Of a stretch of DNA of 64,000 bases, positions 1-64,000 are shown in pieces. Origin of the DNA: an uncultured Alphaproteobacteria bacterium (lineage in GTDB: Bacteria > Pseudomonadota > Alphaproteobacteria > Sphingomonadales > Sphingomonadaceae); NCBI GenBank assembly GCA_963775115.1, contig CAVZHP010000005.1, positions 127,817-191,816 of the forward strand, read 5' to 3'. Each line of letters opens with the position of its first letter. Positions within the stretch are counted from its first letter, which is position 1. The position numbers were made by a program, and so were the translations under genes. The notes under the pieces are model-generated. The model saw only the letters and a list, made by a program, of their open reading frames with translations. It did not search any database and was not told where the DNA came from.

Positions 1-629
1 ATGCCGCCAGCAAGCAGAGCTGCGACGCGCTGTCTTCGCTCAACAAGACCTGGGAGCCGATTTTCCAGCAGTCGAACATCGCCTTCGCGCGGCCCAAGCT
101 GGTGTTCTATACGCAGCAGGGCAGTTCAGGCTGCGGCTCGGCGCAGAGCGCCATGGGGCCGTTCTATTGCCCCGAGGACCGAGGCATCTATCTCGATACC
201 GACTTCTTCCGCCAGATGGACCAGGAAATCGGCGCCCGGGGCGCCTTTGCTCGCGATTATGTCATCGCCCACGAATACGGCCACCATATCCAGCGGATGA
301 CCGGCATGTCCGATCAGGTGCGCAGCCTGCAGAGCCAGAACCCCAGCCGCGCCAATCAGCTGTCGGTGCGGCTCGAACTGCAGGCGGATTGTTATGCCGG
401 GGTCTGGGCAGCGCGCAACCGCGACCGGCTGGAGCCCGGCGACATGGAGAGCGGCCTCAACGCCGCCCATGCCATCGGCGACGATTCTCTGATGAAAGCC
501 GCCGGTCGCCGCCCGGTCGAAGCCTCGTTCACCCACGGCACCAGCGCTCAGCGCATGGAATGGCTGCGCAAGGGGCTGGAGACCGGCAACGAGGATTCAT
601 GCGACACCTTTGCCGATCTCAGGCGATAG
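1..629 (+). CDS. Neutral zinc metallopeptidase (YpfJ-like), 5'-truncated by the window edge
   Basis: HEYGHHIQ zincin motif plus GPFYCP, ELQADCYAG and HGTSAQR motifs; the frame is open back to position 3. Confidence 0.85.
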   Translation, partial: AASKQSCDALSSLNKTWEPIFQQSNIAFARPKLVFYTQQGSSGCGSAQSAMGPFYCPEDRGIYLDTDFFRQMDQEIGARGAFARDYVIAHEYGHHIQRMTGMSDQVRSLQSQNPSRANQLSVRLELQADCYAGVWAARNRDRLEPGDMESGLNAAHAIGDDSLMKAAGRRPVEASFTHGTSAQRMEWLRKGLETGNEDSCDTFADLRR

Positions 630-688
630 TGTATTTACTTCGCCGGCGGCAGGGGAAAGCGGCAACGGGGGGCAAACCGGTGACATGA

Positions 689-1285
689 ATGAAACGAATT
701 GTCCTGCGCCTGTCCATCGCCGCCAGCCTATTGCTGGCTCCACCGGCCTTTGCGCGCGAGCCCACCAAGCCGGTCTCCGATAAGGACCCGACCGCGGCCG
801 ATATAGCCACGACACCGATTGACGATCTGAACCTCAAGAAGGGCCATGTGCCCCCGGTTCTCGTGTCGGCCGTGCAGCGCCCTTACGGCCTGCAAGACCT
901 GGGCAATTGCGCTCGGCTCTCTGCCGCCATCGGCGAACTGGACACCGTGCTGGGCGACGATGTCGATCTTCCGCAGGCCGGCGGCGGCCACACCTCGGCG
1001 GGGCGCGTGGCGCAGTCGGTCGCGACGTCCTTCATTCCGTTTCGCGGGGTTATCCGCGAGGTAACCGGGGCCAGCGCCCGCAAGCGGGAACTGGAGGAAG
1101 CGGTGTATGCCGGCGCCGCGCGCCGGGCTTTCCTCAAGGGCGTGGGCGAGGCGCGCGGCTGCGCCTATCCGGCGCGATCGGTCACCCCCAGGGTGTTTGC
1201 CGAGCGGATGGCAACGATCGCACCCCGGGAGGAAGTGAAGGAGACGAAGACCCAATCCGCCAGCCCGGATCCCAAGCGCCATTGA
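689..1285 (+). CDS. Exported hypothetical protein
   Basis: N-terminal signal peptide (MKRIVLRLSIAASLLLAPPAFA); GC-typical codon usage. Confidence 0.7.
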   Translation: MKRIVLRLSIAASLLLAPPAFAREPTKPVSDKDPTAADIATTPIDDLNLKKGHVPPVLVSAVQRPYGLQDLGNCARLSAAIGELDTVLGDDVDLPQAGGGHTSAGRVAQSVATSFIPFRGVIREVTGASARKRELEEAVYAGAARRAFLKGVGEARGCAYPARSVTPRVFAERMATIAPREEVKETKTQSASPDPKRH

Positions 1286-1316
1286 GTTCGCCTTCCGGCT
1301 TCGCTAGCCCTGCACC

Positions 1317-2465
1317 ATGCGCCTTGCCGACTGCCACAACATCGACGACTTTCGCCGCCTTGCGAAGCAGCGCCTGCCGTGGCCCGTATTCGACTATATC
1401 GACGGCGCTGCCGACGACGAACTGACCAAGGCGCGCAACACCGCCGCATATGCCGACTGCGACCTGGTTCCCGATGTGCTGGCCGGTGTCGAGGATATCG
1501 ACACCTCAATCATCATTCTCGGCCGCAAGAGCGCGCTGCCCCTGATCCTCTCTCCCACCGCCCTCCAGCGCGTGTTCCACTGGCAGGGCGAGCGCGCCGT
1601 CGCCCGGGCGGCGGAGAAGTTCGGTCTGTGGTTCGGCATCTCGAGCCTGGCCACAGTCAGTATCGAGGAAGTGGCGGCGATGGTTTCCACCCCCAAGCTG
1701 TTCCAGCTCTATGTGCACAAGGACCAGGGCCTCAACCGCTCGATGATCGAGCGCTGCCAGGCGGCGAAATTCGACGCCATCGCGCTGACTGTCGATACCA
1801 TCGTCGGCGGCAAGCGCGAACGCTGCGCCCGCAGCGGCTTTTCCTCGCCGCCGCGTTTCACCCCGTCCTCACTGCTGAGCTACGTAACGAAACCGGCATG
1901 GGCGATGAACTATGTCTTCCGCGAGAAATTCGCCCTGCCCCAGCTCGACAACCATGTTCGCGAAGGCACTTCGGAATCGATCTCGATCCAGGGCTATTTC
2001 GAAACCATGCTCGACCAGTCCCTGACCTGGAAGACGGCCGACAAGATCCGCAACGACTGGGGCGGCACCTTCTGCCTCAAGGGCGTGATGAGCGTCGCCG
2101 ATGCCAGGCGCGCGGTCGAAATCGGCGCCGATGCGATCATGATCTCCAATCACGGCGGCCGCCAGCTCGATGGTAGCCGCGCGCCGTTCGACCAGCTGAC
2201 CGAGATCGTCGACGCTGTCGGCGGCCAGATCGAAATCATCTGCGACGGCGGCGTGCGGCGGGGAACTCATGTGCTGAAGGCGCTGGCGGCCGGAGCCAAT
2301 TGCGCCTCGGGCGGACGGCTCTACCTCTACGCGCTGGCGGCAGCCGGACAAGCCGGGGTCGAGCGGGCGATCGCCCTGTTCAAGGACGAGATCGAGCGGG
2401 GAATGAAGCTGATGGGCGTGACCCGCGTCGATCAGTTGAACCGCGACCGGCTGAGGTGGCGATGA
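1317..2465 (+). CDS. lldD: FMN-dependent alpha-hydroxy acid oxidase / L-lactate dehydrogenase
   Basis: FDYIDGAA, LKG and SNHGGRQLD motifs, DGGVRRG. Confidence 0.85.
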   Translation: MRLADCHNIDDFRRLAKQRLPWPVFDYIDGAADDELTKARNTAAYADCDLVPDVLAGVEDIDTSIIILGRKSALPLILSPTALQRVFHWQGERAVARAAEKFGLWFGISSLATVSIEEVAAMVSTPKLFQLYVHKDQGLNRSMIERCQAAKFDAIALTVDTIVGGKRERCARSGFSSPPRFTPSSLLSYVTKPAWAMNYVFREKFALPQLDNHVREGTSESISIQGYFETMLDQSLTWKTADKIRNDWGGTFCLKGVMSVADARRAVEIGADAIMISNHGGRQLDGSRAPFDQLTEIVDAVGGQIEIICDGGVRRGTHVLKALAAGANCASGGRLYLYALAAAGQAGVERAIALFKDEIERGMKLMGVTRVDQLNRDRLRWR

Positions 2466-3154
2466 CATACAAGCTGGTTTACCTCGCGCGCCGTGCCACA
2501 AACGTCTCCCGCGAAGACTGGCCGCGCACCTGGCGCAGCCATGCGGTGTTTGCCAGCCAGTTCCCTGTCCTTGAAACGGAGATCGCCTGGATGCGCTATT
2601 GCAACCGGGCCGATACCAGCCTTCCCGGGATATCGGCAGCGCACGACGGCGTCGCGGTGGCGGCCAGCTCTTCGCTCAAAGGCTTGAACGGCGCGGGATT
2701 TTCGGACGCGGACCGGGCCCTGATCGATCAGGACGAATTGCGCGTCTTCGACATGCTGACGCCGAATTTCACCTATTATTGCGAAGAGAACCCCATCCTT
2801 GAAGGTGCCCCCGGCGAAGCGGCGGTCTTTTCCTTTCTCGCCCGCAAACCGGAGATGTCGCACGCTGAATTCGACGCGCGGTGGAACGGCAAACACGCGG
2901 AGATCGCGGATGGAGCAGTTGCCGCTCTCGGCACGATGACCCGCTACATCCACAACCGCCCGGTCCACGACCCACTGCCTCTGTTCCCCTTCGACGGCAT
3001 TGCCGAAGGCTGGTTCGCCAGCGTGGCGGATGCGGAAGCCGCGTTCCGGGGCGATGCGCTCGACCCGCTGCGGCGCGATCTGGCCGGGTTCTGCGATTTC
3101 GGACAAAGCGTGGTCATGTTGACCAGCGTGTGCCATCGCTGGCCCAAGAACTGA
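2462..3154 (+). CDS. EthD-domain protein
   Basis: YKLVYLARR...WRSHA and RYIHN...FDGIAEGWF patterns; ATGA overlap with lldD. Confidence 0.7.
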   Translation: MTYKLVYLARRATNVSREDWPRTWRSHAVFASQFPVLETEIAWMRYCNRADTSLPGISAAHDGVAVAASSSLKGLNGAGFSDADRALIDQDELRVFDMLTPNFTYYCEENPILEGAPGEAAVFSFLARKPEMSHAEFDARWNGKHAEIADGAVAALGTMTRYIHNRPVHDPLPLFPFDGIAEGWFASVADAEAAFRGDALDPLRRDLAGFCDFGQSVVMLTSVCHRWPKN

Positions 3155-3172
3155 GAATCAGGAGAGTTGCCG

Positions 3173-4093
3173 ATGAGCGAATTGCGTTTCGATGGCCGCG
3201 TCGCGGTTATCACCGGAGCCGGCCGGGGCCTGGGCCGCAGCTATGCGCTGCTGCTGGCATCGCGCGGAGCCAAGGTAGTGGTCAACGATATCGGCGTCAC
3301 CCGCTATGGCGGCGATCCCGACAGCGGCCCGGCCCAGGAGGTCGTCGAGGAAATCCGCGCGGCGGGCGGCCAGGCGGTGGCAAACACCGATTCGGTTTCT
3401 ACTGCCGAGGGCGGCAAGGCGATTATCCAGACCGCAGTCGACAGTTTCGGGCGGATCGACGTGCTCATCGCCAATGCCGGGTTCAACCGACCCAAGCCGA
3501 TCAGGGAACTCAGTCTCGAAGACTTCGAAGCCATCCTCGGCGTGCATCTGATGGGCGGCTATCATGTAGCGCGCGCCGCCTTCCCGCTGATGTGCGATCA
3601 GAAATACGGGCGCATCGTGCTGACATCGTCGATTGCCGGAGCCTATAGCGAGAAGATGCTGGCGGGCTATGCGGTCAGCAAGGCCGGGCTGGTCGGCCTC
3701 TCGAATGTGCTGGCGCATGAAGGCGCGGCGGATGGTGTCCAGAGCAACGCCATCCTGCCCTCGGCCGAAACCCGCCTGTCCGAAGGCCGCGACACCTCGA
3801 TGTTCCCCGACATGCGTGCCGAACTGGTCGCGCCGATGGTAGCCTGGCTGTGCCACGAAGATTGCAAGATAAGCGGCGAGATGCTGGTTGCGTTGGCTGG
3901 CCGCATTGCCCGAGCCTATATTTCGGAGACCGTTGGCATCTATCAGCCTGAATGGAGCATCGAACAGGTCGCAGAACGCTGGGGCGAGATCGCCGACACC
4001 AAGGATGCGGTGACTTTCCCGTCCCTTCCCAGCGGCTTCAACGATCACCTGGGCTACAGCTTCGCCATGGCGAGGGCCGGCGGGGCGAAGTAG
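3173..4093 (+). CDS. SDR family oxidoreductase (MFE-2/hydroxysteroid-dehydrogenase-like)
   Basis: TGAGRGLG, ANAG and YAVSK motifs. Confidence 0.9.
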   Translation: MSELRFDGRVAVITGAGRGLGRSYALLLASRGAKVVVNDIGVTRYGGDPDSGPAQEVVEEIRAAGGQAVANTDSVSTAEGGKAIIQTAVDSFGRIDVLIANAGFNRPKPIRELSLEDFEAILGVHLMGGYHVARAAFPLMCDQKYGRIVLTSSIAGAYSEKMLAGYAVSKAGLVGLSNVLAHEGAADGVQSNAILPSAETRLSEGRDTSMFPDMRAELVAPMVAWLCHEDCKISGEMLVALAGRIARAYISETVGIYQPEWSIEQVAERWGEIADTKDAVTFPSLPSGFNDHLGYSFAMARAGGAK

Positions 4094-4134
4094 CGCGGGA
4101 CTTGAGTCCCTCTGATAGCTTGGAGAGAATTGCC

Positions 4135-5436
4135 ATGGCCGAAGCAGGCGCCACGGTTGAGCCCGATTTCTTCAGCGATCCGGCGGTGATCGCCGATCCC
4201 TTCCCGTATCTTGACCTGATGCGCTCCAGATGCCCGGTGGCGAAGGAGCGGCGCCAGGGGGCCTTCATGGTCACCGGTTACGACGAGCTGGGCGAGCTAC
4301 TCACCGCCAAGGGCGATACTTTCTCTTCCTGCGTGTCGGTGCTGGGCCCGCTGCCGCCGCTGCCGTTCACGCCCGAGGGCAGCGACATCCACGCCCAGCT
4401 TGAGGAAGTGCGCGACAGCCTGCCATGGTCGGCCCATCTCGCCTGCATGGACGGGCAGAAGCACGCTCACAATCGCGCGATCCTCACCGCCCTGCTGACC
4501 TACAAGCGGCTCAAGCAGAACGAGGCGTACCTCGGCGGCCTCGCCGACCGGATGATCGACCGCTTCATCGCCGACGGGCGCTGCAATGTCGTGCCGCAAT
4601 ACGGCCATGCCATCACCACTTATGCGATTTCCGATTTGCTCGGCATTCCCGAGGAGCACCGCGCCCTGCTGCTCGAGCAGATCGGCGCGCCGCCAAGCCA
4701 GCTCACCGGCGAATCCGAGATGAAGGCCGGGCCCGATCCGCTGATCGGCATGAAGGAGCTGTTCGACAGTTATTTCACCGAACGGCTGGATCGCCCGCAC
4801 GACGATCTGATGACCGAACTGTCGCAATCGAAATACCCCGATGGCTCGCCGATCCCGTTCGAGGCGATGTCGCTGCTCGCCCGCTTCCTGTTCGGCGCCG
4901 GGCAGGACACCACCTCGCACCTGATTTCCATGGCGACCCGCATTCTGGCCGAGCGGCCCGAACTGCAACAGCACCTTCGCGCAAATCCGGACCGGATTCC
5001 CGACTTCATCGAGGAAGTGCTGCGCTTCGATGCGCCGGTCAAGGTCGGGTACCGGCTGGCACTGAGCGACACCGAGGTTGCCGGAGTGCCGGTGCCCGCC
5101 GGCAGCGTGCTCACTGCCTGCCTCACTGGCGCCAACCGCGATCCCCGGCATTTCGACGATCCCGATGAGTTCGATATCGACCGCCCCAACAAGCGCGACC
5201 ACATGGCCTTCAGCCGCGGCGTCCACGCCTGCCCCGGCGCGCCGCTCGCCCGCATGGAATCGCGCATCGCCATCGAGCGGATTCTCGCGCGCACCAGCGA
5301 GTTCCACCCGGCGGAGGAACACCACGGCCCGGCGGACAACCGCCACTACCGCTTCGTGCCGACCTACAGCTTCCGCAGCCTGGCGGACCTGCACATCGAA
5401 TTCACCCCGGCCGGAATGCAGGAGCACCAACTATGA
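4135..5436 (+). CDS. Cytochrome P450
   Basis: AGQDTT I-helix, EVLR (ExxR) and FSRGVHACPG heme-ligand motif. Confidence 0.95.
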   Translation: MAEAGATVEPDFFSDPAVIADPFPYLDLMRSRCPVAKERRQGAFMVTGYDELGELLTAKGDTFSSCVSVLGPLPPLPFTPEGSDIHAQLEEVRDSLPWSAHLACMDGQKHAHNRAILTALLTYKRLKQNEAYLGGLADRMIDRFIADGRCNVVPQYGHAITTYAISDLLGIPEEHRALLLEQIGAPPSQLTGESEMKAGPDPLIGMKELFDSYFTERLDRPHDDLMTELSQSKYPDGSPIPFEAMSLLARFLFGAGQDTTSHLISMATRILAERPELQQHLRANPDRIPDFIEEVLRFDAPVKVGYRLALSDTEVAGVPVPAGSVLTACLTGANRDPRHFDDPDEFDIDRPNKRDHMAFSRGVHACPGAPLARMESRIAIERILARTSEFHPAEEHHGPADNRHYRFVPTYSFRSLADLHIEFTPAGMQEHQL

Positions 5437-5927
5437 GCGACGGCAAAGTTACCATGACCGAAGTTGAACGGGCGACGCTCGAATTCGTCACACGCCACCG
5501 CGATTCCTACCTTTCCTCGGGCGGACGCGAGGGCCATGTGCTGGACTACCGCCATCTCGGCGGCCACCGCTTCACCACCACGCTGCTGGTCGAGAACTTC
5601 GGCCGCAAGACCGGCGAGCGGCGGATCACTCCGCTGATCTATGGCGACACCAATGGCGAAGTCGCGATCGTCGCGTCCAAGGGCGGGGCGGATGTCCATC
5701 CCGGCTGGTATCACAATGTGCTGGCCTCACAGGAAGTGACGATCCAGATCGCCGGGCAGGCCTTCCGTTGCAGCTGGCGCGAACTGCTCGGCGCGGAGCG
5801 GGAAGCGGTCTGGGAATTCATGGCCCAGCTCTACCCGCCCTATCGCGATTATCAGGCGGCGACCGAACGGCAAATCCCGATCGTGGTGTTCCAGCCGGGC
5901 GACGAGGTTGAGGCATTGAAAGCCTGA
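5433..5927 (+). CDS. Deazaflavin-dependent nitroreductase family (DDN/FDOR-like) protein
   Basis: GRKTGERRITPL, VASKGG..HPGWYHN, YRDYQ..TERQIP; ATGA overlap with the P450. Confidence 0.85.
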   Translation: MSDGKVTMTEVERATLEFVTRHRDSYLSSGGREGHVLDYRHLGGHRFTTTLLVENFGRKTGERRITPLIYGDTNGEVAIVASKGGADVHPGWYHNVLASQEVTIQIAGQAFRCSWRELLGAEREAVWEFMAQLYPPYRDYQAATERQIPIVVFQPGDEVEALKA

Positions 5928-5928
5928 G

Positions 5929-6702
5929 TTACCACCCCCGCATCGGTGAATCCGCTTCCTCGACGCAGAACACCGGATTGTCGTGGCTGGCGAACAGCTG
6001 TTCCTCGTCCTCGTAAATCAGCTTGTCCATGCCGGTCTCGCCGAGCCGCACAAGCGCTGCATCCCATTCGGCGCGGGAGTTCCACCAGATTTCGGTGACG
6101 ACATCGAACGGCAGTTCGATCGCCTCAAGCGTGATCGGATTGCGTTCGGGCTGGACATAGCGGCGGACATAGCGCCGCGCTCCGGTCAGGGCCTTCTCGC
6201 CGAGCACGCGGTGATTGCTTTCGTAGTAGTCGCGGAACGCCTCCACGCTCATGCCGGGTTTGCGCTTGAGCAGGAACACCAGCTTGAGCATGTCCCCATC
6301 GCCCGTCGCCTTGCGGATGCCGCCTGCCGCGGGCGGATCGGTGAAGCCGGCCATCGCGGATTCGCATTCATCGACCGAGAATACCGGATTGTCATGGCTG
6401 GCGAAGATCTTCTCCTCGTCCGCGTAAATACGCTGAAAGGCGTCGCCCTCGCCCAGCGAGGCCATCACCGCCTCGAAGGCCTCGCGCGAATCCCACCACA
6501 ATTCCATCAGGCAATCGAACGGGACGCTGTAGGCCTCGCCCATCATCGGATTGATCTCGGGCTGCACGAAACGCCGGACATAGCGCCGCGCCTGCGGCAT
6601 CATCCCCGCGAGCAATGGCGCATGCGCGTTCTCGTAATAGAGCTTGAACTCGTCCATCGACATGCCGGGCCGGCGGGTGAGCAAGCAGACCTGTTTGAAC
6701 AT
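5929..6702 (-). CDS. Tandem two-domain EthD protein
   Basis: Two similar halves (LLTRRPGMSMDEFKLYYE / LLKRKPGMSVEAFRDYYE; DEEKIFASHDNPVF / DEEQLFASHDNPVF). Confidence 0.8.
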   Translation of the reverse strand: MFKQVCLLTRRPGMSMDEFKLYYENAHAPLLAGMMPQARRYVRRFVQPEINPMMGEAYSVPFDCLMELWWDSREAFEAVMASLGEGDAFQRIYADEEKIFASHDNPVFSVDECESAMAGFTDPPAAGGIRKATGDGDMLKLVFLLKRKPGMSVEAFRDYYESNHRVLGEKALTGARRYVRRYVQPERNPITLEAIELPFDVVTEIWWNSRAEWDAALVRLGETGMDKLIYEDEEQLFASHDNPVFCVEEADSPMRGW

Positions 6703-6817
6703 GGGTTCCCTCCTCGATCCTCTCCGGCAAGGCTAACCGCCCGGACCGCTCTTGGAAACGGCAAGATTTGTTGCGCCAGCCCTTAAATTCCGCGTCAAGT
6801 CGACGTTAACCATGGTC

Positions 6818-7966
6818 ATGACCGCACACGATCCCAATCTCGCCCGTGAACAGCGAGGCATTCTGCGCTGGCTCGGCTTCGGCGGTCAGGCGCAAATGGA
6901 CACCGCTGGCCAGAGCGACAGCGCCGAGAGCGATGCGCAGCTCGATCCGCGCGAGCGGCGGCGGCGGCAGCTCCTGAGCGATGTCGGCAGCTTCCTTCTG
7001 ACGCACCGGCTGGAGGTCAATCCCTATACCTTGGCTATCGCTCACGACGTCATCACCGGCGCGGACCAGCGGCTGGCCCGGCTGATCGAGGCGCGGGTGG
7101 CATCGCGCCAGCCGGTCAGCCTCGAATGGCTGGAAGAGTCCGGGCGCAACACCGGTTCGGACGGCTCGACGCAGCTCAATGCGCTGATGACCAGGCTCGA
7201 TACCAGCCTCGAGGAATTCGCCAGGACCGCCATGAGCGCACGGTCGGCGACCAGCGAATACAACTCTGCCCTCGAAGCCCATGTCGACGAACTGACCCAG
7301 GTCAGCAAGGCCGGCGTGGTCATTTCCGAGCTGGCGACCATCGCCAAGGTCATGCTCGAGCGCACCCGTGAGATCGAGCAGGAGATGAGCCGCAGCGAAA
7401 TGCAGACCCGAACGCTGCAATCCAGTCTCGATGAAGCCCGCCGCAAGGCCGAGATCGACCACCTGACTGGACTTCCGAACCGCCAGGCCTTCGAAAGTGT
7501 CCTGGAAAAAGAGCTGAAGATCGCCAAGGAATCCGGCGAACCGCTGTGCGTCGCCTTTGTCGACATCGATCATTTCAAGAAGATCAACGACACCCATGGC
7601 CACGATGCCGGCGACCGGGTGCTCAAGGTGGTGGCCCAGACACTGGCGAAAATCTCAGGGGACACCTGCCATGTCGCCCGTCACGGCGGCGAGGAATTCG
7701 TTGCGCTGCTGCGCGGCAAGTCGCTGGAAGAGGCTTGGAAGGTGCTCGACGGCGCCCGCGAGTCGCTTGGCGAACGCCGCCTGGTCAACCGCGCCACCGA
7801 CATCCCCTTCGGCAAGATCACCTTTTCCGGCGGCATCGCCGATGTCTTCGCCTACCCCGATCAACGTAGGGCGTTGAAAGCAGCGGACGAGGCGCTCTAT
7901 GCCGCCAAGGCGGCCGGCCGGGATCGCATCGGATTTGCGGGCGGAAAATCGGCAGCTGCGGCCTGA
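6818..7966 (+). CDS. Diguanylate cyclase (GGDEF)
   Basis: DHLTGLPNR, DIDHFKKINDTHGH and RHGGEEF motifs; start codon uncertain (6812 or 6818). Confidence 0.9.
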   Translation: MTAHDPNLAREQRGILRWLGFGGQAQMDTAGQSDSAESDAQLDPRERRRRQLLSDVGSFLLTHRLEVNPYTLAIAHDVITGADQRLARLIEARVASRQPVSLEWLEESGRNTGSDGSTQLNALMTRLDTSLEEFARTAMSARSATSEYNSALEAHVDELTQVSKAGVVISELATIAKVMLERTREIEQEMSRSEMQTRTLQSSLDEARRKAEIDHLTGLPNRQAFESVLEKELKIAKESGEPLCVAFVDIDHFKKINDTHGHDAGDRVLKVVAQTLAKISGDTCHVARHGGEEFVALLRGKSLEEAWKVLDGARESLGERRLVNRATDIPFGKITFSGGIADVFAYPDQRRALKAADEALYAAKAAGRDRIGFAGGKSAAAA

Positions 7967-8031
7967 TCCGCTACCATTTGCAGTCGCATTGCCCTACCCT
8001 CTTCAGGCAACACGTTCCGGGAGAGTTCGAC

Positions 8032-8553
8032 ATGCCTTTTTCACTCTATCACGCCTCGGTCGGGGCCTATCTGCAAATCCTGCCCGCGATAGCCGGCCTG
8101 ATCGACAAGGCCGAAGCCCATTGCCGGGAAAACAGCCTTGCCGCCGAGGTGCTGACCGGCGCTAGCCTCGCGCCCGATATGTGGCCCTTTGCCAAGCAGG
8201 TCTTCGAATGTGCACACCATTCCTCGCGGGCGATCGAAGGCCTGCGTGCCGGGACCTTTGGTCCCGAAATGGCTCCGGCACCGCTCGATTTTGCCTCGCT
8301 GAAAGCGGAAATCGCTCAGGCCATCGCCATGCTCGGCGACGTCGATCCCGCCGAGATCGACGGCATGATCGGCCGCGACATGCGCTTCGAATTCGGCGAG
8401 ATGCGGATGGATTTCACCGTCGAGGACTTTCTCCTCACATTCTCGCTGCCCAATTTCTTCTTCCACGCAACCTCGGCCTACGGAGTGCTGCGTAACCAGG
8501 GCCTTAAGGTCGGCAAACTCGATTATCTGGGGAAGTTGCGGCTGAAGAAGTAG
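8032..8553 (+). CDS. DUF1993 family protein
   Basis: LAPDMWPF..QV and LPNFFFHAT.AYGVLR..G..VGK.DYLG. Confidence 0.85.
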   Translation: MPFSLYHASVGAYLQILPAIAGLIDKAEAHCRENSLAAEVLTGASLAPDMWPFAKQVFECAHHSSRAIEGLRAGTFGPEMAPAPLDFASLKAEIAQAIAMLGDVDPAEIDGMIGRDMRFEFGEMRMDFTVEDFLLTFSLPNFFFHATSAYGVLRNQGLKVGKLDYLGKLRLKK

Positions 8554-8560
8554 CCGGAAT

Positions 8561-8854
8561 TCACGTTGCGACCACAGTTACCTTCCGGCGCTCGGCAATG
8601 TCGCCTTCGCCCCATGGCCGGCGCAACTCGCAGGTAAACCGGTGGGTGCCCGGTTTGTGCACGGCCAGCCGGTATGCCAGAACCGCCCCGCCGCCGACGC
8701 CTGCGTCCAGGTGCTGTTCCGGCTCACCGAGCAGGTCCAGCGCCGGGGGCAGTTGGCCAATCGACCAGACATAACCTCCGACGCCCTGGCGCTCGAGCCG
8801 CAGGGAGACCGTCGCGCCGGCAGCGGCTGCAAGCTCTGCAGTGCTTTCGATCAT
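8561..8854 (-). CDS. Chagasin-like protease inhibitor (family I42)
   Basis: GGY.W, GVGG and RRPW loop motifs; 97 aa; directly downstream of a C1 protease. Confidence 0.7.
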   Translation of the reverse strand: MIESTAELAAAAGATVSLRLERQGVGGYVWSIGQLPPALDLLGEPEQHLDAGVGGGAVLAYRLAVHKPGTHRFTCELRRPWGEGDIAERRKVTVVAT

Positions 8855-8878
8855 GACGGTCTCCCTTTGGTTACGGCG

Positions 8879-10561
8879 TCAGGCGAACCACTTGTGGTAC
8901 ATGTGGCTATCGGCGCCCATCACGAATGTGTCGAGCCGCTTGGGCGCCCATGACGAAACGCCGACGCCCGATCCCAGCACCCCGCCAAGATCTTCCTCGC
9001 CGCTCCAGTTGGAGCCGTCCCACCATTTGTGCCACATATGGTAGTTCTGACCCGGATAGAAAACATCGATCCGGTTCGGACCCCAGCTTTCCGCTGCCGG
9101 TGCATCGGTCAACACGCCGCCAAGCGCTTCCCAGCTGCTCCAGGCGCTGCCATTCCACCATTTGTGCCACAACTGACTGTCGAGCCCGCGGGCAAAGCAG
9201 TCCAGCCGGTTGGCGCTCCATGAGCAAACTGCGGGAGCCGAGGATATCGAGCCGCCGAGGCTTTCCCAACCGCGCCAGGCCGACCCGTCCCACCACAGGT
9301 GCCACATCGCGTTGTCGCCACCGCGGGCGAACACGTCGATCCGGTTGGGACCCCAGGACACCGCCGCCGGCTCCGACGTGAGGAAGCCGCCCAGGCTCTC
9401 CCAGCCGGACCAGCCGCCCTGGAACCATTTATGGAACAGCCGGTGATCGAGCCCGATACCGAACAGGTCGAGCCTGCCGCTGCCCCACGACGAGACCGCC
9501 GGCGCGCCGTGGATCAGTCCGCCGAGACTCTCCCACCCGCGCCACGCCGATCCGTCCCACCAGCGGTGCCACACCGCCGAATCGAGACCCCGGGCAAAGG
9601 CGTCGATGCGGTTGGAGCCCCATGAGGTCGCCGTCGGACGCGAAGTGATGATGCCGCCAAGATCTTCCCAGCCCGACCAGTTCCCGCTTGGCAGCTTGAC
9701 TCCGGTGGCCCAATGGAAGGGATAGGTCGTATCGATCCCGCATTGGCCATAGGCGATGCGGAAATAGCCGCCATCGCCCCAGCCGGGGCCCCAGCTGTTC
9801 TTGCATATCCAGCACTGGTCGGCCTCGGAGTAACCGATCACCAGCACACAATGCAGTCCGGCGAGAGCGCCGCTGACATGGCGATAGATGCCGCTGCCAT
9901 AGGCAAAGAAGTCGTTGTAAACCTCAAGCACCGCCGAACAGGGGCCAACATTGGTGAGGTGGTTCTTGCGGTCGGCCGCGCTGGACAGCGCTCCGAAGCT
10001 GGTGATCTTCACCGCTATCGCATTGCGATTGGGAACATTCTTGCAGACCGGCGCGCCGCCCGCGCCGGTGAAGGCCGACGCATAGGGGAACGAAGCCTCG
10101 TCAATGATGCCCCGGCTCTGCAATTGGCCAAGCGCATCCGCCGGCCACCAGCCGTTGCAGTTGGCGCCGTGATTGGAGCAGAAATGCAGATCGGCTTCTG
10201 ACAGATCGAGCCGCTGGCCCTTCTCGATCGAAGCCATCGATTCCGTCAGGCCCGACGCGCAGAAGCTCACGCAGGATCCGCATCCGCCCTGATCCTTGGG
10301 CGGAGTGACATGGTTGCCATTGCGATTGCGCCAATCGACCGCAAGAGCAAAACCCGGCGCTGCCGGGGCCGCGCCCGGAGCCAGCACCGCGGGCTTTGCC
10401 GCGGCGATTTCCTGGGCCAGCCTTGCGCTGTCCACCGCCACGCCAAGCATGCGCTTTCGCGCATTGTCGTCGAGCTGGGTAATGGCGTTGGCCCGGGCGC
10501 GCCAGCCCGCCTGATTTGACGTGATCTTGGCCTGGACGTCGGCAATATCGAACTGGGGCAT
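8879..10561 (-). CDS. Papain-family (C1) cysteine peptidase fused to a six-repeat Trp-rich lectin-like beta-propeller
   Basis: DWR..., [26 protein letters not shown]; six W.GWE.LGG...P.(A)VSW...R.D.F repeats. Confidence 0.85.
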
Positions 10562-10940
10562 GATCTGATCCTTTTCTTGCGAACTGCCGGGCAAAGCCCT
10601 TCCGCCGCCCGAATCGCATGCGATCCGGGCCCTGATCCGGCAGCCATGGCGTCGGCCCCGAGATCGGGGCGCAACCTCTCACCGCGCGGAATACGAATAT
10701 TCAGCGCGCATTTGCTGCGACCATCGGTTTCTTGATTGATCCGGATCGACAGGACCCGAATAAGGACCAGTATACGCCGATCAATTGGCGGCGCAATTCT
10801 CTATCGCGTTATTCAATATTCAATCTGCCGCAAATATATTTGCGTTCACCCCTTGGTTAACACATATAAACTCCGACTCATCCCGTAATAGTTAAATTAT
10901 TAGTTAATTTTTGTTTACCACGATCACGCAATACAGAAAG

Positions 10941-11687
10941 TCAGCGTTTCAGAAGAAACACGACATAGCCCTTGAACCGCCGATCCCGCACCAACTCCCG
11001 GTGTGGCCGCCATTCCCCGCCCTCGACCAGTCCGATGCGGTAGGACAAAGGCAGGCGCGCGAGCGAGCCCAGATAGCGTTCGTAACCGGGAATGGTCCTG
11101 CGTCCCTGATAGGTCTGGATCACCGCCTCATCGACGATCCCGCCCAGTTTCGCCAGCGCCGCCGGGTCGCCGTTGGCGCTCCAGTCCATCAGTCCGGTGA
11201 CCGACAGGCGATAGTGAGCAGGCAAGCGGCGGCGGAGGCCGGTCAGAAATGCCGCGTAGCCATCGAGGCCCCGGGTTGCCGCGTCGAAATCGATTTGCAG
11301 CCCGGCAAAGCGGGGATTCGCCACCTGCCAGCGTGCCAGCTCGCGGTCGAGCTGGCGATAGACGCCCTCCTTCCAATCGAGCCGTTCGACGCGCAGGGTC
11401 AGCCAGACTTCGGCATGGTGGACATGCGGCACTGCGGGGCGCAGCGGGACGAAGCGGCTGTTGTCGTCGCCGCGCACTTCTCCTGCAAGGATGTAGATGG
11501 TCTTCGCCTGTTTCAATACGTCGGGCGGGCGCACACCAGGCCACAGGAAAAAGGCATCGAAATTGCGAGGATCGAACGATCCGGTAGGTTCGCTCCCGCA
11601 CGAACCCAGCAGCAATAACGCAGCCGCAAGGCCTGCGCAGCGAAACAACCCGCTCGCTACCAAAAGTATCGCTGCTTCGTGGCCCAC
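10941..11687 (-). CDS. DUF3142 domain protein (probable lipoprotein)
   Basis: GLQIDFDAATRGL..Y..FL..LR, LSVTGLMDW, QTYQGR; LLGSC lipobox-like; GTG start inferred. Confidence 0.75.
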   Translation of the reverse strand: MGHEAAILLVASGLFRCAGLAAALLLLGSCGSEPTGSFDPRNFDAFFLWPGVRPPDVLKQAKTIYILAGEVRGDDNSRFVPLRPAVPHVHHAEVWLTLRVERLDWKEGVYRQLDRELARWQVANPRFAGLQIDFDAATRGLDGYAAFLTGLRRRLPAHYRLSVTGLMDWSANGDPAALAKLGGIVDEAVIQTYQGRRTIPGYERYLGSLARLPLSYRIGLVEGGEWRPHRELVRDRRFKGYVVFLLKR

Positions 11688-13819
11688 TGGCTGCCGGGAT
11701 AGTCGCGCTTGAGCCGCTGGAACCAGGCGCGCCGCTGGGACCGCTCGACGTCGGGGCCGCCGCACGAGTTGGACCCGCTTGGGCCATAACAATTGACCGC
11801 GCGGTAAAGCGCATATGCCTTGTCGCCGGCCGATGCAGTCTGGTCATCCATGATCGCGGCATAGATCGGCCCCCGCATGAGCGGCTTGCCGGGGAAGGCG
11901 TTAAGCGCGCCGCCCAGCTCATCCTTGGGCGGCGAGACCGACTGCCCATCACCCATGTAAAAGTCATTGAGCCGCCAGAAGTCGCCGAGGCACAGGCGTG
12001 CGGGAACGCTTTGCGGATTTGCCGCCAGGGTCCGGGCGGTCTGGACCACGGCAGGGCAAGGATAACCATCGGTCCAGCGCCCCTTGCCGAAACTGGGAAG
12101 TTGTCGGGAGCTATTCCACGCCAGCCCGGCGCCTTCGCCCTCCATGGCCGGAACGGCAATCCTCAGACTGGCAACGAAGCCCGCGTAGTCGCCCCTGCTC
12201 AATTGCTTGTCGAGCAGGGTGAAAAGCGCGACAGTGCGTTCGGCCAAGGGCCGCGACCGGTCCAGCGCCTGGGCGCGAAGCAGGTCGGGGCCGCCGGAAT
12301 TCGCCAGCAGGATCTCGCGGATGCCGCTTTCCGTGACCGGCAAATCCTTGGCAAAGACCGAAGCCAGCTTGCCATGCCGTTCGTAATGCATCGCCAGCGC
12401 CAGTTCCACGGTAGGGCGCTGCCACAGGCCGTTGGCGCCGTTCAGCATTTCGATCCAGAACCCGGCCTCGTTACGGTCGTTCAGCCGTGACAGCGCCATG
12501 CCGCGCAGCATCTGACGGCTGAAGGCAAGCGGCGCATAGGATGGCCGGCGGGCATCGTCGGGGATCAGTTGCAGCACCCGCTTCGGATCGTTGGCGACAT
12601 GAAGAGCGTGACTGGCCTGCAAGAACGCAAAGAGCTCCGGATGCCCAGCGAAAGTAGCCTGCTGCGCCTCCAGCGCCGCTGCGGTGAGCTTCGGCCCGTC
12701 GCCTTCCCCTGAGTCCGGCCGCTCGTCGCGCATGCGGGCAAAGTCTTGCGCGGCCAGCAACCACGGGCCCTGCGCCAATGCATCGCTCTCCTCGCCGTAG
12801 GGGAACAACAGCTTGTTATCGATCTCCTCGACGAGTTCGGAGGCTGCCTCGCCGTCTCCTCTTGCTGCGCCGAACAGCCGGGCATACTCAGTCGCCAAGC
12901 CAGTGCGATCTCCGGCCAGCCACAGCACGCGCCGCCGCAGACCCTGCGCGGACATAGCATAGCGCCCCTGCGGGAAGGCCTTGAGATAGGCGGTCAGCGC
13001 TGCCCCGGCGCGCTGCACAGCGAGCCGGTCTATAGAATCGGTCCCCTGAAAATAGCCGTATTCGTCGAAGGCTTTGACAATGGCGGCGTTCAGATCGACC
13101 CGAGCCAGCATATAGGCAGCGGCCTCCGCCACCCACGGCTCCTTCGCCCGGCCAAGTGAGGCAAAGCCGCTCCGGGCCTCGTCCCAGCGTTCGCTATAGA
13201 AGGCATCGGAAGCCTGGAGATAGGCGAGAAAGGCCTTGCCCGGCGTGCTGCCGATCCCGGACGGCCATTCCGGCAAGGTCGGCAGGGCCGGAGGACGAGA
13301 TCCATCGCTCGAAAAGCGGCCCCGCCTAGCCGCCATCGCCAACTCGACGCCATTCTCGCACACCTTGTCCAGTCGACCCCGCGCCGCCTGGAGCAATTGG
13401 CGCTCTGCGGCAGGCAGGCTGCGACTAGCGGCGAGAGCGGCGAGAAAAGTCGGCGCCCCGGTGACCACGCTGGCGCAGCGCGATCCTGCATAATTCGTCT
13501 CGCTATCCGAGCTTTCTGAAATGAGACTGGCACGCAGCAGGCCCCAGTCCAGGAAAATGTGGCCGTAGCCCTCGTCGTCCCAGCCCTGCTTGGGATAGGC
13601 GAACCCGGTCATGCCCAGCCCGGCGCGATCGCGCAGCAAGAACAGCATGTTGACCCGGGTGTCGTTTCCCGGCGCCAGCATCGCCCGGCTGGCGCATTCG
13701 CGCCCCTTGGCGAAGAGTTTCCAGCGGGCGTAGCAGCCCCCGTCGCCGCTGGCCCAGGCTGCACCCGATAGCGCCCAAAGACCAAGCGCCGATGCCGCCA
13801 TCATGAGTTTTCGTGCCAT
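11657..13819 (-). CDS. Large exported helical-repeat protein, partner of DUF3142
   Basis: Signal peptide, Cys-containing N- and C-termini, C-terminal YALYRAVNCY..SG.N.CGG..V..SQR.AWF..LK..YP.S.WA. Confidence 0.65.
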   Translation of the reverse strand: MARKLMMAASALGLWALSGAAWASGDGGCYARWKLFAKGRECASRAMLAPGNDTRVNMLFLLRDRAGLGMTGFAYPKQGWDDEGYGHIFLDWGLLRASLISESSDSETNYAGSRCASVVTGAPTFLAALAASRSLPAAERQLLQAARGRLDKVCENGVELAMAARRGRFSSDGSRPPALPTLPEWPSGIGSTPGKAFLAYLQASDAFYSERWDEARSGFASLGRAKEPWVAEAAAYMLARVDLNAAIVKAFDEYGYFQGTDSIDRLAVQRAGAALTAYLKAFPQGRYAMSAQGLRRRVLWLAGDRTGLATEYARLFGAARGDGEAASELVEEIDNKLLFPYGEESDALAQGPWLLAAQDFARMRDERPDSGEGDGPKLTAAALEAQQATFAGHPELFAFLQASHALHVANDPKRVLQLIPDDARRPSYAPLAFSRQMLRGMALSRLNDRNEAGFWIEMLNGANGLWQRPTVELALAMHYERHGKLASVFAKDLPVTESGIREILLANSGGPDLLRAQALDRSRPLAERTVALFTLLDKQLSRGDYAGFVASLRIAVPAMEGEGAGLAWNSSRQLPSFGKGRWTDGYPCPAVVQTARTLAANPQSVPARLCLGDFWRLNDFYMGDGQSVSPPKDELGGALNAFPGKPLMRGPIYAAIMDDQTASAGDKAYALYRAVNCYGPSGSNSCGGPDVERSQRRAWFQRLKRDYPGSQWATKQRYFW

Positions 13820-13877
13820 TGCCGTCCCCAATTGCAAGGTGCGTGAAGAGTTCCACATCCAGCCGAGTCCCGACAAG

Positions 13878-13910
13878 CAAAAAGGGGGCCGCCAATGGCA
13901 GCCCCCTTTG
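13878..13910 (-). terminator. Intrinsic terminator after pnp
   Basis: Hairpin AAAGGGGGCCGCC-AAT-GGCAGCCCCCTTT with an A-run that reads as a U-tract on the minus strand. Confidence 0.75.
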
Positions 13911-13934
13911 TAGTTTCGCACCTGTGACGAGACG

Positions 13935-16271
13935 TCAGTCGTCGCCCTTGAGGAATGCGGGAATGTGGTCGGGGTTGCCGCCTTCCGAACGCTCAGGACG
14001 GGGACCGCGATCACGATCGCCACCCTCTCTACGGGGTCCACGGTCGCCGCCGCCACCTTCACGGCGCGGACCCCGGTCACGGTCGCCGCCGCGCGGACGG
14101 CGGTCGCCCCGGTCGCCGCCCGGACGATCACCGCCCGGACGATCGCCACGTGGTTCGCGAGGCGGACGGGAGTCTTCCAGCTCTGCGCCGGTTTCCTGGT
14201 CGACCAGCCGCATCGACAGGCGCACCTTGCCGCGCTGGTCGATTTCGAGCACTTTCACCTTCACTTCCATGCCTTCGGAAACGACGTCGCCCGGGCGCTC
14301 GACCCGCTCGTTCTTCATTTCGGAAACGTGGACCAGGCCGTCCTTGCCGCCCATGAAGTTCACGAAAGCGCCAAAGTCGACGATGTTGACGACCTTGCCG
14401 TTGTAAACCTTGCCGACTTCGGCTTCCTCGACAATGCCGAGGATCCAGGCCCGCGCAGCTTCGATCTGCGCCGGGTCGGAGCTCGACAGCTTGATCAGGC
14501 CCTCGTCGTCGATATCGACCTTGGCGCCGGTTTCGGCGACGATTTCTCGGATAACCTTGCCGCCGGTGCCGATGACTTCACGGATCTTCGCCTTGTCGAT
14601 CTGCATGGTCTCGATACGCGGGGCGTAGTCGGACAGCTCGGTGCGGGCAGAACCCAGCGCCTTGGTCATCTCGCCCAGGATATGCGCCCGGCCTTCCTTG
14701 GCCTGATGCAGAGCGGCCTCGAAGATCTCGCGGGTGATGCCCGCCACCTTGATGTCCATCTGCATCGTCGTGATGCCTTCGGAAGTGCCGGCCACCTTGA
14801 AGTCCATATCGCCGAGGTGATCTTCATCACCCAGGATGTCGGACAGCACGGTGAAATCCTTGCCTTCCAGGATCAGGCCCATCGCTATGCCCGAAACCGG
14901 ACGCGTTATCGGCACGCCCGCATCCATCATCGACAGCGATCCGCCGCAGACTGTGGCCATCGAGCTGGAGCCGTTGGACTCGGTAATGTCCGAGACCACG
15001 CGGACCGTGTAGGGGAAATCTTCCTTGGTCGGCAGCACCGCGCGCAGCGCACGCCATGCCAGCTTGCCATGTCCCGTGTCGCGGCGCGAGGGAGCCCCGA
15101 AACGGCCAACTTCGCCCACCGAATAGGGCGGGAAGTTATAGTGCAGCATGAAGTTCGAATAGGTCAGCCCTTCGAGCCCGTCGATCATCTGCTCCGATTC
15201 ACGCGTTCCCAGCGTGGTGGTGCAGATCGCCTGCGTCTCGCCGCGCGTGAACAGCGACGAACCATGGGTGCGCGGCAGGAAGCCGACCATCGCTTCGATG
15301 GGCCGAACCTGCGTATTGGTGCGACCGTCGATGCGCTTCTCGCCCTTTATGATCGCGCCGCGAACGATGTCGGCCTCGACCTTCTTGACCGACTTGATCG
15401 CGGCCATCTGGGTCTGGCCATCTTCACCGGCGAAGGCTTCCTTGGCCTTGGCACGCGCGGCGTTCAGCGCGTTGGAGCGCTCGGACTTGTCGGTCAGCTT
15501 GTAGGCGGAGGCAATATCCTTGCCGATCAGCTTCTTGAGCTGATCCTTGATCGCCGTATTGTCGCTGACGGCAACGTCCCAGGGATCCTTGGCGGCCTTT
15601 TCGGCGAGATCGATGATCAGATTGACCACCTTCTTGATCTCGTCATGCGCGAAAATCACCGCGCCAAGCATGATTTCCTCGGAAAGCTCCTTGGCTTCCA
15701 ATTCGACCATCATCACCGCATTGCCAGTGGCGGCAACAACCAGGTCGAGCGCGCCATTGGCGGCTTCTTCCTGCTTGGGGTTGAGCGTGTATTCGCCATC
15801 GACATAACCGACGCGCGCGGCGCCGATCGGGCCCATGAACGGCAGGCCCGAGATGGTCAGCGCAGCCGAAGCGGCGATCATCGCCAGAACGTCGGGCTCG
15901 ATCTCGCCGTCATAGCTCAGCACGTGAGCGATGACATTGATCTCGTTGTAGAAGCCTTCTGGGAACAGCGGGCGGACCGGACGATCGATCAGGCGGGAGA
16001 CCAGCGTCTCCTTTTCCGTCGCGCCGCGCTCGCGCTTGAAGAAGCCGCCCGGGATGCGCCCGGCGGCGAAGAATTTTTCCTGGTAGTGGACGGTGAGCGG
16101 GAAGAAATCCTGCCCTTCCTTGACGCTCTTGGCGGCAGTCACCGCGCAGAGCACAACAGTCTCGCCCAGTGTGGCGAGGACCGCGCCGTCAGCCTGACGG
16201 GCAATGCGGCCGGTTTCCAGCGTGAGGGTCTTTCCGCCCCACTCCATGGATACGGTTTTAACGTCGAACAT
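13935..16271 (-). CDS. pnp: Polyribonucleotide nucleotidyltransferase
   Basis: [33 protein letters not shown] and S1 domains. Confidence 0.98.
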
Positions 16272-16417
16272 GTATATTTCCTCAGTCCCGCAGGGCCAGA
16301 TTGCCCAAAAAATTCTGTGCGGGGTTAGCTGCCGGGTGTTCCGTCCCGGTCCGGTGCGGGGCTATTTTTGCCCCAATGGCTAGGGATGCCGAAATGCGAT
16401 CCCATCGCCCCAATGCG

Positions 16418-16450
16418 AAAAAGCGGCCCGCCTTTATGGCGGGCCGCTTT
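16418..16450 (-). terminator. Intrinsic terminator after rpsO
   Basis: 13-bp perfect stem AAAGCGGCCCGCC / GGCGGGCCGCTTT, 5-nt loop, U-tract on the minus strand. Confidence 0.8.
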
Positions 16451-16457
16451 CGCGAAA

Positions 16458-16727
16458 TTATTTCCGAAGTCCGAGCTTGGCGATCAGCGCATTGTAACGC
16501 GCGACATCGCGGCTCTTGAGATAATCCAGCAGCGAGCGCCGCTTGTTGACCATGGTCAGCAGCCCGCGCCGCGAATGGTTGTCCTTGGCGTGCTGCTTGA
16601 AGTGACCCTGCAGCGTGTTGATACGGCTGGTCAGGATCGCGACCTGAACTTCCGGCGAACCTGTATCGCCCTTGCCGCGGCCGTTATCGGCAATGATTTC
16701 CTGCTTCTTCTCGGCTGTTACCGACAT
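16458..16727 (-). CDS. rpsO: 30S ribosomal protein S15
   Basis: [25 protein letters not shown]. Confidence 0.98.
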
Positions 16728-16732
16728 GTATT

Positions 16733-17770
16733 CTACTCCGCGACATCGGGAAGGTTGAATCCCCTGACCACCCGGGCGTCACCGCCCGAAAGCTCGACGA
16801 GTGCGAGAGGAACATGCCCGCTTCGCGCCCAATATAGCCCGTCGTGTTGGGGCAGCCCGGTCAGAACCCGGCCCTGGCGGACCATGCTTGCCTGTTCCGG
16901 ACCGAGGTCTAGAGCCGGGATGTCGTCCAGCCCTGCCTCCAGCGGCAAGATTACGTTCTCAAGCGCCGCGCCCTTGCCGATATCGTTCAATTTGTCCAGC
17001 GAAATCGCGTGAGCAAGATCGAACGGCCCTGCCCGCGTGCGGCGCAGCATGGTGACATGGCCGACGGTGCCCAGCGCGCGGGCAATGTCGCGGGCGAGAG
17101 AGCGAATGTAGGTGCCTTTGGAGACGTGAGCGTGGAGGGTGATATCATCAACCAAATCTACTTCGTCACCCTGAACTTGTTTCAGGGCCCATTTCTCATC
17201 TACCACCGAAGCGCTGTTTGGCAGCGCAACTGCCCCGCTTTCGTTTCTATCGATCGACAGTGCCTGACGCACGATGGGTCCTGAAACAAGTTCAGGATGA
17301 CGAAGTGAAAGAGAGAAAACCGTCACCCCCCGCGCCTTCAGCTCCACCTCTTCCCCTGCCCGCGCGCGATCATAGGCCCGCTCCCCATCGACCATCAGCG
17401 CGGAAAAGGCTGGCGGCACCTGCTCGATCGCACCGGTGAAGCGCGGTAGCACCGCTTCGACCTCCGCCACCATCGGACGGTGATCGCTTTGCGCCGCCAC
17501 CTTCCCCTCAAGGTCCAGCGTATCGGTCTCAGCCCCGAACTTCACCGTGAAGGCATATTCCTTGCTCGCATCGAGCATCCGTCCGGCCAGCTTGGTCGCC
17601 TCGCCGAGAGCAATCGGGAGAACCCCGGTGGCAAGCGGATCGAGCGTGCCGCCGTGGCCGACCTTGACCTTGCCGTATCCCGCCTCGCGCAAATTGCGCT
17701 TGACCGCGCCGACAGCCTGGGTCGAGCCTAGGCCGAGCGGTTTGTCGAGGATGATCCAGCCGTGCGGCAT
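16733..17770 (-). CDS. truB: tRNA pseudouridine(55) synthase with an in-frame palindromic insertion
   Basis: [34 protein letters not shown]. Confidence 0.95.
17161..17305. repeat. RPE/REP-like palindromic element inside truB
   Basis: 32-bp terminal inverted repeats (17161-17192 and 17274-17305, 2 mismatches), each with an internal CCTGAA...TTCAGG dyad; translated [10 protein letters not shown]...[10 protein letters not shown]. Confidence 0.85.
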
Positions 17771-17783
17771 TTGGCAAACAGGG

Positions 17784-18455
17784 TCAGGCAAGGCCGACAA
17801 ATTGCAGAATATTTGTATAAATCCAGGCGAATGGGGGCACGACCAGCCGTCTGATAATGTCGAACTGCGGGCCAAGCTGCGGCAGCACCACCAGCATCGC
17901 GATCATGATCATCAGCGCATAGCGGTCCAACTCCTGAAACCGTTCGCGCAGTCCGTCCGGCAGGAAGCCCGCCAGGACGCGCGAACCGTCGAATGGCGGA
18001 ACCGGGATCATGTTGAACACCGCGAGAAACAGGTTGATCTGGATGAAGTTGATCAGGTTGAGCCCGAGAAATGCCAGCGGCGCACTGCCCTGCACCTGGG
18101 GTAGCAGCAGCTTTGCCAGGAAAGCAGCGAGCAATGCCAGGACGATGTTGGTGCCCGGCCCGGCCAGAGCCACCAGCACCATATGCCAGCGCGGATTGCG
18201 CAGCCGCATGTAGTTGACCGGCACCGGCTTGGCCCAGCCGAACACCGGCGCGCCGATCAGCTTGAGCATGCCCGGCAAGATGATCGTGCCGAACAGATCG
18301 ACGTGGCGCAGCGGATTGAGGCTCAGCCGCCCCAGTTGCGCTGCCGTGGGGTCGCCCAGTGCCCGCGCGGTCCAGCCATGGGCGACTTCATGGAAGACGA
18401 TAGCAAGGATCAGCGGGACGATAAGCGCAGCGGCCTCAAGCAGAGTCTCGTTCAT
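17784..18455 (-). CDS. Site-2 protease family (M50) membrane metalloprotease
   Basis: HEVAH, NPLRHVD, GWAKPVPVN, ALAGP, NMIPVPPFDG. Confidence 0.9.
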   Translation of the reverse strand: MNETLLEAAALIVPLILAIVFHEVAHGWTARALGDPTAAQLGRLSLNPLRHVDLFGTIILPGMLKLIGAPVFGWAKPVPVNYMRLRNPRWHMVLVALAGPGTNIVLALLAAFLAKLLLPQVQGSAPLAFLGLNLINFIQINLFLAVFNMIPVPPFDGSRVLAGFLPDGLRERFQELDRYALMIMIAMLVVLPQLGPQFDIIRRLVVPPFAWIYTNILQFVGLA

Positions 18456-19193
18456 CCGGCTACTGCTTCCGCCAGCAAGATCTCCGCCAGACCCTGCGGA
18501 CGGGTATTCATCGCCTGATGCCCTGCGTCGAGCCGCACGATGCGGTCCGCCAGGAAGCGAGCGGCAAACTGTTCCTGCCAGGGCGGCGGCAGGCTCATGT
18601 CCTTCAGGCACAGAATGAAAGTGGAAGGGATCGCGGCAAGGTGGTCGTAGTGCCACTCACGCTGGCTGTAGGTGCTCATGGGCCACATGTCGCTGCCAAG
18701 CTTCGCCACGAAGGCATTGGCGTCGGCATCGCTCATATCGTTGCAGAACATCGCGAGAAAACGCTGTGCGATGGTATGGGTGGAGGGATCGACCGGCCAG
18801 CCGACTTCGGTCTCGCTCTGCCCGTGCAGGCCCTCGCCCATCAGCTCGGTGGAAGTGCGGCCCGGATCGGGCGAAGTGCAGGTCAGGTAGATCAGCCTGG
18901 CGAAACAGGCCGGGGCGATGCTTGATCATTTGCGGCAAGGTGCTGCCAGCCTGCGAATGGCCGACCAGCACGACATCGCGCATCCCCGCCGCCTCGATAT
19001 CGGCGACGAGTTCGGGCGCGATCTCGTCGAAAGCGATGGTGCCGGTATCGCGACCCCGCTTCGTCCCGCAGCCCGGCACATCGAGCGCAAGATAGCGGTT
19101 CGCACCGCCAGATTGCTGTTTCAGCGCAGCAATCGTTTCTTCCCAAACCCAGCTGCCCTGCCCGCCGCCGTGGAGGAATGCGAAGTCAGTCAT
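18452..19193 (-). pseudogene. Alpha/beta hydrolase split by a +1 frameshift near 18895-18905 (or sequencing error)
   Basis: HGGGQGSW and GHSQAG in one frame; the continuation LIYLTCTSP...LDAGHQAM is in the adjacent frame. Confidence 0.75.
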
Positions 19194-19590
19194 CGTGTTG
19201 CTCCCCCAAGTCGCGCGCTACTTTGGGATCGGCGAGCAGTGCATCGATCTTGCCTGCTACATCGAAGCTCTCATCGGCGACGAATTTCAGCTTCGGGGCA
19301 TATTTGAGCTTAAGCCGTCCGGCCACTTCGCGCTGGAACCAGGCGGTGTTGGTGCGCAGCGCCTTGAGCACTTCGTCCTCGTCCGCGCCCAGTAGCGATT
19401 TCACGAATACATGCGCGTGTCGCAGATCGGGCGACATGCGTGCTTCGGTGACCGAGACCGAATGCGCCGCCAGCACATCGTCGTGCACCTCGCCGCGCGT
19501 CAGCAGTTCGGACAGGATATGGCGCACCTGTTCGCCCACCTTGAGGAGACGGACCGAGCGGGTCTCGGGGGTTGCGGGAGTGCGGGCCAT
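19186..19590 (-). CDS. rbfA: Ribosome-binding factor A
   Basis: [25 protein letters not shown]. Confidence 0.95.
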
Positions 19591-19595
19591 TATCG

Positions 19596-20132
19596 TCAAA
19601 TCTCGTCCATCTTGGCCAGTATCCGCTTCATCGACCGCAGATTCCGCGCCGTTCCCTTGCGGCCCAGCCGCCGTTCGATGAAGGAACCGACCAGCTTGCT
19701 CTCGCCTGCTCCGGCGACATAGTCGATATGGAGCGCGCGGTCACCAGCGGCAAGGCGTTCGGGCCCAGTGCGGTCGGCCTCGAGGCGAGCGAAGCCGGCG
19801 GGATCGACCGGCCCATCGAGAAACAGCGTGTGGACGAAATTCTCCTGCCCATCTGCGGCAAAGGGGTTCTCCATAATCGCGGCGGCCAGCGCATCGCGCG
19901 AACGCACCAGCGCCACACTGCTGAAACCGAAGCGCTCACGCATCATCAGGGCAAGCTTTTCCTCCAGCCCTTCGTCGGGGCGCTCGGGATGATCGAACAG
20001 CACATTGCCGCTGGCGACGACGGTTTCGACATTGGCAAAACCCTCCGCTTCGAAGGCCGAACGCAGCTCCGCCATGGTCAGCCGGTTACCGCCAACATTT
20101 ACGGAGCCGAACAGGGCGAGGTAGCGGGGCAT
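19596..20132 (-). CDS. DUF1697 family protein
   Basis: [27 protein letters not shown]. Confidence 0.85.
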
Positions 20133-20172
20133 GGCCTGGCTCCATACTCCCGATTGCGGGACGCGTTGAACC

Positions 20173-22725
20173 TTACAAAGTCCGCTCGCGCATCTCGACC
20201 TCGAAGGTCTCCAGAACGTCACCCGGCTTGATGTCGTTGGTATCTTTCAACACCACGCCGCATTCCAGACCAGCGCGCACTTCCGCCACATCGTCCTTGA
20301 ACCTGCGCAGCGAGGCGACGGTGGTTTTCGAGACGATAACATCGTCGCGGGTGATGCGGGCGTGGATGCCCGGTTTGATATAGCCGTCGGTGACCAGCAG
20401 ACCCGCCGCCTTGTCGTGCTTGCCGGCCGGGAAGATTTCCTTGATTTCGGCGCGGCCGACAACAGTCTCGATGCGTTCCGGCCCCCAGATGCCGGCCATT
20501 TCCTTGGCGACATCCTCGGTCAGCTGATAGATGACGTCGAAATACTTCATCCGCACCTTGTGGCGCTCGACCATCTCGCGCGCCTTGGCGTTGGGGCGGA
20601 CATTGAAGCCGATCACCGGCGCGCCGGACGAGAAGGCGAGATTGACATCGCTCTCGGTGATCGCGCCGACGCCCGAACTCAGCACCCGCACCTTGATTTC
20701 GTCGTTCGAAATCTTGTTGAGCGCATTGACGATGGCCTCGGTCGAGCCCTGCACGTCGGCCTTGATGACCACCGGATATTCCAGCACCGTTTGCTTGTCC
20801 TGAAGCGCCGAGAACATGTTCTCGAGGCTGACCGGTGCCGAAGTGGTGCGCTTGGCGGTTGCCTGTTCGTGGCGGAAAGCGGCAACTTCGCGGGCGCGGG
20901 ATTCGCTTTCGACCACGGTAAGCGTATCGCCCGCCATAGGCACACCGCCAAGGCCGAGCACTTCGACCGGCAGCGCCGGCGGCGCTTCCTTGATCTGGCG
21001 GCCCTTATCGTCATGCAGCGCGCGCACACGGCCCGACTGGGTGCCGACGACGAAGATATCGCCGACTTTCAGCGTGCCGCGGTTGATCAGCACGGTCGCC
21101 AGCGGGCCCTTACCCTTGTCGAGCTTGGCCTCGACGACTGTCGCCTCGGCAGCGCGGTCCGGATTGGCTGTGAGTTCGAGCAATTCGGATTGCAGCAGGA
21201 TCTTCTCGATAAGTTCATCCATACCCGCGCCGGTCTTGGCCGAAACCTCGACGTCCTGAACATCGCCCGACATCGCCTCGACGACGATCTCGTGCTCGAG
21301 CAGACGTTCGCGGATCTTCTGCGCGTTGAATTCGGGCTTGTCGCACTTGGTGATCGCCACGATCATCGGAACACCCGCAGCCTTGGTGTGGGCGATCGCC
21401 TCGATCGTCTGCGGCATCAGACCGTCGTCGCCCGCAACCACCAGGATGACGATGTCGGTGACGTTGGCCCCGCGCATGCGCATTTCGGTGAAGGCTTCGT
21501 GGCCCGGCGTATCGAGAAAAGTGACGAGGTCGCCGCCCTTGGTCTTGATCTGATAGGCACCGATATGCTGGGTGATGCCTCCGGCCTCGCCCTTCACCAC
21601 ATCGGTGCCGCGCAAGGCATCGAGCAGCGAAGTCTTGCCGTGATCGACATGGCCCATGATCGTGACAACCGGCGGGCGGGTCTTCATCGTGTCATCGGCA
21701 TCGACGTCGGCCTGATGGTCGATATCGACATCGCTTTCGGAAACGCGCTGGATGTTGTGACCGAAATCGGTGACGAGCAGCTCGGCGGTATCCTGGTCGA
21801 TCACTTCGTTAATGGTGACCGGCACGCCCATCTTGAACAGCGCCTTGACCAGATCCGCGCCCTTCTCGGCCATGCGGTTGGCCAGTTCCTGCACTGTGAT
21901 CGCCTCGGGGACGACGACATCGCGGACCTGCTTCTCGCGCGTCTGCTGCTGCCCAGCGAAATGCGCACGCTTTTCCTTCTCGCGGGCGCGCTTCAGCGCC
22001 GCAAGGCTGCGGGCGCGGGCACCCTCGTCCTCGTTCAGCGCCTTGCTGACCGTGAGCTTGCCCGACTGGCGGCGATGTTCGCCCTGCTTGTCGCGCGGAT
22101 GAACGATCTTCTTGGCCGGCTCGGGCCGCTTGGGCTGGGCAACCGGCGAGAAACGGCGTGGTTGCGGTGTCGCATCGCGCTTCTCGGTTTGCTCGCCAGC
22201 GCTTTCGGAACCGGTTTCATCGCCGCTTTCGACCACGGCATCGGGTGCAGCTTCAGGTTCGGGCACTGCGGGTGCCGCCAGCTCGACCGGCGCAGCCTCT
22301 GGCTCCTGCTTCGGTTCAACGTCGCCCCGCAGCTTTGCCTCGGCCTGCTGGCGCTCCAGCTCGGCGGCGCGGGCTTTCTCATCCTGTTCGCGGCGGGTAG
22401 CAGCCTCCACGGTGGCGAGCCGCGACTCTTCGGCCTCGCGCAGCAGGCGGGCCTGCATCTCCTGGCGGGATTCCGCAGCAGCGGCGGGCTTGGGCGGAGC
22501 GACCGGCCTGGGCGCTTCGGCAACCGCCACCGGAGCGGGTGCGGGCTCGGGTACAGGCGCGGCGGCCTCGCCGGGCTTGCCGATCAGCTTGCGGCGCTTG
22601 ACCTCGACCACGACCTTGTTGGTGCGGCCGTGGCTGAAGGTCTGCTTGACCTCGCCCGCTTCGACCGAGCGCTTGAGCCCCAGCGGCTTGCGGCCAAGTG
22701 TCGGTTTGGTGTCGGTGTCGCTCAT
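20173..22725 (-). CDS. infB: Translation initiation factor IF-2
   Basis: [31 protein letters not shown]. Confidence 0.98.
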
Positions 22726-22747
22726 GATCTCACTTTGCCCTTCGGTC

Positions 22748-23500
22748 TCAATTCGTCGCGGCGAGCGGTGCGGCAGTGTCTGCCGTCCGCTTGCTCCCAT
22801 CGGTTTCAATCGTTTCGGCCTGCCCCAGGAAATGCAGCAGACGCCGCAGCGGGACGGATATTCTTTCGGACGCCGCTGAATCGGTCAGCGCCAGATGGAC
22901 GACGTTGTCGCGGCCCAATGCCACAGACAGCGCCGCCCGGTCCAGTGGCAAGGCAATGCCGCGCATGCCGCTGCCTTCCGCGTCCTGGCCGACGCGCCAG
23001 GCCTGATCGAGCTTGCGCGATCCGTCTTCGCTGGCGTCGGATGCATGGGCGAGCCAGGCGACCTTGCCCATCCGCGCCTTTTCGGCGATGCGGTCCGATC
23101 CGATCAGCAGCTTGCCGCTGCGCATTTCCAGCCCCAGCCGGTCGAGCAGTGAGCGGGTCAATGCCGCCTCGATCTTGCCGCCAAGGTCCGCCGGAATGGA
23201 GAGCGCCGCGCCCTTGAAGCCCCTGGCCAGCGCGCCCTTGAGCTTGCCTTTTGCCAGCGCCGTTTCCAGTTCGCCGCGCGATATTCCGATCCACGCCCCC
23301 CGCCCCGGCGCGCGCGCCAGCACATCGGGGAGCACCTGACACGACCCGTCGGGGCCTTCGGGGGAAATGGCAAGCCGGATCAACTCATCCCGGGCGCCAT
23401 TACGCCCGGTGAGGATGCAGCGTCTTTCCGGCGGTTCCTTGCCCGCCGGATGCGCCTCAAGACTGCCGGAACCTAGCGGCTCATTGTGAGGAATCCGCAT
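22748..23500 (-). CDS. DUF448 (YlxR-like) RNA-binding protein with an L7Ae-like C-terminal part
   Basis: PERRCILT...LIRL...RAPGRGAWI; located between nusA and infB. Confidence 0.85.
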   Translation of the reverse strand: MRIPHNEPLGSGSLEAHPAGKEPPERRCILTGRNGARDELIRLAISPEGPDGSCQVLPDVLARAPGRGAWIGISRGELETALAKGKLKGALARGFKGAALSIPADLGGKIEAALTRSLLDRLGLEMRSGKLLIGSDRIAEKARMGKVAWLAHASDASEDGSRKLDQAWRVGQDAEGSGMRGIALPLDRAALSVALGRDNVVHLALTDSAASERISVPLRRLLHFLGQAETIETDGSKRTADTAAPLAATN

Positions 23501-25106
23501 CGGCGGCCTCCTCAGCTGCTGGTTCGTCGTCGAACCAGTGGGCCCGCGCGGCCATGATTATTTCGTTGCCCTGCTCTTCGCTGAGGCCATAGTCACCTAG
23601 CACCCCGCCCTTGTCTTCCTCGCGCTTGTCGCGGCGCGGGGGAGCGGAACCGTCACGGCGGCGCTGTTCGACCCGTTTCCTGGCGATCAGCTCATCTGTT
23701 GCGAGATCGGCGAGATCGTCGAGCGTCTTGATCCCGGCCTTGCCGAGCGTGACCAGCATCGCCTCGTTAAGATGCGGCATTTCCGCCAGCGCATCCTCGA
23801 CGCCAAGCGAACGGCGCAGCTCGCGGTTCGCCTCCTCGCGGCGTTCGAGCGCCTCGGCAGCCCGGCTTTGCAGTTCCTCGCCAAGCTCTTCGTCAAAACC
23901 CTCGATCGCGGCCAGTTCGGCGATGTCGATATAGGCGACTTCCTCAAGCTCGCTGAAGCCCTCGGCAACCAGCAGCTGCGACAGGGTTTCGTCAACGTCG
24001 AGTTCTTCCTCGAACATCTTCGAGCGCTCGGCGAATTCGCGCTGGCGCTTCTCGGAGCTCTCCGCCTCGGTCAGGATGTCGATCTGGCTGCCGGTCAGCT
24101 GGCTGGCAAGCCGCACGTTCTGCCCGCGACGGCCGATGGCAAGGCTGAGCTGATCGTCGGGCACGACGACTTCGATGCGGCTTTCCTCCTCGTCGATGAC
24201 GACGCGGCTGACGGTCGCGGGCTGGAGCGCATTGACCACGAAGGTCGCGGTGTCCTCGCTCCAGGGGATGATGTCGATCTTCTCGCCCTGAAGTTCCTGC
24301 ACCACCGCCTGTACCCGGCTGCCCTTCATGCCGACGCAGGCGCCGACCGGATCGATGCTGGAATCGCGGCTGATCACGCCGATCTTGGCGCGGCTGCCCG
24401 GATCGCGGGCGGCAGCCTTGATCTCGATGATGTTGTCGTAAATCTCGGGAACTTCCTGCGCGAACAGCATCTTCATGAATTCGGGATGGGCACGGCTGAG
24501 GAAAATTTGCGGGCCGCGGTTCTGCCGTTCGACCTTCGAAATATAGGCGCGGACCCGCTCGCCAACGCGGGCGGCCTCGCGCGGGATCTGCTGGTCGCGG
24601 CGGATGACGCCCTCGGCGCGACCGAGATTGACGATGACATGGCCGAATTCGACCGACTTGATCACCCCGGTGATGATCTCGCCGGCGCGGTCTTTGAATT
24701 CCTCGTACTGGCGCTCGCGCTCGGCATCGCGGACCTTCTGGAAAATCACCTGCTTGGCCGACTGGGCGTCGATCCGGCCGAGTTCGACCGCCGGCAGCGG
24801 ATCGACAATGAAGTCGCCGATCGCGGCGCCGGGCTGAAGCTTCTCGGCCTGCTTGAGATCGACTTGCTTGAAGTAGTCCTCAACCTCCTCGACCACTTCG
24901 ACGACGCGCCACAGGCGCAGATCGCCGGTGCGCGGATCGAGCTTGGCTCGGATATCGTTCTCCGCGCCATAGCGGCTGCGCGCAGACTTCTGGATCGCTT
25001 CTTCCATCGCCTCGATGACGATCGACTTGTCGATCATCTTTTCGGTGGCCACCGAGGTGGCGATTGCGAGCAGTTCGGCGCGGTTGGCGGAAATCGGACT
25101 GGCCAT
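23481..25106 (-). CDS. nusA: Transcription termination/antitermination factor NusA
   Basis: ARDPGSRAKI, GACVGMKGSRV, LSLAIGRRGQNVRLAS. Confidence 0.98.
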   Translation of the reverse strand: MASPISANRAELLAIATSVATEKMIDKSIVIEAMEEAIQKSARSRYGAENDIRAKLDPRTGDLRLWRVVEVVEEVEDYFKQVDLKQAEKLQPGAAIGDFIVDPLPAVELGRIDAQSAKQVIFQKVRDAERERQYEEFKDRAGEIITGVIKSVEFGHVIVNLGRAEGVIRRDQQIPREAARVGERVRAYISKVERQNRGPQIFLSRAHPEFMKMLFAQEVPEIYDNIIEIKAAARDPGSRAKIGVISRDSSIDPVGACVGMKGSRVQAVVQELQGEKIDIIPWSEDTATFVVNALQPATVSRVVIDEEESRIEVVVPDDQLSLAIGRRGQNVRLASQLTGSQIDILTEAESSEKRQREFAERSKMFEEELDVDETLSQLLVAEGFSELEEVAYIDIAELAAIEGFDEELGEELQSRAAEALERREEANRELRRSLGVEDALAEMPHLNEAMLVTLGKAGIKTLDDLADLATDELIARKRVEQRRRDGSAPPRRDKREEDKGGVLGDYGLSEEQGNEIIMAARAHWFDDEPAAEEAADADSSQ

Positions 25107-25148
25107 ATTCAGTCATCCTGTTGGCGATTAAATAGGGACTGTCCCTAT

Positions 25149-25739
25149 TTAATCGGTTTCTTCGAGTAGTTCGTCGGCGCCGCTAACGTCGAGCGGGCGC
25201 GTGGCGGCAATCAGCCGGTCGGTCAAGACCAGTTTGGCGGAAATGATATCGGCAAGCGCGAATTGCACCGTGCCGGACTTCTTGTCTTCAAGCGTGACGG
25301 TCTCTGCCCCAGCATCACCGGCAATCCCGGTGAGATCGCCCTGGAGCGTCTTGCGATTGCCCTCAACCGGGGTGGCCAGCTGCACGCGGGCCTCATGCCC
25401 TGCCCAGTTGGCAAAATCCTTGGGCCGGGTCAGCGGCCGGTCGATGCCGGGCGAGCTGACTTCGAGGCGGTAAGCCCCATCGATCAGCACGATACCCTGG
25501 TCTTCCAACGCGTCGATACGGTCGGAAATGCGGCGTGACAGCGCGGCGCAATCGTCGATGATCAGTTGGCCGGTCTCGGGTCGCTCGGCCATGATCTGCA
25601 GCGCGCGCTCTTCATCACCCAACTCGCTGATCCCGCCGCCGGCTTCGCTCTTGCCGAAAATCTTGACGCGCACGAGATCGAAACCGAGGGCCTGGGCCTC
25701 CGGTTCGACTACTTCGATAATGCGCGCGATATCCGCCAT
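25149..25739 (-). CDS. rimP: Ribosome maturation factor RimP
   Basis: LEVSSPGIDRPL motif; first gene of the nusA-infB operon. Confidence 0.95.
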   Translation of the reverse strand: MADIARIIEVVEPEAQALGFDLVRVKIFGKSEAGGGISELGDEERALQIMAERPETGQLIIDDCAALSRRISDRIDALEDQGIVLIDGAYRLEVSSPGIDRPLTRPKDFANWAGHEARVQLATPVEGNRKTLQGDLTGIAGDAGAETVTLEDKKSGTVQFALADIISAKLVLTDRLIAATRPLDVSGADELLEETD

Positions 25740-25902
25740 GCAAACTCCAGTTTCCGCAACATGCCACAACGGAGTTTCGCGCCGGCCCCTTTCGGCGCCA
25801 GCCCGGACGTTGCTAACAATGTCTGGATGAAGGTTATTTAGTCTCATGCCGCGCAAAACGCAAGGCCCTTGCGCGACTTGACGCTTCGCCTAAATGCGCG
25901 CC

Positions 25903-26307
25903 ATGCGCAGCCTTGATGACATTCGCGAAGAATACGAGTTCCTCGATGGCGACGAGCGCTATCGGCTGCTGATCGAACTGGGCCGCGAGCTGGATGAAAT
26001 GCCCGCCGCGCTCAAGACCGACGCGACGCTGGTGCGCGGCTGTTCGGCGAGCGTCTGGGTCTATCCCATGCAGCAGGACGGCCAATTGCACTTCCTCGCC
26101 GACAGCAATGCGGCGATCACCAAGGGCATCGTCTCGCTGGTGATATCTGCCGTGCAGGACCGCTCCCCCGCCGATGTCGCCGCCACCGATATCGCCGCGC
26201 TGCTCGCCCCCTTTGACCTTAAAAACCAGCTGTCGTCCAACCGCACCCAGGGCGTGCCCAACATGATCGCTCTGATCCGCGAGACCGCAGCGCGGCTGGC
26301 GGCCTGA
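25903..26307 (+). CDS. SufE family Fe-S metabolism protein
   Basis: RYRLLIELG, VRGC.ASVW, FLADS, LSSNRTQG. Confidence 0.9.
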   Translation: MRSLDDIREEYEFLDGDERYRLLIELGRELDEMPAALKTDATLVRGCSASVWVYPMQQDGQLHFLADSNAAITKGIVSLVISAVQDRSPADVAATDIAALLAPFDLKNQLSSNRTQGVPNMIALIRETAARLAA

Positions 26308-26311
26308 GCGT

Positions 26312-26662
26312 ATGGTCCGGCCGCTTTACATGGCTGGCGGCATCGTCTCGATGGGCCTCGGCATAATCGGAATTGCCCTGCCGATCTTGCCGACAGTGCC
26401 ATTCCTGCTGCTCGCCGCCTTCTGTTTTGCTCGCAGCCAGCCCGAATGGGAGCGCCGCCTGCTCGATCATCCGCGCTACGGCCCCTCGCTTCGCGACTGG
26501 CGCGAACGCGGAGCGATTGGCAGGAAGGCCAAGATCTCCGCACTGCTCGCAATGTCGGCGGGGGTGGTGTTCACCGGGCTGACGGTCGGCTGGCCGTGGG
26601 TGCTCATTTCCATCGCAATTCTGGCGATATGTGGCACATGGATATGGACCCGGGCTGAATAG
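26312..26662 (+). CDS. YbaN (DUF454) family membrane protein
   Basis: GIIGIALPILPTVPFLLLAA.CF.RS, HP.YGP.L.DW. Confidence 0.9.
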   Translation: MVRPLYMAGGIVSMGLGIIGIALPILPTVPFLLLAAFCFARSQPEWERRLLDHPRYGPSLRDWRERGAIGRKAKISALLAMSAGVVFTGLTVGWPWVLISIAILAICGTWIWTRAE

Positions 26663-26702
26663 CGCGCCTTGAAAATGGCGCAGCGAAGCCTATTGGCAAG
26701 CC

Positions 26703-28151
26703 ATGGCCAGCAAACCCCGTACACTCTACGAAAAGATCTGGGACGCCCACGTCGTCTCGCGCCGCGATGACGACACCTGCCTGATCTATATCGACCGGCA
26801 CCTTGTCCACGAAGTCACCAGCCCGCAGGCCTTCGAGGCCCTGCGCGTCGCGGGCCGCACGGTGCGCCGTCCTGACCTGACGCTGGCGGTGCCCGATCAC
26901 AACCTGCCGACGACGGCCAGGCGCGATAGCGCCGGCGCGCGCATCCCGATTGCCGATGCGGAGAGCGCACAGCAGCTCGCCGCGCTGGAGCAGAACGCTC
27001 CGGCCTTCGGCATCCGCTATATCGGCGCGACCGATGCCGAGCAGGGGATTGTCCATGTCGTCGGCCCCGAACAGGGCTTCTCGCTCCCCGGCGCCACGAT
27101 CGTTTGCGGCGACAGCCATACGAGCTGCCACGGCGGCCTTGGTGCGCTGGCCTTCGGCATCGGCACATCCGAAGTCGAGCATGTGCTGGCAACGCAAACT
27201 CTGCTGCTCAAGCAGTCGAAGTCGATGGAAGTGCGGGTCGAGGGCGAGCTTGCCCCGGGCATCACCGCCAAGGATCTGGTGCTCCACATCATCGGCGTGG
27301 TCGGCACGGCGGGCGGCACCGGCCATGTCATCGAATTCCGCGGCAAGGTGTTTGAGCAAATGAGCATCGAGGGCCGGCTGACCGTCTGCAACATGAGCAT
27401 CGAGGCGGGCGCGCGTGCCGGCCTGGTCGCGGCGGACGAGACCACCTTCGCCTACCTCAAGGGCCGCCCTTATGCGCCCACCGGCGCTGAGTGGGACGAG
27501 GCCCTTGCCTGGTGGAAGAGCCTGACGACCGATCCGGGCGCGCAGTTCGACAAGTCGGTGGTCATCCAGGCCAGCGACGTCCAGCCGACCGTTACCTGGG
27601 GAACCTCGCCCGAAGATACGGTAGCCATCGGCGGCGTAGTCCCGGCGCCGGAAAGCTTCGCCGACCCCAGCAAACAGGAAGCCGCGAAGGTCAGCCTCGA
27701 CTACATGGGCCTGACCCCGGGCACGCGGATGCAGGACATCGAAGTGCAGAACGTGTTCATCGGCAGCTGCACCAACAGCCGCATCGAAGACCTGCGCGCG
27801 GCGGCGGCAGTGCTGCGCGGGCGCCACAAGGCGGCAAACGTGAAATGGGCCATCGTTGTCCCCGGCTCGGGACTGGTGAAAGCCCAGGCCGAGGCCGAGG
27901 GGCTGGACAAGGTGTTCACCGAAGCTGGCCTGGAATGGCGCGAACCGGGCTGCTCGGCCTGCCTCGGCATGAACCCCGACAAAGTCCCCCCGGGCGAACG
28001 GTGCGCCTCGACCAGCAACAGGAACTTCACCGGCACGGCAGGGACCTGGGGCGCGGACGCATCTGGTGAGCCCCGCGATGGCAGCGGCGGCGGCGGTGAC
28101 CGGGCGGTTGACCGATGTGCGGGAGCTGGTTTGACCCTCGCCGCCGATTGA
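26703..28151 (+). CDS. leuC: 3-isopropylmalate dehydratase large subunit; apparent +1 frameshift at about 28035 (the canonical C-terminus ends at 28134 in the shifted frame)
   Basis: [35 protein letters not shown]; [20 protein letters not shown] lies in the shifted frame. Confidence 0.95.
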
Positions 28152-28199
28152 CGTCGCCACCCATTCGCGCAAGTCTCCCTAACTCAGGGGGAAGCGATC

Positions 28200-29084
28200 A
28201 TGGACAATAGCGCCTATTCCGGCGAACTCGCCGAATTCCGCACATTCACGCAGAGCCGAAAATGGTTCTCGGACAACGACGACCGCGCCTGGGCGGAGAA
28301 GTTCTTTCTCACTTACATCCCCGTTTTCTTCCTCATCAGCGGGATCACCTCGCGCACCGGGCTGAGCCTCGAAGGCAACTGGCAGAATCTCCTCGCCGGC
28401 CTGCTCGTCTGGCTGCCGTATTGCGTAATCCTGCCCCTGATCCTGCGGCGCAACCACCCGCTCCCGTTCTGGAAGCAGTGGTGGTTCAAGTTCCAGCTCT
28501 ACCTCGTGGTGGTGATTTTCTTCCTCACCTATTTCGGCACCGAATATTTCTTCGACGTGCTGGGCATGCGCTACAACTACCCAAACGTAAGCTGGTATTT
28601 CAATTCCGTCCTGCTTGGCCCGGATCAGGCGACGGCGTTGGCCGACCATAAACGCGTGCCCATCGGCATGTATCCGATCTCGGTCGGTTTTTTCACGGTT
28701 TATCATATCGGCGCGATTGTCATGATCCGCCGGCTCTATCGTCTGGGCACTGCAATGGGCGTCACCGCCGGTCGCGCGGCCTTTGCCTTGGGCGTCGTGC
28801 TCACCGCGCTGTTCTGGGCATGGCTGGAAACCATGTTGTTCGTCAGCCAGCCCAAGGGCTCCTTTGCCTGCTATGAAGACCTCGAGCGCCAGCTTGGCAT
28901 CGGCAGCTTCTTCTATGCGATGGGCTTCCTGTTCACTTTCGCCAATGTCTATTGGCTCGACGAACGGGCGAGCCACCGGCCGTGGAGCAACTACCGCGTG
29001 GCCGTCGAGGCGACGGCAATGTGCATCCTCGTACTGCTCGCGGGAGACTTGTGGGCACAGGCCCTCGGCGTGCAATTCGGCTAA
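28200..29084 (+). CDS. Multi-pass membrane protein resembling cycloeucalenol cycloisomerase (cyclopropylsterol isomerase, CPI1 family)
   Basis: RAWAEKFFLTYIP, TYFGTEYFFDVLG..Y.YP, YH....IRRL, AWLET, GSFFYA, LDE...W...RVAVEA, DLW...LG match the order and spacing of CPI1 motifs as recalled. Confidence 0.7.
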   Translation: MDNSAYSGELAEFRTFTQSRKWFSDNDDRAWAEKFFLTYIPVFFLISGITSRTGLSLEGNWQNLLAGLLVWLPYCVILPLILRRNHPLPFWKQWWFKFQLYLVVVIFFLTYFGTEYFFDVLGMRYNYPNVSWYFNSVLLGPDQATALADHKRVPIGMYPISVGFFTVYHIGAIVMIRRLYRLGTAMGVTAGRAAFALGVVLTALFWAWLETMLFVSQPKGSFACYEDLERQLGIGSFFYAMGFLFTFANVYWLDERASHRPWSNYRVAVEATAMCILVLLAGDLWAQALGVQFG

Positions 29085-29147
29085 GCTTTACACCACCCCG
29101 CCCCCGCCCTAGCCTCCACCCCGGAATTGCGAGGGAGGTGATCGACC

Positions 29148-30218
29148 ATGGCCAAAGGCGTGCGCGTACCCGAGCGGGCCTTCGGGATCGCCATGTGGGT
29201 GGTCTCGATCGTCCTCGCCGCTTTCATTATCGGTCTCGGCAATCTGGTGATTGGCGATCTGCCGCAAGTCGAACAGACGATTTCGCAGGAGCAATTCACC
29301 GAATCCGGGGCGACCAAGAAAATCCGCGACGAGCTGAAAGCGATCGAGGCCCGGCGCGGCGCGATCGACGACAGGCTCGAGATCGCCCGGCTCCAGCTCG
29401 AACAGGCGCAGAAAGCCTCGACCACCGGCACCGAAACCTTCCAGGCCTGGATCCAGACCCGCACCGCCACCACCAATCCGCAGCAGGATCCCGAGGTCAT
29501 CGCCCGCACCCGCGCGCTCGAACAGCTCAAGGGCAATGAGCGCGCCGTTCAGGCTTCGATCGACGCGCTGGACAATGAGCGGGTTCCGCTGGACCAGCGC
29601 GTATCCGAGCTGAACGAGCAGCAATCGCGCCTCCAGGCCAGTGCCTGGCCAGCCTATGAAAAGGCTATGTTCGCGCAGGAACTGCGGATATTCGGCCTGC
29701 GTCTGCTGATCACCCTGCCGATGCTGCTGCTGGGCGGCTGGCTGGTGGTGAAGAAGCGCAAGAGCGACCACTGGCCGATGATGCGCGGCTTCGTGCTGGC
29801 AGCGGTGTTCGTCTTTTTCGTCGAGCTGGTGCCCTATCTGCCCAGCTATGGCGGCTATATCCGCTATGCCGTCGGCATTGGCCTGACCATCGTCGCCGGT
29901 CATTATCTGATCAAGAACATGCGCGCTTACCTCGCCCGGCGGCAGGAAGCGGAACAACAAGGCGAGGAAGAACGCCGCAAGCTGGTTTCCCATGACGAGG
30001 CGTTCAAGAAGATGGCTGCCAAAGTCTGCCCCGGCTGCGACCGGCCGATCGCCGCGATGGAAGGTGCCGAAAGCAATTTCTGCGTTCACTGCGGCATGAC
30101 GCTCTATAACCATTGCGGCCAGTGCAAGACGCGCAAGATGGCGTTCTTCCGCTTCTGCCTGTCCTGCGGAACCCCTGCGGAAGTGGCCGCACCAGCAACT
30201 GGGTCAGCAACCGATTAG
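29148..30218 (+). CDS. Membrane protein with a coiled coil and C-terminal double zinc ribbon
   Basis: CPGC, CVHC, CGQC and CLSC pairs; transmembrane segments flank the coiled coil. Confidence 0.75.
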   Translation: MAKGVRVPERAFGIAMWVVSIVLAAFIIGLGNLVIGDLPQVEQTISQEQFTESGATKKIRDELKAIEARRGAIDDRLEIARLQLEQAQKASTTGTETFQAWIQTRTATTNPQQDPEVIARTRALEQLKGNERAVQASIDALDNERVPLDQRVSELNEQQSRLQASAWPAYEKAMFAQELRIFGLRLLITLPMLLLGGWLVVKKRKSDHWPMMRGFVLAAVFVFFVELVPYLPSYGGYIRYAVGIGLTIVAGHYLIKNMRAYLARRQEAEQQGEEERRKLVSHDEAFKKMAAKVCPGCDRPIAAMEGAESNFCVHCGMTLYNHCGQCKTRKMAFFRFCLSCGTPAEVAAPATGSATD

Positions 30219-30287
30219 TGGCTGGCGGATGTCGATTTCCACGCACTTGCCCTTGAAACCCGGCCATGCCATCGACATAGGGGAAGC

Positions 30288-30455
30288 ATGACCCGCAAGA
30301 TGCCAGAATTCCCCGACTGGGCCGGCAAGGCCGCCATCGCCGGTGCCGCCGCAATCGGCTCGGCCGCGATCGCCGCCGCCCTGCTTTACGCCAACCGCCG
30401 CAGGGCAAAAGCTCCCGAGCCAATCCGTCCCGAAGACGCACCGGAGACCGACTGA
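30288..30455 (+). CDS. Small single-TM protein (55 aa) coupled to leuD; not in the ORF track
   Basis: [39 protein letters not shown]...; RBS-like GGGGAAG upstream; TGATG overlap with leuD. Confidence 0.65.
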
Positions 30456-31057
30456 TGGAGCCGCTGCGCCATGTTGCGGGGCGGGCGATTCCGTTCGGTC
30501 GCAAGAATGTCGATACCGACGTTGTCATTCCGGCGCACTGGCTCAAGACGATCAGCCGCGAAGGGCTCGGTAAGGGCGCCTTCGAGGCGGTGAAAAAAGA
30601 GCCGGGCAATGTCTTTTGCGACCCGCAGTTCGACCGCGCGCCGGTGCTGATCGCGGGTGACAATTTCGGCTGCGGCTCCAGCCGCGAGCATGCCGCCTGG
30701 GCCTTGCTCGACATGGGTGTGACCTGTGTGATCGCGCCGAGCTTTTCCGACATCTTCTCGGGCAATGCCTTCAAGAACGGCATCCTGACAGTCGCGCTAC
30801 CGCAAGAGGCGGTCGACCGGCTGCTGGAAGTGGCGAAGAGCGATCCGATCGACATCGACCTCGAGACCCAGACCGTCACCACGCCGTTCCAGGACCGTTT
30901 CAGCTTCGAGATCGATCCCTTCCGCAAGCATTGCCTGCTGGACGGGCTTGACGAGGTCGGCCTGACCCTGGCGCAGGACGCGGAGATTTCCGCGCATGAG
31001 GCGAAGATCGGCCAGTCGCTGCCATTCCTTTCGCACGCCGAGAGGCGCGCGGCATGA
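30455..31057 (+). CDS. leuD: 3-isopropylmalate dehydratase small subunit
   Basis: [35 protein letters not shown]. Confidence 0.97.
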
Positions 31058-32049
31058 AGGCGCTGCGCTCCCACGCATCCGGCGGGCCCGAAACTCTGAC
31101 GCTCGACGAATTGCCCGATCCTGTCCCCGGCGCGAACGAAGTGCTGGTCGCGGTCAAGGCCTGCGGGATCAACTTCCCCGACACCCTGATCGTCGCCGAC
31201 CTCTACCAATACAAGCCCGAGCGGCCATTCTCGCCCGGTGCGGAAATTGCAGGTGTGGTGGAAGCGGTGGGTTCAAGCGTCACCCGCTGGAAAGCAGGCG
31301 ACCGGGTCTCGGCGGTGTTGATGTGGGGCGGCCTGACCGAGAAAATGGTGCTGGGCGAAGACAAGCTGTTCGCCCTGCCTGAAGGCGTCGATTTCGAACA
31401 CGGCGCAGCGATGCTGCTGACCTATGCAACCACGCTCTATGCACTGCGCAATCGCGCCCAGCTGCAGGCCGGAGACACCTTGCTGGTGCTCGGCGCGGCG
31501 GGAGGCACCGGGCTATCGGCAGTCGAACTGGGCAAGGCGCTCGGCGCGAGAGTGGTCGCCGCCGTGTCGAGCGAGGAAAAGGCGGCGATCGCGCGCAAGG
31601 CGGGTGCCGATGAAACCGTCATCTACAGCCGCCCACCGTTCGACCGCGAGCAATCGCGCGCATTGGCGGGGCAGTTCAAGGCGGCCTGCGGGGCAAACGG
31701 CGCGCAGGTGATCTACGATCCGGTCGGCGGGGCCTATGCCGAGCCGGCGCTCCGCACGATCGGCTGGGAGGGCCGCTATCTGGTGATCGGCTTCACCGCC
31801 GGCATTCCCTCGCTCCCGCTCAACCTGGCGCTGATCAAGAGTTGCGACATCCGCGGCGTGTTCTACGGCGCATTCACCGAACGCGATCCGGCGGCCAATT
31901 CGGCGCTGGTCGGCGAGCTTTACGCGATGATGGAGCAAGGCCAAATCAAGCCGCTGATCTCCGCCACCTTCCCGCTGGCACGCGGCGGCGAGGCGATCGC
32001 CATGCTTTCGGACCGCAAGGCACTCGGCAAAGTCGTCGTGCGCATGTAG
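31054..32049 (+). CDS. NADPH:quinone oxidoreductase family (MDR) protein
   Basis: [30 protein letters not shown]. Confidence 0.9.
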
Positions 32050-32120
32050 AATGGCGATGAGGGATTGAATGCACCAACGCCCCGCCCTATCGCGAGTCCA
32101 GTGATTACGAGGTTCCAGAC

Positions 32121-32444
32121 ATGACCGATTTCAAAGACCGCGAGCGTGGCGAAGAAGCCCATTTTGCCCACGACCAGGACATGATGTTCCGCATCACCGC
32201 CCGCCGCAACCGCTTGCTGGGCGCCTGGGCGGCCGAACGCATGGGGCTCTCGGCGGCCGAGACCGAAGCCTATGCCAAGGCCGTGGTCCAGGCCGATTTC
32301 GAGGAAGCGGGCGACGAGGACGTCATCCGCAAGCTGATCGGCGATCTGACCTCCGCCGGGATCGAAACCGACGAGGGCGAGGTGCGCGCCGCGCTCGAAG
32401 CGAAAATGATCGAAGCCAAGCGCATGATTATGGGTAAGTCCTGA
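32121..32444 (+). CDS. DUF1476 / alphaproteobacterial ATP synthase inhibitor zeta subunit family
   Basis: FKDRERGEE..FAHD....F...ARRNRLLG.WAA. Confidence 0.85.
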   Translation: MTDFKDRERGEEAHFAHDQDMMFRITARRNRLLGAWAAERMGLSAAETEAYAKAVVQADFEEAGDEDVIRKLIGDLTSAGIETDEGEVRAALEAKMIEAKRMIMGKS

Positions 32445-32445
32445 C

Positions 32446-32679
32446 ATGCCGATGGCGGCGAGCGATATCGAAGCTTTGATTCAGGCTGCTCTGCCCGACG
32501 CCGAGGTGACGATCACCGATCTCGCCGGCGACGGCGATCACTATGCCGCGCATGTCGTCTCCGCCCTGTTCAAGGGCAAGATGCGCGTCGCCCAGCACAA
32601 GCTGGTCTACGAAGCGCTGGGCGGGCGCATGGGCGGCGAGCTGCATGCCTTGCAACTGACTACCGCTGTCCCCAATTGA
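32446..32679 (+). CDS. bolA: BolA family protein
   Basis: GDGDHY...VVS..F.G..RV.QH..VY, LHAL.L.T. Confidence 0.9.
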   Translation: MPMAASDIEALIQAALPDAEVTITDLAGDGDHYAAHVVSALFKGKMRVAQHKLVYEALGGRMGGELHALQLTTAVPN

Positions 32680-32707
32680 GCGGTAACCACTCGAGGATTT
32701 CGAAGCT

Positions 32708-33037
32708 ATGACCGACGCCCACAGCCGCATTGCCGGTATCGTCAATTCAAACGATGTAGTGCTGTTTATGAAAGGCACGCCGCTGTTTCCGCAGTGCGGC
32801 TTTTCCAGCAAGGCGATCGCCATCCTCGACCACCTCGGCGTCGGCTATGAAAGCGTCGATGTGCTGCAGGACATGGATGTCCGCCAGGGCATCAAGAGCT
32901 TCTCGGACTGGCCGACTATCCCGCAGCTGTATGTAAAGGGCGAATTTGTTGGCGGCAGCGACATCATGATGGAGATGTTCGAGGCGGGTGAGCTGCACCA
33001 GTTGATGGCCGACGCGGGAGTCGCTGCGGCGAGCTGA
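32708..33037 (+). CDS. grxD: Monothiol glutaredoxin Grx4
   Basis: [28 protein letters not shown]. Confidence 0.95.
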
Positions 33038-33409
33038 ACTGTCCCAAAACGGGGAATTCACGCATTCCGTTAGCTAACGAGTGGCGGTCTAACTGTGCTG
33101 GCGCGGGCTACCGGCCCGGCCTGGATTTCATAATTGCACGCGGACTGCCAGCCGAAAATTAGCGCGTATGGCCGGGTATCCCGCCAGCGCGCGAGGCCCT
33201 GTGCATCTGCTTGACGTGCAAACCGAAACTGCCCTGCGGGACTTATCCCCTTGGAAATTTGGGGCCGCATGACAATTCTCAATTACACTCCGCCCCCCTC
33301 CAAATACCCTTCGAATCGTTCGCAGTCGTGCGGACAGATGCGGCGATCTCGTGCCCTGCCGTGGGGTGTGGCTGTGCTTTCGCCATCGAATTAGCAACAG
33401 GAGTTAGAC

Positions 33410-34552
33410 ATGAAACTCAAGGCCATTCTCACCGCTACGGTATGCGCCGCTGGACTGACAGTCTCGGCTGCCGCGTTCGCCCAAGGGTCGAACGGAAACG
33501 ACAAGAACGACGACAACGAGGGCACCGTCATCGGCAGCCAGGGCACCAACAACATTGACGACGGCAATCAGTCCACCTCCGGCGCCATCAGCACCATCGA
33601 CGACGGCAACCTGACCGGCACCGGCGACATTGCCACCAGTGACGACGATATCAAGAACGACGACGGCAACCAGACCGGCACCGGCGACATCGCCACCAGT
33701 GACGACGACATCAAGAACGACGACGGCAACCAGACCGGCACAGGCGACATCGCCACCGCCTCTTACAAAAACGATGACGGCAATCAGGCCGGCGGCGACA
33801 TCGCCACCACTGACGACGATACCACCATCAAGAATGACGATGGCAACCAGGCCGCTGGCGACCTCGCGGTCAACGACGACGGCAATCAGGCCGGAGACGA
33901 CGTCACCACCATCAAGAATGACGACGGCAATGCGGCCGGCGACGACGTCAACACCTACAAGAACGACGACGGCAACCAGGCTGCCGGCAACATCAGCACC
34001 GCCAAGAACGGCGACGGCAACCAGGCTGGCGGCGACATCAGCACCGCCTCTTACAAGAACGACGACGGCAACCAGGCTGGCAACGACATCACCACCAGTG
34101 ACGACGACATCAAGAACGATGACGGCAATCTCGCCACTGGCGGCAGCATCACCACCAGTGACGACGACATCAAGAACGATGACGGCAATCTCGCCACCGG
34201 CGGCAGCATCACCACCACCGAGAACAAGAACGGCAGCGGCAACCTCGCCACTGGCGGCAGCATCACGGACGACGATGTTATTGCCACGCAGACTCTCAAG
34301 GCAGTGATCACCAACGGTGCCGCAGTCGGGACCTTCGCAGGCTTGGGTGCCTATAACAGCGGTAGCAACTCGGTCGAAGGCAATGCCTTCTCCGCCTATG
34401 CCGGCATCCTGACGCAGGCCTGGAACACCGGCATCAATGCCAATGTCCAGGCTGGCACCAACATCGCCGCGACCGGTGCGGTCAACTTCAACGGCGTCAA
34501 CAATCCGGCGCCTGCTGCGCCTGCTGCGCCTGCTGCGCCTGCCGCTCAGTAA
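33410..34552 (+). CDS. Secreted acidic DDGN-repeat protein with a C-terminal Fap-type repeat; putative amyloid/fibre major subunit
   Basis: Signal peptide; 12 exact DDGN plus 2 variant repeats; C-terminal GNAFSAYAGILTQAWNTGINANVQAGTNIAA. Confidence 0.7.
   Translation: MKLKAILTATVCAAGLTVSAAAFAQGSNGNDKNDDNEGTVIGSQGTNNIDDGNQSTSGAISTIDDGNLTGTGDIATSDDDIKNDDGNQTGTGDIATSDDDIKNDDGNQTGTGDIATASYKNDDGNQAGGDIATTDDDTTIKNDDGNQAAGDLAVNDDGNQAGDDVTTIKNDDGNAAGDDVNTYKNDDGNQAAGNISTAKNGDGNQAGGDISTASYKNDDGNQAGNDITTSDDDIKNDDGNLATGGSITTSDDDIKNDDGNLATGGSITTTENKNGSGNLATGGSITDDDVIATQTLKAVITNGAAVGTFAGLGAYNSGSNSVEGNAFSAYAGILTQAWNTGINANVQAGTNIAATGAVNFNGVNNPAPAAPAAPAAPAAQ
33617..34260 (+). repeat. Intragenic tandem repeats, including near-identical 60-bp units
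   Basis: GGCACCGGCGACAT..CCACCAGTGACGACGA.ATCAAGAACGACGACGGCAACCAGACC repeated; ACCACCAGTGACGACGACATCAAGAACGATGACGGCAATCTCGCCAC.GGCGGCAGCATC repeated. Confidence 0.9.
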
Positions 34553-34571
34553 TCCGCAGCGGCAAATGCCA

Positions 34572-34606
34572 TTGCTCCGGACCGGAACCGCTCCGGTCCG
34601 GAGCAA
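34572..34606 (+). terminator. Perfect 15-bp stem-loop after the repeat-protein gene (attenuator or mRNA stabiliser)
   Basis: TTGCTCCGGACCGGA-ACCGC-TCCGGTCCGGAGCAA; no strong U-tract. Confidence 0.7.
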
Positions 34607-34652
34607 CCTTTCCCAAGATTTCCTCATCAATAGCGGTCCCGGAGCGGGTAAC

Positions 34653-35090
34653 ATGTCTGCTTTCAACACTTCCCTGTCGATAGTCCTGGCGTGTGGCTGC
34701 ATGACCATTGCGGACTTGGCCATGGCCGTTGAACTGACGCCTCCCGAGGTGCCAGTCACCGAAGCGCCCGCCGAAGTGTCGGCCTCACCGGCAGCCTCGC
34801 AAGATCCGGCGCCAAAGCTCGAACCTGCGCTCGATTCTCCTGATGGAGCAGTGGTTCCGGATACGGAGCTTGTTCTGAACAGGGGCCGCGAAAAGCTTGT
34901 CGTGGCCAACCAGAGCATGACGGCAGTCACCGCCGGCAACGAACTCACCGGCGGCTACACCGCCGGGAATGTCGAAATTTCCGATAACGCGCTCGCGAAC
35001 TTCACCGGGTTCGGCAACATTCTCATCAATACCGGCGCGCAGGTGAGCTTGCAGTCCGGGATGAATGTGACGCTGAATCTCGGCGAATAA
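34653..35090 (+). CDS. Secreted FapB-like minor subunit / nucleator candidate
   Basis: Signal-like N-terminus; C-terminal GNVEISDNALANFTGFGNILINTGAQVSLQ resembles the Fap repeat. Confidence 0.6.
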   Translation: MSAFNTSLSIVLACGCMTIADLAMAVELTPPEVPVTEAPAEVSASPAASQDPAPKLEPALDSPDGAVVPDTELVLNRGREKLVVANQSMTAVTAGNELTGGYTAGNVEISDNALANFTGFGNILINTGAQVSLQSGMNVTLNLGE

Positions 35091-35099
35091 GATCGCACA

Positions 35100-35873
35100 A
35101 TGGCTTCCACACCCCGCCCGATCCAGCACCGCATGCCGCGAATTGCAGCAATTCTCGCAGGTGCTCTCGGCACCTTGGCGGCCCTTACCGCTCCGGCATC
35201 CGCCGAAGTTCGCATCGGCGGCGATCCGGGCGGTTATTACAGCGTGCCGGTGATGACTTGGTGGGACATTCCCTTCCGCAGCATCGTTCGCCAGCGTTAC
35301 GATTTCAGCTGCGGATCGGCGGCGGTCGCCACCCTATTGACCTTCCACTACGGCCAACGCACCGCCGAGAGCAATGCCTTCACGGCAATGTGGGAAAAGG
35401 GCGAACAGGCGACAATCCAGCAATTCGGCTTTTCCATGTTCGACATGAAGACCTACCTGAATGACATCGGCTATCGTGCAGAAGGTTTCAGGATGTCGAT
35501 CGCCCAGCTGCGCCAGTCGAAGCGGCCGGTAATCGCCATGATCGAGGTGCGCGGTTACAAGCATTTCGTGGTGGTGAAAGGCGTGCGCGACGACAAAGTC
35601 CTGACCGGCGATCCGGCACTCGGCCTCAAGGAATATGACATCGCGGATTTTGCCAAGGCGTGGAACGGCATTGGGCTGGCCATCCTCGACAGCCCTGGCA
35701 AGGTTGAGCCGCTATACAATCTCGCCAGTGACTGGGGCCCATGGTCGCGCGCACCGGTTGAGGAACAGAGCGGGCTTCAAGGTGCCGTTGGCGACCTCAC
35801 CACTTACCTGCCACCGGCCTATCAGATTACGCCGCAGCTCCTGCTCGATGTCCGGGTGGGGACGGTGAATTGA
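35100..35873 (+). CDS. C39 family peptidase, FapD-like
   Basis: RQRYDFSCGSAAVATLL, GFSMFDMK, YKHFVVVKG, DPALG; signal peptide; no ABC domain. Confidence 0.9.
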   Translation: MASTPRPIQHRMPRIAAILAGALGTLAALTAPASAEVRIGGDPGGYYSVPVMTWWDIPFRSIVRQRYDFSCGSAAVATLLTFHYGQRTAESNAFTAMWEKGEQATIQQFGFSMFDMKTYLNDIGYRAEGFRMSIAQLRQSKRPVIAMIEVRGYKHFVVVKGVRDDKVLTGDPALGLKEYDIADFAKAWNGIGLAILDSPGKVEPLYNLASDWGPWSRAPVEEQSGLQGAVGDLTTYLPPAYQITPQLLLDVRVGTVN

Positions 35874-35874
35874 C

Positions 35875-37242
35875 GTGGCGGCGCTGACATCATCGCTGGG
35901 ATTTGCCCTGGCGGCGGCGATTTCACCCAATTCCGCACTGTCCGAAGCCGATCGCCCGCCAAACGTCGAATCGACGGCAGCGATGGCCCGCCTTGAAGAC
36001 ATGCCTGAAGCCGAATTTGGCCAGGCTGCCTCCTCAGATGCGCCGGTGTCGCTGTTGGCGGATGCCGGCCTGCCCGATACACTTTACGCATCCGTCGATA
36101 CAGCGCCGAGCCTGGAGGGCGAACTCGCCGCACCAGTATCCCTGCTGGCGGATGCGGGGCTGCCCGAAGCGCTTTATGCCTCTGCGGATACAGAGGCTGA
36201 ACTGGCGCGCGAGGCTACCGCGCCAATATCGCTGCTTGCGGATGCCGGCCTGCCCGAAGCTCAGTATAGCTCCGCTGGCACAGAACCGGAGCTGGTGGTT
36301 GAAGCCACCGCGCCAATATCGCTGCTTGCGGATGCCGGCCTGCCCGAAGCTCAGTATAGCTCCGCTGGCACAGAACCGGAGCTGGTGGTTGAAGCCACCG
36401 CACCGGTCTCGCTGCTGGCGGATGCGGGGCTGCCCGAAGTGCAAATTGCCTCCACCGATAAATGGCGGGAGCAGGAGGACGAGACTGCCGCGTCGGCTTT
36501 GTCGCTGAGAGATTCCGGTCCGGTCGCATTCCGCGATGTTCGCGCGGAAGCGATACCGGTCCCGGCATTCGGCGCCGCTCCGCCGCCATTGCCCTGGAAC
36601 GACGACAGGTCGGACCGATCGCCGGTTGCCATTCCGCAAGTCGCCTTTGGTCGCAGGAACGAAACTCCGGCTCCCGAGCGTTCCGAGCCGGAAGCAAAGG
36701 CATCGGGCCCAGCCAGGCCAAAGGAATTGGCAGCATTCGTGCAGGACGACGAACAGTTCGGAGAACTCGTCGCGGTCGGAGACGAGGAACTGTCGGGCCA
36801 ACGCGGCGGTTTTGCTCTGGCGGGGATGAACATAAATTTCGGCGCTGAGCTGCGCAGCTATATCGACGGCGAAATGGTGCTGATGACGCGGCTCAGCTGG
36901 ATGGATGATTCGGTTACCAAGACCCAGCTGGTCTCGCCCGGTCTGACTCCGGCCATGGCATTGAACGGTGTGGTGTCGAGCGGCCAGATTCGCCTGCCCG
37001 CCGGGAATCTCGACACATTTCAGGCCAACAATGGCGGCACAGTGATCGCGCATGGAGTCGAACAGGGGCTGCGCAGCGTAATCATCAACACAGCTAACGG
37101 AGTACAACTGGCAACCGAAGCCGACGTCTCGCTGGACGTGGCGGGCTATTCCGCCTTCCGCGAACAGGTTATGCAGATGCGTATCAACGACGTCCTGGGC
37201 ACTGCGGTATCGAATGCGACGCGCGACGCACTTGGGACCTGA
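35875..37242 (+). CDS. FapE-like protein with five 30-aa N-terminal repeats
   Basis: VGDEELSGQRGGF motif; AP(V/I)SLLADAGLP repeats. Confidence 0.6.
   Translation: MAALTSSLGFALAAAISPNSALSEADRPPNVESTAAMARLEDMPEAEFGQAASSDAPVSLLADAGLPDTLYASVDTAPSLEGELAAPVSLLADAGLPEALYASADTEAELAREATAPISLLADAGLPEAQYSSAGTEPELVVEATAPISLLADAGLPEAQYSSAGTEPELVVEATAPVSLLADAGLPEVQIASTDKWREQEDETAASALSLRDSGPVAFRDVRAEAIPVPAFGAAPPPLPWNDDRSDRSPVAIPQVAFGRRNETPAPERSEPEAKASGPARPKELAAFVQDDEQFGELVAVGDEELSGQRGGFALAGMNINFGAELRSYIDGEMVLMTRLSWMDDSVTKTQLVSPGLTPAMALNGVVSSGQIRLPAGNLDTFQANNGGTVIAHGVEQGLRSVIINTANGVQLATEADVSLDVAGYSAFREQVMQMRINDVLGTAVSNATRDALGT
36217..36401 (+). repeat. Perfect 90-bp tandem duplication within the FapE-like gene
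   Basis: 36217-36306 is identical to 36307-36396. Confidence 0.9.
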
Positions 37243-37659
37243 AGTTCCGGTTAGCTAATTTTTCTGGACACAAGTCTCTGTATTTGCGCCAAAAATCCTG
37301 CTTCACCCGAGGTTTCGGATCAGTCCGGGACGCCTATCGAACGATAATCTTGTTGCAATCCTTAGTTGGATGGCATTGGATGGCACCGGTCGTCAATAAA
37401 GCGATTCGTCTGAGCAGCCCATGATTCCGGCCTGCCTGCGAATCCGAATTAACTTACAAGTTCAGAGCGAGTGGCTCAGTGGATTCACAACATCCGCTAA
37501 GCTATTGCTTGTGTTTGAGATTTTTATTACCACAAGCAGCGCTCAAAAGTTACTTCAAGACATCCAACATAAGGGTGCAGGTCGTCTATAATACTTTGTG
37601 GTTCGCAATTATTATTACAATGTGATGCCATTTTTAAGACAACCAGGGGTGAAGTGACA

Positions 37660-38382
37660 ATGTCGATGGTGTTCCCACATGAGCAGATCGTAAGAGGCTC
37701 GGGCGGATCGATGGTGCAGCTTGAGAAGGGCGCCTTGCTCTACGATCAGGACACTCCGGCCAATTGCTGGTACGAAATCGTGTCCGGCATCGTCAGGACC
37801 TGCCGCATACTAAGAGATGGACGACGTCAGGTCACCGGCTTCCATTTTCCTGGCGATGTCTTCGGATTCGATGGTCCCAACCACAAGACTTCGGCCGAAG
37901 CCGTCACCGATGGCGCCACGGTCCTCGACTATTCAGGCGGCGGAACGGCCGCGCAGCCTGCAATACGTGAAAGCGCCATTGTCGGCCTGCAGCGCGCGCT
38001 GGATTGCGCGGAGGGCAGCATCAGGCTGCTGGGACATCGCTCGGCGCCCGAACGGCTGGCTGCATTTCTGCTCATGCTGCGGTCGAAACTGGAACTGGGT
38101 TCGCATTTCGTAATGCCTATGCCGCGTACCGATATCGCCGACTTCCTGGGTCTGACCGTAGAAACCGTAAGCCGTACCCTGACAGATTTCGCCCGCAAGC
38201 GACTGATCGTATTCGAAACGCCCCAACAGCTGCTTGTCGAGGATTGGGCCAGATTGCGCGATGTTGCCGGCGACGATGAGGATAGCCTGGTGACCGCATC
38301 GTGCTATTCCCGGCGGCTTGAGTTGCTGTCACCTGACGGGAACAGGGCCGGACAGAAGATTCAATTAGAGCTGCAAGGCTAA
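37660..38382 (+). CDS. Crp/Fnr (FixK-like) transcriptional regulator
   Basis: GRRQVTGFHFPGD.FG, ERLAAFLL, MPRTDIADFLGLTVETVSR HTH; no N-terminal Cys cluster. Confidence 0.9.
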   Translation: MSMVFPHEQIVRGSGGSMVQLEKGALLYDQDTPANCWYEIVSGIVRTCRILRDGRRQVTGFHFPGDVFGFDGPNHKTSAEAVTDGATVLDYSGGGTAAQPAIRESAIVGLQRALDCAEGSIRLLGHRSAPERLAAFLLMLRSKLELGSHFVMPMPRTDIADFLGLTVETVSRTLTDFARKRLIVFETPQQLLVEDWARLRDVAGDDEDSLVTASCYSRRLELLSPDGNRAGQKIQLELQG

Positions 38383-38400
38383 GCACCGGGAGGATAGGCC

Positions 38401-40491
38401 ATGGTCAGCACTCAGGATGGCGGCATCGCCGCCTTCATAGCTTGTGCCTCGGCAATCGCAGGGCAGGCAACGCCGAACGACGAGTTGATCCACAAATTCG
38501 GGCTCGACTCGCCGGTCCCGCCGTTCGCGGATTCGGACCTGACCGCAGCTCCTTATGTGCTGCCGGAAGTCGAGATCGGACAAGGCTATGCATCCGCCAT
38601 GCCGGTTCCGATGTTTGCCGCTGCCGGCACGAAAAATACGCACTATCTGCCATCTGCGGCCGGAACGGACCTGGCGCCAGATTTCGCGCCTTTAGCCAAG
38701 CCGCTGACGCACCAGAGTCAGGCGAAAGCCCAGGCTTCGCAACCGGAAATCGAACCCAGCCTGAACTACGCCCCTGCCATTCCGGCCCCGCAGTTTGCCG
38801 ATTCCGGGCTGCTGGATCCGCTGGACGCACTTGTAGCAGACGTGCCAAGCCCGCTTTACGCTCCGGTGACGCCGGTTTTGCCGGTCATGGCAACCGGAAC
38901 GCCAGGCCCGATGGCGGCACTGCCCGATGCTCCCGAGCGCCAGGATTATGCGCCAGGCAAGCCTGTCTCGCTGTTTGCCGATGCCGGCTTGTCCGATATG
39001 CTTTATGCCCCCGCCGAAGCCACGGCGGGTTCCGGTGCCGAACCGGTATCTCCTCTCATGCCGCATGCGTCCGGCAACCTGATCGATGTTCGCGAAGCCA
39101 TTCCGGCACCAGCGCAGGGCAGCAGCTTCAAACTGCCCCTCCCCGTCCCGGCCCAGGCAGACGTCGGCATGGCCGAGCCTTCGGAGGACCAGGCAGCGGC
39201 ATCGCCAGGTCAGACCATGCCGCGAACAGATCCCGGACAGCAGGCGATCCTGGACCGGCTGAACCGGCTTGAGGAGCAACTGCAATCGCAAAGAGTGCAG
39301 TTGTCCGAGCAGGCCGGGATCATTTCCAGTCAGCAGAAAGAAATCGAGGCGTTGCGCCAGCAGGGGGCAAACGATGCCGCGCTTGCTGTTCGCGCCCGGG
39401 GCACCGGCAATATGGTTCAGCCGCTTTTTGGCATGCAGGCTGCGACAGCGCCCGCAACCTCCGCAGCACCTGCAGCGCTTGCGCCGGTAACCGCTTCAGG
39501 CAGGCCCGCAATGCCCCCGCAACCTGTTGGCGAAGCGCCGGCGGAAGCCGAGCCCAGGGTTGAGCGAGTTGTTACCGCCGTGCCCGAAGGCCTGGGCGTG
39601 CTGACGCCAAAAGGCCGCTTTGTCTACGATCCTTCATTCGAATACTCGCGGTCCTCGACCAACCGGCTGGTATTCCGGGGCTTCGAGCTGATCCCGGGCA
39701 TTCAGATCGGCGTAATCGAAGCAACCGATGCGGATCGCGACACGCTCGCGCACACGTCCACGCTGCGCTACGGACTGACCAACAGGCTGGAAATCGAAGC
39801 CAGAGTGCCGGTGTTGTACCGGCATGACAGGATCGAGGTTGTGCAACAGCGCGATCAGGGCATTGTCCGTTCGATCGAACTGAGCGAAGGCAACATAGGC
39901 GATGCTGAATTTGCCATCCGCTATCAACTTAACCGGCCAAAGGGCGCGCAACAGCCGATTTTCGTCGGCAGTGTCAGAGTCAAGAGCGACACCGGAAAAG
40001 GGCCCTTCGATGTCGGCTACGATACATTCGGGGTGGCCACAGGTCTGGCGACCGGTTCCGGATTCTGGGCGGTGCAGCCCGGACTGAACTTCCTGCTGCC
40101 TAGCGATCCTGCGGTGATCTATGGATCCGCGTCCTATGTCTATCATATCCCGCGGAACGTGAACCGCATCATTGGCGGCGCTTTCGTTGGCAGGGTCGAT
40201 CCGGGCGATGCGGTCAGCGCCAGTCTCGGTTTCGGTTTTGCCCTCAACCCCCGCTTCTCATTTTCGCTCGGCTACGGACACACTTATATTTTCCCGAGCA
40301 AACAAGAGATCGGCGGAACCTTGCAGCGCTCGAAGTCGCTTCAGGTCGGCAGTTTCAACTTCGGAATGTCCTATCGGCTCAGTCAGAAGCAGACGATGAA
40401 TGCCTCGTTCGAACTCGGGGCGACGTCGGATGCGCCGGACATGAGTTTTACACTTCGCTTCCCGTTCTCGTTTGGCGGCGGCGGCCGCTAG
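38401..40491 (+). CDS. FapF-like outer-membrane beta-barrel secretion channel with a long Pro/Ala-rich N-extension and coiled coil
   Basis: VPVLYR, IGDAEFAIRY, VRVKSDTGKGPF, TGSGFWAVQPG, DPAVIYGS, FALN, G.TSDAPD..F.L.FP follow the FapF motif order as recalled; coiled coil LDRLNRLEEQLQSQ. Confidence 0.85.
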   Translation: MVSTQDGGIAAFIACASAIAGQATPNDELIHKFGLDSPVPPFADSDLTAAPYVLPEVEIGQGYASAMPVPMFAAAGTKNTHYLPSAAGTDLAPDFAPLAKPLTHQSQAKAQASQPEIEPSLNYAPAIPAPQFADSGLLDPLDALVADVPSPLYAPVTPVLPVMATGTPGPMAALPDAPERQDYAPGKPVSLFADAGLSDMLYAPAEATAGSGAEPVSPLMPHASGNLIDVREAIPAPAQGSSFKLPLPVPAQADVGMAEPSEDQAAASPGQTMPRTDPGQQAILDRLNRLEEQLQSQRVQLSEQAGIISSQQKEIEALRQQGANDAALAVRARGTGNMVQPLFGMQAATAPATSAAPAALAPVTASGRPAMPPQPVGEAPAEAEPRVERVVTAVPEGLGVLTPKGRFVYDPSFEYSRSSTNRLVFRGFELIPGIQIGVIEATDADRDTLAHTSTLRYGLTNRLEIEARVPVLYRHDRIEVVQQRDQGIVRSIELSEGNIGDAEFAIRYQLNRPKGAQQPIFVGSVRVKSDTGKGPFDVGYDTFGVATGLATGSGFWAVQPGLNFLLPSDPAVIYGSASYVYHIPRNVNRIIGGAFVGRVDPGDAVSASLGFGFALNPRFSFSLGYGHTYIFPSKQEIGGTLQRSKSLQVGSFNFGMSYRLSQKQTMNASFELGATSDAPDMSFTLRFPFSFGGGGR

Positions 40492-40519
40492 AACCTGGGC
40501 ATGCCGTCAAACATCACGA

Positions 40520-41797
40520 TTACAGGCGGAAGGAAACGCCGGCGCTGAAGACCCAGGGATCGAGCTTGACCTTAGCTTCGACCGGAGCGCCACCGAAGGT
40601 GCCGCGGGTAGCGGGGCGCAGGAAGGCTTTCTTGACGTCGAAGAACAGCCCCCAGTTCTTGCCAACCATGACATCCGTTCCGGCTTCGAAGGCCAGTGCC
40701 AGGTCATTACTGACGCGCAAATTCTGGAACGCGCCATCCTTGGTGCTGAACACGATCATGTAGCTGGCGCCTGCGCCCACATAGGGACGAAAGCGGCCGG
40801 AAACCTTGGGATGATACTGTAGCGTGAACGCGGTCGGACCATAGCGGACGTCGCCCAGCTTCGGCAGCGCGCCAATGCTGCCGGCACCATAGACGCCGAT
40901 CTTGGGCGGCAAGCCGACGGTCGCGTTGACGGCAATGGTTTCTGTCAGGAAATAGCCGACCTGGAGAGTCGGGGTATGGTGCTCGAAGGTTGAAATGCCT
41001 TCGCCGGTCAGCGGCGCGCCTCCGACGACCATTTGCGCTTCGTCGCGCAGACGCAGGCTCGCCATGCCGAGCTTGACCGACCAGCGCTTGGTCGAATCGA
41101 GCTCGACGGATTCCGCTTCGTCGCTATCCTTGCCGAAATGCGCGGTCAGGCCCAGCTGAACAGTCAGCGGGTCGAGCACGGCGCGCGCGCGGACGTCGGC
41201 GAAACTGGTATAGGTGGCGTCGAGCGGAAGCTTGCCAGAAGCGCCGGTGTGATACCAAGCCTTGCGCACATCGGCGAAGATGCCCCAGCGCTTGTTGACC
41301 TTGTAATCGACGCCGGCGTGAACGTAGGGGCCATGCGCATTGGGGATGTTGAGCCCCACTGCGAGGCCATCGCGCTCCTGCGTCGTCAGCTGCAACTGGA
41401 TGCCACCGCCGACATAGGGCGAAAACTTGCCCTTGACCGGGTGAAAGCTGGCGCCAAGCGAGGCGAGCACGAATTCGTCGTCGCCAAGATTGGGCGTACC
41501 GGCCAACGATCCAGCGGGAATGTTGTTGGTTGTCGCCGGCGTAGAGAGCGATCCCTCGATGGCGAATTTATCGACCAGGTAATGACCCACCGTCACGACC
41601 TGGTGATAGGTCTCGCGGGTCTTGTAGGCAGCGGCAGGATCCTGAACGCTGTTGACGAACACTTCGCCCTTGTCGACCAGCTTGGTCCGGGCGGCAGCGA
41701 GGCGCACGAACGTGTCGCCTGCCTCTTGGGCTATGGCCGGGGTGCAAATCGAGGCACCAAGGCAAACGGCCAGAGCGTACAAGATGGTCTTCTGCAT
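40520..41797 (-). CDS. Tandem two-domain OmpW/AlkL-family outer-membrane protein
   Basis: Signal peptide; two OmpW units (KFSPYVGGG...WGIFADVRK...LDPLTVQLG and RFRPYVGAG...WGLFFDVKK...LDPWVFSAGVSFRL). Confidence 0.85.
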   Translation of the reverse strand: MQKTILYALAVCLGASICTPAIAQEAGDTFVRLAAARTKLVDKGEVFVNSVQDPAAAYKTRETYHQVVTVGHYLVDKFAIEGSLSTPATTNNIPAGSLAGTPNLGDDEFVLASLGASFHPVKGKFSPYVGGGIQLQLTTQERDGLAVGLNIPNAHGPYVHAGVDYKVNKRWGIFADVRKAWYHTGASGKLPLDATYTSFADVRARAVLDPLTVQLGLTAHFGKDSDEAESVELDSTKRWSVKLGMASLRLRDEAQMVVGGAPLTGEGISTFEHHTPTLQVGYFLTETIAVNATVGLPPKIGVYGAGSIGALPKLGDVRYGPTAFTLQYHPKVSGRFRPYVGAGASYMIVFSTKDGAFQNLRVSNDLALAFEAGTDVMVGKNWGLFFDVKKAFLRPATRGTFGGAPVEAKVKLDPWVFSAGVSFRL

Positions 41798-41847
41798 GGA
41801 TGCGTCCTTTCGACCCGTAGCTTAACCGGGAATGGTAAAGTTTGGGT

Positions 41848-43302
41848 TTACCCTACCCGGCTAGCCCGGCCGCTGGGCCAGTAGGCTTGTTTGGTTGCCG
41901 GTGCTGGCAGCACATCGGCCGGAGCGATTTCAGCGACATCCTCGATAGTTACCGGATAATCGCGGTTGAGTGTTTCCAGTGTCGTCGTGCCGTCGAGCAG
42001 TGCCTGCTCCTCGATGCGCGCGGCATCGACCGAAGCCTGCAGGCGGCGGACGGCGTCGAACACATCGTGGGGGCTGTGCTTGGCCATGACCTGCAGACGG
42101 AAGCGCGCCTGGCCTTTGGGAACGGCTGGAAACTCGACGAGATTGGCGAGCAGGCCCATCGACGGAAGCCGGCGGCTGGCGAGGCGGGCGAGCGCCTCGG
42201 TGCCCATCTTGACGCAGACAATCGCGGAAGGATCGCCATATGTCTCAAGACCGCATTCGGTGAGCAGCGTACGCAGCATGTTGATGTTGGTCATCAGCTT
42301 CTTGCGCAGACCGGCACCTTCATCGCTCTCGACAATTTCAAATGCTTTGCAGACGATTGCAGCATTAACCGGAGACATGGCATTGGAAAACGTGTTCGGT
42401 GAGCTGTAATAGCGCAGATATTCCTTGATCGAGCGTCTGTTGCTGGCAACGAAGCCGCCGTTCGAGGCGAAGGTCTTGGAAAAGCTGCCCATCACCAGGT
42501 CAACCTTGCCGAGCATGCCCTGGGCCTCGATGAAGCCGCGGCCGGTGGGGCCAAGGTTGCCGAGATCGTGCGCGACATCGACAACCAGCGTGGCGTCGTA
42601 TTCATGGCACAGCGCCTGCAGTGCGGCGATGTCCGGCGTGTCCGAATCCATCGAGAACAGGCTCTCGGTGACGACGAGGATGCCGTTCTCGCGGTCGGTT
42701 TCGCGGATCTTCGCCAGCTTGGCGCGCGCGCCTTCGATCTGGTTGTGGCGGAACAGGTGGATGTTGCGGGTCGCAGCCTGCGCGCCTTCCTGCAGGCAGG
42801 CGTGGCTCAGCGCGTCCATGACGATATGGTCATTGGGGCGGACCAGCCCCTTGATCACGCCGAAGCCGGCCGCCCAGCCGGTCGGAAACAGGGCGACGTG
42901 CGTGGCCCCGAGGAAATTGGCGATCTTTTCCTCGAGCGCGATCGACATCGAGGTGTTGCCGACGAGCGCCGGAGAGCCAGCGCTGTGCACGCCGAAGTGA
43001 CGCATTACCTGCATGGCGGTATCGACGACGTCGGGATGCGAGGAAAGGCTCAGGTAATCCTGGCTGGCGAAATTGACGCCCTCGAACATGGCGCCTTCAT
43101 CGGTGCGGGCATTGCAGCGGGTGTGCGCACCAGTTTCGGTCGAGCGGCCCAGCGGCCAGGCACCAATCGCACGGCGGCGCTCCTGCCAGTCGAAGAAGCT
43201 TTCGACCCGATCGAGGATGTTCGAGCCCGGAATATACCGGAAATCGCGCATGCTGCCTTCGAGGGCATTGGCTGTTTCCGACTGAAATTGTGTGTTATTC
43301 AC
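41848..43302 (-). CDS. PLP-dependent alpha-oxoamine synthase family enzyme (BioF/Kbl/SPT/CqsA superfamily), substrate unknown
   Basis: NFASQDYLSL, D.LSHACL, ESLFSMDSD, DVAHDLG, GSFSKT (PLP lysine). Confidence 0.85.
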   Translation of the reverse strand: MNNTQFQSETANALEGSMRDFRYIPGSNILDRVESFFDWQERRRAIGAWPLGRSTETGAHTRCNARTDEGAMFEGVNFASQDYLSLSSHPDVVDTAMQVMRHFGVHSAGSPALVGNTSMSIALEEKIANFLGATHVALFPTGWAAGFGVIKGLVRPNDHIVMDALSHACLQEGAQAATRNIHLFRHNQIEGARAKLAKIRETDRENGILVVTESLFSMDSDTPDIAALQALCHEYDATLVVDVAHDLGNLGPTGRGFIEAQGMLGKVDLVMGSFSKTFASNGGFVASNRRSIKEYLRYYSSPNTFSNAMSPVNAAIVCKAFEIVESDEGAGLRKKLMTNINMLRTLLTECGLETYGDPSAIVCVKMGTEALARLASRRLPSMGLLANLVEFPAVPKGQARFRLQVMAKHSPHDVFDAVRRLQASVDAARIEEQALLDGTTTLETLNRDYPVTIEDVAEIAPADVLPAPATKQAYWPSGRASRVG

Positions 43303-43400
43303 CGCAGACCCAATCTCGACTGTATGTGGTTGTCAGCATCATAAGGCCACGGTATTTGCCTCATGCCTTACGTTCGTGCTTAATTTTCGACTAATTTCAG

Positions 43401-43769
43401 TTAACTATTGGCCGTGTGCTTCTCGATTTTCTCGATAAGATCGGGAAGCGAAACCGGCTTGGTTTCAAAGTCGACGCAGCCGACTTCGATGCTCCTCTGG
43501 CGGTCGCTTTCCAGAGCGTGCGCAGTCAGGGCAATCACAGGCAGATGAGCGGTCGCGGGATTGGCATGGATCAGCTTGGTTGCTTCCCAGCCGTCCATCG
43601 CACCGAGCGCCACGTCCATCAGCACGATCGCCGGCATCTCGCTCGCCGCCATGGCGACGCCTTCGGGTCCATCGACTGCGCAGACAACCGCGTAGTTGTT
43701 GCGCTCCAGCCGACGCTTCAGCATGTCGCGGTTCATTTCGTTGTCTTCGACGATCAGTATCTTTTTCAT
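43401..43769 (-). CDS. Single-domain response regulator
   Basis: ILIVEDN, LMD, ALTA, KP. Confidence 0.9.
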   Translation of the reverse strand: MKKILIVEDNEMNRDMLKRRLERNNYAVVCAVDGPEGVAMAASEMPAIVLMDVALGAMDGWEATKLIHANPATAHLPVIALTAHALESDRQRSIEVGCVDFETKPVSLPDLIEKIEKHTANS

Positions 43770-43793
43770 GGTTCTCTCTGCGACTAAAAGCGT

Positions 43794-45200
43794 TCAGGCG
43801 GCTTCGGCGAGCTTGACGTCGTCGCTGCAAATGGCCGGGATGATCAGCAGGTTGGCCGGACGCGCGCCTGACGGCGACGTCTCGATCCGGCCGCCGAGCA
43901 GCTGTACGAATTTCTGGGCCAGCACCATCTCGATACCAGTGCCGCCATATTTGGACGCAGAGTCGTCGTCTTCGTGCTCGAAACTGTCGAGTATGGCCTG
44001 CGGCTCGCGGATGCCACCGTCCTCGTCGAAGTCCACAACGGCAAATGCGAATTCGCGGGAGGCATGCTTGCTGATCTCCAGCTCGATGCGCCCGCCCGAT
44101 CGGCGGCCTGCGGTAGCAGCGCATATGTGCTGCAGCGCCTGGCCCATGATCTTCCAGTCGGTCTTGCCGGCGAGCTCTCCGGTCGCGGGAAGCTTGAAGT
44201 CCACCGCACATTGCGATGCAGCCAGCGCCTTTTCGATCGGCGTGCGCCATTCCCCTACATGGGTCGCGATCGACCCATAGGTCGGGTTGAGCGGCATCTT
44301 GCCTGCTTCGATCCGCGAATAGTCGAGAATGTCGTCGATCAGGCGGAGCAGGTTGGAGCCGGATTCATGCACATTGCGCAGGTCCTGCAGCAATTCGTCG
44401 TCCTGCTCGTCGGCGGCTTCCTCCATCAACAGATGGCTGTAGCCGATAATCGCATTAAGCGGCGTGCGCAGCTCGTGGCTCATGCTGGCGACAAAGTTGG
44501 CTTTCGCGGCGCTGGCCTGCTGCGCCGACAGAGTCAGGTTCTGAACGTTGTCGGAAATCGAATCCAGACTGCGAAGTTCTTTGGTGAATGCCCTCTGTTC
44601 ATTGAACATTCTAGCAAAATACAGCGCCATCATGGCGAAGTAGACGGCGACGCTGCCCATCGAGATCATGCCAATGGTCTGCATCGTCTTGAGATCGATG
44701 TAGGGCGTCTGATGGCCCGATAGCATCAGCGCAATGAACCCGCCGGCGCTGCCGAATATCTGCAACAGCAGGACGTTTCGCAGCCAGCCATCCTGCGGCA
44801 GGTAGAGGAAGGCCAGCAGCGGAAAGATCAGGATCCACGGCAGGAACGGTGAGCTCAGGCCGCCGAAGGCATAGCACGCCCACAGACCGCAGAAGATCAG
44901 GTTCTGAACCGAAATGACCGCCAGCGTGCTGTACAGCTTGGTCCACCGCAGCGCGAAGGGATAGGCCCAGAAGGCCAGAATCGAGAAGAAGAACACGAAC
45001 ACGCGGTAGTCGCGGCAGATGTCCATGATATAGAGGTAGGCGGGCAGCGAATTGCCGAGAAACGGCCCGAACACGTGGCTGATCATGAACATTCGCGCAC
45101 GCCGGTGCGAGGCCGGATCGGCAAGCAGTTCGGCCGGGATGAAATGATCGAGGAAACCGCTCAGGGTCCATCGTTTCGATTTTTCGGCCCATGATTGCAT
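43794..45200 (-). CDS. Membrane sensor histidine kinase with a degenerate ATPase domain
   Basis: About 6 TM segments; SHELRTPLNA H-box intact; N-box and G1 box altered. Confidence 0.85.
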   Translation of the reverse strand: MQSWAEKSKRWTLSGFLDHFIPAELLADPASHRRARMFMISHVFGPFLGNSLPAYLYIMDICRDYRVFVFFFSILAFWAYPFALRWTKLYSTLAVISVQNLIFCGLWACYAFGGLSSPFLPWILIFPLLAFLYLPQDGWLRNVLLLQIFGSAGGFIALMLSGHQTPYIDLKTMQTIGMISMGSVAVYFAMMALYFARMFNEQRAFTKELRSLDSISDNVQNLTLSAQQASAAKANFVASMSHELRTPLNAIIGYSHLLMEEAADEQDDELLQDLRNVHESGSNLLRLIDDILDYSRIEAGKMPLNPTYGSIATHVGEWRTPIEKALAASQCAVDFKLPATGELAGKTDWKIMGQALQHICAATAGRRSGGRIELEISKHASREFAFAVVDFDEDGGIREPQAILDSFEHEDDDSASKYGGTGIEMVLAQKFVQLLGGRIETSPSGARPANLLIIPAICSDDVKLAEAA

Positions 45201-45343
45201 CGAACATTCCTCCACGCGTCACGCCGGACCGACTTCATGTCGCAGCACGATACGATGACTGGTGGTTTACAGGATCAGGCGTTAAGTCCGCGTAAATCGC
45301 GACCCAGGTTAATTGTAATCGTTCAGTTCTACGGGCTTTGACG

Positions 45344-46942
45344 TCACTGGCCCGCCGACATCCGGCCAGGCAGGATTTCACTGTCCGGAAGCTGTATTCC
45401 GAGCTGCTTGAGCTGCAACAGTTCCGAACTGGCCTTAGCATCGGGCGCCAGCGGCTCGATTTGCTGTTTACCGCGATACTTTATCAAATCCTCGATCGGC
45501 ATCGGCGCGCCAATCTCGTAACCTTGGAGCAAATCGCAGCCGAGCAATTGCAGCAGGCGGACATGGTATTCATTTTCAACACCTTCGACCACAACCTTCA
45601 TGTCAAGGCTGTGACCGAAATTGATCATCGTGCGAATGATCTGCGTCGCCTGGCGCTTTTCGCCGACATTGCGCAGGAACGGCTTGTCGAGCTTGAGCGC
45701 ATCGAGCGAGAAGTGTTGCAGATAACTCAGCGAAGAATAGCCGGTTCCAAAATCGTCGAGGAACACCTGCACCCCGATGTCGCGCAGCCGGCTTATCGCG
45801 ATATGCGCCCGCTCCAGGTTTGAGATCAGCACGCCTTCGGTGATCTCGAGGATCAGCAGCTCGGGCGCGATCCGCGCGGCGAACAGGCGGTCAAACAGGC
45901 GGTGGACGAATTCGGGATGCTTGAAGTAGACCGGCGAGATGTTCACCGCCACGCCAACGTCGCCGAGCAGCTTGATAGTGTCGAACGCGCAGTCGAGCGT
46001 CCATTCGGTGAGGTCCTCGATGTGCCCGCTTTCTTCGGCAATCGGGATCAGCGTCGACGGCGAAATGTCGCCAAGGTCGGTCGACTTCCAGCGCAGCAGC
46101 AATTCAATGCTTGACATCTTGCCGCTGCGGGCATCGACAAGCGGCTGATAAACCAATGCAAGTTCGCTCTTCAAGGCCGACTGGCCAAGCGCCACGCGGA
46201 TCGAGCTTTCCATTGTCTGCCGGCCATCGAGTTGGTCGTCGAAGATCTGGAAGGCACCGCGCTGCGAGCCCTTGGCGGCATACATGGCGAAGTCCGCGCG
46301 GCGAAGCAGCACGTCCGCGCCGTCGATCCGCGGACTGCCGAGCGCAATGCCTACCGAAGCGCCGACATTGACCAGCTTGTCCTCGATCTGCAGCGGATCG
46401 CTCAACGCCTCAACGATTTCCTGGCCGATCGTCTCCAGCGTGCGCTGCGGATCGATCGGCAGGATCGCGGCAAACTCGTCACCGCCGAGGCGGGCGAAGG
46501 CAATCGCGTCTCCGATCACCGGCGCACATCGGCGTGCGACTTCGATCAGCACCTGGTCCCCGGCACGGTGACCCATGGTGTCGTTGATGTCCTTGAACTT
46601 GTCGAGATCGAAAAACAGCACCGCGATCTGCTCGATATCTTCCTCGACGACCTTGGCGAAGGCATGGTTGAAGGCGATGCGGTTGAGCAGGCCGGTCAGG
46701 GGATCGATATTCGCCTGGCGGTGAAGTTCCTTACGGACGAATTGCAGCTCGACATGCTCGAGCGTCATGCGGCGGTGCTGGTTGACCGCGAAGGACATTG
46801 CCAGCAGGCTGACCAGGCCCGCCGCCGCCGCCGCGCCCGGCGTGAGCGGTAACAGGCCCACACCCGCCGCACCAAGATAGGCCGGAGCGGTTGAGGCAGC
46901 AGCACCCTGAATCCAGGGCGTAAGGCTTGAGCGCAGGGTCAC
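45344..46942 (-). CDS. Membrane-anchored GGDEF-EAL protein
   Basis: RLGGDEF; IELLLRW (EAL variant); DDFGTGYSSL; GTG start overlaps the upstream TGA. Confidence 0.9.
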   Translation of the reverse strand: MTLRSSLTPWIQGAAASTAPAYLGAAGVGLLPLTPGAAAAAGLVSLLAMSFAVNQHRRMTLEHVELQFVRKELHRQANIDPLTGLLNRIAFNHAFAKVVEEDIEQIAVLFFDLDKFKDINDTMGHRAGDQVLIEVARRCAPVIGDAIAFARLGGDEFAAILPIDPQRTLETIGQEIVEALSDPLQIEDKLVNVGASVGIALGSPRIDGADVLLRRADFAMYAAKGSQRGAFQIFDDQLDGRQTMESSIRVALGQSALKSELALVYQPLVDARSGKMSSIELLLRWKSTDLGDISPSTLIPIAEESGHIEDLTEWTLDCAFDTIKLLGDVGVAVNISPVYFKHPEFVHRLFDRLFAARIAPELLILEITEGVLISNLERAHIAISRLRDIGVQVFLDDFGTGYSSLSYLQHFSLDALKLDKPFLRNVGEKRQATQIIRTMINFGHSLDMKVVVEGVENEYHVRLLQLLGCDLLQGYEIGAPMPIEDLIKYRGKQQIEPLAPDAKASSELLQLKQLGIQLPDSEILPGRMSAGQ

Positions 46943-47442
46943 TTGCCTATCCGATCCCTGGCCAGGAGCGCCCGCGCCTGATCGTGGAGCCGCTGCTCGA
47001 CCGTAGCCATCTCGCCGTCGATCGATCCGACGATTGCCTGCTGCTTGAGGTGCAGCGCCATACGCGCCTTGAGGATCGGCAGGTTGATCGGTTTGACGAT
47101 ATAGTCGTTCGCGCCAGCCTGCAGCGCCTGGATGACCGAGCTGTCCTCGCCGAGCGCGGTGCACATGATCACCGGCAGGCGAACGCTGTCATAGATCTCG
47201 CGGATCGCGACCAGGGTTTCGAGCCCGGTCAGTTCGGGCATCATCCAGTCGAGCAGCACCAGATCGGGCTTGCTGACAGAGATGATCGAGAGCGCCTTGC
47301 GGCCACTTTCGGCGACTACGGGTACATAGCCGCCGCTGGTCAGCGCGCGCTGGAGCAGAACGCAGTTGTCCTCGATATCGTCGACGATAAGGATCGTGCG
47401 GCGGCTGTCGGCCGGGCGAAGCGGGAGGATCGGCGCGTTCAT
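46939..47442 (-). CDS. Response regulator (REC plus short helical tail)
   Basis: ILIVDD, LLDWMMP, GANDYIVKP. Confidence 0.9.
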   Translation of the reverse strand: MNAPILPLRPADSRRTILIVDDIEDNCVLLQRALTSGGYVPVVAESGRKALSIISVSKPDLVLLDWMMPELTGLETLVAIREIYDSVRLPVIMCTALGEDSSVIQALQAGANDYIVKPINLPILKARMALHLKQQAIVGSIDGEMATVEQRLHDQARALLARDRIGK

Positions 47443-49418
47443 GCCGCCATCTCCTTCAGATGCGCGGCAATTTCGCGCGGCGACAGCGTCCCCTTGCTGC
47501 AGAACTTGTAGCCGGCATTGATGATCCGCTGGTGATCTTGCATGGTCAGGTCGCGCGCGCTGAGCACGATCGCCGGAACATTAGCCAGATCCTTGTCCGC
47601 AAGCAGTTCTTCCATCAGGCTGAAACCGTCGGAATTTGGCATGGCGAGATCGAGTACCAGCGCGCTCGGCCGCTTTTCGCGGGCCATGCGCAGGCCTTCC
47701 TCGCCGTCCCGCGCCCGGCGACCGGCAAAACCTACCTGGGCGGCGCAGCGCAGGACCAGTTCGGCGGCATCGTCATCGTCCTCGACGACGAGAATGTCAC
47801 CCTTGGCCGGACTTTGATAGACCTCCAGCATCGAGCGCAACTGCTGCTCAGCGATCGGTTTGCGGACATATTCGGTGGCACCCAGATTGAGCCCACGCGC
47901 GCGGTCGTCCTCGACAGTGACGAGGATGATCGGCGTCTCGGCGGTCCTGGGATTGCTGCGAAGTTGCTCGAGGACATCGTAGCCCGAGCGCCCGGGCATC
48001 AGCACGTCGAGCAGGATCAGGTCGAAATTCTGTTCGAAGGCCTTGGCCAGACCCGTATCGCCGTCGATTGCGGTGATCACCGCATAGTTGAGCCTGCCGA
48101 GCCAGCGGCGCATCAGGTCGAGCGAAGCCTCGTTGTCATCGATGACCAGCACCTTGCGTTTCTGCCCGTCCGCAGCCTCGTCCGACGTTCCCGCTTCGGC
48201 AGGTGTTTCGCCCTGATCGGACCGCTGGGCGGCGTAGGCCTTGCCGCGGGCCAATGGATTCACCGGGAGAACGAGCGTGAAAGTCGATCCCTTGCCAGGT
48301 GTGCTTTCCGCGCGAATGTCGCCGCCCATCAGGCGGGCCAGCCGGCGGCTTATCGCGAGACCAAGTCCGGCGCCACCCTTCTTGCGGGTCGAGGACGCAT
48401 CCGCCTGGCTGAAGGTCTCGAACTGTTCTTCGAGCTTGTCCGGCTCAATTCCCATGCCCGAATCGGTGACGGCAAAGGTCACGATTGTCGGAATGCGCCT
48501 TTCGTATTCAACCTGGACATCGAGAACGACGCTGCCGGCTTCGGTGAATTTGAACGCATTGCCGAGCAGATTGTGCAGACATTGACGGATCTTCAACTCA
48601 TCGCCGATCATCACACCGATATCGTCCTGAACGGCGACACCGAAGTTGCAGCCATTGCGCCCTTCCCCCTCGGCGTATTCACCGGCGATCGTAGCGACCA
48701 ACGCCGCGACATCGACGACAGTGCGCTCGACCAGCGCCTTGCCGGTCTCCAGCTTCGACAAGTCGAGCAGGTCGTTGATCAGCGTCAGAAGGTGCCGCCC
48801 GGCAAGCTGGATGCGCTCGAGATCGGCGACGGCGGCTGCATTGCCGGCCGCGGCGGCGTCCTCGTGGAGCAACATGGCGTAGCCCAGCACTGCGTTGAGC
48901 GGGGTGCGAAGTTCATGGCTCATGTTGGCAAGGAATTGCGATTTGGCGACATTCTGCAGATTGGCCTGCTCGCGCGCCTGTTCCAGCTTCACCAGAGCAT
49001 CGCGGCTGCGCGCTTCGGCAAGGCCGTAGCGCTGGCGCAGCAGCTCGATGTCGGCAGCCAGCTGCGAAGCAGAACCCGATTGCGGCCCGGCCAGCTGGAG
49101 CTGCTCGAACACCCTGTCGCCCGAAAGCTCGAGATGCGCGGTGATCATGTCGATCGGCTCGGCCAGCACCGGCGCCAGCCGCGCTGCGAGGCGGCCAGCG
49201 GCGAGCCACACCGCGGCGAGGCCCGCTGCTGCACCCATCGCCAGACCCGCTGCGGGGTGAAGCTGCGGCGCCAGAAACAAGCTGCCACCCGCAACCAGCG
49301 ACGTCACCACCGGCGCCAGCGCTGTCGCGCCGAGCGCCTGACGGCGAACGACATTGGCAACGCCGCCTGCCAGGCTGGCAGGCTTCACATCATCGAGCGG
49401 GAATTGCTCATTTTTCAT
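47439..49418 (-). CDS. Hybrid histidine kinase with two receiver domains
   Basis: SHELRTPLNA, NLLGNAFKFT, DSGMG, GAGLGL; REC LLDVLMP and VLDLAMP. Confidence 0.9.
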   Translation of the reverse strand: MKNEQFPLDDVKPASLAGGVANVVRRQALGATALAPVVTSLVAGGSLFLAPQLHPAAGLAMGAAAGLAAVWLAAGRLAARLAPVLAEPIDMITAHLELSGDRVFEQLQLAGPQSGSASQLAADIELLRQRYGLAEARSRDALVKLEQAREQANLQNVAKSQFLANMSHELRTPLNAVLGYAMLLHEDAAAAGNAAAVADLERIQLAGRHLLTLINDLLDLSKLETGKALVERTVVDVAALVATIAGEYAEGEGRNGCNFGVAVQDDIGVMIGDELKIRQCLHNLLGNAFKFTEAGSVVLDVQVEYERRIPTIVTFAVTDSGMGIEPDKLEEQFETFSQADASSTRKKGGAGLGLAISRRLARLMGGDIRAESTPGKGSTFTLVLPVNPLARGKAYAAQRSDQGETPAEAGTSDEAADGQKRKVLVIDDNEASLDLMRRWLGRLNYAVITAIDGDTGLAKAFEQNFDLILLDVLMPGRSGYDVLEQLRSNPRTAETPIILVTVEDDRARGLNLGATEYVRKPIAEQQLRSMLEVYQSPAKGDILVVEDDDDAAELVLRCAAQVGFAGRRARDGEEGLRMAREKRPSALVLDLAMPNSDGFSLMEELLADKDLANVPAIVLSARDLTMQDHQRIINAGYKFCSKGTLSPREIAAHLKEMAA

Positions 49419-49442
49419 GGATGCGGTTTCCTAAGGACTTAA

Positions 49443-50843
49443 TTACGCAGCAAGGTCTTGCGGCTGTTCGGCGGGTTGGCCGCGAGTCATCGGCAGCTTG
49501 ATGGTGAAGGTCGACCCGATGCCGCGCTCGGAACTGACGGCAATCGAGCCGCCCATCATCGTGCAGAAGCGCCGCGTCAGGGCGAGGCCAAGGCCGGTCC
49601 CGCCGAATTTCTCGGAAGTGTCGTTTTCTGCCTGGCTGAAATCGGAGAACAGGCGGCTCAGCCCATCCCTGGTCATACCGATGCCGTTGTCGGCTACTTC
49701 GATGCGCAGCACTTCGCTGCCATCGTCGTCGTTGCGGATGCAGTTGACCGACAGCATGACGACGCCCTTTGTCGTGAATTTAGCGGCGTTGCTCAGCAGG
49801 TTGAGCACCGACTGACGCAATTTGAGCGCATCGAGCTGCAGTACGCCGAGATCCTCGGGCATATCGACGATAAGGCGATTCTCGCGGCGCTTCACCAGCG
49901 GCGCGGCGGTGGCGACGACGTCATCGACCAGCGAAGTCAGCCGGATCGGCTTCGCCAGCACTTCCAGTCGGTTGGCCTCGATCGAGGACAGGTCGATCAC
50001 GTCATCGACCAGCGCGAGCAAGTGACGGGCGGCGGCGCTGATCCGGTCGAGATCCGACATCTTGCGCTCGTCGCTGCCCTTGTCCTCGTAGGTTTCACGC
50101 AGCATTTCGGTGTAGCCGATCACCGCGTTGAGGGGCGTGCGCAGTTCGTGGCTCATCTTGGCGAGGAAGATCGATTTGCGCTTGCTGGCCAGTTCCGCCG
50201 CTTCCATCGCCTCGCGCAGCGACTGCAGCTTCATGCGCTGCGCATCGGTCTCAAGCTCGGCCTGGGCGCTGTTGCGCATAACCTTTTCGTAATAGAGCGA
50301 CAGGATCGTCATGTAGACCAGCGCCGCGCAAATCGAGAGAAGATTGGCGAATTTCAGGCTTTCCTGGGTCAGGATGTCGGGAAAATCACCGAGCAGCGCT
50401 CGCGCCGTGAAGAACAGGGCGAGCTGGGTGCCGACACCGGCAAGAATATAGGCGACTTTGTCCGCGAGGAAGAAGAAGCCGAGCCCCATGGCGATCAGGA
50501 ACCAGGGCAGGAACGGCGAGCTGATGCCGCCGAAGAAGAACGATCCGAACAGGCTGAGGCAGACCAGCATCTGCGCGCTCAGCATCGCCGGCGTCACCAG
50601 ATTTCCGGCCACCCGCAAGATCAGCGGGATGGCGAAGAAGCTGACCACCAGCGCCTCAGTCACCCAGAATTGCCAGGTCGAAACTGCGGTTGTGCGCGCG
50701 AGAAAATAGGTAACCGAGTGCCCCATCAGCGGCCCGATGAAGTGCAGCGCCACGAAGGTGCGCGCCATCAGCCGGTCTAAATCGCTCTCGCCGATCTGGT
50801 CTGGAATGAACCAGTCCACAAAATCCAGCAGCTTCTGAAACAT
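49443..50843 (-). CDS. Membrane sensor histidine kinase
   Basis: About 6 TM segments; SHELRTPLNA, NLLSNAAKFT, DNGIG, GTGLGL all intact. Confidence 0.9.
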   Translation of the reverse strand: MFQKLLDFVDWFIPDQIGESDLDRLMARTFVALHFIGPLMGHSVTYFLARTTAVSTWQFWVTEALVVSFFAIPLILRVAGNLVTPAMLSAQMLVCLSLFGSFFFGGISSPFLPWFLIAMGLGFFFLADKVAYILAGVGTQLALFFTARALLGDFPDILTQESLKFANLLSICAALVYMTILSLYYEKVMRNSAQAELETDAQRMKLQSLREAMEAAELASKRKSIFLAKMSHELRTPLNAVIGYTEMLRETYEDKGSDERKMSDLDRISAAARHLLALVDDVIDLSSIEANRLEVLAKPIRLTSLVDDVVATAAPLVKRRENRLIVDMPEDLGVLQLDALKLRQSVLNLLSNAAKFTTKGVVMLSVNCIRNDDDGSEVLRIEVADNGIGMTRDGLSRLFSDFSQAENDTSEKFGGTGLGLALTRRFCTMMGGSIAVSSERGIGSTFTIKLPMTRGQPAEQPQDLAA

Positions 50844-50956
50844 CGATATGCCCCCGTTCAGATCGGGAAGCCTAGCTAACAACGATTAAGGATGTGCAAA
50901 CTCGCCTGCTTTTCTCGACGGTTATTCGACGGCCGCCAGGCCCGCGCGCTACCCGA

Positions 50957-51247
50957 TCAACAGGAAACGATTTTCGCGCCGAAACGCCAGCCCACGGCCC
51001 AGCGGACTTCCGCCCGGACTGGGCCGCGATCGGGTATGATGACCTCGACCATGCTGCCAAGCCGGACCTTGCGTTCGCACTCGGCCATGAAACCGCCATC
51101 GGAAATGTTGGCCAGGCGGCCGATCAGCTCGCTGTCATTCTCGTCGGTGATGCGCACGGAGAAATCGCAGGCCCAGCGCGGTGCACGTTGCACGTGGCAA
51201 GCGGGAGCCCGGGCAGGCGTTTTGTCGACCGGATTGGCGGCTAGCAT
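50957..51247 (-). CDS. Stand-alone PilZ domain protein
   Basis: RAPR followed by NISDGG; 96 aa. Confidence 0.75.
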   Translation of the reverse strand: MLAANPVDKTPARAPACHVQRAPRWACDFSVRITDENDSELIGRLANISDGGFMAECERKVRLGSMVEVIIPDRGPVRAEVRWAVGWRFGAKIVSC

Positions 51248-51438
51248 TGGCAGAACTCCAGATTGCCGCCAAGGATCGGCTCAAATAGTTAATATTCTAA
51301 GACCCCGAAAAGTCCCCTCGCGATTACGAGCAATTGGCAAGCAGGCCGTTGGAAACCAACTGACTGGCCCGCACGGAATGCCTGGCGCCCGAGGCTGCTC
51401 TGTAGCGGCTTTGGCGCAGCTTGATTCCACCGCCAATA

Positions 51439-51453
51439 GAACATAATAAGAAC
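51439..51453 (+). promoter_or_regulatory. Alphaproteobacterial LexA (SOS) box
   Basis: GAAC-ATAATAA-GAAC (GAAC-N7-GAAC), 2 bp before the imuA ATG. Confidence 0.85.
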
Positions 51454-51455
51454 AC

Positions 51456-52232
51456 ATGGGAATCGCTTCATCTCTTGTAGCCAGGCATACGACGCCCGTT
51501 GGCGCTGTTCGCTGGCCCAGCGGCATTGCCTCGCTTGATGCGGCGCTTGCTGGCGGGCTCGCCTATGGTCGGGTGCATGAAATCCATGCGGTAGAGGCCG
51601 AAGACGCAGCGGCCGCCGCCGGTTTCACCATGGCATTGACAACTGCAATGGGGAAAGATGGTCAGACCGGCTTTTGGCTGCGCTCGCGCCACGACATTGC
51701 GCAAAGCGGTGTAATCCAGGCAAATGGCTGGACGGAGCTTGGCGGCCAGCCCGCAGACGGGATTTTCGGTATCGTTCCCGATAACATGGCGCTGCTGCGC
51801 GCTGCCGTGGATGCCTTGCGCCATTCTGCTCTTGGTGCCGTGGTCATCGAAAGCTGGGGGCGAATGCGTGAGTTCGACCTGACCGCCAGCCGCCGCCTTG
51901 CGCTTGCCGCCGAACGGTCAGGTGTGCCGCTATTCTTGCTGCGGATCGGTGCTGCACCGGTGCCCAGCGCAGCGCAGACCCGCTGGCAGGTGGCTGCCGC
52001 CCCTTCCCGGGCCTTGCCCGGCAACGCGCCGGGGCAGCCCTGTTTCGATGTGACCTTGTTGCGCCAGCGATCTGGCCCTTGTGGGCATTCCTGGCGTCTG
52101 GAGTGGGACCGTGACCGATGCCAATTTAGTGAAGCGCCGTTATCTGGCGCTGTGGTTCCCGTTCCTGCCAACCGACCGGTTACAGATCGAAGCCGGAGAT
52201 TACCGGGACAGAACGGCAGATACGTCGGCTGA
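51456..52232 (+). CDS. imuA: Translesion synthesis protein ImuA
   Basis: LD.AL.GGL..GRVHEI, ASRRL.LAAE, SAA.TRW; first gene of the cassette. Confidence 0.85.
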   Translation: MGIASSLVARHTTPVGAVRWPSGIASLDAALAGGLAYGRVHEIHAVEAEDAAAAAGFTMALTTAMGKDGQTGFWLRSRHDIAQSGVIQANGWTELGGQPADGIFGIVPDNMALLRAAVDALRHSALGAVVIESWGRMREFDLTASRRLALAAERSGVPLFLLRIGAAPVPSAAQTRWQVAAAPSRALPGNAPGQPCFDVTLLRQRSGPCGHSWRLEWDRDRCQFSEAPLSGAVVPVPANRPVTDRSRRLPGQNGRYVG

Positions 52233-53688
52233 CGCGCCGTTGGCCCTTGTCGTCAGGGTCCGGGGTGCATTACGTTTGGGAGCAGTCGATGCCCGGGCGC
52301 TGGCCTTGGGAATCCTTCCAGGCCTGACGCTGGCGGACGCGCGGGCCATGCAGCCCGATCTTCTCTTGGCCGAAATGGACAAGGCGGCGGACCGCCACTG
52401 CCTGCAGCGGTTGGCGCGGCATTGCATCAACTGGTCTCCGCTTGTCACTGCCGTCCCGCCCGGCGGGATCACTCTGGACATTGCCGGAGTGGACCATCTC
52501 TTCGGCGGCGAAGCCGGACTGGCCGCGCAGATCGAGGAAGCGATGCGCGTAATGGGCATGACGGCGCAGCTGGCCGTGGCCTCCACGCCTGAGGCCGCGC
52601 AAGCACTCGCTCGTCACACCCCGCTGCCAGCGGAGGATGAACGCCAAGCCATCCGCGCGCTGCCGGTCATCGCACTGGGGCTGGACGCGGACGCGGCCCT
52701 TGCACTGCGCCGGGCAGGGCTGAAGACCGTGGGCGATGTCGCGGCGCGTCCGATGGCGAGCATCGCCGCACGCTTCGGCGCGGCAACCGTAACCGCGCTG
52801 CGTCGGCTGACAGGCGAAGAGCAGATCCCGATCACGCCGCTGCCACAACCGCTGCCGCTCCATTTCGAGCGTCGTTTTGCTGAACCGATCGGCCATCGGA
52901 CGGCCATCGCCCAGTGCTTCGCAGACCTGTTGCGCGAAGCCGCTGACACATTGGCAGAGCGTGATCTGGGGGGGCGACGTTTTGCCCTCACCCTGTTCCG
53001 CAGCGATGGCGCGCGCCATCGGCTGGACATTGAAACCGGCCAACCCACGCGTGATCCCGCACTGGTTCTGCGCCTGTTCGATGAACGGATCGCAGCGCTC
53101 GCCGATCCGCTTGATCCCGGCTTCGGTTATGACAGCATCACCCTGTTCCTGCCGATCACGGAGCCGCTGGCCGCCAGCCAGCCCGAATTGGATGGGGCGC
53201 AGCAGGATGCCACGCAGTTGGCTGAACTGATTGACCGGCTGAGCACGCGGCTTGGCCCCGACAGCCTGCGCCGGCTTGTCCCTAATGCCAGCCATATCCC
53301 CGAACAGGCACAATTGGCCCTGCCCGCCGTGGAATGGCGCACTCCCATCCACTGGCCTACCCCGCCACAAGGCGAACCGCCGGTGCGGCCCCTGTTCCTG
53401 TTCGATCCGCCCCAGCCGGTCGAGGTTATCGCCGAAGTACCGGATGGCCCGCCACACCGTTTCCGCTGGCGGCGAAAACTGCATGAGGTGCGGCTTTACG
53501 AAGGGCCGGAGCGGATCGCTTCCGAATGGTGGCGGCACAAAGAGGGCGAACATCCCGGCAAGGGCGGGCTAACGCGCGATTATTACCGGATCGAGGATGC
53601 ATGCGGCCGACGTTACTGGATATTCCGCCACGGCTTGTATGAGGAAAAACCCGATCCGCGTTGGTATCTGCATGGTCTGTTCGCATGA
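52129..53688 (+). CDS. imuB: Y-family polymerase-like ImuB
   Basis: RYLALWFPFLPTDRL; C-terminal GPERI..EWW, RDYY.IED..G.RYW.FR.GLY; GTG start inferred. Confidence 0.9.
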   Translation: MKRRYLALWFPFLPTDRLQIEAGDYRDRTADTSADAPLALVVRVRGALRLGAVDARALALGILPGLTLADARAMQPDLLLAEMDKAADRHCLQRLARHCINWSPLVTAVPPGGITLDIAGVDHLFGGEAGLAAQIEEAMRVMGMTAQLAVASTPEAAQALARHTPLPAEDERQAIRALPVIALGLDADAALALRRAGLKTVGDVAARPMASIAARFGAATVTALRRLTGEEQIPITPLPQPLPLHFERRFAEPIGHRTAIAQCFADLLREAADTLAERDLGGRRFALTLFRSDGARHRLDIETGQPTRDPALVLRLFDERIAALADPLDPGFGYDSITLFLPITEPLAASQPELDGAQQDATQLAELIDRLSTRLGPDSLRRLVPNASHIPEQAQLALPAVEWRTPIHWPTPPQGEPPVRPLFLFDPPQPVEVIAEVPDGPPHRFRWRRKLHEVRLYEGPERIASEWWRHKEGEHPGKGGLTRDYYRIEDACGRRYWIFRHGLYEEKPDPRWYLHGLFA

Positions 53689-56600
53689 TTACGCCGCCTG
53701 CTTTCGCCGAACTTGCCTCCGCGACCAGCTACAGCTTCCTGCGCGGCGCATCGCATCCGGCGGAGATGGTCCATCAGGCGCGCGCGTTGGGCATGGCGGG
53801 TATCGGCATCGCCGACCGCAACAGTGTGGCGGGCGTGGTGCGCGCGCATATGGCCTGGCGCGAACTTGGCGGGGCGGACAGTGGGTTCCGCCTGGTGGTC
53901 GGCGCGCGGCTGGTCTTTGCCGACCAGACTCCGGATGTGATCGCCTATCCCGCCACCCGCCATGGCTGGGGGCGGCTGACCCGGTTGTTGACACTAGGCA
54001 ATCGCCGCGCGGAAAAGGGCGATTGCATCCTCAACCTGCCCGATCTGCTCGACCATGCGGAAGATCTCCTGCTGATCGTGACGGGCAACGACAGGACGGT
54101 GCTGGACCAGCTTGCCGAAGCGCGTCCCGGCGCGGTCTGGCTCGCTGCCACCATGCAGCGTGCGGGCGCGGATGCGCGGCGGCTGGCGGAATTGCAAGCG
54201 CTGGGCGCGGCCAGTGGTGTCCCCCTGATTGCCATCAACGATGCGCTCTATGCCCGGCCGGAGGCGCGGGTGCTGCACGACATCCTTACCTGCATCCGCA
54301 AAGGGGTGACCATCCACGACGCGGGCAAGCGCCTGCTCACCAATGCCGAGCGTCATCTGAAGGCGCCCGCCGAAATGACCCGCCTGTTCACCGCTTGCCC
54401 CGATGCCATCGCCGCCATCAGTGACATCCTCTCGCGTATCGTCTTCACGCTGGACGATCTACGCTACGAATATCCGCATGAGCCGGTGCCCGATGGCTGG
54501 AGCCCGCAGGGCTGGCTGGAGCATATGGTTCTGGAGGAGGCGCAGCACCGTTTCCCCGATGGCCTGCCCGATATCTGGCACCGCACAATCGAGGAAGAAT
54601 TCCGCCTCATCCGCGCCAAGCAATACGCACCCTATTTCCTGACCGTGCATGACATCGTGCGCCATGCACGCAGCCTCGATCCGCCGATCCTGTGTCAGGG
54701 GCGCGGCAGTGCGGCCAATTCGGTGGTGTGCTATCTGCTGGGCATCACTTCGGTCGATCCGGTGACGAACAAGCTGCTGTTTTCGCGCTTCCTTTCCGAA
54801 GAACGTGACGAGCCGCCCGATATCGACGTGGATTTCGAGCACGAGCGCCGTGAGGAAATCATGCAGTATATCTACGCCCGCTATGGCCGCGAACGGGCAG
54901 GGATCGCCGCAACCGTGATCCACTACCGCCCGCGCAGCACGATCCGCGAAGTCGGCAAGGCGCTGGGTCTGACCGAGGACGTGACGGCGCGGCTGTCTTC
55001 CACCATCTGGGGCAGTTGGGGCAGCGATGTTCCCGAAGTGCGCATGGCGGAGGCCGGTTTCGACATTGCCAATCCCGAAATCGCCCGGCTGAAGACGCTG
55101 GTCGATCGACTGCTCACTTTCCCCCGGCACCTGTCGCAGCATGTCGGCGGCTTCGTGCTCACCGAAGGGCGGCTCGACGAACTCGTGCCGATCCACAATG
55201 CCGTCATGCCGGACCGCACCTTCATCGAATGGGACAAGGATGACATCGACGCGCTGGGCCTGATGAAGGTCGATGTGCTGGCGCTGGGAATGCTCACCTG
55301 CATCCGCAAGAGTTTCGACCTGCTGCGCGCCCATAATCTTGGCGACCATGATCTGCAAAACGTGCCGCTGGAAGACCCGGAAGTTTACCGGATGCTTCAG
55401 CGCGGCGACAGTATCGGCACATTCCAGGTCGAGAGCCGGGCACAGATCGCCATGCTGCCACGAATGAAGCCCGCCTGCCTGTACGACCTCGTCATTCAAG
55501 TCGCGATCGTCCGCCCCGGCCCTATCCAGGGCGGGATGGTCCACCCTTATCTGCGCCGACGCAACGGAGAGGAAGTTACAATCTTCCCAAGCCCCGCTCC
55601 GCCGCACGACCCGGATGAACTGCGCGATGTGCTGGGCAAGACGCTGGGCGTGCCGCTGTTCCAGGAACAAGCGATGAAGCTGGCCATCGTGGCGGCGGGC
55701 TTCACCCCCGCACAGGCCGATGGCTTGCGCCGCGCTATGGCGACGTTCCGCAACCATGGCACCATCCATCGTTATCGGGAACTGATGTTGGGCGGCATGG
55801 TGGCGCGCGGCTACGATGCGGATTTTGCCGAGCGGTGCTTCGAGCAGATCAAGGGGTTCGGTGAATATGGTTTTCCTGAAAGCCATGCCCAGGCCTTCGG
55901 CTGGCTGGCTTATGTCTCCTCATGGCTGAAGTGTCGCCATCCAGCCGTATTCACCTGCGCACTGCTCAATTCGCAGCCGATGGGCTTTTATGCCCCCGCG
56001 CAACTGGTTCGCGACGCACAGGAACATGGTGTCGAAGTCCACGCGGCGGATGTAAACACCAGCGATTGGGATTGCACGCTGGAGGCGCGCGAGGGTGGTA
56101 TGCTTGCCCTGCGTCTGGGCCTGTCGCGCATAGGCGGCTTTCGCGAGGGTTGGGCAAAAACCATAACAGCGGCACGCACCAATGGCCGCTTTACCTCGTT
56201 GGAGGGGTTAGCGCGCCGCGCCGGTCTGCCCTCCGCCGCACTACGCAAGCTGGCCGATGCCGACGCCCTAGGATCGCTGAGCAAGAACCGCCGCGATGCC
56301 TTCTGGGAGGCAGGACGCACGCCATCCACGCAATTGCCGCTGTTTACCTTCGCGGATGCGCCGGAACTGGGGCATGAACCCGATGCCACATTGCCCGTCA
56401 TGCCGCTGGCCGAGGAAGTGGTCGCCGATTACCAGACCACTCGCCTGTCGCTGAAAGGGCATCCCATGCAATTCCTGCGCGCCGCTCTGGCGAAGGAAGA
56501 CGTCCTGTCCTGTGCCGAAGCAAATGCCCTGCCCGATGGTCGCAAGGCACGGGTGGCGGGCGTGGTTCTCATCCGCCAGCGCCCCGGCAAGGGCAACGCG

Positions 56601-56921
56601 GTGTTCATCACGATCGAGGACGAAACCGGCATCGTCAACGCTCTGCTCTGGGCACGCGACATGGAACGCCAGCGCCGCGCCGTGATGTCCGCGCGACTCA
56701 TGCTGATCGAGGGCGAAATCCAGCACAGCAAGGAAGGCGTGGTTCACCTGATAGTGGGCCGCGTCATCGACCGTACGGCGATGCTCGACGATCTTTCCGA
56801 ACAGGATCGCCACGCTCCTGCGCATTCCCATGGCGACGAAGTCCTGCACCCCCAACACCCCCGTGCACACAGACACCCCCGCGACGCCCGGATCATGCCG
56901 CGCTCGCGTGATTTTCACTGA
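53685..56921 (+). CDS. dnaE2: Error-prone DNA polymerase DnaE2 (ImuC)
   Basis: SYSFLRGASHP, GRGSAANS, PPDIDVDFEH, GFPESHA, C-terminal SRDFH. Confidence 0.97.
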   Translation: MITPPAFAELASATSYSFLRGASHPAEMVHQARALGMAGIGIADRNSVAGVVRAHMAWRELGGADSGFRLVVGARLVFADQTPDVIAYPATRHGWGRLTRLLTLGNRRAEKGDCILNLPDLLDHAEDLLLIVTGNDRTVLDQLAEARPGAVWLAATMQRAGADARRLAELQALGAASGVPLIAINDALYARPEARVLHDILTCIRKGVTIHDAGKRLLTNAERHLKAPAEMTRLFTACPDAIAAISDILSRIVFTLDDLRYEYPHEPVPDGWSPQGWLEHMVLEEAQHRFPDGLPDIWHRTIEEEFRLIRAKQYAPYFLTVHDIVRHARSLDPPILCQGRGSAANSVVCYLLGITSVDPVTNKLLFSRFLSEERDEPPDIDVDFEHERREEIMQYIYARYGRERAGIAATVIHYRPRSTIREVGKALGLTEDVTARLSSTIWGSWGSDVPEVRMAEAGFDIANPEIARLKTLVDRLLTFPRHLSQHVGGFVLTEGRLDELVPIHNAVMPDRTFIEWDKDDIDALGLMKVDVLALGMLTCIRKSFDLLRAHNLGDHDLQNVPLEDPEVYRMLQRGDSIGTFQVESRAQIAMLPRMKPACLYDLVIQVAIVRPGPIQGGMVHPYLRRRNGEEVTIFPSPAPPHDPDELRDVLGKTLGVPLFQEQAMKLAIVAAGFTPAQADGLRRAMATFRNHGTIHRYRELMLGGMVARGYDADFAERCFEQIKGFGEYGFPESHAQAFGWLAYVSSWLKCRHPAVFTCALLNSQPMGFYAPAQLVRDAQEHGVEVHAADVNTSDWDCTLEAREGGMLALRLGLSRIGGFREGWAKTITAARTNGRFTSLEGLARRAGLPSAALRKLADADALGSLSKNRRDAFWEAGRTPSTQLPLFTFADAPELGHEPDATLPVMPLAEEVVADYQTTRLSLKGHPMQFLRAALAKEDVLSCAEANALPDGRKARVAGVVLIRQRPGKGNAVFITIEDETGIVNALLWARDMERQRRAVMSARLMLIEGEIQHSKEGVVHLIVGRVIDRTAMLDDLSEQDRHAPAHSHGDEVLHPQHPRAHRHPRDARIMPRSRDFH

Positions 56922-57041
56922 CGAAACCCATGCAAACCGCGGCTCACGCCATTCACAATTGCAGCAAAGTTTGGAGAGATTGCGCGAGAGAGGCCAAGTC
57001 AGTATGACTTATTATCATATATCAATGGCTTATGTGAAATT

Positions 57042-57059
57042 TGGCGGAGAGGGTGGGAT
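57042..57059 (-). repeat. att-site duplication of the tRNA-Ser 3' end
   Basis: Identical to 60519-60536. Confidence 0.9.
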
Positions 57060-58439
57060 ACTGCATCGTCTGTATAATATTTCGTAACATCAGTTAGTTA
57101 TACAGACGTGCCTTTGGCATTTTGTAGCACACTTTGTAGCAAATTCGTGCGGGCCAAATCTCAGCCATGCGTTACAGCACGCTTTGGTAGGAGCGCCCTG
57201 CGCGCGTCCACAAACCCGCCAAGTTCGAATGCCAAGTCGTCCGCCATGCTCCGATGATTTGCGATCTGCAGTGGCCGGCTGCGATGACTGAAATTGGCAG
57301 TGTCCCGACCGAAAGCTTCCAAGTAACGCCGAGGGTTGGCTGCCTTCGCTCATTGCTGCGAGCGATGGCGGTTTCCGACCAATCCCGGCCATAGAATGAC
57401 TGGAAAGCGCCACTCATAAGCAGCCGTTCGGGGGCACCTCCGTCTTGGCTGCTTCGCGCCCACTTTCAGTCATAGCCGGCGCCGATTTGGACGCCTGGTA
57501 GCTGACGGTCCGCTTTGGGCGTCACACCCATGCGGCGGTGGCTTTCACTGGGTGGGATTGACTGTCCGGAACTGATTGGAAACTTGAAATGCGACCATCA
57601 GCCGAGTGACATGACTGAGCCCGCGTCCGGTTAATTTAGTTTCGGTTAGCGATGCTCATTCGGCCTAGGAAAAGTAAAAAAACCCCCGCGGCTGGCGGGG
57701 GCAAGTTTATCGTCCGATGGGAGAACCTTGTTCAGACAATGAAATTTCCTGTTCGCGATGCCGCCAGACTACCAGATGTCAGCGAGAGTCTCGGCAACCC
57801 CGTTCATGGTCGCCAGCATGGAATGCACATATCCACAACTGGCTGGACACTACGGGGATGCACGAGCTACGCTGTGGGTTGCGCTGGCAGGGCGTCAAAG
57901 CTTCGGTAAGCAAGGCACCGGCAATCGAGGTGCGGGAGGTCAACTTTTCTGCGATACGCAACGATCTACCAAGAGGTGTTCGGATGATCTCGACCAGGCA
58001 GCGAGAACGCCAAATTTCCGATCGACAGCGAAGCTACGATCTTCGCTTTCTCGAATTTTAAACGCGGCGGCGTACAGGCCTGGATGAATCGACATCATCT
58101 TACCTTGTGATATTCCGGCCTTGAAGTGCCTTAGCGTGCCAACCGCCTCGTTGTTCGGCAAACCGCCGCTCAACCCAGCGAGGCGGCGCGCATGCTGCTC
58201 CTGCCGCGCCGGACGCAAGACCACCGACGTTCAACGCACCGACTTCGTCGAAAGGCGCGATCAGCACGTATCGGGCGGACCGAAGCGGCTGGCAAGAGCT
58301 CGATCCGGTGAGGTATCAACTTGGATACCGGGCGGATCATCGGTCGAGCGAAACCGAACGCCTGGTGCACCGTGAATCTCTCAAATAGCTCTCGCTCTCC
58401 GCGGATTCTTCATTTCGGTAGGTTCGGAGGATTAGAACC

Positions 58440-59792
58440 ATGACGCCAATCAACGACATCCCTGACACTGCAGTTGAAATCCCAGTGACCGCATATGTAT
58501 CGCCGGAATACGCGCGAGCCGAGGGCGAAAGGCTCTGGCAGAAAGTTTGGCAGATCGCATGCCGGGAAGAGGACATCCCGGAGGCGGGGAGCTACTATAC
58601 CTACGACATTCTCGACAATTCCGCCATCGTCGTTCGGTCCGGAGAGGATCAAATTTCCGCCTTCTATAACACCTGCAGGCATCGTGGCCGTCGTCTCACT
58701 AACGGATGCGGTGTGGCTGATCGCTTTCGCTGTCAATATCACGCATGGCAATGGCATCTGAACGGGGACAATGCGCACATTCCCCGTCGGGAAAATTGGG
58801 GAAATCAGCTTAGCGAGCAGGACACTCGGCTTGGCCAGGTTCAGGTCGGGCGGTGGGGTGGGTTCGTCTGGGTCAACTTCGACCCTGATTGTGAACCTTT
58901 GGAATCCTATCTCGGCACCATGCCGCACTGGATTGACCCATTCAAAATGGAAGAGATGCGTTACAAGTGGCGACGCTGGACCCATCTTGACTGCAATTGG
59001 AAGGTGATCCTGGAAGCTTTTCTTGAAACCTATCACGCACCGATCATACACCCGCAGAACCGAGAATTCAGCAGAGGTCTGGGTTGGACGCGTGGCGAAG
59101 GCCTGCACAGCTGCATGGGCACGCTCGGCCGAGAAGGCAGTGGAAGCGTCGGGATGAGCGTGGATGGCACGGTGGCGAAGGATTATCGCAAGACAGCGAT
59201 CTACACAGTCAACCTCTTCAACGACACTATGGGCGCTTTGACTACAGACCGGCAGATCGCTGCTGCCGCTCAGCTCCTAGACGTTTTGCCAGAAACGGCG
59301 ACACCCGCCGAGGTCAGCGAGACGCTGTCGGAACTTGCCCGTCAAATGGACGCCGAGCGGGGAGTGGCATGGCCCGACGTACCGGCTGATCATGTGAGGG
59401 AAACTGGCTTCAACTGGCACGCCTTTCCCAATTCGCTGATTCAACCTGGCTTCGACTGCGGCCTCTTCATCCGTGCACGCCCGAACGGGTGGGACCCCGA
59501 CACATGCATATTTGAAGTGTTCGCGCTCGAGCGCTTCCCGGAAGCCGAGGAGCCCGCCAACGACTATGTCTTCGAACCAGAACTGACGGAGGAGAAGTGG
59601 GGGCTCCTGTTCGTTCAGGACTTCGACAACCTGCCGGATGTTCAGCGGGGGATGAAGTGTTCAGGCGGACAGATGGTACGGCCAAACCCAGTAATGGAAA
59701 AAACCATTATCAACTTTCACCGAAACTTGGCTGGCTACATGCGCAACGGGAATCCGGAGCCGATTTCACACGCGGAGACGCTTGCAGGCTAA
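58440..59792 (+). CDS. Rieske non-heme iron aromatic ring-hydroxylating oxygenase, alpha subunit
   Basis: CRHRG...CQYHAW Rieske motif; NWK...E.FLETYH...IH; QDFDN. Confidence 0.92.
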   Translation: MTPINDIPDTAVEIPVTAYVSPEYARAEGERLWQKVWQIACREEDIPEAGSYYTYDILDNSAIVVRSGEDQISAFYNTCRHRGRRLTNGCGVADRFRCQYHAWQWHLNGDNAHIPRRENWGNQLSEQDTRLGQVQVGRWGGFVWVNFDPDCEPLESYLGTMPHWIDPFKMEEMRYKWRRWTHLDCNWKVILEAFLETYHAPIIHPQNREFSRGLGWTRGEGLHSCMGTLGREGSGSVGMSVDGTVAKDYRKTAIYTVNLFNDTMGALTTDRQIAAAAQLLDVLPETATPAEVSETLSELARQMDAERGVAWPDVPADHVRETGFNWHAFPNSLIQPGFDCGLFIRARPNGWDPDTCIFEVFALERFPEAEEPANDYVFEPELTEEKWGLLFVQDFDNLPDVQRGMKCSGGQMVRPNPVMEKTIINFHRNLAGYMRNGNPEPISHAETLAG

Positions 59793-59998
59793 TTCAGCAA
59801 TGGTGAATGCCTCATCATTGGCATTTTGGCCCGTGCGCCGCTAGGTCCGCTCCGATAACCTTGGGCAGGGGCTGGTTTGCTTCAGCCACTGAGGCCGCGT
59901 CACAATTCGGCCTGGAGCGGCTGGAACCGGGCGGGCGCGTGATCGGCAAGCGTTGCGGCACCTCTCAAAACATCGGCGCGAAGGCGCGCGAAGCGAAG

Positions 59999-60338
59999 TG
60001 ACCTGACCCCCAACTTTCATCCAGTTGCGATTAGAGCCTCGGCGTTGTTTTCGCCCGCATAGGCAGGTGAAGCAAGGGGCTGCGTAGCGTAGCCTCCGGC
60101 TATGCGGAGCGAAGCAGCCCCTTGCTTCTTCAGTTCAGCGGCGAACGCCGCCGGGGTGGCATATCCGAGCGACGAGTGCGGCCGCCCCGTGTTGTAGTCA
60201 TCGACCCACGCGGCGATCTTCTCGCGGACATGGGCAAGGCTGGTGAACAGAGTCTCGTTGAGCAGATCGTCACGCATCCGTCCGTTGAAGCTCTCGACGA
60301 ACGCATTTTGCGTGGGTTTGCCTGGCGTCGTGTACCAA
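59999..60338 (-). mobile_element. IS3-family (IS407-like) remnant: transposase C-terminus plus one terminal IR
   Basis: PGKPTQNAFVESFNGRMRD, YN..RPHSSLGY.TP; terminal TGACCTGACCCCC at 59999. Confidence 0.85.
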
Positions 60339-60411
60339 CCGGAACGGAACGGCGGAACACCCATGCCGATCCGCGCCGGTAGAGATAACGATGGTCTTTG
60401 ACGCGCTGCAT
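60339..60411 (-). pseudogene. N-terminal fragment of a DUF6538-like / integrase-associated gene, truncated at the IS remnant
   Basis: MQRVKDHRYLYRRGSAWVFRRSVP, next to the tRNA att site. Confidence 0.55.
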
Positions 60412-60518
60412 TGGGCCCTCTGCCACAGACCGTTTTTGTAGCAAATTTTGTAGCAAAGTGCACGATGAAATGCCTGATTTGCAACCAGTTGCACCATATC
60501 AAAGGCTTAGGGAGAGAC

Positions 60519-60608
60519 TGGCGGAGAGGGTGGGATTCGAACCCACGTTACGGTTGCCCGTAAACCGCATTTCGAGTGCGGCGCATTCGACCTCTCTGCC
60601 ACCTCTCC
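60519..60608 (-). tRNA. tRNA-Ser (anticodon CGA)
   Basis: GGAGAGGTGGCAGAG...CTCGAAA...long variable arm...GGTTCGAATCC...CTCTCCGCCA; 90 nt with encoded CCA. Confidence 0.95.
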
Positions 60609-60764
60609 GCGAAGCGCAATCGGGGGGCTGTGGCCCCACCAGGTCGGCGAAGCGGCGCGGTTAGCCCAACCATTGGCCCTTGCCAACCCCCGTTCGTTAC
60701 ACCGTGGGGGATGGGCAAAAGCCACCGCTTGTTTCGCAAGTGCACAAAACCTATATGGATTCGC

Positions 60765-61145
60765 ATGGAACGCGCCAGCTTCTTCTCTCCGCAGGCCGGC
60801 AGGCTGATCGATGCACCGCTGCGCACCAAGGCGCGCTTTGCGATTGGCGATGTCGTGAAGCACCGGCTTTACGACTTTCGCGGCGTCGTTTTCGATATCG
60901 ATCCGGTCTTCGCCAACAGCGAAGAATGGTATCAGTCGATCCCGCAGGATGTCCGGCCGGAACGCGAACAACCCTATTACCATCTGCTCGCCGAAAACGG
61001 GGAATCGAGCTATGTTGCCTATGTCAGCCAGCAGAACCTGCTGGGTGACGGCGACGGCGGCCCGGTGGATCATCCCTCGCTCGACCAGTTGTTCGATGAT
61101 TTCGACGGCGGGCGTTACCGGCTGAGGCACGGCCTTACCCACTAG
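60765..61145 (+). CDS. hspQ: Heat shock protein HspQ
   Basis: F.IGDVVKHRLYDFRGVVFDIDP.FANSEEWY, QPYYHLLAEN, YVSQQNL. Confidence 0.9.
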   Translation: MERASFFSPQAGRLIDAPLRTKARFAIGDVVKHRLYDFRGVVFDIDPVFANSEEWYQSIPQDVRPEREQPYYHLLAENGESSYVAYVSQQNLLGDGDGGPVDHPSLDQLFDDFDGGRYRLRHGLTH

Positions 61146-61636
61146 AGACAGCTTACCGAATATCACCGGGACTGCGCTTTGCACTCGCAGCGAGAAAAAC
61201 TGCGTTCTGCGCAGAGAAGATCCAGTCGGGCGAAAAAGCCCAAGTTCATTGCCATGGCGCCAGGTGATCACCGGGCGGTCAAGCGCGCCATCCGTGCGCC
61301 CGTTTCAGGTTTGAAACCCGCCCCGCCGCAGTGAACATATCGCAAGATACCGGACTAAATAATTAGCCGATCGCTCTGTCGAATGGGTAAATTCCGCCAT
61401 TTCGCGATGACCGCCACCTCCATCTGACGCGCCTATTGCACGCCCTGTCATCGCTTTCATACCCGAGTCACAAGTCATCCCGACTTAGCCACGTGTCGCC
61501 CCTGCTGCGGGTGGAGCATTAACCAGTCGATGGATACTAAGCGCTTAACCAAACGTCTCGCGGCAATCTTAACCCCGATTGCCTCACCCTGATTTTCGCG
61601 CATCTAACAATCCAAGAATATTTAGGAGAATACTGC

Positions 61637-63028
61637 ATGGCTCGATCCGGAATGTACGTCTTGCAAGGCGTCGTACCCACCGAAGTTGCAGCGGCACCTT
61701 ACGACGTCAAAATCGTCGATATTTACGATGACAACATGAATCTCCACACACCCGCAGAAGTAGCCCTCATGGGCGGCGGACCGGGCAAGGCACTTCTGCT
61801 TGGATATTTCAGCATCGGCGAGGCCGAAACTTACCGGCCCTATTTCAGCTCGATCCCTGCTGCCGCGCTGGGTCCTGAGAACCCGCAATGGAAGGGCAAC
61901 TTCGAGGTTGCCTACTGGACACCGGAGTGGCGCGCTGTCGCCACGGCCTACATCGACCGGATGATAACCGCTGGATACGACGGGGTCATGTTCGATGTTG
62001 TCGATGAATACCAACTCGCCTGGGCCAAGGCCAATGCGCCCGGCGGCGCGGCGGGTGCTGCACAGGCCATGGCCGACCTTGTCGCCTACCTGGCCGACTA
62101 TGCCCATGCGAGAGTGCCGCATTTCCGCATCTGGGCCAACAATGCCGAGGAACTGCTGTCGAACAACACCTATTTCAGCCACCTTGATGGCATGATCAAG
62201 GAGAACCTCTACTATAGTGACTCCGGTTCCAAACAGTCGTTCTCCGAAACACAATGGAGCCTCGATCTGCTTGAGCGGATGATCGCGGCTGGCAAAGACG
62301 TCATTGCCATCGAATATGTTTCCACTGCCGCCAAGATTGCCGATGTGCAGGCTCAGGCAGCGCGTGACGGACTTGGCTATTACACGGCGGATATCAACCT
62401 GGAGGGCGTCAGCCTGAGCGGCGTCCTGCCGGGCCAGGTAATTCACGACGACTGGAGCGGCTTGAACGCAGCTCCTCCTCCGCCAACGGTAATTACGCCC
62501 CCGCCTCCGCCAATGGAAATTACTCCCCTACCGGCAGTTGTGCCCCCGCCCGCTGTCGATCTGGTCCTCAACGGCAATAGCAATTCCAACACCCTCACCG
62601 GGCAGGGCGGTAACGACACGCTCTATGGCAAGAGCGGTAACGACACGCTGACGGGCAACGCCGGCAATGACTGGCTCTATGGCGGCAAAGGCAACGACAA
62701 GCTTGCCGGAGGAGCCGGCGCCGACACCTTCGCCTTTGCCGAAAGCGGCAACAAGAACTCCGACACGATTTCCGATTTCCAGATCGGTGTCGACCGGATT
62801 GCGCTGGACGATGCCGTGTTCACGAACGCCGGACCCGCCGGCAGCCTGGCCAATGCCGCCTACTGGGAAGGCAGCAAGGCGCATGACGCCAGCGACCGTG
62901 TCATCTACAACCCAGCGACCGGCGCTATTTTCTACGATCCCGATGGCACCGGCAGCCTGGCTCAGGTCAAGGTCGCGACAGTCACGGTCGGGACCGATCT
63001 GTCGGCGACGGACTTCTTTATCATGTGA
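61637..63028 (+). CDS. GH114/TM1410-like endo-alpha-1,4-polygalactosaminidase-type domain, Pro-rich linker and RTX Ca-binding repeats
   Basis: GYFSIGEAE.YR, NPQW.GNF.V.YW..EW, GYDGV.FDVVD; GGNDTLYG-type nonapeptides; no Sec signal. Confidence 0.75.
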   Translation: MARSGMYVLQGVVPTEVAAAPYDVKIVDIYDDNMNLHTPAEVALMGGGPGKALLLGYFSIGEAETYRPYFSSIPAAALGPENPQWKGNFEVAYWTPEWRAVATAYIDRMITAGYDGVMFDVVDEYQLAWAKANAPGGAAGAAQAMADLVAYLADYAHARVPHFRIWANNAEELLSNNTYFSHLDGMIKENLYYSDSGSKQSFSETQWSLDLLERMIAAGKDVIAIEYVSTAAKIADVQAQAARDGLGYYTADINLEGVSLSGVLPGQVIHDDWSGLNAAPPPPTVITPPPPPMEITPLPAVVPPPAVDLVLNGNSNSNTLTGQGGNDTLYGKSGNDTLTGNAGNDWLYGGKGNDKLAGGAGADTFAFAESGNKNSDTISDFQIGVDRIALDDAVFTNAGPAGSLANAAYWEGSKAHDASDRVIYNPATGAIFYDPDGTGSLAQVKVATVTVGTDLSATDFFIM

Positions 63029-63036
63029 AATCCTGG

Positions 63037-63060
63037 GGGGGCACCCGATCGGGTGCCCCC
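63037..63060. terminator. Perfect 24-bp palindrome between convergent genes (probable bidirectional terminator)
   Basis: GGGGGCACCCGATCGGGTGCCCCC. Confidence 0.7.
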
Positions 63061-63076
63061 TTACCCGGCGTCTCCC

Positions 63077-63958
63077 TCAGCTCTTCAGCTTCCAGCCGCT
63101 GCGCAGGATCAGATAGGTTGCGACTGCCAGCACGGCGTTCAGCACGCCCAGTCCCAGCGCGCCGTGCAGCACCGCCGTGTTCGTGCTCCCGATATCGCTT
63201 TGCCCGAGAAATCCGAAGCGGAATCCCGAGATAACATAGAAGAACGGATTCGCCCGGCTGATCGACTGGAAAAACGGCGCGAGATTGTCGATCACGTAGA
63301 ACGTGCCCGAGAGCAGTGTCAGCGGAAAGACGATGAAATTGGTGATCGCCGAGTTGTGATCGAATTTGTCTGCCCAGATCGACGACAGGAAGCCAATCAG
63401 CGACAACAGAACCGCGCCCATCAGGCCGAACCACACCACGGCCCATGGATGCGCCACTGCAAGGCCGACACCGGGATAGAACATCATCAGGATTGCCAGC
63501 GCCAGCCCGACAAGCACCGCGCGCGTCACCGAGGCGGATATCATTGCCAGCATCAGCTCGGCCTCGGACAATGGCGGCATCAGGAAATCGACAATCGTTC
63601 CCTGCATCTTGCCCGAGAGGAACGAGAAGCTGGCATTGGCAAATCCGGCCTGCATCATCCCCATGACAATCAGCCCAGGCGCAACGAAAGTGGCGAAATT
63701 CACGCCCAGCACTTCGCGCCCGCCCCGTCCCATCGCCACGGTGAAAATCACCAGATTGAGCAGGATGGTGATCGCCGGTGCCCAGATCGTCTGGGTCTGC
63801 ACCTTGAAGAAGCGGCGCACCTCCTTCATATAGAGGGTCTTGAGCCCGATCCAGTTGACCCGGTGGATCAGCGGCTCTCCCTGAGCCGGAAAGCTGCGCC
63901 GCCCTGCTTTGGCTGGGGAGGCTGCGGCTGTCGCGGTGACTGGGGGTTGCTCGGTCAT
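63077..63958 (-). CDS. ABC-2 type transporter permease (YadH-like)
   Basis: KEVRRFFKV..QTI.AP, F..PGLI.M, PLT.LSGTFY, NPFFY.I.GFR.GF. Confidence 0.9.
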   Translation of the reverse strand: MTEQPPVTATAAASPAKAGRRSFPAQGEPLIHRVNWIGLKTLYMKEVRRFFKVQTQTIWAPAITILLNLVIFTVAMGRGGREVLGVNFATFVAPGLIVMGMMQAGFANASFSFLSGKMQGTIVDFLMPPLSEAELMLAMISASVTRAVLVGLALAILMMFYPGVGLAVAHPWAVVWFGLMGAVLLSLIGFLSSIWADKFDHNSAITNFIVFPLTLLSGTFYVIDNLAPFFQSISRANPFFYVISGFRFGFLGQSDIGSTNTAVLHGALGLGVLNAVLAVATYLILRSGWKLKS

Positions 63959-64000
63959 GACTGGGCGACTATCGGGTGGCCCGGCCCGTTGCAAGCGGGC

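Follow-up and report, generated by a model that had tools for sequence, protein, structure and literature searches.

The truB gene of an uncultured sphingomonad, coding for tRNA pseudouridine-55 synthase, contains an inverted dimer of short hairpin repeats that is read in frame with the enzyme. We hold with good confidence that this element is an Ssn-linked REP dimer with a CGTC tag, one copy of which landed in the tip of a TruB β-hairpin with the frame kept. The window is the whole 64,000-nt stretch of DNA that was analyzed (G000:C5:127817-191816). An insert in truB is not a new discovery, since the phenomenon, including cases in truB of Sphingomonadales, has already been published; the element shows selfish hairpin repeats lengthening a loop of a conserved enzyme without killing it. 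The genome adds a clean trio, consisting of the repeat population, a 403-bp form carrying a GIY-YIG gene, and one translated copy, and this is a convenient system for asking whether Ssn-type nucleases move CGTC repeats.

Structure of the element within truB

The first-pass annotation had placed a palindromic element inside truB, and a repeat search of the window returned an inverted repeat there, within the truB ORF (Table 1). Its 33-nt arms are 94% complementary and separated by 81 nt, and the 17-nt arm core, CCTGAACTTGTTTCAGG, occurs twice in the window against 0.00 occurrences expected (100 shuffles). The conserved unit within it corresponds to genome coordinates G000:C5:144980-145118, and is translated in frame by the minus-strand truB as residues 157 to 203, approximately. 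The two arms differ at exactly two positions, which pair with each other, making the truB copy a heterodimer. As single-stranded DNA, the whole element is predicted to form one long hairpin (-45 kcal/mol, z = -8.6 versus shuffles). An Rfam scan of window positions 16000-18500 (E up to 1) left the element unmatched and returned only two weak, unrelated matches.

Table 1. Window coordinates of the truB element, its parts and the adjoining genes
Feature	Position	Strand	Description and evidence
truB, tRNA pseudouridine-55 synthase	16733..17770	-	345 aa, intact; TIGR00431 (E 1.7e-64); solved TruB structures matched; AlphaFold model
Full inverted repeat	17160..17306	.	33-nt arms 17160-17192 and 17274-17306, including CTT/AAG; repeat search
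Conserved unit CGTCA...TGACG	17164..17302	.	139 nt, inverted dimer of CGTC-tagged hairpins; ends from alignment of 35 genomic copies
Left arm, CGTCACCCTGAACTTGTTTCAGGGCCCAT	17164..17192	+	CGTCA tag, 7-bp stem CCCTGAA/TTCAGGG, loop CTTGT, tail CCCAT
Variable spacer	17193..17273	.	81 nt; encodes the center of the inserted peptide
Right arm	17274..17302	-	Reverse complement is CGTCATCCTGAACTTGTTTCAGGACCCAT
S15-like ORF (rpsO)	16458..16727	-	Immediately downstream of truB; ORF list
PNPase-like ORF (pnp)	13935-16271		Also downstream of truB; ORF list

The coordinates, arm sequence and peptide had all been reported correctly by the first-pass annotation. The 345-codon ORF is free of stop codons across the element, and the catalytic motifs GTLDP and KGTYIRS are invariant. 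The two downstream ORFs are presumably rpsO (ribosomal protein S15) and pnp, names that were assigned by recognizing the sequences rather than by a family search. In an alignment with E. coli TruB (1r3f), residues 159-208 are matched by only three residues, in the turn that joins two strands. For a comparison of this loop, truB was gathered from 30 related genomes, and the segment from the R.V strand to the VSKGTY motif (the R..V..H segment) was found to be 69 aa long here versus 23-31 aa in 22 insert-free orthologues (10 from the same genus and 12 from genomes of other families). An equally long loop was not seen in any of these 22, and the added length is 46-47 aa, so that the earlier estimate of about 48 residues was essentially right. 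The AlphaFold model (32 sequences) has a mean pLDDT of 81, with a confident core in which most blocks exceed 90, while residues 160-203 fall below 50. Strands at 147-156 and 209-216 flank this stretch, which places the insert at the tip of a β-hairpin, where it is predicted to be without fixed structure. Under the explanation that we favor with good confidence overall, these roughly 46 disordered residues form a surface loop that TruB probably tolerates, as the first-pass annotation had proposed.

The repeat family and its gene-carrying units

The arm had been expected to be multi-copy, and a search allowing five mismatches found 77 arms in the 4.05-Mb assembly, a number that removes the single-copy alternative. 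They form about 36 dimers (139-141 bp), 4 solo arms and two longer units. The element is present about 37 times in the genome, and a 403-bp copy carries a gene. The arm consensus reads CGTCA, Y-CCTGAA, CTTGT, TTCAGG-R, CCCAT. The CGTCA tag is invariant (72/72 element ends, 77/77 arms), the CTTGT loop is present in 65 and the CCCAT tail in 69 of the 77 arms, and each of seven stem positions is paired in 75-77 of them. Two stem positions show compensatory variants (T-A in 49 versus C-G in 28 arms, and C-G in 72 versus G-C in 5), and this pairing, together with the double compensatory changes, identifies the small hairpin in each arm as the conserved feature. Next to the tag, an A lies opposite a C in 72/77 arms, and the following position is T-A or C-G. 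The spacers are far more variable than the arms, with only 55-65% identity in this part between copies and between species. At the level of the genus, a survey of 121 Novosphingobium genomes detected the arm in 78, at 1 to 120 copies per genome, and gave zero control hits.

The first-pass annotation had raised the question of coding versus intergenic location, and the truB copy proved to be the only clearly intragenic one in the genome, the remaining distribution being mostly intergenic. Six further copies with long spanning ORFs were inspected as in-frame candidates, and none was accepted as clearly intragenic. The copy at C9:236177 precedes the apparent true start of a long downstream protein, that at C8:51212 probably lies in a 5' leader, given its position just before a signal-peptide-like start, and the remaining long ORFs that span copies are arginine-rich, spurious frames. 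In many cases a copy immediately precedes an apparent start codon. Among the short copies whose ends were examined, no consistent direct repeat, and hence no target-site duplication, was found. The 14 nt outside each CGTCA are nearly free of G on the strand reading into CGTCA, including window positions 17150-17163 and 17303-17316: among 72 ends, positions -13 to -1 have 0-11 G, with T strongly preferred at -1 and -2. These G-poor flanks could mean that the element extends further than its tags, that certain targets are preferred or that a nuclease needs them. Elsewhere in the genome, 13 CGTC dimers are bracketed by a second inverted motif, AATCCTCCCC-N4-GGGGCAGGGCTATCGCATA, situated 20-22 nt outside each CGTCA end. 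These (G000:C2:408954-409160, C1:413480-413687 and 11 others, all outside the window) resemble nested or composite palindromes, and the hairpin part of the motif resembles an insert found in truB of other Novosphingobium species (type C).

Within the 403-bp copy (C5:308916-309318), identical arms enclose an ORF of 123 aa that matches the GIY-YIG family (PF01541, E 1.7e-16); an NCBIfam search of the protein gave no family. Three other species (G047, G091 and G068) have units of 403-535 bp in which these arms likewise accompany a GIY-YIG gene, each set in different flanking DNA. The GIY-YIG nuclease of the 403-bp copy may be the enzyme that spreads the repeats. Additional small GIY-YIG genes were observed in the genome. 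A second unit, C3:175830-176226, has such a gene (C3:175898) between CGTCA-hairpin arms, CGTCACCCCGGGCTTGACCCGGGGTCCC, which follow the same plan as those of the truB element with a different stem. A tandem pair of small GIY-YIG genes is found at G000:C1:463830-464470, and an inverted repeat of 30 nt, CCGTTCCTCCCGAGCGAAGTCGAGGGACTA, encloses the first of them; judged by eye, 22/28 bases of this repeat match the arms of a further kind of truB insert from other species (type E, RVERSRDT...LDTNG), and the mismatches fall at complementary positions. Close to the 403-bp copy is a 264-aa ORF without a Pfam match (G000:C5:307777-308916; L060 1278-2417), lying between that copy and a degenerate CGTC dimer, so that three arms bracket about 1.5 kb.

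The first-pass annotation had described the insert as a MITE- or REP-like element and had called for a search for a cognate RAYT or IS transposase. The REP part of this description stands, as the element is a REP dimer, while derivation from an IS does not. The terminal inverted repeats, the length of roughly 140 bp and the many, largely intergenic copies are what an IS-derived MITE, or a RAYT-mobilized REPIN merely resembling CGTC repeats, would also display, and the genome does have a RAYT-like gene. Such an origin is nonetheless highly improbable: there is the missing target-site duplication at the short copies, the only gene found between arms codes for a GIY-YIG nuclease and not a transposase, the search for an IS transposase found none, and the tag is CGTC and not the GTAG of REPINs. 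The RAYT-like gene (G000:C1:460858-461184; L059 1453-2103) is single copy and the sole Y1_Tnp gene of the genome (PF01797, 36.5 bits in the genome search; NF047646, 71 bits, below the cut-off of 80). Three copies of a palindrome, TAAATAGGGACTGTCCCTATTTA, flank it, and as this is an unrelated REP of its own, the gene was rejected as the cognate enzyme.

History of the insert and recurrent insertion at the TruB loop

In the species collection, the same element recurs at an identical position in each of the four nearest relatives by TruB sequence (76-81% identity). The loop DNA, 207 nt here, measures 201, 159, 159 and 207 nt in these relatives, all multiples of 3. Two sister species retain only 33 nt of spacer, 48 nt having been lost, and the right arm of L064 is short of two stem pairs; the sister species provide dated snapshots of the process, with the element complete, its spacer cut down or an arm in decay. 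The presence of a shared in-frame element in five species fits one old insertion, with the frame kept by selection on truB. A REP dimer would have inserted at the β-hairpin tip with a length and phase that kept the frame, most likely as a single event ancestral to a small subclade of Novosphingobium, and would thereafter have been translated as a disordered loop; the inserted peptide is presumably made and neutral to the enzyme. The spacers of the truB copies are 55-64% identical between species, versus up to 65% between the present truB copy and other copies in its own genome, and because the cross-species spacers are no closer than these, a single ancestral insertion is not provable from sequence alone. 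A tree of the TruB protein alone, built to count insertion events, has below 80% support at 15 of its 27 inner branches, and the main same-genus group forms a comb.

The arms have fared differently from the spacers. Between species, those in truB keep about 95% identity (only 3 of 58 nt differ from L061), while the four-fold degenerate sites of truB across the same species are only 63-71% identical. From these comparisons, a purely passive passenger would not be expected to combine such arms with so divergent a gene, and possible sources of the conservation are selection on the hairpin, gene conversion by other arms or repeated insertion. Another alternative is that the element has been co-opted, with its hairpins acting on the truB-rpsO-pnp transcript or DNA (through RNA stability, pausing or nuclease binding), or its peptide serving as a new surface of TruB. 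This would account for arms that stay alike when synonymous sites are near saturation, for the strong fold of the entire element, and for the L061 arm variant, whose T...G combination pairs only in RNA. We nevertheless consider co-option improbable, as the spacer decays fast and has been cut by 48 nt in two species, the right arm of L064 has dispensed with two of its stem pairs, the peptide lacks structure in the AlphaFold model, and many relatives thrive with quite different inserts or with none; gene conversion by the other arms, about 70 in number, could also conserve those in truB.

The same loop has received other inserts. When 78 Sphingomonadales TruB loci were surveyed and sorted by loop type, 21 had a short basal loop, 28 a palindromic insert (at least six kinds), 9 a conserved non-palindromic insert, and 20 a loop of intermediate length, some of the last resembling remnants of palindromic inserts. 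The non-palindromic insert, FATTAGRPDPYDPSAPLELA, of about 27 aa, is common to nine Erythrobacter, Caenibius and Novosphingobium-like genomes (L070, L091, L093, L108, L111, L120, L123, L124 and L129), and may be an old insert turned into fixed protein sequence. The 26-29 aa loops of L080, L116, L090 and L069 (IQSSSSKLGED, ILPEPPSSGED) look like larger palindromic inserts with internal deletions, which suggests a cycle of insertion and erosion. Insertion points differ among the families, shifting over 1-3 codons at the left side and 3-7 codons at the right, and a tolerant turn accounts for this spread no less well than a defined target does.

Why truB is hit so often is a matter on which we infer rather than observe. 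One proposal is that repeats are genuinely steered to the hairpin tip as an integration hot spot, by a mechanism acting on the DNA such as cutting of single-stranded DNA by a nuclease or integration into a palindrome already present, so that the shared position reflects repeated targeting. The many kinds of palindrome accumulated in this one loop, and the remnant-like intermediates, are in keeping with it, as is the count within the genus itself, where 8/18 genomes carry a loop insert of at least three unrelated palindromic kinds. It would also explain why truB is the sole gene hit in this genome, why the spacers of truB copies are no nearer to each other than to other genomic copies, and why the carrier G014 groups with the empty genome G005 (support 99/92); further afield, REPs occur in truB of S. 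maltophilia and RPE-1 in truB of R. conorii (PMC3733652). We still regard the hot spot as rather unlikely. Insertion points that shift by codons are a better fit to a tolerant loop than to one defined site, and a target motif or duplication was looked for at the element ends and not found. The carriers of the truB-type CGTC element are exactly the four closest relatives, as vertical inheritance predicts, and survivorship bias is expected in any loop where an insert is not disruptive. A little less probable again is the combined proposal that the tip is a DNA-level hot spot for several hairpin families, at least some of them GIY-YIG-linked, whose arms are actively maintained by selection or gene conversion. 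If both parts were true, one defined, comparable site would allow REP dimers to be observed inserting under the direction of a nuclease, in a GIY-YIG equivalent of the REPIN-RAYT system.

Comparison with known repeat systems

The closest published description of such a CGTC-tagged REP dimer is that of the CGTC-tagged REPs (Di Nocera 2013, BMC Genomics 14:522, PMC3733652), which are defined by four features: the CGTC tag, a CCA tail, a loop of 4-5 nt, and a stem of 8-9 bp that opens with two A-T pairs. Most belong to Alphaproteobacteria, they often form inverted dimers with spacers of 20-100 nt, and they were stated to lack a dedicated transposase. The truB element shares the CGTC(A) tag, the short stem, the 5-nt loop and the CCA-type tail, along with the inverted dimers, the mixture of homo- and heterodimers, the mostly intergenic location and the occasional in-frame copy, and the spacer of about 81 nt in its dimers is within the published range. 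It differs in stem sequence (CCTGAA/TTCAGG, A/T-rich inside) and in having a 7-bp stem with an A-C mismatch where the published stems have 8-9 bp and an A-T pair; with its paired positions and A-C first position, the stem is near the published description and not identical to it. The Novosphingobium variant is absent at least from the four families tabulated in that paper. Intragenic cases named in its main text include truB of E. litoralis and Sphingopyxis alaskensis, and its supplement lists a CGTC-1 dimer in TruB of Erythrobacter litoralis (ELI_03525; residues 164-190, RHPREGGDP...DPRLRGG). The latter occupies the same gene, apparently the same region, and the same reading phase (RHP from CGT CAT CC), whereas the long, 81-nt spacer of the present element results in about 46 added residues rather than 20-30.

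An analogy to Rickettsia palindromic elements had been proposed from the sequence, and the relationship turns out to be closer than an analogy, as the arm shares its tag, loop length and CCA tail with the superfamily in which RPE-4 and RPE-6, as well as dRS3 of Neisseria, have been placed (PMC3733652). In both systems, in-frame palindromes are translated as extra loops in housekeeping genes (Ogata et al. 2000, cited in PMC3733652). Many genes are hit in Rickettsia, while here it is one of about 37 copies, and the likeness follows the classification of PMC3733652.

A REPIN consists of two inverted REPs and a spacer, is non-autonomous, and forms a population together with a single-copy RAYT whose own flanks carry these REPs (Bertels and Rainey 2011, PMC3116915). 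The inverted pair with a spacer, and a within-genome population with an associated gene, are common to both systems, but the tag is CGTC here and GTAG there, and the associated gene codes for a hydrolytic GIY-YIG nuclease rather than a Y1 transposase.

The gene-carrying units are most reminiscent of the small, single-domain GIY-YIG proteins known as Ssn, which are flanked by NTS/SRM hairpins (Chenal 2025, Nat Commun 16:2388, PMC11893778). The cleavage site of Ssn proteins on single-stranded DNA is immediately upstream of the motif, and the NTS-ssnA-NTS layout is IS-like; transposition by these proteins was raised there only as a possibility. In Neisseria, 2% of NTS copies lie inside genes (translated copies are not discussed), and sphingomonads are named among the repeat-rich taxa. 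The published SRM pattern, HGTCWYN(0-2)YYVSBRHN(0-5)WNVSBRGN(0-2)RNCYNB, is matched by Neisseria NTS and by the CGTCACCCCGGGCTTGACCCGGGGTCCC arms of the C3:175830 unit, and by neither arm variant of the truB type. What the two systems share is a motif that begins CGTCAT/C and continues as a hairpin, tens of solo or dimer copies per genome, and inverted motifs on both sides of a single-domain GIY-YIG gene, with a product of about 100 aa in Ssn and 123 aa here.

Follow-up and report, generated by a model that had tools for sequence, protein, structure and literature searches.

The window, by which we mean the whole 64,000-nucleotide stretch of sphingomonad DNA analysed here, carries between leuC and leuD a gene related to cycloeucalenol cycloisomerase (CPI), the enzyme of the cycloeucalenol-to-obtusifoliol reaction, of which plant CPI1 opens the 9β,19-cyclopropane ring of cycloartenol-derived sterols. 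The open reading frame is real and has exactly the extent given in the initial annotation, which had placed a 294-residue polytopic membrane protein between the two leu genes. That placement is correct as far as it goes; a second gene, whose membrane-protein product ends in a double zinc ribbon (DZR), occupies the same interval (Table 1). The leuC frame appears to shift near position 28037; beyond it the conserved C terminus is read in a different frame, ending at the stop codon 28132-28134.

Table 1. Genes, signals and conserved residues of the leuC to leuD interval, in window coordinates.
Feature	Position	Strand	Remarks
leuC	26703..28151	+	Context of the CPI-like gene
Shine-Dalgarno-like GGGGGAAG	28187..28194	+	5 nt before the ATG; read from the sequence
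CPI-like gene	28200..29084	+	ATG-to-stop open reading frame, 294 aa, predicted 7-TM membrane protein
Glu33 codon (WAEKFF)	28296..28298	+	Kept in 220 of 242 family members; aligned to the Glu of plant WGE(I/L)FF
Glu115 codon, T-E-YFF motif	28542..28544	+	His in eukaryotic and plant CPI (T-H-YFF)
Loop between helices 3 and 4, about residues 133-152	28596..28655	+	Absent from eukaryotic His-type proteins; from alignments and group-specific columns
His169 codon, mid-helix 4	28704..28706	+	Kept in 218 of 242 family members
Further conserved polar residues R177, E210, D254/E255, D283	E210, 28827-28829; D283, 29046-29048	+	From the alignment
356-aa membrane protein, C-terminal DZR	29148..30218	+	Context
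leuD	30455..31057	+	Context

In relatives that have no CPI-like gene, leuC and leuD already flank the zinc-ribbon gene. The CPI-like gene is carried by 7 of 151 genomes of the genus (Novosphingobium), all belonging to one subclade. Within this small subclade it entered a leuC-DZR-leuD order that was there before. Across positions 26500-31200 we found no promoter-like site and, in the intergenic gaps, no terminator-like site, which is compatible with co-transcription of the CPI-like gene with leuC through to leuD; terminator-like sites in this region are no commoner than in shuffles.

Relationship to plant and eukaryotic CPI

The kinship with CPI1, which the initial annotation had drawn from colinear motifs, was borne out by both profile and BLAST comparisons. 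Against an alignment of eukaryotic CPI, hhalign gave a probability of 100% and an E-value of 2.6e-62 over 260 columns, while a profile of the bacterial clade, searched against 1.8 billion proteins, found the CPI proteins of Populus alba (E 1.3e-35), Paris polyphylla (E 1.4e-32) and Aegilops (E 1.1e-30). Pairwise BLASTP to plant CPI gave 29-30% identity with E-values of 4e-18 and 3e-18. These motifs are likewise matched, in the same order, in real plant-type CPI sequences: WAEKFFLTYIP of the window protein is colinear with WGEIFFLVYTP, TYFGTEYFFDVLG..Y.YP with NYFWTHYFFTVLG..YTFP, and WLET with FLET, with LDE and DLW matching in the same way. IMG and UniRef name the homologues of the protein cycloeucalenol cycloisomerase, and a search of the Pfam and NCBIfam model sets returned no model for it. 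On these comparisons the protein is a genuine full-length homologue of the plant enzyme, far above chance.

An AlphaFold2 model (pLDDT 84, pTM 0.86) contains seven long helices of 23-29 residues each, from which a polytopic membrane protein is predicted, and the 294-residue, seven-helix chain is of the size expected of the family (about 270-300 residues, polytopic). A sequence search of the PDB gave no significant match, and the best Foldseek match of the model in the PDB reached only E 0.33 with a TM-score of about 0.2. The EBP/EXPERA sterol Δ8-Δ7 isomerases resemble CPI in carrying out a membrane-embedded acid-base isomerisation of sterols via a carbocation, but we found no sequence or fold similarity between them and the window protein, and the idea that CPI shares their fold was dropped since both searches were empty.

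Among the nearest known counterparts is Arabidopsis CPI1 (At5g50375, EC 5.5.1.9; Lovato et al. 2000, cited in PMC8172173). The window protein shares with it homology over the full length (28-30% identity), equal size, the seven-helix layout and a residue set running from E33 to D283. E33, K97, Y125, P154, Y168, H169, R177, E210, D254/E255 and D283 are common to both branches of the family, and the family-wide polar set (W-x-E, Y-H, R-R, E-T, D-E and a C-terminal Asp) is complete in the window protein as E33, H169, R177, E210/T211, D254/E255 and D283. Glu33 occupies what we take to be the position of Arabidopsis Glu29, which, together with Asp260, is reportedly essential in work attributed to Rahier and Karst in 2014.

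The two proteins nonetheless fall into separate clades. Where the characterised eukaryotic enzymes read G-N-Y-F-W-T-H-Y-F-F, the window protein departs from the motif with L-T-Y-F-G-T-E-Y-F-F, so that Glu115 stands for the motif His and Gly113 for the Trp before it. Among 242 family members this column holds E in 145 and H in 82, and a single branch (SH-aLRT 96) divides the two groups, with the window protein inside the bacterial Glu-type clade and outside the His-type clade of characterised and named CPI enzymes. Also unlike plant CPI1, the window protein carries some 15 extra loop residues behind helix 3, within which the D-S-x-L-L-G sequence of the Glu-type clade is present as N-S-V-L-L-G; Asn135 here replaces an Asp found in 97% of Glu-type proteins. 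With Glu115, Gly113 and Asn135 at these positions, the protein may have a different specificity or activity. One apparent bacterial His-type member, P0182, was rejected as eukaryotic, its neighbours being VPS11 and Kelch genes.

Sterol-related genes around the bacterial branch

Most accounts treat CPI as an enzyme of plants and algae, apart from a few homologues in sterol-producing myxobacteria. Those homologues, for instance in Plesiocystis pacifica, are described in genomes that also hold SQMO, OSC, CYP51 and ERG24-27 and are read as biosynthetic (Desmond and Gribaldo 2009, PMC2817430; Hoshino and Gaucher 2021, PMC8237579). The window gene belongs to the same family and is likewise bacterial, but its host is an alphaproteobacterium without SQMO, OSC, CYP51 or ERG24-27.

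Relatives of the window protein occur in at least 262 bacterial species of the genome collection. None of the 45 carrier genomes has an oxidosqualene cyclase (OSC), since all 16 full-length cyclases of the carriers bear the DxDD(T/S)A motif of squalene-hopene cyclases (SHC). A true CYP51 is present in 24 of the 45, often directly upstream of the CPI-like gene. Against the Methylococcus CYP51-ferredoxin fusion 6MCW, the CYP51 of locus L122 reaches 685 bits and that of L120 456 bits, and CYP51 also adjoins the CPI-like gene at L045, L046, L047, L052, L029, L072 and L077. FA_hydroxylase, 3Beta_HSD, GMC oxidoreductase and SBF transporter genes lie near the CYP51-linked Glu-type genes. A KshA_C Rieske oxygenase is found in 44 of the 45 carriers, compared with 6 of 301 genomes (2%) drawn at random from the phylum, and in Solimonas its gene is directly upstream of the CPI-like gene. 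Outside Novosphingobium, the next gene downstream encodes an extended SDR (Epimerase/3Beta_HSD) in 20 of 61 loci, with -34 to +46 bp between the two; the PDB relatives of this SDR are only generic. Carrier taxa are also found among the Proteobacteria predicted to degrade steroids, namely in Hydrocarboniphaga, Novosphingobium, Sphingomonas and OM60 (PMC4810484). The lack of OSC, together with the frequent CYP51 and the KshA-type oxygenases, suggests that the bacterial branch is tied to the processing of sterols from outside the cell and not to sterol synthesis. Cultured carriers exist in Solimonas, Litorivivens, Hydrocarboniphaga and Sphingomonas formosensis.

The closest parallel to the window gene within the Glu-type branch is provided by the CYP51-(ferredoxin)-(NTF2-like)-CPI-like operons of uncultured bacteria (L120, L121, L122, L045-L047 and L052). 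Their proteins are 36-39% identical to the window protein in the case of P0108, P0111 and P0116 and 44-45% at L045-type loci, L045 grouping with the window protein in one larger clade. The motif Glu is present in all five operon proteins aligned (P0108, P0111, P0116; L045), those of L046, L047 and L052 lying outside the alignment. We considered whether the Glu/His dimorphism separates 'non-sterol' from 'sterol' enzymes and rejected this, as deep and crown Glu-type members alike stand directly behind a true CYP51.

Compared with these operons, the window gene stands without any sterol-type neighbour, whether through loss or because it never had one. No CYP51, extended SDR or KshA-like oxygenase adjoins it, its neighbours being leuC, the zinc-ribbon gene, leuD and housekeeping genes, and the window copy is in this respect atypical of its branch. 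CYP51 is also missing in its nearest relatives (the Novosphingobium subclade, Sphingomonas formosensis and Binatia) and in Nevskiales.

The host genome (93% complete) was searched as a whole. Its sole triterpene cyclase, on another contig, is a squalene-hopene cyclase with the motif DLDDTA, scoring 753 bits with TIGR01507 and 234 with the OSC model against a cut-off of 851, and neither OSC nor CYP51 was found. The initial annotation had noted that the window holds no sterol synthesis genes, and this extends to the rest of the genome. The genome also contains a complete hpnA-(B/C)-D-E-shc-hpnG cluster, and the host is predicted from this gene content to make hopanoids but no sterols. With neither a cycloartenol synthase nor CYP51 in the host, the window protein, in distinction to plant CPI1, has no biosynthetic step to perform, and because CYP51 is missing from the host and its nearest relatives alike, the plant-like sequence from CPI to CYP51 cannot run there.

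Two weak KshA_C homologues (97 bits each) and a KstD-like protein (751 bits, cut-off 789) are encoded in the host genome, the latter in a cluster rich in CoA ligases on contig C10, in which the NCBIfam models tried gave no recognisable 9,10-seco steroid pathway. The host in this way matches the profile of its branch, that of KshA_C-type Rieske oxygenases without OSC. The suggestion in the initial annotation that the enzyme serves the catabolism of plant cycloartane triterpenoids gains at the level of the family, which is linked to sterol-ring enzymes (CYP51, SMO-like FA_hydroxylase, 3β-HSD-like SDR and KshA-like) in the absence of OSC, but not at the level of the window copy and its nearest relatives, which have neither such neighbours nor CYP51. 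For the family, whose associations fit the use of exogenous cyclopropyl sterols of plants or algae, catabolism is plausible, though the purpose may instead be to remodel scavenged sterols.

A proposed role and its alternatives

We tentatively propose that the window gene encodes a functional Glu-type enzyme of the CPI family (EC 5.5.1.9), most likely acting on exogenous cyclopropyl sterols of plants or algae, and we hold this reading with slightly less than even confidence. The gene would have come in by horizontal transfer; it was inserted between leuC and the membrane-protein gene already there, with which it probably shares a transcript. If the mechanism resembles that of plant CPI, residues E33, E115, H169, E210 and D283 would deliver a proton to a strained or unsaturated carbon in a polycyclic triterpenoid and abstract another one next to it; on a 9β,19-cyclopropyl sterol such a proton transfer would open the three-membered ring and leave a Δ8 olefin. 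Likely substrates are of the cycloartenol, 24-methylenecycloartanol or cycloeucalenol type, entering the membrane from outside. Ring opening would restore an ordinary C19 methyl and free C9 from the ring, and the KshA-like and KstD-like oxidoreductases encoded elsewhere in the genome may need this to happen first. For the window copy itself, the substrate, reaction and physiological role are inferred.

The strongest competitor, although unlikely, is that the enzyme isomerises steroids or triterpenoids in some way other than by cyclopropane opening, such as by an acid-base Δ8/Δ7-type shift on exogenous sterols during catabolism or remodelling, with the CYP51 partnership given up as the substrate changed. 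Such an enzyme would fit the links of the family to KshA-like, KstD-like, SDR and P450 genes just as well, and also the loss of CYP51 in the window's subclade and Nevskiales and the motif changes of His to Glu, Trp to Gly and Asp135 to Asn. The chemistry is also close, since carbocation-mimic inhibitors are common to plant CPI and sterol Δ8-Δ7 isomerase (10.1101/2023.03.02.530820). However, the motif Glu is shared with CYP51-coupled relatives and so is no sign of a changed reaction, and no member of the CPI family is known for another one.

A good deal less probable is the tailoring of the host's own hopanoids by a new enzyme, for example one that isomerises the hopene double bond. The complete hpn cluster speaks for it, as does the distribution of SHC, which is present in 7 of 7 carriers of the genus and 29 of 144 non-carriers (20%), although, with all of these carriers in one subclade, the association amounts to roughly one event; SHC also occurs in 8 of 10 genomes of the window's subclade and 7 of 34 other carriers. 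Against this, 29 of the 44 other carrier genomes have no cyclase of any kind, the CPI-like gene stands apart from the hpn cluster, on another contig, and its relatives are wired to CYP51 and sterol enzymes and not to hpn genes.

The initial annotation had also offered another cyclopropane lipid as substrate, and this has gained nothing from the analysis. Opening or rearrangement of, for example, cyclopropane fatty acyl chains might be read from the CMAS-family genes, two of which are in the host genome, and from the acyl-CoA synthetase and enoyl-CoA hydratase genes near some relatives. CFA-synthase homologues of this family are found in 40 of 45 carriers, a count for which there is no matched background rate, but they are common in general (5 of 14 control genomes), no copy is near the CPI-like gene in the loci compared, and the most specific neighbours, namely CYP51, KshA_C, FA_hydroxylase and 3Beta_HSD, act on sterol rings. 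We consider this reading quite improbable. Marginally less probable still is that the gene came along with a horizontal insertion as a passenger and is without function or in decay. The patchy distribution, the lack of partner genes, Asn in place of a nearly invariant Asp135 and the frameshift in the adjacent leuC would all fit, but the open reading frame is intact, all other conserved residues are kept, synteny of the locus is preserved in about 13 species, and dN/dS against orthologues is 0.13-0.36, about 0.2, in eight orthologue pairs, showing that the gene is under purifying selection. The CPI step of an endogenous, plant-like sterol biosynthesis, for which nothing speaks beyond homology and the naming in IMG and UniRef, is already contradicted by the SHC-only cyclase complement and, with no OSC and no CYP51 in the genome, is a role that the gene cannot serve.

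The CPI family in bacteria has already been annotated automatically, and published for myxobacteria, and the window gene is a further member of it. In the CYP51-less, hopanoid-producing sphingomonad subclade, it is conceivable, if doubtful, that the CPI-like enzyme has taken on a new task with an endogenous lipid, either as a hopanoid-ring isomerase or as an opener of another bacterial cyclopropane lipid; if true, the re-tasked enzyme would be the first hopanoid-ring isomerase, shifting the hopene double bond by the same proton-transfer chemistry. The window copy is the least informative member of its branch; its value is that of a natural 'orphan', with which one can ask if the enzyme functions by itself and what it acts on. 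What stands out beyond this locus is a sizeable bacterial branch of CPI in genomes unable to make sterols, very often accompanied by CYP51 and almost always by KshA-type oxygenases. It raises the question of whether, and how, bacteria of soil, freshwater and the sea use CPI-type ring opening on the cyclopropyl sterol precursors shed by plants and algae.

Homology to cycloeucalenol cycloisomerase and the Glu and His branches

The window protein, which matches no model in Pfam-A or NCBIfam, has 159 relatives in a word-indexed search, many of them named ‘cycloeucalenol cycloisomerase’ (CPI) by JGI/IMG, and UniRef gives this name to one from Solimonas terrae. A profile (A1) of 21 bacterial relatives, scored against 1.8 billion representative proteins, matched 896, including the CPI of Populus alba (E 1.3e-35), the cyclopropylsterol isomerase of Paris polyphylla (E 1.4e-32), the CPI of Aegilops (E 1.1e-30) and the named CPI of Elaeis, Mercurialis and Palpitomonas. 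BLASTP of the window protein against the Populus and Paris proteins gave 29–30% identity over ~200 residues (E 4e-18 and 3e-18, respectively), and profile–profile comparison with 14 His-type sequences, mostly eukaryotic and four of them named CPI, gave a probability of 100% and E 2.6e-62 over 260 columns, from residue 14 to the C terminus. The HMM and BLAST comparison suggested by the initial annotation is thus significant throughout, the motif colinearity with plant CPI that it had recognised is borne out by the alignments and the profile–profile comparison, and at the level of sequence the window protein is established as a CPI homologue.

The AlphaFold2 model of the protein (pLDDT 84, pTM 0.86) contains seven long helices, with an N terminus that is probably cytoplasmic by the positive-inside rule. 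No fold match to the model was found in the PDB (best Foldseek E 0.33, TM ~0.2), nor did a PDB sequence search with the protein return a match, and an EBP/EXPERA-type isomerase is therefore ruled out.

When 185,579 species genomes were scanned with a pattern, 262 loci encoding a relative emerged, the best 80 of which belong to Novosphingobium MAGs, Sphingomonas formosensis, Solimonas, Nevskia, Hydrocarboniphaga, Litorivivens, Spongiibacteraceae, Haliea/Sediminihaliea, Rhodospirillales, Binatia and many Myxococcota. Across 242 full-length family members, E33, K97, Y111, T114, F117, Y125, P154, Y168, H169, R177, E210, G235, Y239, D254/E255 and D283 are kept, while one motif position is dimorphic, reading T-E-YFF in 145 and T-H-YFF in 82. 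Every named sequence from plants, fungi and protists carries His, and Glu is found in the window protein and in all of the best 80 of the 262 bacterial loci. In an IQ-TREE phylogeny of 72 sequences a single branch (SH-aLRT 96) divides the two groups, and in the Glu group a loop following helix 3 is longer by an insertion of ~15 residues; by these sequence features the window protein falls in the bacterial Glu-type branch. Its Asn135 (28602–28604), unique among 21 aligned relatives, stands where 97% of Glu-type proteins have Asp and where His-type CPI also has Asn. In Arabidopsis CPI, Rahier and Karst (2014) reportedly found Glu29 and Asp260 to be essential and Trp112 to determine specificity; their counterparts here would be E33, D283 and G113, and the window protein differs from CPI in having Gly113 in place of Trp. 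CPI-family proteins (P0154, P0208 and P0167) also occur in the filamentous ascomycete Gaeumannomyces, the chytrid Powellomyces and the holozoan Syssomonas, for whose lineages a lanosterol route is usually assumed.

The leuC–leuD interval and the host genome

The gene lies, as initially annotated, between leuC and leuD, although that interval also holds a gene for a 356-aa zinc-ribbon membrane protein (DZR gene), with a coiled-coil-like N-terminal half and a C-terminal double zinc ribbon (PF12773, 23 bits, below cut-off). No promoter-like site was found in the leuC–leuD stretch and no terminator-like site in its intergenic gaps, and over the stretch the frequency of terminator-like sites is not above that in shuffles; it is therefore plausible that the gene is transcribed together with the leu genes. 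The 3′ end of leuC (28030–28134) seems to carry a frameshift: beyond ...CASTSNRNF the annotated frame continues as an unrelated tail up to 28151, and the conserved C terminus runs on in a different frame as far as a stop at 28132–28134, in agreement with the LeuC end of a relative. The cause is a real lesion or a single-base assembly error near 28037.

Features of the CPI-like gene, its surroundings and related operons
Feature	Position	Strand	Remarks
leuC (annotated)	26703-28151	+	ends 48 bp before CPI-like gene
Ribosome-binding-type motif GGGGGAAG	5 nt before CPI-like ATG	+	read from sequence
CPI-like gene	28200-29084	+	ATG-to-stop ORF, 294 aa
DZR gene, 356 aa	29148-30218	+	starts 63 bp after CPI-like gene
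leuD	30455-31057	+	3′ of DZR gene
NTF2/SnoaL_2-like gene (relatives’ loci)	L120:6405-7004, L121:6471-7004		overlaps CPI-like start by 4 nt

The CPI-like gene is present in 7 of 151 sampled Novosphingobium genomes and the DZR gene in 24. Since two relatives that lack the CPI-like gene (G179, G098) have the order sufE–DUF454–leuC–DZR–leuD–QOR, the gene was inserted horizontally, in one subclade, into the gap that separates leuC from the DZR gene, and where it lies is uninformative on leucine metabolism. Its G+C content (0.61) is slightly below that of its neighbours (0.65–0.67).

The window copy is atypical of its family. The genome itself (4.05 Mb, 14 contigs, 93% complete) encodes a single cyclase, within an hpnA–(hpnB/C)–hpnD–hpnE–shc–hpnG cluster on contig C13 (L002:5994-13698). 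This enzyme scores 753 bits with the hopene cyclase model TIGR01507 and 234 bits with the oxidosqualene cyclase (OSC) model, against a cut-off of 851. One 710-aa ORF of the cluster matches both HpnB (residues 64–246) and HpnC (442–700), and is a fusion unless stop-to-stop ORF calling has joined two genes. CYP51 was likewise not found in the genome, which agrees with the lack of sterol synthesis genes noted for the window; an endogenous sterol pathway is absent. The proposed search for steroid-degradation genes gave two weak KshA_C matches (97 bits), many P450s and a KstD-like protein encoded on contig C10, whose 751 bits fall slightly short of the 3-ketosteroid-1-dehydrogenase cut-off (789); no complete pathway was recovered. 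The KstD-like gene belongs to a catabolic region (C10:100000-156000, L105–L107) with at least five acyl-CoA ligases (two FadD3-like, one BaiB-like), enoyl-CoA hydratases, a TonB receptor, a Rieske oxygenase and a molybdopterin oxidoreductase. One of the genome’s two CMAS-family genes (cyclopropane-fatty-acyl-phospholipid synthase-like, C5:117539-118330) lies ~10 kb upstream of the window start and ~38 kb from the CPI-like gene.

Sterol-ring enzymes around the family

Genes were called in the best 80 of the 262 loci and the neighbouring proteins clustered. Directly downstream on the same strand, 20 of 61 non-Novosphingobium loci carry an extended SDR (gaps of -34 to +46 bp; Pfam Epimerase/3Beta_HSD, with weak HpnA and SdmB similarity), of which the window’s own genome has no homologue at E < 1e-10. 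In Solimonas, a Rieske oxygenase with a KshA C-terminal domain (184 bits) directly precedes the CPI-like gene, and a TonB-dependent receptor, a P450, a KstD-like flavoprotein and DUF1302 are nearby. A P450 also lies immediately 5′ of the deeper Glu-type members P0108, P0111 and P0116 (36–39% identical); these are true CYP51, the P450–ferredoxin fusion of locus L122 scoring 685 bits with the Methylococcus CYP51 fusion (6MCW) and the P450 of L120 scoring 456 bits. CYP51 (40–43% identical) adjoins the CPI-like gene in 7 of the best 80 loci (L045, L046, L047, L052, L029, L072, L077), L045 having been placed with the window protein in one larger clade; the remaining P450s near CPI-like genes are CYP107/125/142-like.

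Locus L122 further encodes an FA_hydroxylase (sterol methyl-oxidase family), a 3Beta_HSD, an aldehyde dehydrogenase, a GMC oxidoreductase and a TetR regulator, and L120 a bile-acid/sodium symporter-family gene (7871-8731); in these loci of uncultured bacteria, the combination of such genes with CYP51–ferredoxin and a CPI-like gene (L122:431-4397) looks like a compact plant-type post-cycloartenol module. Two deep-clade operons also carry, between CYP51 and the CPI-like gene, a conserved NTF2/SnoaL_2-like protein of 177–199 aa (MPxFPRxExEEM...), a candidate further sterol isomerase because its fold family is of the ketosteroid-isomerase type. Outside Novosphingobium, the closest relatives (S. 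formosensis, Binatia and a soil deltaproteobacterium) also lack CYP51, their CPI-like genes adjoining DapB/Ord-like oxidoreductase, CMD-family and SDR genes.

Among 45 carrier genomes, that of the window included, 16 have a triterpene cyclase, always with the squalene-hopene-type DxDD(T/S)A motif and in none of the 16 with that of OSC. True CYP51 (38–45% identity to the L120 enzyme) occurs in 24 of the 45, and KshA_C-type oxygenases in 44, usually in several copies; by contrast, they occur in 6 of 301 genomes drawn evenly from this phylum at ≥90% completeness, and in 0 of 14 controls. There is overlap between the carrier taxa and the steroid degraders that Bergstrand et al. predicted among Proteobacteria, namely Hydrocarboniphaga, Novosphingobium, Sphingomonas and OM60 (PMC4810484). 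The family is thus strongly tied to sterol-ring enzymes in genomes devoid of OSC.

Proposed function

In plants, C4-demethylation by SMO and 3beta-HSD/D comes before CPI, which makes obtusifoliol, the CYP51 substrate (PMC8172173, PMC2817430). The CYP51–CPI pairs in OSC-less genomes argue that the Glu-type branch may handle cyclopropyl, 14-methyl sterols from outside the cell, which would be degraded or remodelled. For the window protein we tentatively favour a membrane acid–base isomerase of a polycyclic triterpenoid, most likely of cyclopropyl sterols of exogenous origin; once the ring is opened, the C19 methyl would be normal again and C9 no longer part of the ring. That it instead performs a different isomerisation of exogenous steroids seems unlikely. 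Less probable again is a hopanoid-directed role: squalene-hopene cyclase is present in 7 of 7 Novosphingobium carriers versus 29 of 144 non-carriers, but the seven form one subclade and the association lends this role weak support. We consider action on another cyclopropane lipid quite improbable, since CMAS homologues, found in 40 of the 45 carriers, are generally common, and none of the compared loci has a copy close to the CPI-like gene. A functionless passenger is hardly to be expected, given that dN/dS of 0.13–0.36 at dS 0.6–1.0 (eight Novosphingobium orthologues) indicates that the gene is maintained by purifying selection, and a biosynthetic CPI can practically be dismissed in a genome devoid of a sterol pathway.

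The family is already auto-annotated in IMG and UniRef, and bacterial CPI1 homologues have been published for myxobacterial sterol producers (PMC2817430, PMC8237579); our literature search found no published discussion of the proteobacterial members. More interesting than the single locus is the co-occurrence of CPI-like genes with CYP51 or KshA-type genes in bacteria that are not sterol producers.

Follow-up and report, generated by a model that had tools for sequence, protein, structure and literature searches.

In α-hydroxyketone quorum sensing, the Lqs system of Legionella comprises lqsA-lqsR-hdeD-lqsS together with the orphan lqsT, and the Cqs system of Vibrio comprises cqsA-cqsS (PMC3376566). 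The functional amyloid Fap of Pseudomonas is encoded by fapABCDEF, and the FapD and FapF models are known to match many non-Fap proteins (PMC3792158, PMC6173800). Tandem 8-8 double-barrel outer-membrane proteins have been predicted as a class (PMC8346858). Genes related to these systems are found in an 18-kb block of the window analyzed here, a 64,000-nt stretch of DNA from an uncultured member of the Sphingomonadaceae. Searches of open reading frames, Pfam and NCBIfam recovered the complete gene list of the preliminary description and confirmed its convergent layout, with 28 bp (40492-40519) between the stop codons of the FapF-like and OmpW genes (Table 1). With a probability of roughly 0.7, this block represents two independent clusters that abut tail-to-tail in the source genome alone. 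Cluster B would be a self-contained Fap/Fil-type fibre secretion cluster with its own Crp/FixK regulator, and module A a signalling module of nine genes that is rare and horizontally scattered, is organized as two operons plus PilZ, resembles Cqs/Lqs and lies outside those families.

Table 1. Position and annotation of the features of the block and its flanks
Feature	Cluster	Position	Strand	Remark
grxD		32708-33037		flank of block
palindrome CGTTAGCTAACG		33068-33079		contains one GTTAGCTA site
repeat protein	B	33410-34552	+	large, acidic
small secreted protein (145 aa, p145)	B	34653-35090	+	
C39 peptidase, periplasmic, FapD/FilB-like	B	35100-35873	+	Pfam Peptidase_C39 6e-19
repeat protein in FapE position, secreted	B	35875-37242	+	
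Crp/FixK-family regulator	B	37654-38382	+	Pfam, NCBIfam
FapF-like outer-membrane channel	B	38401-40491	+	NF058560, PDB matches
fused tandem OmpW	A	40520-41797	-	Pfam OmpW, two stretches, 3.8e-45
alpha-oxoamine synthase (AOS)	A	41848-43302	-	Pfam Aminotran_1_2; PLP, fold type I
single-domain REC adjoining AOS	A	43401-43769	-	Pfam Response_reg 1.4e-23
HK473 kinase paralogue	A	43794-45215	-	Pfam
membrane GGDEF-EAL protein	A	45344-46942	-	Pfam GGDEF 6.8e-35, EAL 1.3e-63
single-domain response regulator	A	46939-47442	-	Pfam Response_reg E=9e-27
hybrid histidine kinase	A	47439-49418	-	Pfam HisKA, HATPase, two REC; 2 TM
HK479 sensor histidine kinase	A	49443-50843	-	Pfam HisKA and HATPase; ~6 TM
small PilZ protein	A	50957-51247	-	Pfam PilZ E=4e-8
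imuA		51456-52232		other flank of block

The central claim of the preliminary description was that both halves form a single system, in which an autoinducer made by the AOS acts through the kinases on c-di-GMP and, via the Crp-family regulator, on the Fap-like fibre genes. This model is suggested by the adjacency of the convergent halves and by the proximity of module A to adhesin or EPS loci in some other genomes; moreover, some Crp-family regulators of other bacteria bind c-di-GMP. However, the distribution of the two halves argues strongly against it. The AOS was found in 2 of 151 genomes of the family (2 of 401 in the order) and FapF-like genes in 24 of the 151, with the source genome as the only overlap. 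No FapF-like gene was detected at E<=1e-5 in any of six other complete module-bearing genomes (G127, S. longa, E. alti, G497, S. immobilis and an Allosphingosinicella MAG), in a search where the positive control G065 was detected, and neither the AOS nor the module A sensor domain occurs in the 23 other FapF-like carriers of the family sample. Ten further sphingomonad genomes or contigs carry module A, with different neighbours each time, for instance a TonB receptor, TyrS/MurJ/SecB, a pyrophosphatase, a PPIase, CysNC or ROK. Cluster B, on its side, occurs with all six genes in G065 and G097, where they are arranged differently and flanked by housekeeping genes. Co-occurrence in related genomes was one of the two points on which the preliminary description had rested its own refutation, and it is absent from the genomes examined. 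With the halves inherited separately, the one-system reading of the block is refuted, and we leave the underlying model a very small probability.

Other observations on this model concern regulation. The Crp gene, through which the circuit of the preliminary description was to act, travels with the Fap-like cluster and not with the signalling half: in G065 and G097, too, it is the gene directly preceding the FapF-like one, and LuxR-type regulators replace it in the distant version of cluster B in G112. The regulator is thus specific to the subclade of cluster B present in the source genome. Co-transcription of the halves is excluded by their convergent orientation, and neither a c-di-GMP riboswitch nor any other Rfam element was found in the block. 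The motif GTTAGCTA, reported upstream of genes in both halves and counted in favour of a single system, is indeed present at three intergenic sites (33069, 37250-37257 and, on the minus strand, 50873-50880). Yet when the 1.6 kb of intergenic DNA in the block was resampled with a Markov model, 56% of the resampled versions had some 8-mer at three separate sites or more, and the motif is missing from all 49 related loci taken from other genomes; since this 8-mer was chosen post hoc, its recurrence is not beyond chance. We found no evidence tying cluster B to module A. Cross-talk between them through the c-di-GMP pool of the source strain would be compatible with independent inheritance.

It is rather improbable that both clusters arrived together on one mobile island between grxD and imuA, devoid of any functional link. 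The two halves have a GC content (0.605 and 0.613) slightly below that of the genome (0.641), but the right flank is similar (0.609). Both clusters are patchy across the family, as is the adjoining imuA-imuB cassette in the genus; on the other hand, we saw neither an integrase or transposase nor a tRNA or flanking repeat within the block, and the pair is together in no other genome examined. The closest ImuA proteins are only 58-63% identical, so that the relatives compared are too distant to show an empty site.

The preliminary description fared better with the signalling half, which it had assembled from the synthase, multi-TM kinases, receivers, GGDEF-EAL protein and double OmpW. Synteny across genomes reveals that these genes form a conserved, co-inherited module, an interesting candidate for an undescribed system. 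Its first operon encodes HK479, the hybrid kinase, a receiver and the membrane GGDEF-EAL protein, and its second HK473, a receiver, the AOS and the fused double OmpW. These eight genes recur in all sphingomonad contexts whose contig extends far enough; the operons are mostly divergent, and collinear in the source genome and contig L005. The hybrid kinase is kept in every complete sphingomonad context examined, and its 3' part is also found at the end of the L005 contig. Synteny of the response regulator of the first operon, which overlaps both neighbouring genes by 4 nt at its start and stop, is conserved across these contexts, and the REC of the second operon lies upstream of the AOS in all of them. 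The GGDEF-EAL protein, in whose translation GGDEF, ELL, DDFGTGYSS and EGVE motifs are readable, probably starts at the GTG at 46942 rather than at the start of the 606-aa ORF; its orthologues have 493-533 aa. The small PilZ protein has an intact NxSxxG motif and a first motif that reads RxxR, and its orthologues (56-60% identity) adjoin the module in S. immobilis and the Allosphingosinicella MAG at differing positions. It is thus a probable c-di-GMP receptor, encoded by an accessory gene of variable placement. In other genomes module A is sometimes located near surface or matrix loci, namely a giant adhesin, an exosortase/EPS locus or a PEP-CTERM protein.

A reduced version is present in a Stellaceae MAG, which carries the AOS, a receiver gene directly downstream of it and two kinases bearing the module A sensor domain. 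Since OmpW and GGDEF-EAL are not found in this version, AOS-receiver-kinase constitutes the sole universal core. The sensor domain of HK479, predicted to span the membrane about six times and followed by intact HisKA and HATPase domains, matched no Pfam or NCBIfam family. Among the 151 genomes of the family it is confined to the same two that carry the AOS; carriers of the domain have two or three copies per genome, and at least 18 metagenomic contigs are common to the AOS and sensor match lists. HK473 possesses the same sensor domain and is 29% identical to HK479 over the full length. All eight HK473 orthologues lack the N-box Asn, G1 and G2 and share an invariant H-box, and their Pfam HATPase match is weak or missing; by these residues HK473 is a conserved pseudokinase, with a degenerate ATP-binding domain and an intact H-box.

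Because the AOS and the sensor domain co-occur perfectly and sit together in the Stellaceae MAG, these data support a Cqs/Lqs-like synthase-sensor circuit with a c-di-GMP output. The parallel drawn with Cqs/Lqs is reasonable in architecture: in module A too, a PLP-dependent alpha-oxoamine synthase adjoins membrane histidine kinases, the multi-TM sensor has no periplasmic domain, two related sensor kinases are present with a receiver next to the synthase, as in Lqs, and the spread among environmental bacteria is patchy. It does not extend to a specific affinity of the AOS for CqsA. All NCBIfam scores of the AOS are under cut-off (BioF 276, SPT 242, KBL 238 and CqsA 185.7 bits, the CqsA/LqsA cut-off being 428 bits), its PDB matches give 185 bits for KBL and 111 bits for CqsA, and on the CqsA model it performs no better than the SPT, ALAS and BioF of the source genome. 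Since such affinity to CqsA/LqsA is lacking, it is the context that points to a signal-synthase role. The catalytic Lys, His and Asp are intact and align with those of KBL and SPT, and more than 100 homologues share 70-88% identity; the AOS is an orphan synthase of a distinct clade. Module A further differs from Lqs/Cqs in its sensor domain outside described families, in the conserved pseudokinase state of one sensor, in an output composed of GGDEF-EAL and PilZ instead of LuxU/LuxO or LqsR, and in the dedicated double OmpW of its operon. Its hosts are Alphaproteobacteria, which are not among the lqs/cqs-type clusters of the review (PMC3376566).

These sequence affinities, nearest to KBL, SPT and BioF rather than CqsA, leave some room for a function other than cell-cell signalling, which we consider unlikely. 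The kinases would then sense another membrane or envelope cue and the AOS would be an output enzyme, making an envelope aminolipid, a sphingoid-like compound or a secondary metabolite (e.g. a pyrazine from an aminoketone) that the double OmpW exports, or whose substrate it takes up. The penultimate position of the AOS in a kinase-receiver operon is open to an output gene; the outer membrane of sphingomonads is built from sphingolipids, and hydrophobic molecules pass OmpW-family proteins. Against this, the AOS is strictly co-inherited with one otherwise unknown membrane sensor domain, and module A contains neither a DNA-binding regulator able to control it nor the ACP, reductase and N-acyltransferase genes expected for lipid synthesis. 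Furthermore, the housekeeping SPT sits elsewhere in the source genome, as do two ALAS copies and a BioF-like gene.

While the sequences establish which genes module A contains, their co-inheritance and the state of their domains, the preferred signalling reading adds three inferred elements: what the AOS makes, how ligand and receptor are related, and in which direction phosphoryl groups flow. The AOS would condense an amino acid and an acyl-thioester into a hydrophobic molecule of the alpha-aminoketone type, which could cross the outer membrane through the double OmpW and be detected in the inner membrane by the paired sensors, one kinase and one pseudokinase or phosphatase. The hybrid kinase and single-domain receivers might then form a phosphorelay setting the balance of GGDEF versus EAL activity, and the PilZ protein would read the resulting c-di-GMP level. 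The relay to GGDEF-EAL is a conjecture, since neither an HPt domain nor a DNA-binding output was found. The OmpW protein comprises two OmpW-type 8-stranded barrels in one chain behind one signal peptide; its closest known parallels are the OmpW/AlkL family and the predicted 8-8 proteins. In contrast to the latter class, the fused form belongs to one particular synthase operon. It is also present in 8 other sphingomonad contexts, and G127 still has two adjacent OmpW genes in its place. We know of no 8-8 protein with a known function.

Cluster B shares with Fap a FapF-family channel with an N-terminal coiled coil, a periplasmic C39 peptidase with FapD as best match, secreted proteins that are repeat-rich and N/Q/G-rich, and the order subunits, peptidase, accessory secreted protein, channel. 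The coiled coil and barrel of the channel are preceded by a lineage-specific N-terminal extension with FADAGL-type motifs, and its PDB matches are to FapF only (5O65/5O67/5O68, E=5e-37); those of the peptidase are double-glycine peptidase domains. However, the scores are far under the equivalog cut-offs (FapF NF058560, 148 bits against 700; FapD NF058616, 150.8 against 330), no FapA, FapB/C or FapE matches were found, the proteins do not match the minimal repeat X15-G-X4-N-X3-G-X6-N-X7, and a Crp regulator is embedded in the cluster. The host is alphaproteobacterial, whereas Fap has been reported only from Beta-, Gamma- and Deltaproteobacteria (PMC3792158, PMC6173800). The families of Fil, a putative pilus system of Acinetobacter, come second, again far under their cut-offs (FilB NF050078, 114 bits against 475; FilC NF050079, 68 against 630), and no match to other Fil components was seen in cluster B. 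Since Fil matches second-best, this pattern of matches indicates a wider class of fibre systems that combine a C39 peptidase with a FapF-like channel.

The secreted proteins of cluster B are related to each other. The 145-aa protein, p145, is a small secreted subunit with 17 homologues, all annotated as hypothetical. Following a double-glycine-like site, it displays a conserved 65-aa core rich in N/Q/G/T, in which ...GNxLINTGAQVSLQSGMN... is nearly invariant; EL-x3-RGG precedes the core in 15 of the 17, and the AF2 monomer was not confidently folded. The protein in the FapE position has five 30-aa PVSLLADAGLPE repeats, followed by EELSGQRGG (36784-36810) and then by a C-terminal domain that is conserved and homologous to a 191-aa protein of G065 and a 257-aa protein of G112, each also preceded by EL-x3-RGG; hhalign gives it a weak match to the p145 profile. 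The large acidic protein carries about 14 DDGN-type repeats (TRF periods of 45, 60 and 90 nt; D 16%, G 15%, N 13.5%) and has a homologue in G065. The relationship of its C-terminal end to the p145 core (hhalign against the p145 profile, E=2.4e-4) makes this protein the probable major subunit. The C39 peptidase probably cleaves these three related secreted proteins at EL-x3-RGG.

All genes named in the preliminary description were recovered by ORF listing and domain scans, and the two halves of the block between grxD and imuA indeed converge, the stop codons of the FapF-like and OmpW genes lying 28 bp apart. The minus-strand half is hereafter called module A and the plus-strand half cluster B. 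For the GGDEF-EAL gene, a 606-aa ORF runs into the upstream gene, and a GTG start at 46942 agrees with the orthologues of 493-533 aa.

Genes of the grxD-imuA block with their positions in the window (AOS, alpha-oxoamine synthase; p145 and p455, secreted proteins of cluster B)
Feature	Position	Strand	Remark
380-aa acidic repeat protein	33410-34552	+	
p145, 145-aa secreted protein	34653-35090	+	217-aa ORF starts too early
C39 peptidase	35100-35873	+	best NCBIfam match FapD
p455, 455-aa repeat protein	35875-37242	+	FapE position
Crp/FixK-like regulator	37654-38382	+	
696-aa FapF-like barrel	38401-40491	+	
Tandem OmpW, 425 aa	40520-41797	-	Pfam OmpW 3.8e-45
AOS	41848-43302	-	Pfam Aminotran_1_2 8e-39
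Receiver	43401-43769	-	
Kinase HK473	43794-45215	-	
GGDEF-EAL	45344-46942	-	Pfam GGDEF 6.8e-35, EAL 1.3e-63
Receiver	46939-47442	-	
Hybrid kinase with two receivers	47439-49418	-	
Kinase HK479	49443-50843	-	
PilZ	50957-51247	-	Pfam PilZ 4.4e-8

The preliminary description had taken both halves for a single new system, in which a signal would switch amyloid matrix production through c-di-GMP and the Crp regulator. Comparative genomics is sufficient to show that the halves are inherited independently, and the combined block is a chance juxtaposition. A close homologue of the AOS was found in 2 of 151 family genomes (the source genome G000 and G127) and in 2 of 401 genomes sampled from the order (G000 and G497), and the FapF-like protein in 24 of the 151 family genomes, across 23 genera; only the source genome, among those sampled, carries the two together. 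Furthermore, the FapF-like protein was absent at E<=1e-5 from all six other complete module-bearing genomes searched (G127, Sphingomonas longa BT552, Erythrobacter alti, G497, S. immobilis and an Allosphingosinicella MAG), in the same search that retrieved it from the positive control, genome G065, at 2.8e-152. The genes following the double OmpW are also unrelated to cluster B in ten other contexts, where they encode a TonB-dependent receptor, TyrS/TrpS-MurJ-SecB, a pyrophosphatase, a PPIase, an inositol phosphatase with CysNC, PilZ and ROK proteins, a GST-like protein and others. The co-occurrence of the halves in related genomes, on which the single-system view depended, is thus not observed. 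An empty grxD-imuA site was sought in relatives and none close was available, the best ImuA in the genus being only 58-63% identical.

The sequence of the block revealed nothing that ties module A to cluster B, neither a riboswitch, for which the block was searched, nor a conserved shared motif. Since the genes of the two halves converge, they would not be co-transcribed. An 8-mer reported upstream of genes in both halves, GTTAGCTA, is really present at three sites, 33069 (within the palindrome CGTTAGCTAACG), 37250 and 50873 (minus strand), and its clustering looks striking, with four of the twelve matches across the 4.05-Mb genome falling in the block, at these three sites. However, the 8-mer was chosen after looking, so this clustering is not evidence: Markov resampling of the intergenic DNA of the block (1.6 kb) yields at least one 8-mer with three or more separate occurrences in 56% of versions, and the real intergenic DNA holds a second one with three occurrences, CCGGACCG. 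Moreover, GTTAGCTA was found in none of 49 loci fetched from other genomes, a set with ten AOS modules and several Fap-like clusters homologous to those of the block. Promoters and terminators showed no excess over the shuffled expectation. A functional link between the halves in the source strain appears improbable, with a slight chance that they influence each other via the c-di-GMP pool of the cell.

A near FixK/Fnr box, ATGACAATTCTCAA (33269-33282, one mismatch to TTGA-N6-TCAA), precedes the first fibre gene by about 130 bp. FixK/Fnr control of the fibre genes was considered and dropped, as the number of matches to the box within the window does not clearly exceed chance and the homologue of this gene in G065 has no such box upstream.

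Module A itself behaves as a unit, and the same eight genes are present in every sphingomonad context with enough contig. One operon comprises a kinase, the hybrid kinase, a receiver and the GGDEF-EAL protein, and the other a kinase, a receiver, the AOS and the double OmpW; in most genomes the two diverge from a common intergenic region, and they are collinear in the window and in its closest relative, locus L005, the AOS of which is 88% identical. The full set is also found in G127, with the OmpW pair as two separate genes. A search for related loci based on the AOS yielded three loci. In a Stellaceae MAG, from beyond the order, an AOS of 60% identity precedes a receiver and two kinases bearing the sensor domain of the module A kinases; since this version has neither OmpW nor GGDEF-EAL, the universal core consists of the synthase, the receiver and the sensor kinases. 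A PilZ protein 56-60% identical to that of the window adjoins the module in two other genomes, in differing positions. The window's PilZ has NISDGG for the (D/N)xSxxG motif of the PilZ signature, and its first motif reads RAPR (RxxR), the signature being RxxxR. GGDEF, ELL, DDFGTGYSS and EGVE are all readable in the GGDEF-EAL translation, and its catalytic motifs are intact. The OmpW protein contains two separate Pfam stretches in one 425-aa chain, each consistent with an eight-stranded OmpW barrel. Elsewhere, in three genomes and as a loose pattern, surface or matrix loci lie beside the module: a cadherin/Big_9 adhesin exceeding 2500 aa, an XrtV exosortase/EPS locus that includes a sugar transferase, and a gene for a PEP-CTERM protein (loci L009, 1-2376; L051, 1-2586; L008, 17440-18108).

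The AOS belongs to the fold-type I PLP alpha-oxoamine synthases and has their catalytic Lys, His and Asp, and its SFSK, SHAC and DVAH motifs line up with the catalytic positions in KBL (1FC4) and SPT (3A2B). Within the genome, it constitutes an extra, fifth member of this family. It was placed by comparing HMM scores with those of the genome's own paralogues. All its NCBIfam scores remain under the curated cut-offs (BioF 276, SPT 242, KBL 238 and CqsA 185.7 bits), and against solved structures it scores 185 bits with KBL, 177 with SPT and 111 with CqsA. The AOS neither reaches the 428-bit cut-off of the CqsA/LqsA model NF005526 nor scores closer to CqsA than to other subfamilies; indeed, since the genome's own SPT, ALAS and BioF-like proteins give 172, 169 and 146 bits with the CqsA model, its 185.7 bits correspond to background cross-family similarity. 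Its clade is unnamed but well populated, with over 100 cluster representatives at 70-88% identity that bear generic annotations only. Given these low and non-specific family scores, the case for a signal synthase rests on context, which makes the AOS a candidate for this role: it is strictly linked to a private membrane sensor domain, its operon includes an OmpW-type hydrophobic conduit, no ACP, reductase or acyltransferase partners are present, and neither is any DNA-binding regulator through which the AOS could serve as an output. The proposed likeness to Cqs and Lqs holds for the cluster logic, with a synthase beside a multi-TM kinase as in these clusters, reported from Gamma- and Betaproteobacteria (PMC3376566), but not for the synthase sequence, which shows no specific affinity to CqsA.

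Two other observations concern synthases of this family in the source genome. The housekeeping SPT gene (G000 C9:465268-466098), expected to be essential in a sphingomonad, matches its NCBIfam model only as far as position 327 of 399, and beyond that point the reading frame departs from it; either a frameshift or an assembly error accounts for the break. In addition, two near-identical 5-aminolevulinate synthase genes are present (G000 C9:81822-82880 and C5:363886-364947).

The kinases HK479 and HK473 are full-length paralogues (29% identity) with a common N-terminal domain of about 200 residues and five to six hydrophobic helices, five clear segments and a weaker one being found in residues 40-200. 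As in CqsS and LqsS, HisKA and HATPase follow a sensor of six membrane helices that has no periplasmic domain. The sensor domain has the invariant motifs DxFxP, HxxGP and GGxSSPxxPW and matches no Pfam or NCBIfam family at E<=10, the comparison with CqsS/LqsS being made through family models only. When searched alone against the 151 family genomes, it retrieved exactly the two AOS carriers, an overlap with a chance of about 1 in 11,000, and at least 18 metagenomic contigs, paired by identical size, appear in the match lists of both AOS and sensor domain. Synthase and kinase are adjacent in all ten sphingomonad contexts and in the Stellaceae MAG. In the HK473 orthologues the H-box is invariant and the N-box Asn, G1 and G2 are lost in 8 of 8, all being kept in the HK479 paralogue, so that HK473 is a conserved pseudokinase. 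Of a more incidental nature, 12 of 13 kinases from both paralogue families end in Ala-Ala (LAA, QAA or EAA; 43794-43802 and 49443-49451 in the window), an end that resembles an ssrA-like C-terminal degron and could indicate regulated proteolysis. G127 also encodes, away from the module, a third kinase with the same sensor domain (C12:2803-3363), an orphan sensor reminiscent of LqsT of Legionella.

To our knowledge, LuxI/LuxR is the only quorum-sensing type described in sphingomonads, and literature searches on alphaproteobacterial Fap, on AHK signalling in sphingomonads and on the Fil system retrieved no account of either cluster. Module A is a candidate Cqs/Lqs-like synthase-sensor circuit with c-di-GMP output. 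Going further, it could represent a third, independently evolved lineage of AOS-based cell-cell signalling after Cqs and Lqs, with an unrelated 6-TM receptor domain shared by a kinase and its paired pseudokinase, a dedicated double-barrel OmpW through which the signal would pass and a direct c-di-GMP/PilZ output, and occurring in only a scattered few of the Sphingomonadales and in one Stellaceae lineage or more; we give this reading, with all these features taken jointly, a probability of roughly 40%. Among Alphaproteobacteria, the module is a clean candidate for a signalling system other than AHL. The AOS and a sensor domain found only where the synthase occurs would provide a testable ligand-receptor pair, together with a natural kinase-pseudokinase pair.

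Cluster B is a distant alphaproteobacterial relative of the Fap/Fil machinery. FapF is the sole match of its channel among solved structures (E=5e-37), and the best NCBIfam matches are FapF for the channel (2.5e-43; 148 bits, cut-off 700), with FilC next, and FapD for the peptidase (3.4e-44; 151 bits, cut-off 330), with FilB next. Far under these equivalog cut-offs, both are only homologues of FapF and FapD. Dueholm et al. detected Fap in Beta-, Gamma- and Deltaproteobacteria only, based its definition on the repeat pattern, minimally X15-G-X4-N-X3-G-X6-N-X7, and observed that the FapD and FapF models match many non-Fap proteins (PMC3792158). This pattern is absent from the 380-aa, 145-aa and 455-aa proteins. 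These three secreted proteins have no Pfam or NCBIfam match at E<=10, the presence of FapA and FapE models in the libraries being unconfirmed; p455 occupies the FapE position. Cluster B recurs in other genomes as a conserved set. In G065 and G097, the genes for Crp and then the FapF-like protein converge on those for p455-like, C39, p145-like and repeat proteins, and the cluster is flanked by housekeeping genes, such as dnaE and pyrG in G065. The G112 version, at 40% identity, has the order subunit, C39, p455-like, channel, with a 621-aa N/S/D-rich repeat protein as major subunit; two LuxR-type (GerE HTH) regulators precede this cluster (L025 3897-6136) in place of Crp.

A C-terminal core, weakly related by hhalign (E=2.4e-4 and 1.1e-3), is common to the three secreted proteins. 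Directly before this core, EL-x3-RGG is found in 15 of 17 p145 homologues and in all three p455-like proteins examined. The window's p455 has EELSGQRGG (36784-36810), the window's p145 copy reads RGR (about aa 72-79), and further EL-x3-RGG proteins are encoded elsewhere (L029 97-672 and 1455-2075; L025 9197-9970). The motif has the spacing of a double-glycine leader and occurs beside a double-glycine-type peptidase, which makes it a candidate cleavage site of the adjacent C39 peptidase. We infer that this enzyme would process the subunits in the periplasm, before their exit through the FapF-like channel. Such subunits could help to settle the cleavage target of FapD-type peptidases, that of Pseudomonas Fap included. 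The AF2 monomer model of p145 has low confidence (mean pLDDT 51, about 40 in the core) and has no bearing on amyloid. As a separate observation, neither the 30-aa PVSLLADAGLPE repeats of p455 (35875-37242) nor the N-terminal extension of the FapF-like protein (38401-39020) has a counterpart in the G065 and G097 orthologues; p455 carries five of these repeats, two of them a perfect 90-bp duplication, and the extension contains one close copy, PVSLFADAGLSDMLY, and two weaker copies of the repeat.

Follow-up and report, generated by a model that had tools for sequence, protein, structure and literature searches.

The locus at positions 33410-40491 of the window, the whole 64,000-nucleotide stretch of DNA from an uncultured alphaproteobacterium that was analysed here, is a real but divergent and so far uncharacterized cousin of the Pseudomonas amyloid-export system Fap. 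As judged from sequence comparisons, its peptidase, its FapE-like protein and its outer-membrane pore are relatives of Fap components, and its two secreted subunits represent a different family. With a probability of roughly 0.7, which covers the whole mechanism outlined below including the proposed fibre, we regard the locus as a six-gene Fap-related outer-membrane secretion and assembly system that falls into a sister clade of its own, frequent among Sphingomonadales and Caulobacterales. All six open reading frames lie on the plus strand at the coordinates given in a preliminary description of this DNA, whose gene order of a secreted repeat subunit, a small protein, a C39 peptidase (D), a FapE-like protein (E) and a barrel protein (F) is thereby confirmed. 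Its assignment of the locus to Fap itself holds in part: D and F are strong homologues and E is a distant one, but D and F score far below the equivalog cut-offs, F falls into a separate clade, none of the FapA, FapB, FapC and FapE models finds a match, and the subunit module is not significantly similar to Fap repeats. The placement of the source among the alphaproteobacteria agrees with the closest relatives of F, which come from Sphingomonas, Sphingopyxis and Croceibacterium (60-74% identity). Of 80 related loci in named Sphingomonadales and Caulobacterales, about 70 keep the module of long subunit, small subunit, D and E together with crp-F. The number of loci is at least 532, and F has more than 1662 homologues. 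Sphingomonadales carry the six-gene system, and many loci of Caulobacterales are devoid of the crp gene. No paper describing this widespread system was found in the literature. Traits specific to the window are 14 acidic NDDGN units in the major subunit, a PVSL[LF]ADAGL repeat common to E and F, and an extension of 270 amino acids in F.

The peptidase (35100-35873, plus strand; 257 amino acids) is a stand-alone, FapD-like C39 cysteine peptidase with a Sec signal peptide and is predicted to be periplasmic. It matches the Pfam family Peptidase_C39 (6e-19), is 39% identical to FapD of Pseudomonas and retains the conserved catalytic residues Q65, C71, H155 and D171 intact. The profile comparison recommended earlier identifies it as a clear FapD homologue (NCBIfam C39_FapD, 3.4e-44), though with 151 bits against an equivalog cut-off of 330. 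The same applies, at the level of the superfamily, to F (38401-40491, plus strand; 696 amino acids), a FapF-like outer-membrane channel recognized by its NCBIfam and PDB matches and by coiled-coil prediction, which reaches 148 bits against a cut-off of 700 and shares 29.7% identity with Pseudomonas FapF over 306 residues (blastp). Its gene is preceded by a strong ribosome-binding site (GGAGGA, 8 nt before the ATG at 38401). The suggestion that this barrel resembles FapF along its whole length is borne out by the match to positions 27-420 of the 420 positions of the NCBIfam FapF profile (2.5e-43) and by that of the FapF structure 5O67 to residues 402-691 (5.3e-37), but residues 1-279 (38401-39237) form a lineage-specific N-terminal extension with PVSLFADAGL-type motifs, and the tree of F homologues places the protein in a clade of 88 alphaproteobacterial sequences, split from canonical FapF with a support of 1.0. 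The expected coiled coil is found after this extension, at about residues 280-325 (about 39238-39375), followed by a linker carrying LAVRARGTG and by the region homologous to the 12-strand barrel (39604-40473). Orthologues of F comprise 420-480 amino acids, compared to 696 in the window.

The FapE-like protein (35875-37242, plus strand; 455 amino acids) consists of a signal peptide, a lineage-specific pro-region, the leader motif DEELSGQRGG|F, a beta-rich domain and a long C-terminal helix, as derived from profile alignments, motif and repeat searches and an AF2 model (pLDDT 78, pTM 0.60). The signal peptides of both E and F have n-regions without positive charge. The NCBIfam FapE model matches neither E nor any other protein of the genome; a profile of 76 E orthologues aligns to 14 canonical FapE sequences with a probability of 94% (hhalign, E 1e-7), driven mainly by some 35 N-terminal residues, and the motif D-EL-x3-RG-x-[FY]..G..i.FG is common to both groups. 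E may therefore be addressed as a distant relative of FapE, in line with its earlier recognition by the DEEL..QRG.F motif. Its pro-region contains five 30-residue repeats of the type PVSLLADAGLPEALYA (36049-36439), visible in the DNA as a 90-bp tandem repeat of 4.3 copies. Of the repeat extensions previously assigned to three components, those of the major subunit and E are indeed tandem repeats, whereas F carries its N-terminal extension instead, in which the repeat motif of E occurs once in strict and twice in degenerate form.

The major ('long') subunit (33410-34552, plus strand; 380 amino acids) contains a classical signal peptide, the 14 acidic NDDGN-type units, a C-terminal S-core module of about 70 residues (ATQTLKAV...GNAFSAYAGILTQAWNTGINANVQAGTNIAATGAVNF) and a PAA tail, as seen from its translation, its repeats and the homology of its C-terminal module to the small subunit. 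The mature protein has a net charge of -47, and its gene is built of tandem repeats with 45- and 60-bp units that are up to 96% identical. Acidic N/S/D-rich N-regions are general among the long subunits of related loci, with N-terminal regions that are hypervariable and of low complexity. The minor ('small') subunit (34653-35090, plus strand; 145 amino acids) begins with a signal peptide and a linker, followed by TELVLNRGRE, a leader-like motif, and by an S-core of about 63 residues (...DNALANFTGFGNILINTGAQVSLQSGMNVTLNLGE); its gene most likely starts with the ATG at 34653, preceded by GGAG at a distance of 9 nt, rather than at 34437. Both subunits share one C-terminal module, as indicated by jackhmmer and by hhalign (probability 97%), and the S-core is a single C-terminal stretch throughout the best 150 of 956 representative clusters. 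The Fap repeats formerly attributed to the two subunits do not withstand statistical comparison: there is one module per protein, and its hhalign score against 26 canonical FapB/C repeats is not significant (P 0.017-0.057), being reached by 4-6 of 100 column shuffles. In the PDB, the S-core has no sequence or fold match, no FapC chain being matched at E ≤ 10, and the AF2 monomer of the small subunit is moderately confident only and mostly irregular. Fibre or amyloid formation therefore stays a conjecture, and the label 'functional amyloid' applied to this locus is an analogy only.

The conserved protease-type motifs of these proteins suggest what the peptidase of the system may cut. ELxxxRGGF is nearly universal among the 76 E orthologues, the strict motif [ED][LM]-x2-4-x-GG occurs in 42 of 74 small but in just one of 70 long subunits, and the looser form L-x2-4-R[GA]x[GA] is present in 47 of 63 F linkers. 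The best alignment between the profiles of S and E covers exactly the leader motif, and the AF2 models predict a short helix just before RGG in E and before RGRE in the small subunit (residues 10-16). As the small subunit of the window carries RGRE instead of RGG, it may not be cut. A related sequence, ELAxMRGRY, recurs in canonical FapE and in the linkers of two canonical FapF proteins from sphingomonads, and FapE of Pseudomonas shows RGK or RGR where E and most small subunits of the clade have the canonical GG. The C39 domains of PCAT-type ABC exporters (PCAT1, PDB 4RY2) resemble D in fold and catalytic residues (PDB match at 2e-7 to 2e-6), and their substrates likewise contain a short helix followed by EL-x3-x-GG; in leader maturation of this kind, GA or GS may take the place of GG. 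Unlike these domains, D is not fused to an ABC protein and has a signal peptide, and the motif is located internally after a Sec signal and a pro-region, which would make the periplasm the site of cleavage. Secretion requires the activity of FapD, and the N-terminus of FapE is processed, with the target of the peptidase having been left open (Rouse 2017, PMC5557850); the question appears to be still open in a 2026 preprint. We tentatively propose, at somewhat less than even odds, that periplasmic FapD-type C39 peptidases recognize the helix motif 'hydrophobic-x3-RG(G)' and cleave at it, the motif being conserved on E and the small subunit and, in a looser form, on the F linker. The sister clade would then reveal both the targets of FapD and a second, widespread class of Fap-type fibres with one stacking module per subunit and an acidic low-complexity brush, and the PVSL[LF]ADAGL repeat shared here by the pro-region of E and the periplasmic extension of F would be a co-evolved docking repeat.

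Two features of the locus appear to concern its expression. Directly after the major-subunit gene, a 15-bp GC-rich stem-loop (34572-34606, plus strand) was found by folding, with the segment 34553-34652 reaching -44.5 kcal/mol (z -4.4). Among related loci, z values below -2 are obtained for the 90 nt downstream of 85% of 68 long-subunit genes, compared to 14% after small-subunit genes. The stem-loop is probably an intra-operon attenuator or mRNA stabilizer that sets the major subunit above the accessory proteins; where one subunit of a structural polymer is abundant, such a stem-loop is expected. The second feature is a FixK-like regulator of the Crp/Fnr family (37654-38382, plus strand), whose cNMP-binding domain and Crp helix-turn-helix both score above the Pfam cut-offs, while the FixK model gives 142 bits against a cut-off of 300; an Fnr-type N-terminal Cys cluster is absent from its sequence. 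The gene had been regarded as an insertion before fapF, but a crp homologue adjoins F in most of the 80 related loci and is placed before it, making it a conserved member of the system. The 411-bp intergenic region upstream of crp-F (37243-37653), which by composition is AT-richer (GC about 0.53-0.56) and begins with the palindrome TTAGCTAA, presumably holds a promoter and regulatory sites. The FNR/FixK box TTGA-N6-TCAA is absent from the window.

These data are consistent with the following mechanism. All five structural proteins would enter the periplasm by the Sec route, and a trimeric FapF-type barrel consisting of coiled coil, linker and 12-strand barrel would export the two paralogous subunits, namely a highly expressed major subunit with a variable acidic low-complexity region (here the 14 NDDGN units) on a single C-terminal S-core, and a minor one which would be little more than the S-core module. 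The periplasmic FapD-type peptidase would recognize the helix plus 'EL-x3-RG(G)' and remove the pro-regions of E and, in most relatives, of the small subunit, possibly acting on the F linker as well, and this cleavage may license secretion or nucleation. Outside the cell, the S-cores would assemble, each subunit contributing one module, into a surface fibre or a matrix polymer on which the acidic repeats are displayed. Control of F, and perhaps of the whole system, would lie with the adjacent Crp/FixK-type regulator. The analysis itself establishes the homologies, the set of genes and its conservation, the motifs, the stem-loop and the intactness of the catalytic residues; cleavage at the motif, a polymeric or amyloid product and the parts played by the regulator, the acidic repeats and the repeat common to E and F are inferred.

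Among the other readings, a secretion and display system for a non-polymerizing surface protein is unlikely, though the least improbable. The S-core would then serve to target or anchor proteins to the FapF-like pore, the NDDGN region would be a monomeric passenger binding cations or surfaces, and the small subunit and E accessory adaptors. The single S-core at the extreme C-terminus in the best 150 of the 956 clusters, the hypervariable, acidic low-complexity N-terminal regions and the lack of detectable amyloid-repeat similarity would all fit such a system, but it is difficult to see a passenger carrier in a second subunit that comprises hardly anything beyond the core, stem-loops of the attenuator type behind the major gene are typically a feature of polymer operons, and the nearest characterized machinery exports fibre subunits. 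It is rather improbable that the locus is a bona fide, if diverged, member of Fap (fapBCDEF without fapA) whose subunits are FapC and FapB orthologues forming a Fap-type amyloid. The order of subunits, D, E and F is the same, the latter three are homologous to their Fap counterparts, and the subunit cores, rich in N, Q and G, contain a GNAFS..G stretch resembling the start of a Fap repeat. The absence of an obvious FapA, noticed before and now extended to the whole genome with the curated model, is of little weight in this respect, as fapA is often missing from accepted canonical operons (Dueholm 2013, PMC3792158). However, the curated FapA, FapB, FapC and FapE models match nothing within the locus (E ≤ 1) or across the genome (E ≤ 10), while recognizing the canonical Fap operon of a genome from the same family; the separate clade of F, one genome (G083) carrying both kinds side by side, and the presence of one module per subunit instead of three repeats, with its non-significant hhalign score, argue in the same direction.

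C39 peptidases and 'ELxxxGG' leaders are hallmarks of the maturation of class II bacteriocins and microcins, and a short mature product rich in Gly, Asn and Ala is predicted for the small protein. The small protein might thus be a double-glycine-leader precursor from which D cuts a G/N/T/A-rich peptide, some 63 residues long, for release through the barrel, but this is very improbable, because no ABC transporter was found in the conserved module and no immunity gene belongs to it, the precursors carry Sec signal peptides, the peptidase is periplasmic, the same motif is found on a domain of E modelled as a folded unit of 170 residues, and the small protein of the window has no second Gly. Membership in the putative pilus system Fil of Acinetobacter has the slimmest chance of all. 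Fil likewise pairs a C39 peptidase (FilB) with a FapF-like barrel (FilC), and the NCBIfam models match D (7e-33) and F (6.5e-19), but at 114 bits against a cut-off of 475 and 68.5 against 630, these scores stay below those obtained for Fap, and the remaining Fil models gave no match to the proteins of the locus at E ≤ 1. The Fil system itself is functionally uncharacterized in the papers found.

The locus may also be compared directly with fapABCDEF of Pseudomonas (FapF structures 5O65, 5O67 and 5O68). Both systems have a C39 peptidase that is periplasmic, stands alone and has its catalytic site intact, an F protein with N-terminal coiled coil, linker and FapF-type barrel, a FapE or FapE-like protein with a D-EL-x3-RG motif, a major subunit of variable length plus a small minor one, and the gene order subunits-D-E-F. 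The locus differs in its subunit family, where one C-terminal module stands in place of the three FapB/C repeats (GN-x-GN-x2-AG-x2-NQQ-x-N), in its order of major before minor subunit, in the lack of FapA, in its dedicated Crp/FixK-type regulator and in the separate clade of F; in the window, the additional repeats on E and the N-terminal extension on F are further differences. Canonical fapABCDEF operons are present in two genomes of the same family as the window (G180 and G228; loci L023 and L024), with D, E and F machinery of the same type. There, the curated FapB, FapC and FapE models match and FapA is found by jackhmmer, while none of these models matches the window, and their FapF proteins score 355-373 bits, compared to 148 for F of the window, and cluster with those of beta- and gammaproteobacterial Fap.

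According to previous surveys, Fap is confined to Beta-, Gamma- and Deltaproteobacteria, and non-Fap matches to FapD and FapF are treated there as false positives (PMC3792158). The present comparison shows that many such matches belong to one coherent system that is conserved across the orders Sphingomonadales and Caulobacterales, with its own subunit family, regulator and expression-control hairpin. With a textbook double-glycine motif in its E protein and in most of its small subunits, the system allows a direct test of what a FapD-type peptidase cuts. Sphingomonadales and Caulobacterales are common bacteria of soil, water and biofilms, and the extreme acidity of the repeat subunit hints at a matrix fibre with a cation-binding or hydrating role, which would be relevant to the formation of biofilms and aggregates.

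Translation of positions 33410-40491 yields six ORFs, all in one direction, coding for a secreted repeat protein of 380 aa (the long subunit, 33410-34552), a small protein (the small subunit, 34653-35090, probably starting at ATG 34653 with GGAG 9 nt upstream), a C39 peptidase of 257 aa (D, 35100-35873), a protein of 455 aa containing DEELSGQRGGF (E, 35875-37242), a Crp/Fnr-type regulator with cNMP-binding and Crp helix-turn-helix domains in Pfam (37654-38382), and, with the regulator gene on its 5' side, an outer-membrane protein of 696 aa (F, 38401-40491). Tandem DNA repeats are present in the long subunit gene (units of 45 and 60 bp) and in the E gene (90 bp, 4.3 copies), and the six-gene arrangement noticed in the preliminary description was therefore borne out in its ORFs, domains, and repeats. 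The HMM comparisons of D with FapD and of F with FapF also agree with that description. D matches Peptidase_C39 of Pfam (6e-19) and C39_FapD of NCBIfam (3.4e-44, 151 bits; cut-off 330), and its catalytic residues Q65, C71, H155, and D171 are retained and align with the Pseudomonas FapD motifs. F matches the FapF model of NCBIfam (2.5e-43, 148 bits; cut-off 700) at profile positions 27-420 of 420, and its residues 402-691 align with the solved FapF barrel 5O67 (5.3e-37). D and F are also matched, more weakly than by the Fap models, by the FilB and FilC models of the putative Acinetobacter pilus system Fil; the papers found on Fil were written with vaccines in view and offer no mechanism. E of the window goes unrecognised by the curated FapE model, and a Foldseek search of the E domain against PDB returned nothing at E <= 0.001 (TM scores of about 0.1-0.2); a profile of 76 E orthologues aligns with 14 canonical FapE (hhalign probability 94%, E 1e-7), the common consensus being D-EL-x3-RG-x-[FY]-x3-G-x-[IV]-x-FG. 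As judged from these sequence comparisons, the homology of the machinery to Fap is solid.

The subunits present a different picture. The long and the small subunit share at their C-termini a core of some 70 residues (hhalign probability 97%, E 1e-10), designated S-core, with the consensus ..V..Q.L.A...GN....G....S..AF..F.G.GN...NTG.....Q...N..IN. Its profile, searched against 1.84 billion representative proteins, retrieves 956 clusters at E <= 1e-3, of which 367 also pass E <= 1e-10; the best 150 of the 956 contain one stretch each, without exception, which is placed C-terminally in nearly all of them, in proteins of about 110-190 aa. Homology of the S-core to the Fap repeats was considered and rejected, because hhalign comparison with 26 canonical repeats is not significant (P 0.017-0.057, with 4-6 of 100 column shuffles scoring as well) and the alignment is limited to some 12-16 columns around GNAFS..G. 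Since, in addition, the S-core profile finds no match among PDB sequences and Foldseek no fold match for the AF2 model of the subunit, the earlier view of the small protein as a Fap-repeat protein is not supported, and both subunits are treated here as a separate family that would take the place of FapC and FapB. Toward the N-terminus, the long subunits of relatives are hypervariable, polar, and acidic, these regions having a median net charge of -11 and values down to -61; the corresponding region in the window contains 14 NDDGN-type units, and the mature protein has a net charge of -47.

F has more than 1662 homologues at E <= 1e-5, and the closest of those listed (60-74% identity) belong to Sphingomonas, Sphingopyxis, and Sphingomicrobium and carry only the database names 'transporter' or 'hypothetical'. 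Our literature search retrieved no papers linking FapF with the sphingomonad or caulobacterial genera that it covered. When a single genome was scanned for each species, at least 532 related loci were detected, the best 80 of which come nearly all from Sphingomonadales and Caulobacterales, including Hyphomonadaceae. Mapping of five profiles onto these 80 loci reveals a near-constant module, in which the genes for the long subunit, the small subunit, D, and E form one operon and F adjoins it, often divergently. The preliminary description regarded the Crp/Fnr gene as inserted before fapF; instead, a gene of this family lies directly 5' of F in most Sphingomonadales and Brevundimonas loci and is therefore a component of the system. 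The one-strand layout of all six genes recurs in Croceibacterium and Brevundimonas (loci L030, L081, and L097).

A possible processing signal connects several of the components. The motif ELxxxRGGF occurs in nearly all E proteins of the group, and ELxxxRGG directly precedes the core in most sphingomonad small subunits (42 of 74 small subunits by the strict pattern) and is found in only one of 70 long subunits. C39 peptidases are established to cleave double-glycine leaders, of which the pattern EL-x3-x-GG is characteristic. In the AF2 models, RGG of E (model with pLDDT 78, pTM 0.60) and RGRE of the small subunit are each immediately preceded by a short helix, and when the profiles of small subunits and E are compared, the highest-scoring alignment coincides with the leader motif (2 of 100 shuffles as good). 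A candidate S-core-like segment within E (INTA/INTG) was discarded, as the profile comparison aligned the leader motif only. Of 63 F proteins, 47 have the related pattern L-x2-4-R[GA]x[GA] after the coiled coil; MRGRY and MRGTF, which resemble canonical FapE, occur in the linkers of the two sphingomonad canonical FapF. Canonical sites are absent from the Pseudomonas Fap proteins, of which FapE is shortened by about 70 residues at its N-terminus and FapF is possibly cut in the linker (Rouse et al., 2017; PMC5557850). A 2026 preprint still says of FapD no more than that it is 'involved in precursor processing'. From the motif features of this group we infer cleavage by the peptidase at the leader motif, and with it the targets of the peptidase; formation of a polymer or amyloid is putative. 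The small subunit of the window has RGRE rather than RGG at the motif, similar to a form in Brevundimonas (GRQ), and may therefore undergo different processing or none.

The repeat extensions previously ascribed to three components hold as tandem repeats for the long subunit and E, while F is extended by 270 residues on the N-terminal side of its coiled coil, and this extension contains one strict copy of the repeat motif and two degenerate ones. In E, the repeats (five of 30 aa, PVSLLADAGLPEALYA...) lie in a pro-region of about 280 residues. The 4.05-Mb genome has no copy of the motif PVSL[LF]ADAGL outside these two genes, and none was found in E and F of relatives, indicating that the motif is lineage-specific; by our own reading of the alignment, the copy in F is about 80% identical in DNA to the E repeats over some 50 nt. 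A ribosome-binding site, GGAGGA, precedes the F start at 38401, so that the extension of F is probably translated. Both repeat segments would be periplasmic, that of E upstream of the putative cut and that of F upstream of the coiled coil, and to assign them a common docking function would be a guess. The signal peptides predicted for E (MAALTSSLGFALAAAISPNSALS, 35875-35950) and F (MVSTQDGGIAAFIACASAIAGQA, 38401-38475) have n-regions devoid of positive charge, an uncommon feature among Sec substrates; neither frame offers a better start further upstream.

Between the two subunit genes, a 15-bp GC-rich stem-loop (34572-34606) is contained in a 100-nt fold of -44.5 kcal/mol (z -4.4). The 90 nt downstream of long-subunit genes show z < -2 in 85% of 68 related genes, those downstream of small-subunit genes in 14%, and U-tracts follow several of the relatives' hairpins. 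This fits an attenuator or stabiliser through which the product of the first gene would become the abundant structural subunit. The 64-kb window contains no FNR/FixK box (TTGA-N6-TCAA). The perfect palindrome TTAGCTAA has only five copies in the 4.05-Mb genome, two of which (33070-33077 and 37251-37258; common context TTCCG(G)TTAGCTAA) flank the subunit-D-E operon. None of the 80 related loci contains it, and it was therefore rejected as a conserved operator; if it is an operator, it is a lineage-specific one.

Synteny with five genomes of the same genus ends at 33037, right after the glutaredoxin gene of a conserved block that also comprises leuD-like, ADH, and zeta-inhibitor genes. The zeta subunit gene (32121-32444; PF07345, 3.6e-40) codes for a member of an ATPase inhibitor family characteristic of Alphaproteobacteria, in keeping with the assigned taxonomy. 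The locus is present at this position in none of the five genomes, and only 2 of 25 genomes of the genus contain an F homologue, so it is regarded as accessory. In three of the genomes the next gene is a relative, only 36-38% identical, of the ORF at 45344-47164, and some 12 kb with the Fap-like locus, a double-OmpW gene, an aminotransferase gene, and one kinase gene may therefore be accessory, the far boundary being tentative at this level of identity. The double-OmpW gene (40520-41797, minus strand), which converges on the end of F, codes for 425 aa with two OMP beta-barrel/OmpW-type stretches (Pfam OmpW, 3.8e-45) and does not belong to the conserved module of relatives.

A search of 401 Pseudomonadota genomes with the FapF model gives three tiers of hits, at about 760 bits (Pseudomonas), 355-392 bits (other genomes), and about 100-180 bits, the lowest of which includes F of the window. 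Queries with Pseudomonas FapA-F (from locus L022) identify the fetched loci of the middle tier as canonical fapABCDEF or fapBCDEF operons. One canonical locus (L115, G167:C78:2000-13000) has a tandemly duplicated fapB-C-D-E set followed by a single fapF. Fap has been reported from Beta-, Gamma-, and Deltaproteobacteria only (Dueholm et al., 2013; PMC3792158). Two genomes of the window's own family carry complete canonical fapABCDEF operons (L023, G180:C1:1418000-1432000; L024, G228:C1:795000-809000; FapF 355-373 bits), with FapB, FapC, and FapE of L023 recognised by curated models, and canonical Fap is therefore present in Sphingomonadaceae. The proposal that the locus itself is a Fap system proper draws on the machinery homologies, but is rejected by the curated HMMs, applied to the proteins and the whole genome, and by the tree, in which F groups with 87 other low-tier sequences and is split from 13 canonical FapF with a support of 1.0. 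This sister clade is evidently among the 'false positives' from larger families noted for the FapD (96%) and FapF (69%) models (Dueholm et al., 2013; PMC3792158). One genome carries both kinds of locus about 90 kb apart on a single contig (L025 and L026, G083:C11), one being a canonical fapABCDEF operon and the other a locus of the sister clade with small subunit, D, E, and F, which indicates that the two systems are paralogous and able to coexist. Judged by its sequences, the locus is a real, widespread, and uncharacterised sister system of Fap.
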